Assembly: GCA_018333815.1 (NCBI GenBank)
Contig: JAGXSN010000180.1
Coordinates: forward strand, 1 to 43,104
DNA length: 43,104 nucleotides
Direction of reading: 5' to 3'
Source: Sulfuritalea sp.
GTDB taxonomy: Bacteria; Pseudomonadota; Gammaproteobacteria; Burkholderiales; Rhodocyclaceae
Shown piece by piece: positions 1 to 43,104 of the stretch. Each line of letters starts with the position of its first letter. Positions within the stretch are counted from its first letter, which is position 1. The position numbers were made by a program, and so were the translations under genes. The notes beneath the pieces were generated by a model. The model had not been told where the DNA came from. It saw only the letters and a list, made by a program, of their open reading frames with translations, and did not search any database.

Positions 1-228
1 TGCAGCTTTCGTAGCGAAATCTGTCGTGCTTGGCGGCGCATGCTGATGCGACGCAGCCAACGGCATAATCTGTCATGGGAGCGGTTCTGTAGGCTGGAGA
101 AACGCTACATACCGCCGTACCACCATACTCATCCCTATCCTGAACAGCGATTTGGCGTTACTCACCCAAGGCAGGAGCCTTGTGCGGTAATTCCGCTCGC
201 AGGGATCTGTGCGGGGGGCGTCGGGTAA
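1..228 (+). CDS. Group II intron reverse transcriptase/maturase, C-terminal fragment (domain X; 5' truncated by window)
   Basis: Frame is open from base 1: WRRMLMRRSQR..SWERF..HPYP..RF..HPRQEP..GICAGG, typical of En-less maturases whose ORF runs into domain V. Confidence 0.85.
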   Translation, partial: CSFRSEICRAWRRMLMRRSQRHNLSWERFCRLEKRYIPPYHHTHPYPEQRFGVTHPRQEPCAVIPLAGICAGGVG

Positions 229-247
229 CCGGCGTCCCTACCGCGAC
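1..247 (+). mobile_element. 3' end of a group II intron (end of intron-encoded ORF, domains V and VI)
   Basis: Domain V hairpin GAGCCTTGT-GCGG-TAATT-CCGC-TC-GCAGGGATC at 175-207 with AGC triad. Domain VI GGGGCGTCGG-GTAA-CCGGCGTCCCT-A-CCGCGAC ends in the AC 3' splice boundary at 247. Confidence 0.9.
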
Positions 248-285
248 CCTTCGTCGATTATTTGACGTTTTGCGCCACATGGTTG

Positions 286-3099
286 CTAGCTTAATTTATT
301 CAATTGGTTAGCGATATTCTCGCGCAACGTGTTGAAGCTCGCCAGCCGCTCGCGCTCCTGCGCCACGACGGCGGCGGGCGCGCGGGCGACGAAGCTCTCG
401 GTGGCGAGCTTTTTTTCCGCCTTGGCGATCTCGCCCTCGACGCGGGCAAGCTCCTTGCCGAGGCGCTCCTTCTCGGCGGCGACGTCGATCTCGATCTTGA
501 GCATCAGGCGGTAATTGCCTACGATCTGCACCGGGGCATCCGAATCGGGCAGGGTGTCGGCAACCGCAACTTCCGAGAGCTTGCCGAGCGCGGCGAGGTA
601 GGGAGCGTAGTCTTCGAGGGCCGCGTCGCCGGCGCCGACCAGCGGAACTTTCTGTGCCGGCGAAATGTTCATCTCGCCGCGCAGACTGCGGCAGGCAGTG
701 ACCAGAGACTTGAGAGTGGCAACCCATTGCTCCGCCTTCTCGTCGCAGCGGGCCGGGTCGGCGACCGGGTAGGGCTGCAACATCACCGTGGGCGCCGTCT
801 CGCCAGCGCCGACTTTTCCTGCGACAGGCGCGACGGTCTGCCAGAGCTCCTCGGTGATGAAGGGAATCAGCGGGTGGGCGAGCCGCAGCACGGTTTCCAG
901 CACGCGGACCAGGGTGCGACGCGTGGCCCGCTGCTGGGCTGCGGCGCCTGCCTGCATCTGCACCTTGGCAAGCTCGACATACCAATCGCAATATTCGTCC
1001 CAGACGAATTCGTAGATGGCCTTGGCGAGCAGGTCGAAGCGGTAGTCGGCGAAATGCTTTGCCACTTCTGTTTCCAGGCGCTGCAACAGGCTGACAATCC
1101 ACTGGTCGGCGGGCAAGAACTCAAGCGGCAGGCTGGCGTCGAGGCCGACGTCCTGGCCTTCGCAGTTCATCAGCACGAAGCGCGAGGCGTTCCACAGTTT
1201 GTTGCAGAAGTTGCGATAACCCTCGCAGCGCTGCATGTCGAACTTGATATCGCGGCCGGGGCTGGCGAGCGACAGGAAGGTGAAGCGCAGAGCGTCGGCG
1301 CCGAAGCCCGGGATGCCGTTCGGGTACTCCTTGCGGGTGCGTTTTTCGATCTGCGCCGCCTGCTTCGGGTTCATCAGGCCGGTGGTGCGTTTGGCGACAA
1401 GGTCGTTTAGGCTGATGCCGTCGATCAGGTCGATCGGATCGAGCACGTTGCCCTTCGACTTCGACATCTTCTGGCCTTCGGCGTCGCGGATCAGGCCGTG
1501 CACATAGACGTGCCTGAACGGAATTTTCCCCGTGATGTGTTTCGTCATCATCACCATGCGCGCCACCCAGAAGAAGATGATGTCGAAGCCGGTGACCAGC
1601 ACCGTCGAAGGGAGATAGAGATCGAGGGCCGGGTTCGACCTGGCCGGCCACTCGGGCGTCCAGTCGAGCGTCGAGAAGGGCCAGAGCGCGGAGGAGTACC
1701 AGGTGTCGAGCACGTCCGGGTCGCGTTCCAGCCCGCCGGTATAGCCCTCCTGCTTCGCCAGGGCATAGGCCTCGGCCTCGTCGTGGGCAACCCAGACGCG
1801 ACCGTCGTCGCCATGCCAGGCCGGAATCTGGTGGCCCCACCAGAGCTGGCGGGAGATGCACCAGTCCTGGATGTTGCCCAGCCACTGGTTGTAGGTATTG
1901 ACCCAGTTCTCGGGCACGAACTTGATCTCGCCCGAACTCACGCATTCAAGGGCCTTGCCCGCAATGCTCTTGCCATCGGCGCCGGGCTTGGACATGGCGA
2001 CGAACCACTGGTCGGTGAGCATCGGTTCGACGACGACGCCTGTGCGGTCGCCGCGCGGCACCATCAGCTTGTGCGGCTTGGTGGCGACCAGCAGGCCTGC
2101 GGCTTCGAGGTCGGCGACGATCGCCTTGCGGGCATCGTAGCGGTCCATGCCCCGATATTTCTCGGGACCGTGCTCGTTGATGCGCGCGTCGAGGGTGAAG
2201 ATCGAGATCGGCGTCAGGCCGTGCCGGTGGCCGACCTGCCAGTCGTTGAAGTCGTGGGCCGGCGTGATCTTGACGCAGCCGGTGCCGAATTCCTTGTCGA
2301 CCCAGACGTCGGCGATGACCGGGATCGTACGTCCGGTGAGCGGCAGCTGGACAGGCTTGCCGATCAGGTGTTTGTAGCGATCATCCTCGGGATTCACGGC
2401 GACCGCGACGTCGCCGAGCAGGGTCTCCGGCCGCGTGGTGGCGACGGTGAGCGAGCCATTGCCCATGTTGGCAGATTCGGCGAACGGGTAGCTGATCTCC
2501 CACATGAAGCCGTCTTCCTCCTCGCTGACGACTTCGAGGTCGGAGACGGCGGTGAGCAGCTTCGGATCCCAGTTGACCAGGCGCTTGCCGCGATAGATCA
2601 GCCCTTCCTGGCGGAGACGGACGAAGGTCTCGGTGACGATCTTCGACAGACCGGCATCCATGGTGAAGCGCTCGCGCGTCCAGTCGGGCGAGGTGCCGAG
2701 GCGGCGCATCTGGCGCGTGATGGTGTTGCCGGAAAACTCCTTCCACTCCCAGACTTTTTCGAGGAACTTCTCGCGGCCGAGGTCGTGACGCGAGATGCCT
2801 TGTGCATCGAGTTGGCGTTCGACGACGATCTGCGTGGCGATGCCGGCATGGTCGGTGCCCGGCTGCCACAGCGTGTTGGCGCCGCGCATGCGGTGGTAGC
2901 GCGTCAGCGCATCCATGATCGCCTGGTTGAAGCCGTGGCCCATGTGCAGCGTGCCGGTGACGTTCGGCGGCGGCAGCAGGATGCAGAAGTTGTCGGTCTT
3001 GTCACGGTCGAGACCGGCGGCGAAATAGCCGTTCGACTCCCAGACGGGATACCAGCGCCGCTCGATCTCTGCGGGCTCGAAGCTTTTGGCGAGTTCCAT
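286..3099 (-). CDS. valS: Valine--tRNA ligase
   Basis: [13 protein letters not shown] (HIGH-type), [18 protein letters not shown]-terminal coiled coil. Confidence 0.99.
794..815 (-). repeat. 22-bp dispersed motif, copy 1 (inside valS)
   Basis: Minus strand AAGTCGGCGCTGGCGAGACGGC; encodes KVGAGETA. Confidence 0.85.
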
Positions 3100-3138
3100 G
3101 ACGATCAGGGGTTGCGGCGCGCCGACGGAGGCGGGCGA

Positions 3139-3537
3139 TTATAGCGAGGGGGGCTGTCCATCGATCCGCTCCGCCTCGCCGCGCTGCGCATCGATCAGCG
3201 CGGCGAGGCGCGGCAGGAGGTTGTGGCGCGCCTTGCCGTCGAGTTCGTCGAGGAGCTGCTGGCTGGCGGTGGAGACGGCTGCGGGCAGGGCTTGCGCAAG
3301 CCAGGCGGAAACCTCACCGTCAATTTCGTCGCGCAGCGACGCGAGCAGATTAGCGACGTCCCGGCGGTCGAGGGCTTGCGCGTCGACGATGTCGGTGAGC
3401 AGGGGGACGTCGTCCTCCGCGCCGGCATCCGCAGGCTCGGGGAGGGGCGGCGGCGGTTCGGCCGGCCGGGCGACGAAGCTGCGAAAACGCCTCTGGAACG
3501 TCTCGGAATGGACGATCTCTTCTGCGCCGTCCGTCAT
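3139..3537 (-). CDS. Conserved hypothetical protein (DUF2486-like) between holC and valS
   Basis: ATG overlaps the holC TGA (ATGA). Pro/acidic linker, DVPLLTDIV motif, helical C-terminus. Confidence 0.7.
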   Translation of the reverse strand: MTDGAEEIVHSETFQRRFRSFVARPAEPPPPLPEPADAGAEDDVPLLTDIVDAQALDRRDVANLLASLRDEIDGEVSAWLAQALPAAVSTASQQLLDELDGKARHNLLPRLAALIDAQRGEAERIDGQPPSL

Positions 3538-3962
3538 TCCATTCCTCCGCAAATGTCGCGGTTGTCGATCGCATAGCCGCGATCGCGGTAGAACTTGAAG
3601 CGCTCGCGCGCCGGCAGGCGGTCGGAGTCGTCGGTGCTGACGACCTCGACCACGTGCTCGAAACGCGAGAAGGCCGGCGGCAGATCGTTGCTCAGGTTGA
3701 GCAGGCAGCGCTCGTGCGGCGGACTGTCCAGCCGGTCGGTCAGCAGGATCGGCGTTTCTCCCGCCCAGGGCGAGTCCGCCCGACAGTGCGGCAGGAATGA
3801 CAGGGCCGGCTGGGTCCACAGCATGCGATCGAGCCGGGCGGCCTGCTCGGCATCCGGGACATACACCAGCACCGCCTGCCTTTCGGCCCAGGCCTGTCGC
3901 AGCCATTGGGCAGCGGACTGGAGCCGTTCCGGCGCGCCGTGCAGGAAGGAGATGCGCGTCAT
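3534..3962 (-). CDS. holC: DNA polymerase III subunit chi
   Basis: LDRMLW..SFLPH and ARERFKFYRDRGY; pepA-holC-valS synteny. Confidence 0.96.
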   Translation of the reverse strand: MTRISFLHGAPERLQSAAQWLRQAWAERQAVLVYVPDAEQAARLDRMLWTQPALSFLPHCRADSPWAGETPILLTDRLDSPPHERCLLNLSNDLPPAFSRFEHVVEVVSTDDSDRLPARERFKFYRDRGYAIDNRDICGGME

Positions 3963-3965
3963 GGC

Positions 3966-5492
3966 CTACTGCGATGCCGTCCCGCCGGCGCCGACTTTCG
4001 CTGCGCGCTCAATCAGAAAATGGGTCAGCAGCGGCACCGGGCGGCCGGTGGAACCCTTCTCCTTGCCCGACTTGTAGGCGGTGCCGGCGATGTCGAGATG
4101 CGCCCACTCGTACTTCTTGGCGAAGCGCGACAGGAAGCAGGCGGCCGTGATCGTGCCGGCGGGGCGTCCGCCGATGTTGCCCAGGTCGGCGAAGTTGCTC
4201 TGCAATTGTTCCTGGTAGTCCTCGAACAGGGGCAACTGCCAGGCGCGATCCCAGCTCGCGTTGCCGGCATCGAGCAGTTCGCGCGCCAGCCCATCGTCGT
4301 TGGCGAGCAGGCCGCTGACGACATGGCCGAGCGCGATCACGCAGGCGCCGGTCAGCGTGGCGACATCGATGACGCAGTCGGGCTCGAAGCGCTCGACATA
4401 GGTCAGCGCATCGCAGAGGATCAGCCGGCCTTCGGCATCGGTGTTGAGAATTTCGACGGTCTGGCCGGACATCGAGGTGACGATGTCGCCGGGACGCGTC
4501 GCGCTGCCGCCGGGCATGTTCTCGACCGCCGGCACGACGGCGATGATGTTGAGCGGCAGTTTCATCAGGGCGGCGGCCTTGATGGCGGCCAGCACGCTGG
4601 CGGCGCCGGACATGTCGAACTTCATTTCGTCCATCTCGGGCGGGGGCTTGAGGGAGATGCCGCCCGTGTCGAAGGTGACGCCCTTGCCGACGAGGACGAT
4701 CGGCTTGTCGTTGCCCTTGCCGGACTTGCCGCCCTGATATTTCAGGACGATGAACTGCGGCGGCTGGTGCGAACCCCTGGCGACGGCCAGCAGGGTGTTC
4801 ATGCCCAGCTGCTCCATTTCTTCACGACCGAGGATTTCGGCCGCGAGGCCATGTTCGGCGGCCAGCGCGCGGGCCTGTTCGGCCAGATAGGTCGGGGTGC
4901 AGAGGTTGCCCGGCAGGTTGGCCAGGTTTTTCATCAAACTCATGCCGGCGGCGATGGCCTGACCCTCCCGCAGGGCCTGCTCGGCGGCGGCCAGCTCGCC
5001 GCGTCGCTCGACGCAGAAGGTCAGCTTACGCAGGGGGCGGCGCACCTCGTCCTTCTTCGATTTGAGCCGATCGAAGCGGTAGAGCGTCTCCTCAACCGCG
5101 ATGATGGCCTGGCGCACGCGCCAGGCGATGTCGCGTTTTTTCACCGGCAGTTCAGTCAGGTAGATCGTGCCGTCGAAGCCGCCGGTTTCGTTGAGTGTGC
5201 GTACGGTCGCGGCGATGGCCGCACGATACTCCTTTTCGCGGAACTCGCGCTCCTTGCCCAGGCCGACCAGCAGGATGCGGTCCGCCTCGGCGCCGGGCAC
5301 CTTGTGCAGCAACAGGGTGTTGCCCGCCTTGCCTTCCATGTCGCCGCGCCGCAGCAGTTCGGAGAGATGGCCGCGCGCCGCGTTGTCCAGCAGTTCCGCA
5401 GGCAGGGAGAGTTTGCGCGATTCGAACACGCCGACGACCACGCAGGCCGTGCGCTGCTTTTCCGGGCTGCCGCTCTTTATGCTAAATTCCAC
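3966..5492 (-). CDS. pepA: Leucyl aminopeptidase (M17)
   Basis: GKGVTFDTGG, MKFDMSG, NTDAEGRL, HLDIAG. GTG start at 5492 with CAGGAG RBS. Confidence 0.98.
   Translation of the reverse strand: MEFSIKSGSPEKQRTACVVVGVFESRKLSLPAELLDNAARGHLSELLRRGDMEGKAGNTLLLHKVPGAEADRILLVGLGKEREFREKEYRAAIAATVRTLNETGGFDGTIYLTELPVKKRDIAWRVRQAIIAVEETLYRFDRLKSKKDEVRRPLRKLTFCVERRGELAAAEQALREGQAIAAGMSLMKNLANLPGNLCTPTYLAEQARALAAEHGLAAEILGREEMEQLGMNTLLAVARGSHQPPQFIVLKYQGGKSGKGNDKPIVLVGKGVTFDTGGISLKPPPEMDEMKFDMSGAASVLAAIKAAALMKLPLNIIAVVPAVENMPGGSATRPGDIVTSMSGQTVEILNTDAEGRLILCDALTYVERFEPDCVIDVATLTGACVIALGHVVSGLLANDDGLARELLDAGNASWDRAWQLPLFEDYQEQLQSNFADLGNIGGRPAGTITAACFLSRFAKKYEWAHLDIAGTAYKSGKEKGSTGRPVPLLTHFLIERAAKVGAGGTASQ
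3976..3997 (-). repeat. 22-bp dispersed motif, copy 2 (pepA C-terminal tail)
   Basis: Minus strand AAGTCGGCGCCGGCGGGACGGC; encodes KVGAGGTA. Confidence 0.85.
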
Positions 5493-5597
5493 CGCCGACT
5501 CCTGGAAGATGAACGAAACGCGCAGTTTACGCATTTTTTCGGCCCGATCCCCGTCCGGACCGAAATTCCGCAAACTTCTCCATGCCAGCCTCGACCG

Positions 5598-6692
5598 ATG
5601 ATCTTCCGGCGTTCCGCCCAGCGTGAGTTCGCGCAGACCGCAATCGCGGTGTTTGTCGCTCTTTTCGCTATCATGCTGACGCTACAACTGGTGCGCCTGC
5701 TGGGCCGGGCTGCGGCGGGGCAGGTCGCCTCGGAAGCGGTCGCGGCCATGCTCGGCTTCGCCGCATTGAACTATCTCCCGATTTTGTTGGCCCTGACGCT
5801 GTTTGTTGCCGTTTTGCTGTCGCTGTCGCGGGTTTACCGGGATTCCGAGATGACGATCTGGTTCTCGGCGGGCGTGCCGCTCACCGCCTGGATCGCACCG
5901 GTGCTGCGCTTCGCCTTTCCCGTCGTCCTGGCCATCGCCGTCCTGGCCCTGTTCCTGTCGCCCTGGGCGCAGGGCAAGCGCGCCGAATACCAGCAGCGCC
6001 TGGATCAGCGCGACGACGTGGCGCGCGTCACGCCGGGCGCCTTCAAGGAGTCCGCGCGCGGCGACCGCGTGTTTTTCGTCGAGTCGATCCCGGCTGGCGC
6101 GGGACAGAACCAGGTCGGCAACATCTTCGTCAGCTCGATGCAGCACGGCCGGCTGGGCGTGGTCACCGCCGCCCGGGGCCGCACCGAGGTCGCGGAAAAC
6201 GGCGACCGGTTCCTCGTCCTGAGCCAGGGCCGGCGCTACGAGGGCGTCGCCGGTGCGGCCGAATACCGGGTGATGGAGTTCGCCAGCTACGCGATGCGCA
6301 TCGAGACGGCCGAAAACGATGGCCCGGCAAGAACAGCCAAGAGCCTCGCGCTCTGGGAACTGCTGCGGGAGCGCACGCCGATCAACCAGGGCGAACTGCT
6401 GTGGCGCATCGGCGTCCCGCTGTCCGCCCTGTTGCTCGCCCTGCTGGCGATTCCGCTGTCCTTCGTCAATCCGCGCGCCGGCCGCACCAACAACCTGATC
6501 TTCGCGCTGCTGACTTTCATGATTTACAGCAACCTGCTCTCGGTCAGCCAGGCCTGGGTGGCGCAGGGGCGCATCTCTTTCGCCGTGGGCGTCTGGGCGG
6601 TCCACCTGCCGATGTTGCTGGTCCTGCTGTTGCTGTTCTGGCAGCGCATCAGGGTGTTTTCGCCCTGGCGCTTCGCCCGTCGGGGCCCCTAG
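5598..6692 (+). CDS. lptF: LPS export ABC transporter permease LptF
   Basis: MIFRRS.. start, LSRVYRDSEM, six TM segments, divergent from pepA. Confidence 0.95.
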   Translation: MIFRRSAQREFAQTAIAVFVALFAIMLTLQLVRLLGRAAAGQVASEAVAAMLGFAALNYLPILLALTLFVAVLLSLSRVYRDSEMTIWFSAGVPLTAWIAPVLRFAFPVVLAIAVLALFLSPWAQGKRAEYQQRLDQRDDVARVTPGAFKESARGDRVFFVESIPAGAGQNQVGNIFVSSMQHGRLGVVTAARGRTEVAENGDRFLVLSQGRRYEGVAGAAEYRVMEFASYAMRIETAENDGPARTAKSLALWELLRERTPINQGELLWRIGVPLSALLLALLAIPLSFVNPRAGRTNNLIFALLTFMIYSNLLSVSQAWVAQGRISFAVGVWAVHLPMLLVLLLLFWQRIRVFSPWRFARRGP

Positions 6693-6693
6693 G

Positions 6694-7767
6694 ATGCTGA
6701 TCTTCCAGCGCCACCTGGCCAGGGAAATTTATGGCGACACGCTGCTCGCGCTCGCGGCCTTTCTCGCCCTCTTCGCGTTTTTCGACCTGATCCACGAACT
6801 GGAGTCGGTCGGCCGCAACGGCTACGAGTTCCATCATGCGCTCGGCTTCGTCGCGCTGACGCTGCCGGGGCGCGCCTATGAAATCCTGCCGATCGCCGTG
6901 CTGATCGGCGCGCTCTACGGCCTGACCCGCCTGGCGCATCATTCCGAAATCACGGTGCTGCGCGCGTCCGGATTGTCGACCGGGACGCTGTTGCTGACTC
7001 TGGCCAGGATCGGCAGCCTTTTCGTCGTCCTGACTTTCCTGCTCGGCGAGTTTGTCGCTCCGCAAACCGAGCGGATCGCGCAACAGTTGCGGCTGACGGC
7101 GAAGAGTCAGCTGGTGGGCCAGGAATTTCGCTCCGGCCTCTGGATCAAGGACGGTCAGACCTTCATCAACGTGCGCGAGGTGCTCCCGGATGCCAGCCTG
7201 CGCGGCGTGCGCCTGTATGACTTCGACGAAAACCATCGCCTGCGCTCGATCAGCGAGGCGGAGCGGGGAAGTTTCATGCCCCCCGGCCACTGGCAGCTGA
7301 GTCGGGTGGCGCAGACCCTCTTTGCCGAGGAGAGGACGACGGTGGTGCACCACGACCAGATCGAGTGGCGCTCCGCGCTCAACCCCGACATTCTGGCGGT
7401 TCTCCTCGTCGTGCCCGAGCGCATGTCGCTCGATAAGCTGCACCAGTATATCCGCCACCTGCGGGATAACCAGCAGAACACGCAGCGCTACGAGATCGCC
7501 TTCTGGAAAAAAATCGTCTATCCCCTGGCGACCCTGGTGATGCTCGCGCTCGCGCTTCCCTTCGCCTATGCCCATGACCGCATGGGCGCCGTGAGCGTGA
7601 AGGTCTTCATCGGCGTCATGCTGGGGATCTTCTTCCACATGCTCAACGGCCTGTTTTCCCATCTCGGCATGATCGCCAGCTGGAAGCCCCTGGTGGCGGC
7701 CGTGACGCCGAGCGTCATTTTCCTGCTGGCGGCGGCGGCGATGCTTTGGCGGGTGGAGCGTAGATGA
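6694..7767 (+). CDS. lptG: LPS export ABC transporter permease LptG
   Basis: LAHHSEITVLRASG and FWKKIVYP; directly after lptF. Confidence 0.95.
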   Translation: MLIFQRHLAREIYGDTLLALAAFLALFAFFDLIHELESVGRNGYEFHHALGFVALTLPGRAYEILPIAVLIGALYGLTRLAHHSEITVLRASGLSTGTLLLTLARIGSLFVVLTFLLGEFVAPQTERIAQQLRLTAKSQLVGQEFRSGLWIKDGQTFINVREVLPDASLRGVRLYDFDENHRLRSISEAERGSFMPPGHWQLSRVAQTLFAEERTTVVHHDQIEWRSALNPDILAVLLVVPERMSLDKLHQYIRHLRDNQQNTQRYEIAFWKKIVYPLATLVMLALALPFAYAHDRMGAVSVKVFIGVMLGIFFHMLNGLFSHLGMIASWKPLVAAVTPSVIFLLAAAAMLWRVERR

Positions 7768-8257
7768 GGCGCGTGCCGGCGAGACGGTCGTGCAGGAACT
7801 GGCGATCGCGGTCGACCAGGGCCCAGAGAATCCCCAGGCCCAGGCCGATGCTCGGCCAGGCGAGGACATAGCGCCAGGCCAGGAGGATCAGCGCCGGCGG
7901 ACGTCCCAGCCGGTCAACCAGATGCAGATGCCAGGTGCGCATCGGCAGGGTCTGGCGGCCGTCCTGCCAGTGCCAGAGGAAGTAGATCGCCAGCGCCAGG
8001 AAGACGAGCGCCCGAATGGTCGCGACCGGCGCCGGCCGCTGCGACAGGGCGCTGAATGCGGTGAGCAGCAGGACGAGCACACCCACGATGCCGGCGACGA
8101 GCAGGCCTTCGTAGAACATGCTGGCAAGGCGGCGGCCGATGCTGGCCGGGGCGCCGAGGGCTGTCGGACTCCCAAGAAGTTCGCCGGGCCGCCCCAAGAG
8201 TCTCTTGCCCCTTGAGGGGAGAACCGAGCGAAGCGAAGGTTTTCGGGGTGGGCTCAC
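7715..8257 (-). CDS. RDD family membrane protein (first ~28 aa derived from a repeat element)
   Basis: RRLASMFYE, GRQTLPMRTW, DRQFLHDRLAGT. GTG start overlaps the upstream TGA. Confidence 0.88.
   Translation of the reverse strand: MSPPRKPSLRSVLPSRGKRLLGRPGELLGSPTALGAPASIGRRLASMFYEGLLVAGIVGVLVLLLTAFSALSQRPAPVATIRALVFLALAIYFLWHWQDGRQTLPMRTWHLHLVDRLGRPPALILLAWRYVLAWPSIGLGLGILWALVDRDRQFLHDRLAGTRLIYAPPAKASPPPPAGK
8173..8257 (-). repeat. ~85-bp multi-hairpin junction element, copy A
   Basis: GTGAGCCCACCCCGAAAACC..TCTCCCCTCAAGGGGCA..GGGGCGGCCC; homologous to 24855-24934 and 30860-30909. Confidence 0.85.
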
Positions 8258-8895
8258 TCGCTGCCGGGGGGGTCAGCCGGAGGGGCAACGTCCGCCGGAG
8301 GGTCGGTCGCCGCCTCGTCGGATTGGTGGGCCAACAGGCTTTGCGGCGGCTTGAGCGGCGAGATGGGCGAGGCGGGCGCAGGAACCTCCGGCGTCGCCAC
8401 ACGGCTGGCGGAAGGCGCCCTAACCTTGGCAGGGGGCCGCGCAGGGGTCTTGACCTTTTGGGGCTTCCTGGGCGCCTTGCTGCGCAGACGCTCTTTTTCC
8501 TCCTCCGTGAGCGTGGCATACTCCTCCCACCGCTGCCGGACGATCTGGCGTTTCTCGGGCGAGCTGCGCATCAGCGACTTGTATCTTTCCCGCGCCAGCC
8601 TACGCTCCTCCGGCGCCAGGCGGGCCCATTCGCGCATGTTGCGCTGGATGCTGGCCTGCTCCTCGGGTTTCATGACGGGGAAGCGCTGGGCGATGCCAAT
8701 CCACTTCTTGCGCCGAAAGGCATCCATCTGGGCCCACTCCTGCTGCAAGGGGGCGAGAATTCTCCTTTGTTCCGGCGTCAGGGCGGTCCAGCCGGGCTGC
8801 TGGAACTGCGGCAGGGCGGCGCAGGCCGGGCCGGACAGCAGCACGGCGAAGATCGCCCAGGCTATTGCCCAGCCGACGAGTCTTTTTCCAGCCAT
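8254..8895 (-). CDS. DUF3106-like exported helical protein
   Basis: Signal peptide, WTALTPEQRRILAPL, repeated W..L.PEE(R/Q) units, Pro-rich tail. Confidence 0.85.
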   Translation of the reverse strand: MAGKRLVGWAIAWAIFAVLLSGPACAALPQFQQPGWTALTPEQRRILAPLQQEWAQMDAFRRKKWIGIAQRFPVMKPEEQASIQRNMREWARLAPEERRLARERYKSLMRSSPEKRQIVRQRWEEYATLTEEEKERLRSKAPRKPQKVKTPARPPAKVRAPSASRVATPEVPAPASPISPLKPPQSLLAHQSDEAATDPPADVAPPADPPGSE

Positions 8896-9254
8896 GCCTG
8901 AAACCCTTTGTCGAGATACGCATTGGGCGGCAGGACGTCGGCCAGCAGGGCGCTGTCGATCGCCTCGTTCTCGCTCGCCCGGCTGAAGCCGTTCCAGTAG
9001 TAGGACAGGCCCACGCCGAACAGCAGAACGAGGATGGCCAGGGTCGTGCGCAGCGGGTGTTTTTTCTCGTCGCCGCCCAGCAGCGCCGTCCCGCCGGCGC
9101 CGATCTGGACAGCGCCGGGGACGAGAACCGGCTGGCGCTGCAAGGCGCGCTCGCGCGCGGCGCGCAGGCGTTCGGCGACGCCGCGCTCGAGTTGCGCCGC
9201 GCCCCGATCGAGTACGCGGCAGATCTGTCGGGCAAATTGTTCTTCGCGGCTCAT
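8862..9254 (-). CDS. DUF3619-like single-TM protein (putative anti-sigma factor)
   Basis: ERLRAARERAL, TM helix, IDSALLADVLPPNAYLDKGF; ATGA overlap with the sigma gene. Confidence 0.85.
   Translation of the reverse strand: MSREEQFARQICRVLDRGAAQLERGVAERLRAARERALQRQPVLVPGAVQIGAGGTALLGGDEKKHPLRTTLAILVLLFGVGLSYYWNGFSRASENEAIDSALLADVLPPNAYLDKGFQAWLEKDSSAGQ
9085..9106 (-). repeat. 22-bp dispersed motif, copy 3 (inside DUF3619-like gene)
   Basis: Minus strand AGATCGGCGCCGGCGGGACGGC; encodes QIGAGGTA. Confidence 0.75.
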
Positions 9255-9814
9255 GGTCTGATTCCTTTTGCATCGAGCGCGACCGCCAGGGTATGGGTGG
9301 CGCGCGAACAATGGGTCTTGACGCTGCCTTCGGTACAGCCCATGGCGGCGGCGGTTTCGGCGATGTCCAATCCCTCCCAGTAACGCAGCAGGAAGGCTTC
9401 GCGTTGACGCGGGGGGAGTTTTTGCAAGGCTTCCTCCACGAGGGTCAGGGTTTCGGCCCGCAGCAAGGCGGTGTGCGGCGCGGCGAACGGGCTGATGTCG
9501 TCGTTCAATTCTAGGGTTTCCAGCGGATCTGCGGGGTTCTCGTCATCGCCTTCGAACGCCGTGAGGGAGGTGAAACGCTCCGCTTTGGTGCGCGAACGCC
9601 GGTAATGGTCGCGGATGGCGTTTTGCAGGATGCGCTGGAACAGCAGCGGCAGTTCTGCCGCGGGGCGGTCGCCATATTTTTCGCTGAGTCGCATCATGCT
9701 GTCCTGGACGATGTCGAGGGCGGCATCCTCGTCGCGCACGGCGTAGAGGGCCTGTTTGTAGGCGCGTCGCTCGACCTCGGCAAGGAAATTGGAAAGCTCG
9801 GCGCGGGAAGCCAA
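9251..9814 (-). CDS. ECF-type RNA polymerase sigma factor
   Basis: Region 2 ALDIVQD, region 4 LPPRQREAFLLRYWEG..GSVKTHCSRA. Start uncertain (TTG at 9814 or GTG at 9859). Confidence 0.93.
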   Translation of the reverse strand: MASRAELSNFLAEVERRAYKQALYAVRDEDAALDIVQDSMMRLSEKYGDRPAAELPLLFQRILQNAIRDHYRRSRTKAERFTSLTAFEGDDENPADPLETLELNDDISPFAAPHTALLRAETLTLVEEALQKLPPRQREAFLLRYWEGLDIAETAAAMGCTEGSVKTHCSRATHTLAVALDAKGIRP

Positions 9815-9921
9815 GAGATGCTTACTCGTTCTGGAATTGGCTGTGAGCCTTGACCACAAGCGTGACAGTCAAGTATTGTTGCACGTTTCGGGTGTAAAAC
9901 CGGCAACGACGGATCCAAAGT

Positions 9922-13162
<3,241 letters not shown>

Positions 13163-13166
13163 CCCG

Positions 13167-13808
13167 GTGAACTACCCGCACCCTATCGTCGCCCGGGAAG
13201 GCTGGCCCTTCCTGGGTGGCGCCATTGTCCTGGCCCTGCTGGCGACCTTCGGCGGCGGTCCGCTCTGGTCGATACCTTTCTGGCTGGTCGTCTTGTTCAT
13301 CTTGCAGTTCTTCCGCGATCCGGCGCGCGCCGTGGCGGGAGGCGCGAAGAGCATCCTGTCGCCCGCCGACGGCCGCATCGTCGTCATCGAGCCTGCCCGC
13401 GACCCCTGGCTCGACCGGGAAACCCTCAAGATCAGCGTGTTCATGAACGTGTTCAACGTGCACTCGAACCGCAGCCCGGTCGATGGCGATGTCATGAGGC
13501 GCTGGTATCGCCCCGGCAAGTTCGTCAACGCCAGTCTCGACAAGGCCTCGACCGAAAACGAGCGCAACGCCCTGCACATCCGCACCGCCGACGGCCAGGA
13601 TGTCACCTGCGTGCAGGTGGCGGGCCTGATCGCGCGGCGCATCCTCTGCTACGTCGGGACGGGGGCCCGACTCCAACGCGGCCAGCGCTACGGCTTCATC
13701 CGCTTCGGTTCGCGCGTCGACCTCTATCTGCCCAAGGAGGTGGCCGTCAAGGTCGGTGTTGGCCAGAAGGTGCATGCCACCTCGACGATTCTCGCTGAAC
13801 TCCCGTAA
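13167..13808 (+). CDS. psd: Phosphatidylserine decarboxylase proenzyme
   Basis: FFRDP, SPADG, FNVH, and the FGSRVD self-cleavage motif. Confidence 0.95.
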
Positions 13809-13859
13809 GCAGAGCGGGCGGCTACAATCCGCCGCATCGCCATCGTAGCCCGCACTGAC

Positions 13860-14627
13860 ATGCCCGAATACCGCCCCCGCAAGACCCTGTTCAACCCCGA
13901 GCTGCGTCGGCGCGGCATCTACATCCTGCCCAACCTGTTCACCACGGCGGCGCTGTTCTCGGGTTTCTTCGCCATCGTCCAGGCCATGAACGACAAATTC
14001 GAGGCGGCGGCCGTGGCAATCTTCATCGCCATGCTGTTCGATGGCCTGGACGGCCGCGTGGCGCGCCTGACGCGCACCCAGAGCGCCTTTGGGGCGGAGT
14101 ACGATTCGCTCTCCGACATGGTGTCTTTCGGCGCCGCCCCGGCGCTGGTGATTTACGAATGGGCGCTCAAGGATCTCGGCAAGCTGGGCTGGATCGCGGC
14201 GTTTATCTTCTGCGTCGGGGCCGCCTTGCGGCTCGCGCGGTTCAACACCAACATCGGGGTGGTCGACAAGCGCTACTTTCAGGGCTTGCCCAGTCCGGCT
14301 GCGGCTGCCCTGGTGGCCGGCCTGGTCTGGGTGCTGATCGATTTCGAATGGAACGGCAGCGAGGCGCGCTGGTATGCGTTTGTCCTGACACTGTTCGCCG
14401 GCGTCTCGATGGTCACCAGCCTGCGCTATTACTCCGGCAAGGACATCAACCTGAGAAAGAGCGTCCCCTTCATCATCGTGGTGGCGATCGCGCTCGGCTT
14501 TGCGCTGGTGTCGACCCATCCTCCCGGGGTGCTGTTCACCCTGTTCCTGGCGTATGCGCTGTCCGGTTACGTCATAGCCGCTGTCGATCGGTTCGATAGG
14601 CGCAAAAAACTTGCGCGGCCGGAATAG
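13860..14627 (+). CDS. pssA: CDP-diacylglycerol--serine O-phosphatidyltransferase
   Basis: [19 protein letters not shown]-alcohol phosphotransferase motif; RLARFN. Confidence 0.96.
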
Positions 14628-14638
14628 TTTGTTATAGT
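14611..14638 (+). promoter_or_regulatory. Sigma70 promoter for the leuA leader region
   Basis: TTGCGC-N16-TATAGT with a TG extended -10. Confidence 0.6.
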
Positions 14639-14645
14639 CGGCGCC

Positions 14646-14765
14646 ATGGACGCGACCCCACTTCCCGTCATTGCCGCAGTTGCCGCCTTGCTTGCCCTCG
14701 CGGCGCCTGCCGCAGCCCGCGCGCTGCGCTCGAAATTGCGGCCGCTGCTGCGCCGCGCGCGCTAA
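14646..14765 (+). CDS. Putative leucine-rich leader peptide (39 aa) upstream of leuA
   Basis: [39 protein letters not shown], 8 Leu including CTT and TTG codons. Hairpin CCCGCC-AGC-GGCGGG follows at 14804-14818. Confidence 0.55.
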
Positions 14766-14857
14766 AAACCCCCGCCCCACAATTCGACTACCGATTGCCG
14801 CCGCCCGCCAGCGGCGGGTTGCGATCTTCTGCAGGCGTTTCCATCGGAGAAAGAAAA

Positions 14858-16396
14858 ATGAGCAAGCCCCGGTTGTTGATTTTCGATACCACCTTGCGCG
14901 ACGGCGAGCAGAGCCCCGGCGCCGCCATGACGCGCGAGGAAAAGATGCGCATCGCTCGCCAGCTCGAGCGGTTGCGGGTCGATGTCATCGAGGCCGGTTT
15001 TGCCGCGGCGAGTACGGGCGATTTCGAGTCGATCCGCGCCATCGCCGAGACCATCAAGGAGTCTACGGTCTGCTCCCTGGCGCGCGCCAACGAGAAGGAC
15101 GTGCGCCGTGCCGGCGAAGCGATCCAGCCCGCCGCCCGGGGTCGCATCCATACCTTCATCGCCACCTCGCCGATCCACATGGAAAAGAAACTGCGCATGC
15201 AGCCGGACGAGGTTGTCGCGGCGGCGGTTCAGGCGGTCCAGTGGGCGCTCGAATACACGGACGACGTCGAATTCTCCGCCGAGGACGCGGTGCGCTCCGA
15301 GTTCGACTTCCTGTGCCGCGTCTTCGACGCGGTGATCCGCGCCGGCGCCAAGACGATCAACGTGCCCGACACCGTCGGCTACAGCATCCCGGTGCAGTGG
15401 GGCGAACGCATGCGCGCCCTCATCGAGCACGTGCCGAATTCAGACCGGGTGGTCTGGTCCACCCACTGCCACAATGATCTCGGCATGGCTGCGGCCAACT
15501 CGCTGGCGGCCGTGCTCAACGGCGCGCGGCAGGTGGAATGCACGATCAACGGACTCGGCGAGCGCGCCGGTAACGCCTCGCTCGAGGAAATCGTCATGGC
15601 GGTAAGGACGCGCCAGGACCTCTTCCCGGTTGAAACCCGCATCGATGCCGCCCAGATCGTGCCGACTTCCCGGTTGGTGTCGCAAATTACCGGTTACGTC
15701 GTGCAGCCGAACAAGGCGATCGTCGGCGCCAACGCCTTCGCCCATGAATCCGGCATCCACCAGGATGGCGTGCTCAAGCACCGCGAAACCTATGAGATCA
15801 TGCGCGCCGAGGATGTCGGCTGGCATGCCAACAAGCTGTCCCTCGGCAAGCTCTCGGGCCGCAACGCCTTCCGCACCAAGCTGGCCGAGCTGGGCATCGC
15901 GCTCGCCAGCGAGGAAGCGCTGAACGCCGCTTTTGCCAAGTTCAAGGAACTCGCCGACAAGAAACGCGAGATTTTCGACGAAGATCTGCAGGCCCTGGTC
16001 TCCGACGAGGGGGTGACGCCGGAGATCGAACACTACAAACTGGTTGCGTCGCTCTTTCACTCGGAAACCGGCGAGGCGCCCGTCGCCGAACTGACCCTGT
16101 CGGTCGGCGGCGCCGAGCGCCATGCGCGAGCCACGGGCAGCGGTCCGGTCGACGCGGCTTTCCTGGCGATCGAGAGCATCGCCGGCAGCGGTTCCGACCT
16201 GCTGCTTTACTCCGTCAATGCGATCACCACCGGAACCGACGCCCAGGGCGAGGTGACGGTGCGGCTGTCGAAGAGCGGGCGCATCGTCAATGGCCAGGGG
16301 GCGGATACCGACATCATCGTCGCTTCGGCGAAGGCCTACCTGAATGCGCTCAACAAACTGTACGCAGGACCGGAGCGGGTCAATCCGCAGCTTTGA
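14858..16396 (+). CDS. leuA: 2-isopropylmalate synthase
   Basis: [32 protein letters not shown]-terminal regulatory domain. Confidence 0.99.
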
Positions 16397-16733
16397 ACCG
16401 GCCGGGCGCGGTGATGCGCGCGTAGGCCAGGGCCGCGACGAAAAACGCGGTGGCGAGCGCCACTTCGACCATGGCCAGCCATTGCATCGCGCCGTGGTCG
16501 GTGGTGGCGCGCACCAGACCCTCGAGCAGATAGAACTGGATCAGCAGGCTCGACCACTGGTAGGTGTAACGCCGGCCGCGCAGGATGCCGAACAGGGGCA
16601 GAAGCAAAGGCAGTGCCTTGAGCGCCAGCCACGAGCCGCCGGGCCGCAGCGGCGCGAGCCAAAGCTCCCAGGCGAGGCAAAGGGCGATCAGCGCGATCAG
16701 GCTGGCGCTGGCTGCGAGGCGAAGGATGCGCAT
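16380..16733 (-). CDS. DUF2069-like membrane protein
   Basis: [36 protein letters not shown]. Confidence 0.85.
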
Positions 16734-16740
16734 GCGCCGC

Positions 16741-16762
16741 AAGTCGGCGCCGGCAGGACGGC
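16741..16762 (+). repeat. 22-bp dispersed motif, copy 4 (intergenic)
   Basis: AAGTCGGCGCCGGCAGGACGGC. Confidence 0.85.
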
Positions 16763-16826
16763 AGGTCATGTCGAGGTCGGCGCGGGGGAAAGGTCGGGTC
16801 GCGCAGGTTCCGGCAGGCCGGAAAGC

Positions 16827-16874
16827 TTGACCCGGAGCGGCCGCCGAAATAAACTGAGGAACGTTGTCAACTAT
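16827..16874 (+). promoter_or_regulatory. grxD promoter overlapped by an IscR type-1-like operator
   Basis: TTGACC-N17-TAAACT at 16827-16855. Positions 16850-16874 read ATAGTTGACAACGTTCCTCAGTTTA on the minus strand. Confidence 0.6.
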
Positions 16875-16891
16875 TAGTGAGAGTCAAGGAT

Positions 16892-17212
16892 ATGAACAAG
16901 GAAAGGATTCACCAGCTGGTCACCGCAGCCCCCGTCGTGCTCTTCATGAAGGGCACCAAGCAGTTCCCGCGCTGTGGCTTTTCCGGCCGGGCCGCACAGC
17001 TTCTCAAGCTCTGCAACGTCGAGTTTACCGACGTCAACGTGCTGAGCGACGAGGAAACCGTGCCAGCGCTGCGCGAGTATGCCGACTGGCCGACCATCCC
17101 GGTCCTGTATATCCGCGGCGAGTTCATCGGCGGTTGCGACATCATGACCGAGATGTACCAGGCCGGCGAGTTGCAGCAGAAACTCGGCGACCTGATGAAA
17201 TCGCCCGCCTGA
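16892..17212 (+). CDS. grxD: Monothiol glutaredoxin (Grx4 family)
   Basis: LFMKG..CGFS, WPTIP, GGCD; AAGGA RBS. Confidence 0.95.
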   Translation: MNKERIHQLVTAAPVVLFMKGTKQFPRCGFSGRAAQLLKLCNVEFTDVNVLSDEETVPALREYADWPTIPVLYIRGEFIGGCDIMTEMYQAGELQQKLGDLMKSPA

Positions 17213-17293
17213 ACACCGGTCATCCCCGCAGTTCGGCGGCAACCGGCTCGGCCGCGCCGCGAACGATTGGACCGGGGCGTTGCGCCGGCTTCA

Positions 17294-18601
17294 TCAGGTG
17301 TGGGAAAGCAGGACATTGGTGCGCGCCAGGCGCTCCGCCAGCACGCGCAGGAAGCCCTGATAGAAATGCATGCGGCAGGCATCGGAGGATCGGTTCAGCG
17401 ACTGGGCGCCGATCATGACGAAACGCACGTCCGTCAGGGCGACGACGTCGGCGCCGCGCCGCGGGTGGCGCCGGTCGATCACGGCCATCTCGCCGATCAC
17501 CTCGCCGGGACCCAGTTCGTCCAGAATGCGATCCTCCTTGCAAACTTGCGCGCAGCCCTCGACCAGAAAGATCAGGTGGTTACCGGGGTCGCCGTCGCGC
17601 ATCAGGTGGGTGCCGGCGATCGCCGCTTCCCAGCGGGCGAAGCGCACGATCTCCCAGATCTCGACGTCCGAGAACTCGTCGAAGAAGCGCATGCCGCGCA
17701 GGGTCTCGAATTTCTCGCTGTCCTGGATGACTGGCTGGTGCGGCGCCAGTCCCTGATTGCGGAAAGCCTGGGCGAGGTCGTGGGCGAATTCCTGCCAGGT
17801 CGCGTAACGCTGCTCGGTCTCCTTGCGCATGGCGCGGTAGACGATGGCGTCCAGCGCCGGCGGCAGATCGTCGCGCAGGGCCGACGGCAGCGGCGGTTCG
17901 ATGTTGCAGATCTGGTAGATCATGCTGTAGTTGCTGCTGGCCTGAAAGGGCAGGCGACCGGTCAGCAGCTGAAACATCACCACGCCGAGGGAATAGATGT
18001 CGGTCTGGTGATCGAGCGCCTCCTCGCGCAATTGCTGCGGCGACATGTAGGCGGGCGAGCCGACCCCGGTCACCTGGGTGCGGGCTTGCTCGGCGCCGGA
18101 CTGGATGCAGGCGCCGAAGTCGGAGATCTTGATCTCGCCATCCGCATAGCCTCTCGGCCCGTCGGTATGCGCGAACAGAATGTTCGCCGGCTTGATGTCC
18201 CGGTGCGTGATGCCGAGACGGTTGGCGTACTCCAGCGCATGCGTGCATTTGAAAATGATCTCGACCACGCGCTCGATGGGGAGCAGGGCAGCGGGGGTGC
18301 AGAACGGTTCGAGCGTGCCTCCCTGGATATATTCCATGACGATATAGCTCTCGTCCGCGCCGATGACCGCATCGAAAATCTGCACGATGTGGGGGTGGAT
18401 CAGCTTGCCGGCGAGCGCGGCCTCGTTCATCAACAGATGGCGAAACTGCTTGCCGCGTTCGCGGTCCTGCAGCACTTCGGGAAGGATGCGCTTGACTGCG
18501 ACCTCGCGCTCGGTGAAGGGGTCGAAACACAAATACACCGCGGCCGTTGCGCCTTGGCCGAGCTGGCGGAATATCTCATACTTGCCGCCGATGGTCTTCA
18601 T
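17294..18601 (-). CDS. Hanks-type Ser/Thr protein kinase with C-terminal cNMP-binding domain
   Basis: LGQGATAAVY, VAVK, HRDIKPAN, DFG, GSPAYMSPQQ; C-terminal GEMA..RRGADVVA. Confidence 0.92.
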   Translation of the reverse strand: MKTIGGKYEIFRQLGQGATAAVYLCFDPFTEREVAVKRILPEVLQDRERGKQFRHLLMNEAALAGKLIHPHIVQIFDAVIGADESYIVMEYIQGGTLEPFCTPAALLPIERVVEIIFKCTHALEYANRLGITHRDIKPANILFAHTDGPRGYADGEIKISDFGACIQSGAEQARTQVTGVGSPAYMSPQQLREEALDHQTDIYSLGVVMFQLLTGRLPFQASSNYSMIYQICNIEPPLPSALRDDLPPALDAIVYRAMRKETEQRYATWQEFAHDLAQAFRNQGLAPHQPVIQDSEKFETLRGMRFFDEFSDVEIWEIVRFARWEAAIAGTHLMRDGDPGNHLIFLVEGCAQVCKEDRILDELGPGEVIGEMAVIDRRHPRRGADVVALTDVRFVMIGAQSLNRSSDACRMHFYQGFLRVLAERLARTNVLLSHT

Positions 18602-18606
18602 GGCGG

Positions 18607-19980
18607 TCAGGGCATCGAACGCAGGCGCGCGATGGCGGCTCTCACTTGTTGCGGCGCCGTGCCGCCGATATGGTTGCGCGCCGCGAGGGAACCCTCGACC
18701 GTCAGCACGGCATAGACGTCGGCGCCGATCAGTGCGGAGAAGCTTTGCAGTTCCTCGAGCGGCAGGTTGGCCAGATCGCGGCCCTTCTGCTCGGCGGCGC
18801 GCACGGCGCGCGCCACGGCCTCGTGGGCGTCGCGGAACGGCAGGCCCTTTTTCACCAGATAGTCGGCGAGGTCGGTCGCCGTGGCGTAGCCCTGCTTGAG
18901 CGCGGCCGCCATCGCCTCCGGCTTGACGCGGATGCCGGGCGCCATTTCGGCAAAGATGCGCAGGGTGTCGATCAGCGTGTCGGCGGTGTCGAACAGAGGT
19001 TCCTTGTCCTCCTGATTGTCCTTGTTGTAGGCCAGCGGCTGGCCCTTCATCAGGGTCAAGAGGCCCATCAGGTGGCCGAAGACGCGCCCGCTCTTGCCGC
19101 GCGCCAGCTCCGGCACGTCGGGATTCTTCTTCTGCGGCATGATCGAGGAGCCGGTGCAGAAGCGGTCGGCGAGATCGATGAAGCCGACGCGCGGATTCAT
19201 CCATAGGATCAGCTCTTCGGAGAAACGGGAGATATGCACCATCGTCAGCGCCGCGGCGGCGCAAAACTCGATGGCGAAGTCGCGGTCCGAGACGGCGTCG
19301 ATCGAGTTCGTGCAAACGCCCTCGAAGCCAAGCTCGCGCGCGACGAATTCACGGTCGATGGGGAAGGTGGTGCCGGCCAGCGCGGCGGCGCCGAGCGGCA
19401 GGCGATTGACGCGTTTGCGGCAATCGGCGCAGCGCGCACGGTCGCGGCGCAGCATCTCGACATAGGCGAGCAGGTGGTGGCCGAAAGTCACCGGCTGGGC
19501 CACCTGCAGATGGGTGAAGCCGGGCAGCGGGGTTTCCGCATGGGCTTCCGCCAGATCGAGCAGGGCGCGGATCAAGGCGTCGAACAGGCCGTCGAGCGTA
19601 TCGATCGCGTCGCGCAGCCAGAGACGAATGTCGGTGGCCACCTGGTCGTTGCGCGAGCGGCCGGTGTGCAGCCGCTTGCCCGCGTCGCCGACCAGCGCGG
19701 TGAGTCGCTTCTCGATATTGAGATGCACGTCCTCGTCGTCGAGGTTCCAGGCGAAGGCGCCGGCCGCGATCTCGGCCGCGATCTGCGCCATGCCGCGCTC
19801 GATGGCGGCGAGGTCCTCTGCCGAAATGATCCCCTGGCGCGCGAGCATTTTCGCGTGGGCGAGCGAGCCGCGGATGTCCTGGCGCCACATGCGCTGGTCG
19901 AAGGACACCGAGGCGGTGTAGCGCTTGACGAGATCGGAAACGGGTTCGGCAAAGCGCCCCGACCAGGCATTGTCAGTCAT
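18607..19980 (-). CDS. argH: Argininosuccinate lyase
   Basis: [26 protein letters not shown]. Confidence 0.99.
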
Positions 19981-20074
19981 GGGTGGGTCTCGATAGGCGG
20001 GTTGCCGCGGCTTGCGGCGGTGGTGCTACGCGCAGGCACGCGAGTATAGGTCAATCAAAACGGCTTCCCCGGCG

Positions 20075-20521
20075 CTAGACGACGCTGACGACGAGCGCGG
20101 CGTCGAGCCGCTCCCAGCAAAACGGAATGACGTAGGCCTTGACGCCCTTGGGCAGAGAGATGGTCTGCCCCAGCCCCTTGATCACCACCGGGACGGAGAT
20201 CAGGAATTCATGGCCGAACTGCCTGCGTGCGTTGCCGGAAATCGTGTTGCCGATCTCGCCCGCCAGGTCGGCGAGATTGCGCACGGACAGGTCGGTTTCG
20301 CCGGCGTGCTTCAGGATCCGGCGCAGCATTTCGGCGGGCGCGGTGAAATAAACGCAGCCTTGCCGGACGCCGGAAATGCCGATGACGCCGGTGTAGTCGA
20401 AAATCGGCAGGGCGGTCGGGTCGGCCAAGTAGGGCGTGTAGACGTCCGCCGCAACGGCGGTCTGCTGCTCGAAGTAGTTTTTGACGATGGCGACGAAAAC
20501 GCGCAGTTCCACTTCAGTCAT
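20075..20521 (-). CDS. CheX-like phosphatase
   Basis: TGVIGISG, GEIGNTISGN (E..N motif), ISVPVVI. Confidence 0.85.
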   Translation of the reverse strand: MTEVELRVFVAIVKNYFEQQTAVAADVYTPYLADPTALPIFDYTGVIGISGVRQGCVYFTAPAEMLRRILKHAGETDLSVRNLADLAGEIGNTISGNARRQFGHEFLISVPVVIKGLGQTISLPKGVKAYVIPFCWERLDAALVVSVV

Positions 20522-20891
20522 ATTCTTCCTCGTCCAAGAGTTCTCCGGTGGCCGCGGTGAGGTCGTCATCCGTGAACGGTTTGCACAGAAAGCCCTGTGC
20601 GCCCTCCTTGAGCGCCTGGATGGCGGTCGCCTTGTCGGCGAGCGCCGAGACGACGAGGATGCGTACCGCCGGATCGAGGGCATGGATCGCGCGGATGCAC
20701 CCGATGCCATCCATTTCGGGCATGGTCAGATCCATGGTGACGATCTGGGGGCGGGTTTCCACGAAAATCTCGATGGCCATTTTTCCGTTGGATGCCATCC
20801 CGACGATTTCGAGACCGTAGGTATCCATTGCCCGGGCGATCTTGTTGCGAATGATGTTCGAGTCATCGACGATCATGAGCCTCTTGCTCAT
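20514..20891 (-). CDS. Single-domain CheY-like response regulator
   Basis: IVDDS, TMDLTMPEMDG, VSA, KPF. Confidence 0.93.
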   Translation of the reverse strand: MSKRLMIVDDSNIIRNKIARAMDTYGLEIVGMASNGKMAIEIFVETRPQIVTMDLTMPEMDGIGCIRAIHALDPAVRILVVSALADKATAIQALKEGAQGFLCKPFTDDDLTAATGELLDEEEYD

Positions 20892-22987
20892 CGCGCGGAG
20901 CCCATCGCCGGCGCGCCGAGGCCGACGCGGAAACGGCAGTACTCGTTCGCCGTGGTGCCCAGGCGGATGCTGCCGCCCAGGCGCGCGACGACCTCGCGCA
21001 CGGCATCGAGGCCGACGCCGCGGCCGGCGTCGCCGTCCGCCGTGGCGCGCGTGCTCACGCTCGGTTCGAAGATCAGGCCGATGATGCGGCGGGGATCCCA
21101 GGTGGCGGCCTCCTCTGCGCTGAGCCGACCCTTCTCGAGCGCGACCTGGCGGACGTGCTCCACCGAGATGCCGCGCCCATCGTCGCGGAAACTGAGATCG
21201 ACGCCGCCATCCTCGCGTTGCGCGAGATGGATGGTCAGCCGCCCGGTGGCCGGCTTGCCCAGGCGCTTGCGGTCCTCGGCCGGTTCGATGCCATGGACGA
21301 CGGCGTTGCGGATGAACTGATTGACGATGGTGTTGACCGCGTCCTGCAACGCGTCCGGCAGGACGGCGAGGTCAGGCCCGCAGTAGTTGAGTTCGACGGT
21401 ATTGCCGTGGCGGACTGCGATTTCTTGCGCGAAGTCGTTCCAGCGTTGCACGAACGGCTGCTGTGCCGTTGCCGGATCGTGGCCAACGCGATGCGGCTCG
21501 AGCGAAACGGAAACGCGCGCCTGCCCGATTTGCGCGAACACGCTCTCGATGGCATCGAGTTGCTCGTAAATGCTCTTGACCTGAACGGTGACCGGCAGAA
21601 AGTCCTCCCCGGTCAGACTGTGGTTCTCGTGCATGCCGGTGAGCGTCCCTTCGAGGCGCTCGAAGGCGGCCGCCATGTTCTTCAGTCCCAGGGCGGCGGC
21701 ATCGCCCTTCATGCGGTGCGACTGGCGGAACAGCGCATGCACCTTGCTGCCGCGCTCCGTCGCCCCCGTCTCCTGTGCCTGCAACAGGCCGTTGATGGTC
21801 TGCACCCCCTCCCGCGCAGTGCGCAGGAATTGCTGCAGGGCCGCGGGTTCGATCTGCAGAATATCGACCAGCATGCCGACCTGGTCGCGCGCCCGCGCCT
21901 CGGTTTCCTTCAGCGAGCGTTCGAGCAGAATGCGTTGCGTGATGTCGTTCGCCGTCACCAGCAGATGCGTGATCCGGCCGGCTTCCTTGACGCGGTTGAA
22001 GCCGAACTCCAGATAGCGGGTCTCCGGTCTGCCGGTGCCCTGGCCGACGAAGACCTGCACGCAATTCAGCGGATTGAGGTCGGCGACCAGCTTTTCCTTG
22101 ACGTCGTGCTTGAACAGGAGTTCGATATATTCGCGCGTGGTCGCCAGGGTCTTCTCGCTGACCATCGGCTGGAGCAGACTGAAAAAGTCCTTGCCGGAGA
22201 ATTCCGTGGTGCCGAGGATCCTTTCCAGGGCCCGCGAGTACTGCGTGCCGGTCCTGTTTTGCTGATCGAGCAGGAACAGGCCTTCCTGGGTCGTGCGCAG
22301 GATGTCGGCCGTTTCCTTCCGGGCGCGCTCCAGTTCCTGGTCGCTGCGGCGCAAATAGACGGCCAGGTAAAAAAGGATCGCAAAGAAATTGACCGCGGCG
22401 AGGGAAAGCGCGCCAATCTTGGCCATCCCGAGCGTGGCCGCCCGCTCGGAGGCGACATCGTCCATCAGCGTGGCCACCTCGACCATTTCCTTGCGCAGGG
22501 GCGGCACGGCGGTCAGGATGACGCGGGCGGGTTCAGCGGCCTCGGCCGGCCCCGGCGCGGCCTTGAGCGCGGCAATTGCCGCCGCGACGGGAGACCAGGC
22601 GGTTTGCGCGGTGCGCAGGATTTCCTGGGCGCGAGGAATGGCGAGCGCCTCGACATGGACCTCGATGTCCCGTTTACCGACGGTTGTGCCACCCGTGGAG
22701 AAGACCTCCAGGGTGCGGCCGAAATGGGTTGCCGAGCGGTCGAGCTGGCGGATGCGATCTTCGCGCTGCTTGTCGGTCAACGCGCCGCCGTGCAGCAGCA
22801 GCGTCGAGTCTTGGATGACCTGCAGATGCACCGCGAACTGCCGCGAGGCGAGCCGCTCGTAGACCGCATCGGCACGGAGTTGCGCGGAAATGTTCCGATC
22901 CAGAGCGAACAAGCCGACCTGCAAGAGCAAAAACAGCCCGATGGCCAAAGCCAGCGCACGATACCTGCCAAATCCGAAACGAGTCAC
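20888..22987 (-). CDS. Membrane-bound CheA-like histidine kinase (periplasmic sensor, PAS-like, Hpt, HATPase; no CheW domain)
   Basis: Two TM helices, Hpt FRQSHRMKGDA, CheA-type RNAVVHGIE..GK...G, DDGRG, GRGVGLD. Confidence 0.85.
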   Translation of the reverse strand: MTRFGFGRYRALALAIGLFLLLQVGLFALDRNISAQLRADAVYERLASRQFAVHLQVIQDSTLLLHGGALTDKQREDRIRQLDRSATHFGRTLEVFSTGGTTVGKRDIEVHVEALAIPRAQEILRTAQTAWSPVAAAIAALKAAPGPAEAAEPARVILTAVPPLRKEMVEVATLMDDVASERAATLGMAKIGALSLAAVNFFAILFYLAVYLRRSDQELERARKETADILRTTQEGLFLLDQQNRTGTQYSRALERILGTTEFSGKDFFSLLQPMVSEKTLATTREYIELLFKHDVKEKLVADLNPLNCVQVFVGQGTGRPETRYLEFGFNRVKEAGRITHLLVTANDITQRILLERSLKETEARARDQVGMLVDILQIEPAALQQFLRTAREGVQTINGLLQAQETGATERGSKVHALFRQSHRMKGDAAALGLKNMAAAFERLEGTLTGMHENHSLTGEDFLPVTVQVKSIYEQLDAIESVFAQIGQARVSVSLEPHRVGHDPATAQQPFVQRWNDFAQEIAVRHGNTVELNYCGPDLAVLPDALQDAVNTIVNQFIRNAVVHGIEPAEDRKRLGKPATGRLTIHLAQREDGGVDLSFRDDGRGISVEHVRQVALEKGRLSAEEAATWDPRRIIGLIFEPSVSTRATADGDAGRGVGLDAVREVVARLGGSIRLGTTANEYCRFRVGLGAPAMGSAR

Positions 22988-23064
22988 GGCCGAGCACCTC
23001 CCGCGTTATGGAAGCGTTGATCTGAGATAATGCGACATCAATGCTGGAAACTGGATGAGGACTC

Positions 23065-24069
23065 GTGAGTATACCCCTACGCCCGGCCGTTTTCATCATT
23101 CCGGACTTTCGCAATCAAGGCGTCTGGTTGCGCGCCTTGCTGGCCGCGAACCTCCTGATGCTCGTCGTTGCGCTGATTGGCCACCGGTCGATCGACCGGC
23201 TGCCGGGTGAGATCGTCGAGCTCGCCGCCCGGGTCGAGCCGGCGCTGGTCCTGACCCTGATGCTGCTTTACGGACTCGCGCCCTGGCTGAAAAGCCAGCC
23301 CGCCTGGCGCTCCGCCCTGCTGGTCGTGGTGCTGGCGATGCTGGCGATGCTCGGGATGGAAGCGTTGCTGGCGCGACTGCTGGGCGGCGAGACGGGCTGG
23401 CGCGCCCCGCTGGCGGCAGGGGCGAGTGCCGCGCTGCTGCTCGGCTGGTTCGATCTGCGCGCGCGTGCGCTGGCCCCGGCGCTGGCCGAGGCGCGGCTGG
23501 CCGCGCTGACGGCGCGCATCCGGCCGCATTTTTTTTTCAACAGCCTGAACGCCGTGCTCGGGGTGATGCGCGACGACCCGCGTCGCGCGGAACTCGCCCT
23601 GGAGGAACTTAGCGAACTGTTCCGCGCGCTGATGCGCGACAATCGCAAGTTCGTGCCGCTGTCCGAGGAACTCGCCCTGGCGCGCAAGTATCTCGACATC
23701 GAGAAGCTGCGTCTGGGCGAACGCCTGCAGGTGCGCTGGGAGGTCGCCGACTGTCCCGCGGACCTGATCGTCTTGCCCCTGTTGCTGCAGCCGCTGCTGG
23801 AGAATGCCGTTTATCACGGCATCGAACCGGGCCGGGAAAAGGGCGAGATTCGCGTCCATATCGCGGCGGAGCGCGACGGCGTGCATATCGAGATCGACAA
23901 TCCGGTTTCGCCGGCGCAGGAGCCCCATCGCAGCGGCAATCGCATGGCGCTGGCCAACCTGCGCGAGCGCCTGATGCTCTTTTACGACCTCGAGGCGCGT
24001 CTGGAATACGGCGAGCGCGCCGGGCGCTATCGCGTCTGCATCGACCTGCCGAAGCGGAGCGCGCGATGA
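23065..24069 (+). CDS. LytS-type sensor histidine kinase (AlgZ/FimS-like)
   Basis: ARIRPHFFFNSLN, LQPLLENAVYHG, MALANLRERL; near argH. Confidence 0.92.
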   Translation: MSIPLRPAVFIIPDFRNQGVWLRALLAANLLMLVVALIGHRSIDRLPGEIVELAARVEPALVLTLMLLYGLAPWLKSQPAWRSALLVVVLAMLAMLGMEALLARLLGGETGWRAPLAAGASAALLLGWFDLRARALAPALAEARLAALTARIRPHFFFNSLNAVLGVMRDDPRRAELALEELSELFRALMRDNRKFVPLSEELALARKYLDIEKLRLGERLQVRWEVADCPADLIVLPLLLQPLLENAVYHGIEPGREKGEIRVHIAAERDGVHIEIDNPVSPAQEPHRSGNRMALANLRERLMLFYDLEARLEYGERAGRYRVCIDLPKRSAR

Positions 24070-24827
24070 GCGTGCCGCGCCTCCTGATCGTCGACGACGA
24101 GGCGCCGGCGCGCGCGCGCTTGCGCCACATGCTCGCCGACAGTGCCGCAGCGTTTCCGCACCGGATCGTCGGCGAGGCGGCCGACGGCATCGCGGCGCTC
24201 GAGATGCTGGCGGCGCAGCCGGCCGATATCGCATTGATCGACATCCGCATGCCGCGCATGGACGGCATCGAGCTGGTGCAGCAGCTTGCCGGCCAGCCGC
24301 AAGCTCCGGCGGTCGTCTTCGTCACGGCCTACGACGAATTCGCCCTCAAGGCCTTCGAACTTGCTGCGGCCGACTACCTGCTCAAGCCGGTGCGCGCCGC
24401 CCGCCTGCTCGATGCGCTGATGAAGGCGCGGCGCCTGACGCCCGGCGCGGCGCCGCTCAAGGCGCTTGCGCCGGCGCCGCGCACGCGGCTGCGCGTGTGC
24501 GAGCGCGGCCGGGTGATCCTGCTGCCGGTCGAGGAAATCCTTTACCTGCGCGCCGGGCAGAAATACGTTACCGCCCGCACGGCGCAACGCGAATACCTGA
24601 TCGAGGAGTCCCTCACCCATCTGGAAACGGAGTTCGCCGCCCGCTTCGTGCGCATCCATCGCAACTGCCTGGTGGCGCCGGATGCAGTGGCCGGCGTGGT
24701 GCGCGCAGCGGACAGGGAGAGCGCGGGCGGGGAACTTCACTGGGCGCTCTGCCTCAAGGCCGTGCCGGAGCGCCTGGCGGTGAGCCGGCGCCTATGGCCC
24801 CAGGCCAAGGCACAACTGGGCCTGTAG
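24066..24827 (+). CDS. LytTR response regulator (AlgR-like)
   Basis: VDDE, DIRMP, YLLKP, FVRIHRNCLV, VSRR. Confidence 0.93.
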   Translation: MSVPRLLIVDDEAPARARLRHMLADSAAAFPHRIVGEAADGIAALEMLAAQPADIALIDIRMPRMDGIELVQQLAGQPQAPAVVFVTAYDEFALKAFELAAADYLLKPVRAARLLDALMKARRLTPGAAPLKALAPAPRTRLRVCERGRVILLPVEEILYLRAGQKYVTARTAQREYLIEESLTHLETEFAARFVRIHRNCLVAPDAVAGVVRAADRESAGGELHWALCLKAVPERLAVSRRLWPQAKAQLGL

Positions 24828-24829
24828 CA

Positions 24830-24851
24830 ATGTCGGCGCCGGCGGGACGGC
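24830..24851 (+). repeat. 22-bp dispersed motif, copy 5 (just after the algR-like stop)
   Basis: ATGTCGGCGCCGGCGGGACGGC. Confidence 0.85.
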
Positions 24852-24854
24852 GGA

Positions 24855-24934
24855 ATGAGGCCACCCCGCAATCGCCGCTGCGCGGCGATCTCCCCTCAAG
24901 GGGCAGAAACACTCGGGGCGGCCCTTCGTGTTTC
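24855..24934 (+). repeat. ~80-bp multi-hairpin junction element, copy B
   Basis: ATGAGGCCACCCCG..ATCGCCGC-TGC-GCGGCGAT..CCCCTCAAGGGG..GAAACAC..GGGGCGGCCC..GTGTTTC. Confidence 0.85.
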
Positions 24935-24967
24935 ATAAGCCAAAAAGCGCATGGCGATGGCGTCGGG

Positions 24968-25001
24968 GCGTCATCGCGCAGTCACTGGGAGCCGCTAGAG
25001 T
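24968..25001 (+). promoter_or_regulatory. Pho box (PhoB site) and -10 element
   Basis: GCGTCAT-CGCG-CAGTCAC (11-bp repeat period) with TAGAGT 10 nt downstream, upstream of a phosphatase gene. Confidence 0.7.
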
Positions 25002-25056
25002 GGTCGCTCGGGAAGGCGGCCGGCTTTCCCGCTTCCAACTCAAGGAGAATGAAATC

Positions 25057-26739
25057 ATGCGTATCCATTCCGTGCTCGCCGGTGCGTTGCTCGCCGCCGG
25101 TCTGCTGACGGTCGGCGCGGCTCAGGCGCGCGGCGGCGATGTCGGCAACGTGATCTTTCTGCATCCCGACGGTACCGGGCTCAACCACTGGACCGCTGCG
25201 CGCATCTACTGGAAAGGCCCCGACGGGTCGCTCAACTGGGATCGTCTGCCCCAGATGGCGGCTTACCGCGGCCACATGCTCGAAACGCTCACCGGCACCT
25301 CGAACGGCGGTGCGACGGTGCATGCCTTCGGTTACAAGGTCGAAGGGCTGGGCTCTTTCGGCAAAGACGGCAACGGCAACGCCATTCCGCCGACCGACCG
25401 TTTCATCAACGCCTTGTCCGGCTATCCGGGCAGCATTTTGCGCGAGGCGGCCAACCAGGGATATCCCACCGGATTGGTCAATGACGGCAATGTCGGAGAA
25501 CCGGGTACGGGTGCGTTTGCCGCGGAAGTGGGCAATCGCGACAACTGGAACGCGATCGCGCTGCAGATCATTGCCGGTCGCGACGGCGCGCTGCCGGCGA
25601 AGAATTCGACCGACAAGGCGCCGGTCGTCATTCTCGGCGGCGGCGAACGCAACTTCCTGCCGACGGGCACGCCGGCCTGTGCGCCGCAAAGCGCCGGCGC
25701 GGCGCTTCAGCAGGGCGTCGCTACCTACCCGCTCGACTGCATGGTGCATACGCTCGACTGGAGCAAGCCCGGCGGTACTGCCGGCCCGCTCGGCATCGGT
25801 CGCGTGGCCACGCCAGACCGCACCGACGGCCGCAACCTGCTGGCCGAAGCCGCCGACGCCGGCTATCTCGTGATCCGCACGCGCGCCGAATTCGAGACGG
25901 CGGTCAAGCGCCTCGAGAGCGATCGTCGCTGGCAACCCAAGATCCTCGGTTTGTTCGCCGCGCACCACACGTTTAACGACCGCAACGAGGAAGAGCTGAG
26001 CGCCAGCGGCTTCCGTGACGCGAGCATCGAGGTCAATGACAAAAGCTCGAATCTGGTGTTGTTCGGCAATCCCGCCGGCGCCGATCCTGGTTTTAATCCG
26101 CCGCGCGGCGACGAAATGATGTCGCTGGCCATGATCGTTCTTGCGCGCGCCGGCGAGGCCGTCCGCAAGCCTTACTTCCTGGTGGCCGAACCCGAGAGCA
26201 ACGACAATTTCGGCAACAACAACAATGCGATCGGTATGCTGCTGGCCATGAAGGTGGCCGACGACATGCTCGGGGTGGCTCTGGGGGCGCAGAACGATCG
26301 GCGCGCCGGCCGCCACGGTTCGCGTTTCCCCATCACCGTCTTGACGGCTGCCGACAGCGACGCCAGCGGCATGCAACTGGTCGCGCGACCGGCTGGCAAC
26401 GCAGGTACCGTGAACCTCAATCCCGCCGCCGGGCAGTCGGCTGCGAACAATCCGGTTGACGGTTTGTATGGGCGCGGCACCCAGTTGTTCGCGGCCGCGC
26501 CGGATCAGTTCGGCAACGTGCATCACTTCGGCATTGCCTGGGCCGGCACGCCGGATTTCGCCGGCGGCATCCTGGCGCGCGCCAGCGAGGAACGTTTCAA
26601 GAATCGCGACCACCGCGGCAAGGTGACGCTGGCCGACTTCAGCGAGCGTTTCGACAACACCGACGTGTACCGCTACATGTACGACAAGCTGTTCGGCATC
26701 CTGCTGCCGGCGCCGACCGGCGGGGCGCCGAGCCGCTGA
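25057..26739 (+). CDS. Secreted alkaline phosphatase family protein (atypical metal ligands)
   Basis: AAGGAG RBS, signal peptide, NVIFLHPDG, TSNGGAT, VILGGG, LGLFA, TAAD, DNTDVY. Confidence 0.85.
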   Translation: MRIHSVLAGALLAAGLLTVGAAQARGGDVGNVIFLHPDGTGLNHWTAARIYWKGPDGSLNWDRLPQMAAYRGHMLETLTGTSNGGATVHAFGYKVEGLGSFGKDGNGNAIPPTDRFINALSGYPGSILREAANQGYPTGLVNDGNVGEPGTGAFAAEVGNRDNWNAIALQIIAGRDGALPAKNSTDKAPVVILGGGERNFLPTGTPACAPQSAGAALQQGVATYPLDCMVHTLDWSKPGGTAGPLGIGRVATPDRTDGRNLLAEAADAGYLVIRTRAEFETAVKRLESDRRWQPKILGLFAAHHTFNDRNEEELSASGFRDASIEVNDKSSNLVLFGNPAGADPGFNPPRGDEMMSLAMIVLARAGEAVRKPYFLVAEPESNDNFGNNNNAIGMLLAMKVADDMLGVALGAQNDRRAGRHGSRFPITVLTAADSDASGMQLVARPAGNAGTVNLNPAAGQSAANNPVDGLYGRGTQLFAAAPDQFGNVHHFGIAWAGTPDFAGGILARASEERFKNRDHRGKVTLADFSERFDNTDVYRYMYDKLFGILLPAPTGGAPSR

Positions 26740-26763
26740 TGGCAGGATAACGCCGCTTGTTCC

Positions 26764-26799
26764 GCGTCCCTCGGCCGCACCGGCGCGACCGAGGGACGC
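26764..26799. terminator. Hairpin between convergent genes
   Basis: GCGTCCCTCGG..CCGAGGGACGC, a perfect 11-bp stem. Confidence 0.65.
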
Positions 26800-29034
26800 T
26801 TACTCCGCCTTGACGCAATCGACGTAGTAGCCGTCGCCGTTTTCCTTGACCAGACCGTGGATGTCGGTCTCGAAGCTGGGAAACCGGGCGTTGAACTCGC
26901 GCGCGAACTGGAGGTAGCGCACGATGGTGGCGTTGAAGCGCTCGCCGGGAATCAGCAGCGGAATGCCGGGCGGATAGGGCGTGAGGAGCACGGCCGTGAC
27001 CCGGCCTTCGAGCGCATCGAGCGGTACGCGTTCGATCTCGCGGTGGGCCATCCGGGCGAATGCGTCGGCCGGACGCATGGCCGGCTCCATGTCGGACAGA
27101 TACATTTCGGTGGTGAGGCGCGCCACGTCGCTGGCCTTATAGACCGCGTGAATCTCCCGGCACAGGTCGCGCAGGCCGGTGCGCTCGTAGCGCGGGTGCT
27201 TGGCGACGAACTCGGGCAGCGCCTTCCAGAGCGGCTGGTTCTTGTCGTAGTCATCCTTGAACTGCTGCAAGGCGGTGACCAGGGTATTCCAGCGGCCCTT
27301 GGTGATGCCGATGGTGAACATGATGAAGAAGCTGTAGAGACCGCACTTCTCGACGATGACGCCGTGCTCGGCGAGATATTTCGTCACGATGGCGGCGGGG
27401 ATGCCGATGCCGTCGGAAAATTCGCCATCGACGTCGAGGCCCGGGGTGATGATGGTGGCCTTGATCGGATCGAGCAGGTTGAAACCGCGGGCCAGCTTGC
27501 CGAAGCCGTGCCAGCGCGCGCCGGGCTTGAGCATCCAGGCGTCGCGCTCCTCGATGCCTTCTTCCGAGAGGTCGTCCGGGCCCCAGACCTTGAACCACCA
27601 GTCCGTGCCCCATTCCTCGTCGACCTTGCGCATGGCGCGGCGAAATTCCAGCGCCTCCATGATCGATTCCTCGACGAGCGCCGTGCCGCCGGGTTCTTCC
27701 ATCATCGCCGCCGCGACGTCGCACGAGGCGATGATGGAATACTGCGGCGAGGTGGAAGTGTGCATCAGATAGGCCTCGTTGAAGACGTCGCGGTCGAGCT
27801 TGTGGCCCTCGGCATCCTGCACCAGGATCTGCGAGGCTTGCGAGAGGCCGGCCAGCAGCTTGTGCGTCGACTGCGTGGCGAACACCATCGATTCCTTGCA
27901 GCGCGGCCGGTCGGCGCCGATGGCGTGGTAGTCGCCATAGAACTCGTGGAAGGCGGCGTGCGGCAGCCAGGCCTCGTCGAAGTGCAGGGTATCGATATGG
28001 CCATCGAGTTCGGTCTTGATGTCCTCGACGTTGTAGAGAATGCCGTCATAGGTGCTCTGGGTGATGGTGAGCACCCGCGGCTTGCCCTTCACTTGCGAGG
28101 CGAAGGGATGGGCGGCGATCTTCTTCTGGATGTTCTTCCAGCGGAATTCCTCTTTCGGAATCGGGCCGATGATGCCGTAGTTGTTGCGCGTCGGCATCAG
28201 GAACACCGGGATCGCGCCGGTCATCATGATCGCGTGCAGCACCGACTTGTGGCAGTTGCGGTCGACGATGACGACGTCGCCGGGCGCGACGGTCGAATGC
28301 CAGACGATCTTGTTCGAGGTCGAAGTGCCGTTGGTGACGAAGAACAGGTGGTCGGCGTTGAAGATGCGGGCGGCATTGCGTTCGGAGGCGGCCACCGGGC
28401 CGGTGTGGTCGAGCAGCTGGCCAAGCTCCTCGACGGCGTTGCAGACGTCGGCGCGCAGCATGTTCTCGCCGAAGAACTGATGGAACATCTGGCCGACCGG
28501 CGATTTGAGGAACGCCACGCCGCCTGAATGACCGGGGCAGTGCCAGGAGTAGGAACCGTCGGCGGCGTAATGGGTCAGCGCGCGGAAGAAGGGCGGCGGC
28601 AAGCTGTCCAGATAGCTGCGCGCTTCGCGCACGACATGGCGGGCGATGAATTCCGGCGTGTCCTCGTGCATGTGGATGAAGCCGTGCAGCTCGCGCAGGA
28701 TGTCGTTCGGGATGTGGCGGCTGGTGCGCGTCTCGCCGTGGAGGAAAATCGGGATCTCGGCGTTTTTGTGGCGGATTTCCTCGACGAACGCGCGCAATTC
28801 GGCGATGGTGGCTTCCTCCTCGTGGGCGAGCTCCTCGTCATCGACGGAGAGAACGAAGGCCGAGGCGCGGCTCTGCTGCTGGGCAAACGAGGTCAGGTCG
28901 CCGTAGCTGGTGACGCCCAGCACGTCGATGCCTTCCTTCTCGATGGCGTCGGCCAGGGCGCGAATGCCCAGGCCCGAAGCGTTTTCCGAACGGAAATCCT
29001 CGTCGATGATGATGATGGGAAAGTGAAATCGCAT
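26800..29034 (-). CDS. Orn/Lys/Arg decarboxylase (PLP-dependent, with N-terminal wing domain)
   Basis: WHCPGHSGG, NGTSTSNK, DRNCHKS, FDEAW, QSTHKLL, PYPPGIP. Confidence 0.96.
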   Translation of the reverse strand: MRFHFPIIIIDEDFRSENASGLGIRALADAIEKEGIDVLGVTSYGDLTSFAQQQSRASAFVLSVDDEELAHEEEATIAELRAFVEEIRHKNAEIPIFLHGETRTSRHIPNDILRELHGFIHMHEDTPEFIARHVVREARSYLDSLPPPFFRALTHYAADGSYSWHCPGHSGGVAFLKSPVGQMFHQFFGENMLRADVCNAVEELGQLLDHTGPVAASERNAARIFNADHLFFVTNGTSTSNKIVWHSTVAPGDVVIVDRNCHKSVLHAIMMTGAIPVFLMPTRNNYGIIGPIPKEEFRWKNIQKKIAAHPFASQVKGKPRVLTITQSTYDGILYNVEDIKTELDGHIDTLHFDEAWLPHAAFHEFYGDYHAIGADRPRCKESMVFATQSTHKLLAGLSQASQILVQDAEGHKLDRDVFNEAYLMHTSTSPQYSIIASCDVAAAMMEEPGGTALVEESIMEALEFRRAMRKVDEEWGTDWWFKVWGPDDLSEEGIEERDAWMLKPGARWHGFGKLARGFNLLDPIKATIITPGLDVDGEFSDGIGIPAAIVTKYLAEHGVIVEKCGLYSFFIMFTIGITKGRWNTLVTALQQFKDDYDKNQPLWKALPEFVAKHPRYERTGLRDLCREIHAVYKASDVARLTTEMYLSDMEPAMRPADAFARMAHREIERVPLDALEGRVTAVLLTPYPPGIPLLIPGERFNATIVRYLQFAREFNARFPSFETDIHGLVKENGDGYYVDCVKAE

Positions 29035-29036
29035 GG

Positions 29037-29606
29037 TCAGATCTTCGGCAGGGTGACGCCGATCTGGCCCTGATACTTCCCGCCGCGGTCGCGGTAGGAG
29101 GTTTCGCAAATCTCGTCGGCTTCGAAAAAGATCACCTGGGCGCAGCCCTCGCCGGCATAGATTTTGGCGGGCAGCGGGGTGGTGTTGGAAAACTCGAGGG
29201 TGACGAAACCTTCCCACTCGGGCTCGAAGGGTGTGACATTGACGATGATGCCGCAGCGCGCGTAGGTGCTCTTGCCCAGGCAGACGGTAAGCACGGAACG
29301 CGGGATGCGGAAGTATTCGACCGTGCGGGCGAGCGCGAAGGAGTTGGGCGGAATCACGCAATGCCCCTTGCCGGACACCTCGACGAAGGAATTCGGATCG
29401 AAATTCTTCGGATCGACGATGGTCGAGTTGATGTTGGTGAACACGCGGAATTCGTCGGCGCAGCGGATGTCGTAGCCGTAGCTGGAGGTGCCGTAGGAGA
29501 CGATCTTGCGGCCCTCGATCTCGCGCACCAGCGCGGGCGCGAACGGCTCGATCATGCCGTGCTCCTGGGCCATGCGGCGGATCCATTTGTCCGACTTGAT
29601 GCTCAT
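29037..29606 (-). CDS. dcd: dCTP deaminase
   Basis: [30 protein letters not shown]. Confidence 0.98.
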
Positions 29607-29698
29607 CGACCTCTCCCAAAAGACAGCGCCCCAAGCAAGAACGCCCCGACATGGCGGGGCGCTGGCGGGGCGCTGCGATTACACCATGAAAATACGGA

Positions 29699-30787
29699 TC
29701 AAGTGTTCTGCACCACGATGGTCGGAAATTTCGCGGTGTGGTCCTTGGCCATCTCGGCGATCTTGACGCCGATGCGGCGGGCGATGCTCTTGTAGATTTC
29801 CGCCGCCCGGCCGGCGGGTTCGGCCACGACGGAAGGCGATCCGCCATCGACCTGCTCGCGGATGTTGCGGTCCAGCGGCAGGGAACCCAGCAGTTCGGTG
29901 TCGTAGTCCCGGCACATCTTCGCGCCGCCGCCGGAACCGAAGATGTGCTCTTCATGGCCGCACTGCGAGCAGATGTGGATGCTCATGTTCTCGACGATGC
30001 CGAGGATCGGGATGCCGACCTTCTCGAACATCTTGAGCCCCTTCCTCGCATCGAGCAGGGCGATATCCTGCGGGGTGGTGACGATCACCGCGCCGGTGAC
30101 CGGCACCTGCTGCGCCAGCGTGAGCTGGACGTCGCCGGTGCCGGGCGGCAGGTCGACAACCAGATAATCAAGACCCCTCCAATTAGTGTCGCCGAGCAGT
30201 TGGGTGAGCGCCTGGGTGACCATCGGGCCGCGCCAGACCATCGGCGTCTCGGGATCGATGAGGAAACCGATCGACATCGCCTGCAACCCGTGGGCCTGCA
30301 TCGGCTCGAGCTTCTTGCCGTCCGCCGATTCGGGCTGGCGGTCGGGAATGCCGAGCATCTGCGGCTGCGATGGGCCGTAGATGTCCGCGTCCAGGATGCC
30401 CACGGTCGCGCCTTCGGCGGCCAGGGCGAGCGCGAGATTCACCGCCGTCGTGGATTTGCCCACGCCGCCCTTGCCGGAAGCGACGGCGACGATGTTCTTG
30501 ACACCCTGGACCAGCTTCACGCCTTTTTGCACCGAGTGGGCGACGATCTTCTGATAAACGTTGGCCGAGACATTGCCTGCGCCGGCGCCCTGCAGCGCTG
30601 CGACGACGAGTCTTCTGATCGGCTCGATCTGGCTTCTGGCCGGATAGCCCAGCTCGACGTCGACCGAGACATCCGTCCCGCTGACCTGAATGTTCTTGGC
30701 GCTGCGGCTGCTGACAAGATCCTTCCGGGTGTTGGGATCGACGACGGCCCGGAGGGCCTCTTGGGCGGACTGCTCGGTGAAGGGCAT
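29699..30787 (-). CDS. apbC: Fe-S cluster carrier ATPase ApbC/Mrp
   Basis: GKGGVGKS, DADIYGPS, WRGPM, DLPPGTGD, ENMS..CSQC. Confidence 0.96.
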   Translation of the reverse strand: MPFTEQSAQEALRAVVDPNTRKDLVSSRSAKNIQVSGTDVSVDVELGYPARSQIEPIRRLVVAALQGAGAGNVSANVYQKIVAHSVQKGVKLVQGVKNIVAVASGKGGVGKSTTAVNLALALAAEGATVGILDADIYGPSQPQMLGIPDRQPESADGKKLEPMQAHGLQAMSIGFLIDPETPMVWRGPMVTQALTQLLGDTNWRGLDYLVVDLPPGTGDVQLTLAQQVPVTGAVIVTTPQDIALLDARKGLKMFEKVGIPILGIVENMSIHICSQCGHEEHIFGSGGGAKMCRDYDTELLGSLPLDRNIREQVDGGSPSVVAEPAGRAAEIYKSIARRIGVKIAEMAKDHTAKFPTIVVQNT

Positions 30788-30859
30788 GGCTAACCTCTTG
30801 GGATCGGGAGCGAAAATTCTAGCAGTCGCTCCATCTTGGGATGAAACGCCGATCTTCAA

Positions 30860-30909
30860 CCCTCGAGGGATCTACAGGTCTCCCAGCGCGGTTTTCGGGG
30901 TGGGCTCAT
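30860..30909 (-). repeat. Degenerate junction element, copy C
   Basis: ATGAGCCCACCCCGAAAACC (19 nt identical to copy A) followed by CCCTCGAGGG; begins at the hemP stop (TGATG). Confidence 0.7.
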
Positions 30910-31106
30910 CACTTGGTGAGGATCAGCCTGTTCTGGCGGGTCAAACGCAGACGGTAGACATCCGGGCCATGCCGGATCACGACTTCGTTCCCCCCCGAAA
31001 AGAGGACGTCCGAATTGAGAGAGGGCGCGGCGGATTGCCGCGACAGCCGGCCTGCTGGCTTTTGGTCTGGGGTCTTCGGCGCATCGGGGGCAGGAGGGGA
31101 GCGCAT
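30909..31106 (-). CDS. hemP: Hemin uptake protein HemP family
   Basis: S..LF.G.NEVVIRHG..VYRLRLTRQNRLILTK signature. Confidence 0.9.
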   Translation of the reverse strand: MRSPPAPDAPKTPDQKPAGRLSRQSAAPSLNSDVLFSGGNEVVIRHGPDVYRLRLTRQNRLILTK

Positions 31107-31124
31107 GGCCAACGAGCTTTCATT

Positions 31125-31162
31125 TGCGAATGAATCCCATCTTACATGAGAATAATTCTTAT
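31125..31162. promoter_or_regulatory. Fur boxes upstream of hemP
   Basis: ATGAGAATAATTCTTAT (31146-31162) and a weaker TGCGAATGAATCCCA (31125-31139) in an AT-rich patch. Confidence 0.75.
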
Positions 31163-31264
31163 ATGCAAGTTATATTGCCCTGCGGGGCGCTCGGAGGCGT
31201 TCGGCGCTACTCCGGAAAAGGCAACAGGCTAGAATCGCCGCCTTGATCCATTGGGTTGCCCGCC

Positions 31265-33352
31265 ATGTCCGCGCGTCAGATCCTCGTCACTTCCGCCCTG
31301 CCGTACGCCAATGGCGCGATCCACCTGGGCCATCTCGTCGAATACATCCAGACCGACATCTGGGTACGCTTCCAGAAGATGCGCGGCCACGAATGCTGGT
31401 ACGTCTGCGCCGACGACACCCACGGCACGCCCATCATGCTGCGCGCCGAGAAGGAAGGCATCACGCCGGAACAGCTGATCGCCCGCGTGCATGGCGAGCA
31501 CCTGAGCGACTTCAAGGGATTCCTGGTCGCCTTCGACAATTACTACTCCACCCATAGCGACGAGACGCGCGGCTACTCCGAGGACATCTACCGCAAGCTG
31601 CAGGCCACCGGGCTGATCGAGGTGCGCGCCGTCGAGCAGTTTTATGACCCGGTCAAGCAGATGTTCCTGCCGGATCGTTTCATCAAGGGCGAGTGCCCGA
31701 AATGCGGCGCCAAGGACCAGTACGGCGACAGTTGCGAGGCCTGCGGCGCGGCCTACGCGCCCACGGAACTCAAAAATCCTTATTCGGCCGTCTCGGGCGC
31801 CACGCCCGAACTGAAGCATTCCGATCATTATTTTTTCAAGCTGTCCGATCCGCGCTGCCAGCGCTTCCTGCGCGCCTGGACGCGCCGCGGCCACCTCCAG
31901 CCCGAGGCGGCCAACAAGCTGGCGGAATGGCTGGGGGGGGAAGGCGAGAGCCGGCTGACCGACTGGGACATCTCGCGCGACGCGCCCTATTTCGGCTTCG
32001 AGATTCCCGGCGCGCCGGGGAAATACTTCTACGTCTGGCTCGATGCGCCGATCGGCTACATGGGCTCGTTCAAGAACCTCTGCACGAAGCGGGGCCTGAA
32101 TTTCGACGACTGGTGGAAGCCCGACTCCAAGGCCGAGCTCTACCACTTCATCGGCAAGGACATCCTCTATTTCCATGCCCTGTTCTGGCCCGCGGAATTG
32201 CAGCACGCCGGCTACCGCACGCCGACCAACGTCTTCGCCCACGGCTTCCTCACCGTGGATGGCGCCAAGATGAGCAAATCGCGCGGTACCTTCATCACCG
32301 CCGCGAGCTACCTCGAGCAGGGACTCAATCCTGAGTGGCTGCGTTACTACTTCGCCGCCAAGCTCAATGGCACGATGGAGGACATCGACCTCAACCTCGA
32401 CGACTTCGTCAGCCGCGTCAACAGCGACCTGGTCGGCAAGTACATCAACATCGCCAGCCGCGCCGCCGGTTTCATCGCAAACCGGTTCGCCGGCAAACTG
32501 CTCGACGAATCCTGCCACGACCGCTTCATGGCCAGCCTGCCCGAGCTGCTGCTGGCAGCCGAAGAAATCGCCGACGGCTATGAGCAGCGCGATTATGGCC
32601 GCGCGATCCGCCGCATCATGGCGTTCGCCGACCTGGTCAACCAGTATGTCGATCACCACCAGCCGTGGAAACTCGCCAAGCAGGGCGGCCAGGAACGGGA
32701 ACTGCATGCGGTCTGCACGGTGTTGATCAACGCGTTCCGCCTTCTGACGCTCTACCTCAAGCCGGTTTGCCCGCAGCTCGCCCGGCGCGCCGAGGAATTC
32801 CTCAACCTTGCTCCGCTCCATTGGCGCGATGCCGCGCATCTCCTGCCGCCGGGACATGCGATCAATCCCTACGAGCACCTGATGTCCCGCATCGAACCGA
32901 AACAGATCGAGGCGCTGCTGGCGGCCAACCGCGAGTCCCTCGCGCCGGCGCCCGCGGAACACTCGCCGCAACGCCATGCCCAGCACCAGAGCGGGGAAGG
33001 GAAGCGGGCGGTCGAGCAGATCGGCAGCGACGATTTCGCCAAGGTCGACCTGCGCATTGCCCGCATCGCCGCGGCCGCCCATGTCGAGGGCGCCGAGAAG
33101 CTCCTCAGGCTGACCCTCGATCTCGGCCCGCTGGGAACGCGGCAGGTGTTTGCCGGCATCAAGGCCGCCTACGATCCGGCCGCGCTGGTCGGTCGTCTCA
33201 CCGTGATGGTCGCCAATCTGGCGCCGCGCAAGATGAAGTTCGGCGTCAGCGATGGCATGGTGCTGGCCGCCTCCGACCCCGAGGGCAAGACCGGCGGCCT
33301 CTACCTCCTTTCTCCCGATTCCGGCGCCACGCCGGGCATGCAAGTCAAGTGA
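31265..33352 (+). CDS. metG: Methionine--tRNA ligase
   Basis: PYANG.IHLGH, zinc knuckle CPKC..CEAC, KMSKS, C-terminal tRNA-binding domain. Confidence 0.99.
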
Positions 33353-33624
33353 CCGAGATCCGCCGTCTGATCATCACCGGCCGGGTGCAGGGCGTGGCCT
33401 ACCGTGCCAGCATGATGCGGGAGGCGCTGCGCCTCGGCGTCGCCGGCTGGGTGAGGAACCGCAGCGACGGCAGCGTCGAGGCGATGGTGGCGGGCGCCCC
33501 GGAACAGGTCGCCGCGATCATGAACTGGGCGCGGCGCGGGCCGCCGGCGGCAGCGGTGGAGCATGTCGCCGTCGAACTGGGCAGCGGGGAATACAGCGGC
33601 TTCGAACAGCGCGCTTCCGTCTGA
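33349..33624 (+). CDS. acyP: Acylphosphatase
   Basis: [24 protein letters not shown]; GTGA overlap with metG. Confidence 0.93.
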
Positions 33625-33646
33625 AAGTCGGCGCTGGCACGACGGC
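33625..33646 (+). repeat. 22-bp dispersed motif, copy 6 (fills the acyP-dnaE convergent gap)
   Basis: AAGTCGGCGCTGGCACGACGGC occupies 22 of the 24 intergenic bases. Confidence 0.85.
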
Positions 33647-33648
33647 GG

Positions 33649-36600
33649 TCAGCCGTAGAGCACGCGCACGTTGTCCGGCGTGAGCCAGTCGGTCAGATCG
33701 GCGATGAGGCGGTCGTCGAGCCGCACGCGCCAGCAGTCGGGCAGCGCGAGTTCGGCTTCGGCATCCGCGTTGCGGTAGCGGAGGCGCACCGGGCAGGCGC
33801 CTGCCGTCGCGCGATAGGGCGACAGCAGGGTGCGCAGGCGTTCGGCCGTGGCGCCGTCGCTCCTGCCGGCGAGCGAAACCTCGAGCCGGCGCGCGCAGCG
33901 GCCGCGCGCCTCGGCCAGCGTGAGCAGGTTGTTGGCGACAACGCGCAGGCCGCCGCTGAAATCGTCGCGACTGACCTTGCCTTCGACCACCAGCACTTCG
34001 TCCGGGCGGATCTTGTTGCGCAGCTCGTCCCACAGCTCGCTATACACCGTGACTTCGACTTGCGCCGTGGCGTCGTCGAGCGTGACGATCGCCATCTTGC
34101 CGTGCCGCGACATCTGGCTGCGGATGGCGAGGACCAGGCCGCACAGCAGGGCCGGCTCGCGCTGGGGTTCGAGTTCGGCCAGGCGCCGTCGGACGAACGC
34201 CGAGATTTCCGCGGCGCAGGCGTTGAACGGGTGACCCGAGAGATAGAACCCCAGCGCTTGCTTCTCGTTGAGCAGGCGCTCGCGCTCGCTCCAGCGCGGC
34301 GCCTCGACGTAGTGCGCCAGGTGGGCATGGGGTTGCGCCGTCGGGTCGGGCGAATCGAACAGCCCGCCTTGGTGCGCGTTGCGTTCGGCCTGTTCGGCGG
34401 CCTCGAGCGCGCGGCCCGCCGAGGCGAGCAGCCGGGCGCGATGCGTGTCGATGCCGTCGAAGGCGCCGGCGCGGATCAGCGCCTCGATGACGCGGCGGTT
34501 GACGACGCGCCGGTCGATGCGCCGGCAGAAGTCGAACAGGTCGACGAAGGGACCAGCCTCGCGCGCCTTCAGGATCGCCGTGAGCGCCGATTCGCCGGTG
34601 CCCTTGATCGCGCCGAGGCCGTAGCGGACGGTGCGGGCGTCGACGGGGGTGAAGCGCACCAGGCCGGCATTGATGTCCGGCGGCAGGAAGACGATGCCGT
34701 TGTCCAGGGCATCCTTGAAGAAGAACTGCACCTTGTCGGTGTCGGCCATTTCCGAGGACAGCGTGGCTGCCATGAAGGCGGCCGGATGATGGCATTTGAG
34801 CCAGGCAGTCTGATAGGCGACCAGAGAATAGGCGGCGGCGTGCGACTTGTTGAAGCCGTAGCCGGCGAACTTTTCCATCGTGTCGAAGATCTCGTTCGCC
34901 TTGGCTGCGCCGATGCCGTTCTGCGCCGCGCCCCGAAGGAAGGCCTCGCGCTGCTGGGCCATCTCTTCGATTTTCTTCTTGCCCATCGCGCGGCGCAACA
35001 GGTCGGCGCCGCCCAGCGTGTAGTGGGCGACCAGCTGGGCCGCCTGCATCACCTGCTCCTGATACACCATGATGCCGTAGGTGGGACTGAGCGTCTTCTC
35101 GAGGAGCGGATGCGGGTAGACGACGCGCTCGCGCCCGTGCTTGCGGGCGATGAAGCTCGGAATGAAATCCATCGGCCCGGGCCGGTAGAGCGCATTCAGG
35201 GCGATCAGGTCTTCCAGGCAGTCGGGGCGCGCCTGCAGCAGCGTGTCCTTCATGCCGCGCGACTCGAACTGGAACACCGCCGTGGTGTTGGCGGTCTTGA
35301 AGATCGTGTCATAGGTGGCCTTGTCGTCGAGCGGCAGATTTTCGAGCCGGATCTCGACGCCTTCGACCTGCTGCACGAAGGCGACGGCTTCCGCCAGGAT
35401 GGTCAGCGTGCGCAGGCCGAGGAAGTCGAACTTCACCAGGCCGGCCTGCTCGACGTCGTCCTTGTCGAACTGGCTCACCGTTGCACCGCCGTCCGCCGAG
35501 TAGAGCGGGCAGAAGTCGGTGAGCTTGCCCGGCGCGATCAGCACGCCGCCGGCGTGCATGCCGACGTTGCGCGTCAGCCCTTCGAGTTTTTCGGCGAGCG
35601 CCCAGAGCTCGCGCAGTTCCTCTTCCTGCTGCAGGCGCTCGTCGATCTGCGGCTCCTTTTCCCTGGCATCTTTCAGCGTGATTCCCAATTCGTTGGGAAT
35701 CAGCTTGGCGAACTGGTCGACGAAGTTGAAGCCGAGGTCGAGCACGCGGCCGACGTCGCGGATCACCGCCTTGGCCGCCATCGTGCCGAAGGTGGCGATC
35801 TGCGCCACGGCGTGCTGGCCGTAGCGCTGGCGCACGTAGTCGATGACCCGGTCGCGGCCTTCCTGGCAGAAGTCGATGTCGAAGTCGGGCATCGAGACGC
35901 GCTCGGGATTGAGGAAGCGCTCGAACAGCAGTTCGTAGCGCAGCGGATCGAGGTCGGTGATGCCGAGGCTCCAGGCGACCAGCGAGCCGGCGCCCGAGCC
36001 GCGGCCCGGGCCGACGGGCACGCCGTTGTGCTTGCCCCAGTTGATGAAGTCGGCGACGATCAGGAAGTAGCCGGGGAAGCCCATCTGGATGATGGTTCGG
36101 ATCTCGAATTCGAGCCGGGTGCCGTACTGCGGGCGCCGACTTTCGCGCTCGGCCGGATCGGGGTAGAGATGTTCGAGGCGTTTCTCCAGGCCGGCACGCG
36201 CCTGCTGGTCGAGATAGGCCTCGATCGTCTCGCCGTTGGGCGTCGGGAATTCCGGCAGGAAGCTCTTGCCGAGCGGGACGGACAGGTTGCAGCGCTGGGC
36301 GATCGCCACGCTGTTCGACAGCGCCTCGGGCAGGTCGGCGAACAGCGCGGCCATTTCGTCCTGCGTCTTGAAGTATTGCGCCGTGCTGAAGCTCTTCGGG
36401 CGGCGCTTGTCGCCCATCACGTAGCCTTCGGCGATGCAGACGCGCGCCTCGTGGGCGCGGAAGTCGTCGGGATCGAGGAACTGCACCGGATGGGTCGCCA
36501 CCACCGGCAGGTCGAGTTCGGCGCCCAGTCGCAGCGTCGCGGCGATCAGGCGCTCCTGCGCCGGATTCTCCTGCGTGCCGTCCGGGCGCTGGATCTCGAG

Positions 36601-37119
36601 ATAGAAGCCGTCGGGAAACAGCCCGGCCCACTGGCGCGCGCTGGCGGTCGCCTGGTCGACCTTGTCGGCGACCAGCCACTGGCCGACTTCGCCGAAGTGC
36701 GCGCCCGACAACGCGATCAGCCCGCTGTTGTCGCCGCAAAAGACGCTGCGCGGGATTTCGGCGCGGCCGTGGCGGCGCGGCCGCAGATAGGCCGCGGTGA
36801 GCAGCTCGCACAGCCGCAGGTAACCGGCGCGGTTCTTCGCCAGCAGCAGCAGGCGCGTGGCGACTGCGCGCGAGGGATCGGGGCTTGCACCGTCCGCCGC
36901 GGCGATCCAGACATCGCAACCGATGATCGGCTTGAGGCCCGCGCCGCGCGCCGCGCTGTAGAACTTGACCGTGCCGAACAGGTTGGCCAGGTCGGTCAGC
37001 GCCAGGGCCGGCATGCCGTCCGCCGTCGCGCGCTTCACCGCATCGTCGAGCCGCGTCAGCCCGTCGGTGATCGAGTATTCGCTGTGGAGGCGGAGGTGGA
37101 CGAAGCGGGGGGCGGGCAT
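33649..37119 (-). CDS. dnaE: DNA polymerase III subunit alpha
   Basis: HLRLHSEYS (PHP domain), GRGSGAGS, MPDFDIDF, KFDFLGL, GFNKSH; no intein evident. Confidence 0.99.
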   Translation of the reverse strand: MPAPRFVHLRLHSEYSITDGLTRLDDAVKRATADGMPALALTDLANLFGTVKFYSAARGAGLKPIIGCDVWIAAADGASPDPSRAVATRLLLLAKNRAGYLRLCELLTAAYLRPRRHGRAEIPRSVFCGDNSGLIALSGAHFGEVGQWLVADKVDQATASARQWAGLFPDGFYLEIQRPDGTQENPAQERLIAATLRLGAELDLPVVATHPVQFLDPDDFRAHEARVCIAEGYVMGDKRRPKSFSTAQYFKTQDEMAALFADLPEALSNSVAIAQRCNLSVPLGKSFLPEFPTPNGETIEAYLDQQARAGLEKRLEHLYPDPAERESRRPQYGTRLEFEIRTIIQMGFPGYFLIVADFINWGKHNGVPVGPGRGSGAGSLVAWSLGITDLDPLRYELLFERFLNPERVSMPDFDIDFCQEGRDRVIDYVRQRYGQHAVAQIATFGTMAAKAVIRDVGRVLDLGFNFVDQFAKLIPNELGITLKDAREKEPQIDERLQQEEELRELWALAEKLEGLTRNVGMHAGGVLIAPGKLTDFCPLYSADGGATVSQFDKDDVEQAGLVKFDFLGLRTLTILAEAVAFVQQVEGVEIRLENLPLDDKATYDTIFKTANTTAVFQFESRGMKDTLLQARPDCLEDLIALNALYRPGPMDFIPSFIARKHGRERVVYPHPLLEKTLSPTYGIMVYQEQVMQAAQLVAHYTLGGADLLRRAMGKKKIEEMAQQREAFLRGAAQNGIGAAKANEIFDTMEKFAGYGFNKSHAAAYSLVAYQTAWLKCHHPAAFMAATLSSEMADTDKVQFFFKDALDNGIVFLPPDINAGLVRFTPVDARTVRYGLGAIKGTGESALTAILKAREAGPFVDLFDFCRRIDRRVVNRRVIEALIRAGAFDGIDTHRARLLASAGRALEAAEQAERNAHQGGLFDSPDPTAQPHAHLAHYVEAPRWSERERLLNEKQALGFYLSGHPFNACAAEISAFVRRRLAELEPQREPALLCGLVLAIRSQMSRHGKMAIVTLDDATAQVEVTVYSELWDELRNKIRPDEVLVVEGKVSRDDFSGGLRVVANNLLTLAEARGRCARRLEVSLAGRSDGATAERLRTLLSPYRATAGACPVRLRYRNADAEAELALPDCWRVRLDDRLIADLTDWLTPDNVRVLYG

Positions 37120-37130
37120 CGCCCCGGATT

Positions 37131-38081
37131 CTACTGTTTTGCCCAGATCAGCAAGCCTTGCGCATCCAGATCCAGGTCGGTCTCCCAGAGGCGGAAAATT
37201 TCGGCCTCGGCCAGCGTGCTGCCATGGCCGCGCGCTTCGGCCAGGAGATAGGCCGCGAGCTTTTCCTTGAGCAGGGGCAGGGGGTCGCCGGGCGCGGCCT
37301 CCTGCACGGCTTCTCGGGTCAGGCGCACGCATTCGTCGATGCGGTGCAACAGCTCGGCGGCGAGCGACCGCGGCGGGGCGAGGCGGCCGAAATGGGTCAG
37401 ATAAACGGCTTCCGGATCGAGCGCGATCATGCGCTCGACCGAGTCGCGCCAGTCCGCCGGATCGAATTGCGAGGGCGTCGGGCAGGGAAAGACGAAATGC
37501 CGGCCGTCGGCCGCGTCCATCTCGCGGTAGCCGATGCCGAAAGTGTCGCCGGTAAAAATCCCGTTCGCGGCGCGATCATGGATGAAGACATGGTGCTTGG
37601 CGTGTCCGGGGCAGTCGTAGCAGGCGAGCGCGCGCTGGCCGAGCGGCAGCACCATGCCGTCGTGCGTTTCGATGACGCGCTCGGGCGGCACGGGAATCAG
37701 CGTGCCGTAGAGGCGCCGCGCATTTTCCTGGCCATAGACTTCCTCGGTCGCGGCCATCAGCTTGGTCGGGTCGACCATGTGGCGCGCGCCGCGCGGGTGG
37801 ACCACGAACTGCGCCTGCGGGAAGGCCTGCATGTAGGCGCCGGAGCCGCCGGCATGGTCCAGATGGATGTGCGTGGCGATGACGTAGGCGACGTTTGCGG
37901 CCGTCAGTCCGAGCTCCGCGAGCGCCCGCTGGGCGCGCGGCAGGCTTGCGTTGCTGCCGTTGTCGATGAAGGCGGCGCGACCGGCGTCCACCACGAGGTG
38001 CACTGCGGCGAGCTGGTGACGCACGTAGCCGGCGTCGAAGGCGTAAATGCCGTTGCGGTAGTCGATGAGGGAAAATTCCAT
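37131..38081 (-). CDS. MBL-fold metallo-hydrolase
   Basis: THIHLDHAGG, PGHAKHH, FTGD, THFG. Confidence 0.92.
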   Translation of the reverse strand: MEFSLIDYRNGIYAFDAGYVRHQLAAVHLVVDAGRAAFIDNGSNASLPRAQRALAELGLTAANVAYVIATHIHLDHAGGSGAYMQAFPQAQFVVHPRGARHMVDPTKLMAATEEVYGQENARRLYGTLIPVPPERVIETHDGMVLPLGQRALACYDCPGHAKHHVFIHDRAANGIFTGDTFGIGYREMDAADGRHFVFPCPTPSQFDPADWRDSVERMIALDPEAVYLTHFGRLAPPRSLAAELLHRIDECVRLTREAVQEAAPGDPLPLLKEKLAAYLLAEARGHGSTLAEAEIFRLWETDLDLDAQGLLIWAKQ

Positions 38082-38105
38082 GGCGGGCGAGAGTTGGTGG
38101 GGGAG

Positions 38106-38127
38106 AAGTCGGCGCTGGCGGGACGGC
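38106..38127 (+). repeat. 22-bp dispersed motif, copy 7 (intergenic)
   Basis: AAGTCGGCGCTGGCGGGACGGC. Confidence 0.85.
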
Positions 38128-38137
38128 GCGGTCTGCC

Positions 38138-39079
38138 CTACATCGCTTCGATCTCGAGCACCGCGACGCCGATATGCCGCCCCAAGTTTAGATCGAAGCC
38201 GGACCATCCGGCATAGCGCTCGAGTTTGGCCCGGAGGGTTTCCTTCATCTCGTAATCCTGCTTGCCCTTGTCGTACTCCGCACGCACGGCTTCGAAGAGG
38301 ATGGAGAGATAATCCCGGTATGCGCGGACGATCTCCGGACCGGCCGTGCGGCCGTGGCCCGGCACGAAGACGCGGGCGGGTAGCGTCAGGGCGCGGTCGC
38401 AGGCGGCGATGTTGCCGCGGAAGCTGCCGTCGCCCATGCCGCCGAGGCGGCCGTTCATCACGTTGTCGCCGAGAAAGAGCACGCCCTCCTCCGCCACGTG
38501 GATCATGATGTCCGTGCCGGAGTGCGCCTTGGGCGTCGCGTGGATGTGAAACGTGAGGCCGCCGATGGCGAGGCGCTGGTCATCGACGAGCGGCAGGGTC
38601 GGAATCACCGCGCGGGTGCCGCGCGTGAAGCCCTGCGTGAGCCGCTCCATGAGTTCGAGCCAGCGCGGCGCCTGGCCGCCGCGGGCGGCTTCGATCATGC
38701 TCGGGTGGGCCATGAGCTTGACCTGCGGGAAGGCTTCCTGGAAGGCCTGGTTGCCGAGCCAGTGGTCGCCATGCACGTGGGTGATGAGCACGTGCGTGAC
38801 CGGTTGGGCGGTGACCTTGCGGATCTGGCGCAACACCATGCGGCCGGACTGGACGCTGGAGCCCGGGTCGATTACCACGACGCCCGTGGCCGTCACGACA
38901 AAGGCCGGATTGTTGATCAAGCCCTGATTTTCGGCGGAAGGGTCGCCCATGTGCCCGTGAATCACCCAGGTGCGCGGGGCGACGCGCTCGGCGGCGTGGT
39001 CGCGCATTTCTTCGGCCAGGACGGGAGCGCCCAGCAGCCAGCCCAGCAAAACCGACAGAAAAGCGCTGCGCGCGCTCAT
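38138..39079 (-). CDS. Periplasmic MBL-fold protein, SoxH-like
   Basis: Signal peptide, THVHGDHWLGN, PGHG; ATGA overlap with soxB. Confidence 0.8.
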   Translation of the reverse strand: MSARSAFLSVLLGWLLGAPVLAEEMRDHAAERVAPRTWVIHGHMGDPSAENQGLINNPAFVVTATGVVVIDPGSSVQSGRMVLRQIRKVTAQPVTHVLITHVHGDHWLGNQAFQEAFPQVKLMAHPSMIEAARGGQAPRWLELMERLTQGFTRGTRAVIPTLPLVDDQRLAIGGLTFHIHATPKAHSGTDIMIHVAEEGVLFLGDNVMNGRLGGMGDGSFRGNIAACDRALTLPARVFVPGHGRTAGPEIVRAYRDYLSILFEAVRAEYDKGKQDYEMKETLRAKLERYAGWSGFDLNLGRHIGVAVLEIEAM

Positions 39080-40800
39080 GTCGTGAGATCCAGCCCGGCG
39101 TTGCCCGCAACGCCGATCAGCCGAGGCGTGTTGAGCGTGCGCGCGCTAACGGTTTTCTTGTCCCGCAGCCAGCGCGTCACCAGATCCCAGATCGGCTCGC
39201 CGCTCGCGCCTTCCGCCACCGGGGCCCAGCCGGCGACCTTGTATTTCCTGTCGGCGTCGAGCGGTTTGCCATTCAGCCGCATGTCCTGGATGCGCTGCCC
39301 CATCTTCGCATTCGGGGCGCAGGCGTAGGTCAGCCCGCCCACGCGCACCATGTCGCCGCCCTGCTGCTTGTAGGGATCGGGGTTGAACAGGTTGTCGCAG
39401 ACGTCCTCGAGGATGTCCTTGATCTGCGCGCCCGTCATCTCGGTCAGCGTCGACATCGGATAGGTGATCGCGGTCTGGTCCATGACGTGCTCGAAGGTGA
39501 TCGTCTGCCCGGGCAGGATCGAGGTGCCCCAGCGGAAGCCCGGCGAGAAGGCCAGCTCCGCGCCCCTCGCTGCCATCATCGCATCGAGGATGAGCTGATC
39601 CCAGCTGCCGTTGAAGTTGCCACGCCGGTAGAGCAGGCCCTCGCTGACGGCGAGCTTTTCTTCCAGCTTGTCCTCGTACGGTGCGCGCACCTTCTCGATC
39701 AGCGCGGCCATCTCCTTGTCGGCGGCGATCAGGTTGGAGAAGACCGGCAACAACCGGTATCTGAAATCGGACACCCTGCCGCCTTTCACCTCGAAGTCGA
39801 GCACGCCGAGGAACTTGCCGTTCGAACCGGCATTGGTGACGAGCGTGACGCCGCTCTTGTTCTTCACCCTGACCGGCTGCGGCACGCCGTCGTGGGTGTG
39901 GCCGCCGAGGATCGCGTCGATGCCGGTGACGCGGCTGGCCAGCTTGAGGTCGACGTCCATGCCGTTGTGCGAAAGGAGGACCACCACCTGGGCGCCGGCG
40001 CCGCGCGCCTCATCGACCGTCTTCTGCATTTCCTCTTCCTGGATGCCGAAAGTCCAGTCGGGCACCAGGTAACGCGGGTTGGCGATCGGCGTGTAGGGGA
40101 AAGCCTGGCCGACGACGGCGAGCTTCACGCCGTTCATCTCGCGCAGCGCAAAGGGTTTGAATACCGGGTCGCCGAAGTCGGCAGTCTTGACGTTCTGGGC
40201 GACGAAATCGACCTTGCCGGCAAAGTCCTTCTCGACGATTTCCTTGACGCGCTTGTCGCCAAGGGTGTATTCCCAGTGGCCGGTCATCACGTCGACGCCG
40301 AGCAGCTTGCAGGCATCGACCATGTCCTGGCCCCTGGTCCATAGCGCCGTGGCGGAACCCTGCCAGGTGTCGCCGCCATCGAGCAGCAGCGCGCCGGGGC
40401 GACTGGCCCGGAGTTGCCTGACCAGCGTGGCCAGATGGGCGAAGCCGCCGACTTTGCCGTAAGTCCGGGCCGCCTGGGCGAAATCCAGATGGCTGAAGGC
40501 ATGGGCCGCGCGCGTCCCCGGCGGGATGCCGAAGGCTTTGAGGAAGCGCTCGCCGACCAGATGCGGCGCCTTGCCCAGCGCGCCGCCGACGCCGATATTG
40601 ACGCTCGGCTCGCGGAAGTAGATCGGCAGCAACTGGGCATGGCAGTCGGTGAAGTGCAGGAAATGCACGTTGCCGAAGCGCGGCAGGTCATAGAGACGCT
40701 CGCCGCCCTGGGCGGCGAGCAGGGGGCGCGCGTGGAGGGCGAAGCCGGCTGCGGCGGCTGCGGCAAGAACCTGCATGAACTCGCGGCGGTTCATGGACAT
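39076..40800 (-). CDS. soxB: Thiosulfohydrolase SoxB
   Basis: Tat signal NRREF, TDCHAQL, GDTWQG, GHWE, GGHTHD, QQGGDMVR. Confidence 0.97.
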   Translation of the reverse strand: MSMNRREFMQVLAAAAAAGFALHARPLLAAQGGERLYDLPRFGNVHFLHFTDCHAQLLPIYFREPSVNIGVGGALGKAPHLVGERFLKAFGIPPGTRAAHAFSHLDFAQAARTYGKVGGFAHLATLVRQLRASRPGALLLDGGDTWQGSATALWTRGQDMVDACKLLGVDVMTGHWEYTLGDKRVKEIVEKDFAGKVDFVAQNVKTADFGDPVFKPFALREMNGVKLAVVGQAFPYTPIANPRYLVPDWTFGIQEEEMQKTVDEARGAGAQVVVLLSHNGMDVDLKLASRVTGIDAILGGHTHDGVPQPVRVKNKSGVTLVTNAGSNGKFLGVLDFEVKGGRVSDFRYRLLPVFSNLIAADKEMAALIEKVRAPYEDKLEEKLAVSEGLLYRRGNFNGSWDQLILDAMMAARGAELAFSPGFRWGTSILPGQTITFEHVMDQTAITYPMSTLTEMTGAQIKDILEDVCDNLFNPDPYKQQGGDMVRVGGLTYACAPNAKMGQRIQDMRLNGKPLDADRKYKVAGWAPVAEGASGEPIWDLVTRWLRDKKTVSARTLNTPRLIGVAGNAGLDLTT

Positions 40801-40820
40801 GACGATTCTCCGTGGGGATC

Positions 40821-40844
40821 AAAAAAGCCTGGCGGGGCCAGGCT
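40821..40844 (-). terminator. Intrinsic terminator between soxX and soxB
   Basis: Minus strand AGCCTGGC-CCC-GCCAGGCT followed by TTTTT. Confidence 0.75.
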
Positions 40845-40857
40845 CGGGGAAGGCGCC

Positions 40858-41475
40858 CTATTTGTTGACCGGTGAGGCCGGATCGAGTAACAGGGCGACA
40901 AGGTCGACGATCTGCTCGGGCTTCAGGGCGCCGACGTGGCCGAAGCGCGGCATATCGGAGCAGGCGCTGAATGCCTTGGCGTTGTAGATTTTGGCGTAGG
41001 TGTACCTCTGGATCTCGGGCGAATTGCCGCGCAGCTTGCCATACCCGAGCAGACTCGGGCCGACGGTGCCGAAAGCCTGTTCATTCGGACCGATCTGGTG
41101 GCAGTTGTAGCAGCTGCCGCCGACTGCGCCGCCGGCGCCGTCCGTCCAGGTGAATCCACGGCCGCTTTGCGCCAGGGTTTCGCCCTTCTTCCAGTCGCCC
41201 ATCAGCTTGCCGTCGGCGGGATATTTCACCAGCGCCAGTTGCTTGGCTTCGAGCCGTTTCGTATTTTCGGGCGACGGGTTGTTGGCGGTGCGGTTGCAGA
41301 TCAACTGCACCATGTCCTCGGCGAGACGGTCGAGACTGGCCTGACCGCGCGGGTTGAAGTCGCGCTTGACGGCTTCGAGGGCCTTGGCGCGGGCCGCAGC
41401 AGTGTCGGCCAGGGCGAAGGGCGTGGCAAAGAGCGAGACTATGGCGGCGGAAACGACAACGAGGTTCTTTGGCAT
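40858..41475 (-). CDS. soxX: Sulfur oxidation cytochrome c SoxX
   Basis: GDWKKGE, CYNCH, GTVGPSL, MPRFG, DPASPVNK. Confidence 0.95.
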   Translation of the reverse strand: MPKNLVVVSAAIVSLFATPFALADTAAARAKALEAVKRDFNPRGQASLDRLAEDMVQLICNRTANNPSPENTKRLEAKQLALVKYPADGKLMGDWKKGETLAQSGRGFTWTDGAGGAVGGSCYNCHQIGPNEQAFGTVGPSLLGYGKLRGNSPEIQRYTYAKIYNAKAFSACSDMPRFGHVGALKPEQIVDLVALLLDPASPVNK

Positions 41476-41489
41476 GATGTTCTCCCAGT

Positions 41490-42329
41490 TCAGCGCTTGA
41501 TGCCGGGGCCTTTGTAAAGCTGGCCGTTCGCGGTGCCGGTCATGTAGGTCAGCAGATAAGTGATCGTGTCGGAAACATACTTCGGTTCGGGAAAGCGTTG
41601 CTGCCGGAAGCAGTCGTTCATGCGCCACTGCGAGGTCAGCATCACCCCGCCCGTCATGCGGTAGCCCGGCCAGCCGAGCACGCCCCGGATGGCGCCCTCG
41701 GGCCGGGCCAGGTTGGGCAGGTTCTGCATGCGGATGCGCTTGCCGTCGGTGCCATGGCAGGTGTTGCAGGAGAAATCGAAGGGGCCGGCGCGGAACGAGG
41801 CGATTTCCTTGCCGATGGCCCAGGCTTCCTTGACCTTCGGCTCCTTCATCGGCACCGCGAACTTCATGTTGCGCGATTGGCCGGCGACGAAGGTGACGAG
41901 GTCGGTGATTTCAGGTGCGTTGGCGTCGTTGGGGCCCTGAAAGGGTTTCCTGGCGATGTCCTCGAACTTGAAGCCCTGCTTCTCCACCATGCACCAGACG
42001 ATGCGGCGTTCCATGTCCATGACCTTGTCGGCGTCGGGATAGTAGCGGGGACTGGCGACGTAGGCGCCCTCGACCTTGCCGATACCCAGGCCCAGGTCGC
42101 AGGTCTCGGCCAGCGAGGCGTTCTTCGGTCCGCGCTTTGCGTTCCAGAGTCCCTCCCCTTTCATCTCGTTGAGTTCGGCCGGGTTGCTGGCCTCCATTTC
42201 GGCGCGAAATTTCGCGAACTCCGCGTCCGCCTTGGCGTGGTCTATGCTGTCCGCCTGGGCGAAGGCGCCGCTCGTCAGACTTAATGCGGCAACTGCGCCG
42301 CACGCGCCGATGGCGTGCAGTGTTCTCAT
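41490..42329 (-). CDS. soxA: Sulfur oxidation cytochrome c SoxA (monoheme)
   Basis: Single CNTCH heme motif, WPGYR, RMNDCFRQQR active-site Cys, GPGIKR. Confidence 0.95.
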   Translation of the reverse strand: MRTLHAIGACGAVAALSLTSGAFAQADSIDHAKADAEFAKFRAEMEASNPAELNEMKGEGLWNAKRGPKNASLAETCDLGLGIGKVEGAYVASPRYYPDADKVMDMERRIVWCMVEKQGFKFEDIARKPFQGPNDANAPEITDLVTFVAGQSRNMKFAVPMKEPKVKEAWAIGKEIASFRAGPFDFSCNTCHGTDGKRIRMQNLPNLARPEGAIRGVLGWPGYRMTGGVMLTSQWRMNDCFRQQRFPEPKYVSDTITYLLTYMTGTANGQLYKGPGIKR

Positions 42330-42365
42330 AGTCTCCTCCGTTGTTGTAGTCGGTGTTTCGGGTGT

Positions 42366-42677
42366 TCAGGCGACGGTGGTTTCGTCGCTGCGTTTGGCGC
42401 CCCTGTTGTCGGTCCAGGAGACGGTGACCTTGTCGCCGGGTTTGGCACCTCTGACCTTGAAGCCGAAGACGGGGTTGCGCGAAACGGCGGCGGCGGTTTG
42501 CCCGGAGACGACGGTCTTGCCGTTCAGGGCGACGGTGAGGGTCTGGATGAAGTGGGCCGGGATGGTCTTGCCGTCGGCGTCCTTGCGCTGGCCGGTTTCC
42601 ATCGGGTGACTCATCAGGACGCGGATGTCACAGACATCGCCCTTGATCTGGGCGCGGATTTTCATCGGATCTGCCAT
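42366..42677 (-). CDS. soxZ: Sulfur carrier protein SoxZ
   Basis: HPMETGQRKD, PAHFI, VSRNP, W.DN.G. Confidence 0.97.
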   Translation of the reverse strand: MADPMKIRAQIKGDVCDIRVLMSHPMETGQRKDADGKTIPAHFIQTLTVALNGKTVVSGQTAAAVSRNPVFGFKVRGAKPGDKVTVSWTDNRGAKRSDETTVA

Positions 42678-42707
42678 GGTAGGTTTCCTTTTCCTGGTCG
42701 GGTGGGA

Positions 42708-43104
42708 TCAGCCGCCGCAGCCGCCGACGGTGACCTTGATTTCGCGCTGGGCGTTATAGACTTTGCCGTCGGCCCTGGCGATGGCCTGGACGATGGTGGT
42801 CTCGGCGAGCTTGAGCCGCACCGAGACATCGCCCAGCGCGCCGCCGGCGAACTCGAAATAGGCCGACAGCGGGAACGGGTTCTTGCGCGCCAGGATGGCG
42901 ACATAGGTGGTGTTGGGGATGCTGCTGGTGACGTCGATCGGCACCACGGCGCCGTTCTCGGCGATCTCCGGAGCGCGCATCACCAGACCGGCATGGGCGG
43001 CGGCGCCCAGGCCGCCGATCGCCTTGAGCGCGGCATCGAGTTCCTTGGCCTCGAACGCCGCCTTGTTCCAGTCGCTGGCATAGGCCAGCGTCGGCTTGAG
43101 CATG
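42708..43104 (-). CDS. soxY: Sulfur carrier protein SoxY (5' end outside window)
   Basis: PEIAENGAVVP and the C-terminal swinging arm VTVGGCGG. Confidence 0.97.
   Translation of the reverse strand, partial: MLKPTLAYASDWNKAAFEAKELDAALKAIGGLGAAAHAGLVMRAPEIAENGAVVPIDVTSSIPNTTYVAILARKNPFPLSAYFEFAGGALGDVSVRLKLAETTIVQAIARADGKVYNAQREIKVTVGGCGG

Follow-up and report, generated by a model that had tools for sequence, protein, structure and literature searches.

PMC2817400 and bioRxiv 2025.10.24.684340 describe sequence-specific DNA uptake in only two families, both of them host-associated. The USS of Pasteurellaceae comprises a 9-bp core in a 29-bp consensus, with ComN/PpdA as the predicted receptor, and its cores are given as AAGTGCGGT or ACAAGCGGT with T-rich tracts (PMC2817400). 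According to PMC3630211, a CTG core at positions 6-8 of a 10-12 bp word is common to all dialects of the DUS of Neisseriaceae. DUS and USS cores reach a density of 0.8-0.9 per kb (PMC2817400) and are often found in terminator pairs (PMC2817400, bioRxiv 2025.10.24.684340).

Here, we have analyzed a dispersed word in a 43,104-nucleotide stretch of Sulfuritalea sp. (contig JAGXSN010000180.1, hereafter the window), in its genome assembly (GCA_018333815.1, designated G000) and in relatives. The overall pattern of its properties parallels that reported in PMC2817400 and PMC2397512, and a search for a published description of the word returned no paper.

Copies in the window and across the genome

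The original prediction listed seven copies of a 22-bp motif, all of which were recovered at the reported positions and strands, with no match in 100 dinucleotide shuffles. The core of the motif stood, although the conserved unit is 23 bp (the earlier 22 bp plus one A at the 5′ end, with a weak purine preference on both sides) and an eighth copy in dnaE, found at no more than three mismatches (0.03 expected), had been missed. Three reverse-strand copies occupy genes in one frame (frame 0), as had been noticed: in a length-variable loop of valS (794-816, KVGAGETA, 40.2 bits), in the C-terminal tail of pepA (3976-3998, KVGAGGTA, 38.4 bits) and in the DUF3619 gene (9085-9107, QIGAGGTA, 26.9 bits), the last being present at the equal position in 6 of 12 orthologues. 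The dnaE copy (36121-36143, reverse strand, 29.0 bits) lies in another frame (frame 1, ESRRPQYG). Four forward-strand copies had been described as intergenic at gene ends, which holds for the one directly 3′ of the stop of a LytTR response regulator gene (24829-24851, 32.4 bits), the one in the acyP-dnaE gap (33624-33646, 35.8 bits) and the one between two metallo-hydrolase (SoxH-like) genes (38105-38127, 36.5 bits), whereas the copy at 16740-16762 (32.5 bits) separates the starts of the divergent DUF2069 and glutaredoxin genes. The acyP-dnaE gap is indeed nearly filled, 22 of its 24 bp being covered with a 1-base overlap with the acyP stop. A hairpin-rich small repeat (24853-24934, forward strand) stands immediately 3′ of the copy at 24829-24851, and its relatives occur near two further motif sites elsewhere in the genome.

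Three degenerate sites were also observed. The first, in valS (620-642, reverse strand, 10.8 bits), reaches at least 16 bits at this place in 11 of 30 relatives, mostly gap-free; the second (13749-13771, forward strand, 11.3 bits), in the gene at 13167-13808, corresponds to a full gap-free copy in two congeners; and the third lies in dnaE (34185-34207, reverse strand, 13.8 bits). Among the weaker matches suggested earlier, the valS site is thus an orthologue of full copies, 26066-26088 is borderline (9.2 bits) and 7958-7974 is no match, with a score below 0. Among 31 aligned ValS genes, 14 have a copy in the loop that harbors the one at 794-816, and in some ValS sequences the loop is extended by 7-8 residues.

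The word is not confined to the window, and its genome-wide count goes far beyond expectation: AAAGTCGGCGCYGGCRRGACGGC has 460 copies in G000 at a threshold of 16 bits (only 518 sites reach even 8 bits) versus 4 in a Markov-5 null genome, and exact matches number 223 versus 1. In this genome and its relatives, the word recurs at ~5-kb intervals (~0.2 per kb). The matrix holds ~31 bits of information over 23 nearly independent positions, compared to the ~13 bits needed for singling out 460 sites, with strong blocks AAAGTCGG and GACGGC flanking a looser middle, and it is the same for 302 coding and 129 non-coding copies. The word is asymmetric and non-palindromic (its reverse strand reads GCCGTCYCGC) and is used in both orientations (177 forward, 164 reverse); an apparent strand bias in a relative, G002, vanished once the reverse query was added. 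A CRISPR array, unrelated to the word, accounts for the repeat that ranks second by frequency in G000.

Genes contain 302 copies (66%) versus 400 expected, so that the word is under-represented there, with 168 copies sense and 134 antisense and with frame counts of 121/76/53/37/10/5, the 121 referring to the frame that encodes KVGAGGTA. Copies are enriched directly 3′ of stop codons, and tandem gaps hold 30 sense and 39 antisense copies. Chance and amino-acid constraint, the latter already considered insufficient in the original prediction, are ruled out by the dinucleotide shuffles, the Markov-5 genome and ten synonymous-codon shuffles, in which 0-7 sites reached 30 bits versus 203 observed. 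The predicted absence of a long hairpin or flanking duplication was upheld: four window copies showed no folding beyond that of shuffled sequence (z -0.46 to -1.05), and no flanking duplication was detected at copies genome-wide. No inverted pair closer than 345 bp was detected on opposite strands among 249 neighbor pairs in G000. An RNA or terminator signal was rejected given both orientations in genes, no pairs and no hairpin.

In the codon decile that is most atypical, the word has 0.95 copies per 10 kb, versus 2.3-2.8 in the middle deciles, and it is scarce in islands and recently acquired DNA. Seven large contigs that lack the word were inspected; their genes are of the ICE, restriction-modification, siderophore, polysaccharide or uptake-island kind. 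No copy is present on the ICE contigs of G000, one of which encodes a TraI relaxase. Phage contigs have ~37 copies per Mb (selection-corrected) versus 146 per Mb in G000. In four long chromosomes, with the terminus taken as opposite dnaA, leading-strand counts were 54/76, 30/70, 81/145 and 26/42; one chromosome shows a leading-strand bias (54/76), one has fewer copies near the origin, and copies occupy all ori-to-ter fifths. Spacing is near-random to slightly even in three of the four (gap CV 0.78-1.05). Among the distributions that had been proposed for mapping, scarcity in accessory DNA was found and a consistent ori/ter or strand polarity was not.

Protein segments, dialects and hairpin inserts

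Rare codons are strongly favored inside the word (AAA 93% versus 19%, GCT 47% versus 3% and GGG 97% versus 12%). When 59 sites were aligned with motif-free relatives, 29 were gap-free and only 4 differed by 7-9 residues; motif-bearing segments were longer than their motif-free orthologues in 20 sites (one by exactly 8 residues) and shorter in 10. Protein identity at these sites is 32% locally versus 72%, and the DNA of motif-free relatives matches 12.1 of the 23 bases there versus 7.6 at random. Within the word, 8 of 71 four-fold positions differ from a close congener versus 26% elsewhere (p=0.004). Most sites replace residues in variable stretches of proteins, and their silent positions are conserved, as in uptake sequences; copies arise via mutation and recombination rather than insertion, although insertion may account for 6 of the 59. 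Word-encoded peptides such as KVGAGGTA and AVPPAPTF appear in unrelated enzymes, and by distorting protein sequences in this manner the word can mislead homology and phylogeny.

Motif-rich genomes include 35 of 36 congeners and belong to 12 of 83 sampled Rhodocyclaceae genera, with a spelling that differs by lineage; named carriers are Rhodocyclaceae-type records, not Neisseriaceae. Dialects are genome-wide (424 near-matches in G036 and 551 in G008), and dialect changes extend to orthologous sites. G011 and G090 have lost the word without replacement, and a de novo search of them (142 kb and 220 kb) revealed no hidden dialect; the same search on 160 kb of G000 returned the word as the top dyad. 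The order of genera was not resolved by a single ValS tree. The proposal of an uptake-sequence dialect holds in that the word is genome-wide, lineage-specific and maintained at the DNA level, but it does not qualify as a dialect of the Neisseria DUS, because the CTG core is missing at the DUS register and the GCCGTC that likens it to the DUS, although true in this genome, is altered in other lineages.

Nineteen sites hold hairpin inserts of 27-84 nt that belong to three families and interrupt the word at AAAGT^CGG, whereas ~440 sites are bare, so the earlier statement that the motif is unlike REPs or MITEs is valid for the bare sites and has to be amended for these 19. Orthologues indicate that the bare word is older and the insert later. 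The inserts carry multiple hairpins and are in-frame in genes such as mutL; REPs, too, are reported to occur within repair genes (PMC3733652). All 6 copies of family A in G000 and 9 of the 10 inspected in G199 sit in the local dialect, and one insert family tracks a different dialect in another genome. Family A is also present at T^C junctions of other repeats, and 44 of its 84 matches have neither word flank. Scans of G000 with short signatures revealed no HUH, RT, IS110 or GIY-YIG candidate and no match to a RAYT transposase, which is a weak test in a genome that is 84% complete. The inserts would be parasites that exploit an abundant, protein-handled site, and their targeting of a single bond points to an enzyme step that could be mapped directly.

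Competence genes and competing explanations

A check for competence genes, suggested in the original prediction, gave a mixed outcome. ComEC was present in all 60 relatives (that of G000 starts at a contig end), and DprA and type IV pilins were found in G000, whereas a ComEA match above the cut-off was rare among motif-rich genomes (2 of 37, and 0 of the 19 from the same genus) and more frequent among motif-poor ones (11 of 31). In G000, the ComEA profile matched the HhH domain within a 770-aa protein that is probably Tex, and a second ComEA profile matched only Tex-length frames in five long assemblies. ComP_DUS (PF16732) was matched in 68 of 70 genomes, motif-rich or not, by an ordinary PilE-like pilin. 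Since ComEC and the ComP_DUS match are equally present in motif-poor genomes, they do not discriminate. The ComEC neighborhoods of 30 genomes contained no gene peculiar to motif-rich genomes among the matches listed, a scan for small basic secreted proteins yielded no convincing candidate receptor, and a search for natural competence in this group turned up none.

We consider that the word has an even chance of being a third, independent uptake-type signal that spreads via biased transfer and recombination. A sequence-specific receptor, for which a minor pilin provides a precedent, would read the 23-base word during DNA uptake; word-bearing DNA would be preferentially taken up and recombined, and better matches would spread in the core genome by molecular drive, a process also inferred for the uptake sequences of Neisseriaceae and Pasteurellaceae. 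The two strong blocks and looser middle suggest that a protein may read the word on double-stranded DNA, probably at uptake via a path of type IV pilus, ComEC and DprA, and a change of receptor might drive each dialect. Uptake is favored by the abundance of the word, its use in both orientations, its placement over coding positions that tolerate change, its conservation at silent sites, its rarity in foreign DNA and its concerted dialects; losses in some lineages and the secondary insertion of hairpins were observed as well. Against it are the fact that ComEA was mostly not found in motif-rich genomes, the lack of inverted pairs, a density about a quarter of that of DUS/USS cores and the leading-strand bias or origin dip in single chromosomes, and three element families at one bond are more simply explained by an intracellular cut. 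Such a cut is central to the main rival, which we regard as rather unlikely and in which an enzyme of nicking, recombination or repair would act on the word inside the cell, giving the word a HIP1-like or Chi-like role; a cut at AAAGT^CGG would bias gene conversion to better matches and admit hairpin elements. The one bond shared by unrelated inserts, the preference of family A for the local dialect and the mostly undetected ComEA are in its favor, and PMC4390886 ties precise SDR5 insertion into HIP1 to directed cutting; the cut, however, may be family A's own because this family also inserts where the word is absent, no consistent strand polarity like that of Chi was seen, and the scans disclosed no candidate of the classes listed above. 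As a methylase or Chi site, a stretch of 23 asymmetric bases would be unusually long.

It is improbable that the word is the start signal of another biased transfer, either pac-like (gene transfer agent or transducing phage) or oriT-like (chromosomal relaxase), in which drive would act as in uptake. While this would account for the excess information, the scarcity in foreign DNA and the absence of ComEA, and phage contigs do bear the word, the ICE contigs, including that with the relaxase, have none. Quite improbable, too, is a role as a site that is bound by a nucleoid, SMC-loading or division protein and selected for chromosome organization: the near-random to slightly even spacing, in-place conservation and two-block matrix would suit it, but the analogy to matS, SlmA or Noc sites raised in the original prediction is weak, as the word is non-palindromic and is spread over all ori-to-ter fifths, contains more than twice the information that a binding site needs, was lost without replacement in two relatives and is present in phages. 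The least probable and largely refuted alternative is a very small mobile repeat of the REP, SDR or RPE type, inserting in frame as a 24-base unit. It draws on the excess of longer over shorter segments, the extended ValS loops and a reverse-strand CGTC tetramer as described for CGTC-tagged REPs in PMC3733652; it is opposed by the gap-free half of the aligned sites with just one of exactly +8, the similarity already present in outgroup DNA, the nearly independent positions without hairpin or target duplication, the occurrence as single copies that are mostly in genes, and the loss of CGTC in other dialects.

Beyond uptake in general, we tentatively propose, at a probability well short of even, that environmental Rhodocyclaceae might possess an undescribed ComEA-independent self-DNA recognition machine. 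The word would be where this machine enters or cuts, a 23-bp signal that has reshaped the sequences of hundreds of proteins; it would be opened at AAAGT^CGG, the dialect would shift with its reader and the site would act as a landing pad for several unrelated hairpin elements across dialects. If uptake is true, free-living water and wastewater bacteria would have a third, independent and much longer signal that tests molecular drive versus selection as its origin, with congeners of different dialects and one congener without the word as natural test pairs. Such a signal would, moreover, provide a means of transforming this bacterial group, for which, to our knowledge, few genetic tools exist.

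Comparison with known systems

The sites matS, SlmA-binding, Noc-binding, parS, KOPS and Chi are short chromosome-wide protein sites in and between genes; those of matS, SlmA, Noc and parS are palindromic and region-confined or excluded, whereas KOPS and Chi are short and polarized with replication. The word has none of these features. Like cyanobacterial HIP1 as described in PMC4390886, it is abundant genome-wide, is lost in some lineages and is the exact target of a small repeat (SDR5 in the case of HIP1); unlike the word with its 23 asymmetric bases, HIP1 is palindromic, 8 bp long and linked to methyltransferases. The inserts (27-84 nt, multi-hairpin and in-frame in genes) resemble CGTC-/GTAG-tagged REPs, REPINs and MITEs, but the word itself has no stem-loop, mostly overwrites rather than inserts, and is neither mainly extragenic nor typically paired or clustered.

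The closest parallels are with uptake sequences. As reported for the DUS of Neisseriaceae (PMC3630211, PMC2397512), the word has lineage dialects, occupies permissive places of the core genome, is itself conserved and often gains new copies several bases off the orthologous site, but it differs in its length (23 versus 10-12 bp), in the lack of a CTG core at the DUS register and in the lack of inverted pairs. Its sequence is unrelated to the USS except for the opening AAAGT and contains no USS core, its second block is GC-rich where the USS has T-tracts, terminator pairs are absent, its density is about four times lower, and ComEA was mostly not detected. Nevertheless, like the Pasteurellaceae USS as portrayed in PMC2817400, PMC3458573 and PMC12616744, it is long and asymmetric, is found in both orientations and about two thirds in genes with a frame bias, is scarce in recently acquired genes and forms subtypes between lineages.

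Abundance and placement of the word

The pattern TCGGCGCYGGCRVGACGGC matches seven times in the window and never in 100 dinucleotide shuffles, all seven copies lying where the original prediction had placed them, and a further copy, in dnaE (36121-36142, minus strand), appears when three mismatches are allowed. The Sulfuritalea sp. assembly that includes the window as contig C180 (2,340,181 bp in 269 contigs, 84% complete, 66% GC) has 223 exact matches, compared with one in a fifth-order Markov genome of equal size, and an iterated weight matrix, which converged, found 460 sites of at least 16 bits versus 4 in the Markov genome. The consensus is AAAGTCGGCGCYGGCRRGACGGC, with near-invariant blocks TCGG and ACGGC, weak purine flanks at both ends and almost no information beyond. 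Its 23 positions hold approximately 31 bits (somewhat inflated by the 16-bit threshold) compared with the roughly 13 bits required to single out 460 sites, and weak sites form no large tail, since only 518 reach 8 bits. Coding and non-coding copies give the same matrix, and departures from the consensus are almost independent of each other, except for neighbours and one pair. That the word has neither a long hairpin nor a flanking duplication was borne out: four window copies fold no better than shuffled sequence, and no flanking duplication was found at sites across the genome. The richest contigs are C82 (5 copies in 5.1 kb), C10 (4 in 6.1 kb) and C238 (5 in 5.9 kb); by gene names obtained from reading the sequences, they hold mutS, mutL, and the major pilin plus toxin-antitoxin genes, respectively.

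Genes were called with a purpose-built hexamer model (2329 genes), which agrees with profile matches in the window. Sites are depleted inside genes (302 of 460, against 400 expected at random) and enriched in tandem (69 vs. 22), convergent (27 vs. 4) and divergent gaps (16 vs. 8) and across gene ends (29 vs. 17), while 17 lie at contig ends; 40 of the 69 tandem-gap sites are at most 19 bp from a stop codon. Terminator pairs are ruled out because, among 249 neighbour pairs, the nearest sites on opposite strands are 345 bp apart. Within genes, 168 sites are sense and 134 antisense, and the reading frames contribute 121 (KVGAGGTA), 76 (AVPPAPTF), 53 (RRLASADF), 37, 10 and 5 sites, rare codons being used at frame-0 sites. 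The excess also withstood the codon-preserving shuffle that had been proposed as a check: at the 16-bit threshold, ten synonymous shuffles yielded 56-77 sites where 303 were observed, and at 30 bits 0-7 where 203 were. Window positions 37131-43103 comprise a Sox sulfur-oxidation cluster (soxB, X, A, Z and two SoxH-like hydrolases), which is ordinary for the group.

Dialects and turnover among relatives

The word is a DNA-level, orientation-free and lineage-specific feature that accumulates in tolerant core positions. The strict pattern matched in 35 of 36 congeners and in 1 of 24 genomes from other families (2 copies). Among the first 80 of 140 matching loci, named records were mostly Sulfuritalea, Sulfurisoma, Rugosibacter, Sterolibacteriaceae and unnamed Rhodocyclaceae, and we infer the family of the word-bearing group from their titles. 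Eight genera were rich in the word among 400 family genomes; a degenerate pattern applied to 80 genomes added four, giving 12 of 83 sampled genera, with 0-23 matches in the remaining genomes. Lineage-specific spellings, or dialects, run genome-wide and include AAASTC...GGGCGGC in G036 (424 near-matches), ...GACGGT in G008 (551), TCAG...ACGCC in G140, TCGACGCT in G112 and TCAGCCGTGGCGRYACGCC in G199. The congener G011 and the close outside genome G090 lack the word, with no site in 142 kb and a single one in 931 kb, and a de novo search of both found no alternative dispersed word. G011 is the most diverged congener in ValS (80%), MutL and PrmC and still has ComEC and the minor pilin. A few perfect copies cluster on single contigs in the otherwise motif-poor genomes G050 (C29), G129, G132, G128 and G089, which could reflect transfer from the motif-rich group or binning errors.

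Silent positions within the word are conserved, and its spelling shifts in a concerted way across hundreds of loci. In a 130-kb alignment with the close congener G031 (84% identical), four-fold sites differed at 8 of 71 positions within the word and 5098 of 19571 elsewhere (p = 0.004), the choice of sites in the Sulfuritalea sp. genome favouring a low difference within the word. Of 24 sites in this comparison, 13 retain their score and another 3 are interrupted by inserts in the Sulfuritalea sp. genome; the others are degenerate or gapped in G031, several with many changes. In prmC, the word occupies the same position in nearly all congeners read (26 of 30 loci were readable), each with its own spelling, which is kept even where the residue changes. 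Orthologues in G090 or G011 were available for 63 coding sites, 59 of them inside the aligned span: 29 aligned without gaps, 14 had 1-5 extra residues, 4 had 7-9 and 2 had at least 10, and 10 were shorter. Local identity was 32%, compared with 72% in control windows of the same genes, 93% of which were gap-free. At the 29 gap-free sites, outgroup DNA matches the word at 12.1 of 23 bases, versus 7.6 at random (p = 1e-14). Within the window, overwriting is clear in the gene at 13167-13808, where KVAIGDKV becomes KVGVGETV in relatives, and at the second valS site, whose motif version contains a rare TTA codon. Sites are thus both conserved and turned over, mainly via overwriting, and a minority may be insertions.

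Hairpin-rich inserts within the word

An all-against-all comparison of flanks linked 46 of the 460 sites to at least one other, and three families of hairpin-rich inserts, all between AAAGT and CGG, make up the principal groups. Family A, 72 nt long, is present at 6 sites, of which two are in mutL; family B, of 81 or 84 nt, is present at 11, of which three are in tandem; and family C has 2 sites, with inserts of 27 and 69 nt. Inserts of all three families have lengths that are multiples of three and terminate in GT or a variant thereof. The left half is as expected at 9 of 11 family-B sites; one reads AAAGC and one runs off the contig. The word preceded the inserts, since in G031 it is uninterrupted at prmC and at the two mutL sites. 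Other congeners carry different inserts within or directly after the same prmC site, those of G022, G007 and G034 (L492, L490, L491) being further distinct hairpins, all in frame. Of 251 family genomes, 11 carry family A; G199 has 46 copies, and 9 of 10 inspected there lie at the same bond in that genome's own dialect. Across genomes and metagenomes, 44 of 84 matches to family A lack both motif flanks and lie mostly at T^C junctions in other repeats. Family B is also found at gene starts, so that the word is a strongly preferred target rather than the sole one. Family-B relatives off the motif and beside gene starts lie on C240, C219, C105, C8, C4, C182, C142 and C29 of the Sulfuritalea sp. 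genome; the inner arm is complementary to the local flank (GCCTCC/GGAGGC at gene starts, GTCGGC/GCCGAC at the motif). A signature scan of weak power found no mobilising enzyme. In the window, a hairpin-rich repeat directly follows the motif at 24853-24934, and related repeats lie close to motif sites of contigs C138 and C261. Among the genome's long words, the second commonest comes from a CRISPR array on C210 and C227 (89 repeats of approximately 37 bp, unique spacers).

Candidate mechanisms and known systems

Concerted change without copying would require a trans-acting reader that recognises the word. Information well beyond the requirement of a binding site, disappearance of the word with nothing in its place, and its rarity in foreign DNA would fit a drive process, in which biased transfer followed by recombination spreads the word, better than selection at each site. 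In the Sulfuritalea sp. genome, density is lowest, at 0.95 per 10 kb, in genes whose codon use is most atypical; it peaks at middling codon bias (2.3-2.8) and falls again to 1.4 in the most biased genes. Seven large word-free contigs inspected carry ICE genes, a restriction-modification island, an NRPS-PKS siderophore cluster, and polysaccharide or TonB/chelatase genes; the cluster, on C106 and C6, has an Irp3-like reductase and salicylate-type enzymes and resembles a yersiniabactin-like siderophore island. Approximately 170 viral contigs carry the word. In 49 longer ones tested (of 126 loci), 101 matches occur in 1.46 Mb, or 37 per Mb once each contig's selecting match is removed, versus 146 per Mb in the Sulfuritalea sp. 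genome. One provirus (L171:301-1655) has five copies spaced approximately 316 bp apart in near-identical tandem units; each is followed by a sequence (CCTAAC ... GTTAGGC) that resembles an integron attC site, which suggests repeated cassettes carrying the word.

As DNA uptake is the only documented case of such drive, we prefer to read the word as an uptake-type signal, with chances that we consider about even. Among competence genes, which the original prediction had proposed looking for, ComEC is present in 60 of 60 relatives, its profile missing the Sulfuritalea sp. gene because the contig runs out at 4690, shortly after the gene's start at C256:4527. That genome also has DprA, a major pilin and an operon of minor pilins that includes a ComP_DUS Pfam match; such a match occurs in 68 of 70 genomes irrespective of the word. 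ComEA or a homologue is required for uptake in Neisseria, Haemophilus and Vibrio, albeit not in every competent species. It exceeded the cut-off in 13 of 70 genomes, namely 2 of 37 motif-rich (2 of 39 on including two genomes not counted by pattern) and 11 of 31 motif-poor ones, and in none of 19 in the genus itself; a second profile, in five long assemblies, found only HhH domains of large proteins. Of all results, this scarcity weighs most heavily against uptake. Together with the inserts at a single bond, it speaks for an intracellular cutting or conversion site, which is possible but doubtful. The off-motif copies of families A and B speak against a special link between word and inserts. 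Other routes of DNA transfer are unlikely to account for the word. A chromosome-organising site resembling matS or Noc sites, as had also been suggested, is quite improbable: on four long chromosomes, with the terminus assumed opposite dnaA, every ori-to-ter fifth holds the word, leading-strand shares are 54/76 (p = 0.0003), 30/70, 81/145 (145 of 147 sites listed) and 26/42, and one chromosome is thinner in the word near the origin (p = 0.005), with no pattern repeating across the four. The single leading-strand bias belongs to G243, whose fetched region has the lowest GC (57%) among those scanned and whose genus is the only motif-rich one with ComEA. Least probable is a mobile repeat.

Literature coverage, from which subscription journals were mostly absent, yielded no account of an uptake sequence in Rhodocyclaceae and, among the papers listed, none naming Sulfuritalea with uptake or repeat terms; matches listed for the literal word and peptide were all unrelated. 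The word is real, genome- and clade-wide, and no description of it was found in print; its function is putative. As for the suggested "possibly undescribed uptake-sequence dialect", its likeness to uptake sequences stands, whereas membership in a known family does not. Compared with DUS, USS, REP and HIP1 as portrayed in the sources (PMC2817400, PMC2397512, PMC3458573, PMC3630211, PMC12616744, PMC3733652, PMC4390886 and bioRxiv 10.1101/2025.10.24.684340), the word shares most genomic properties with the DUS of Neisseriaceae and the USS of Pasteurellaceae, yet belongs to neither family.
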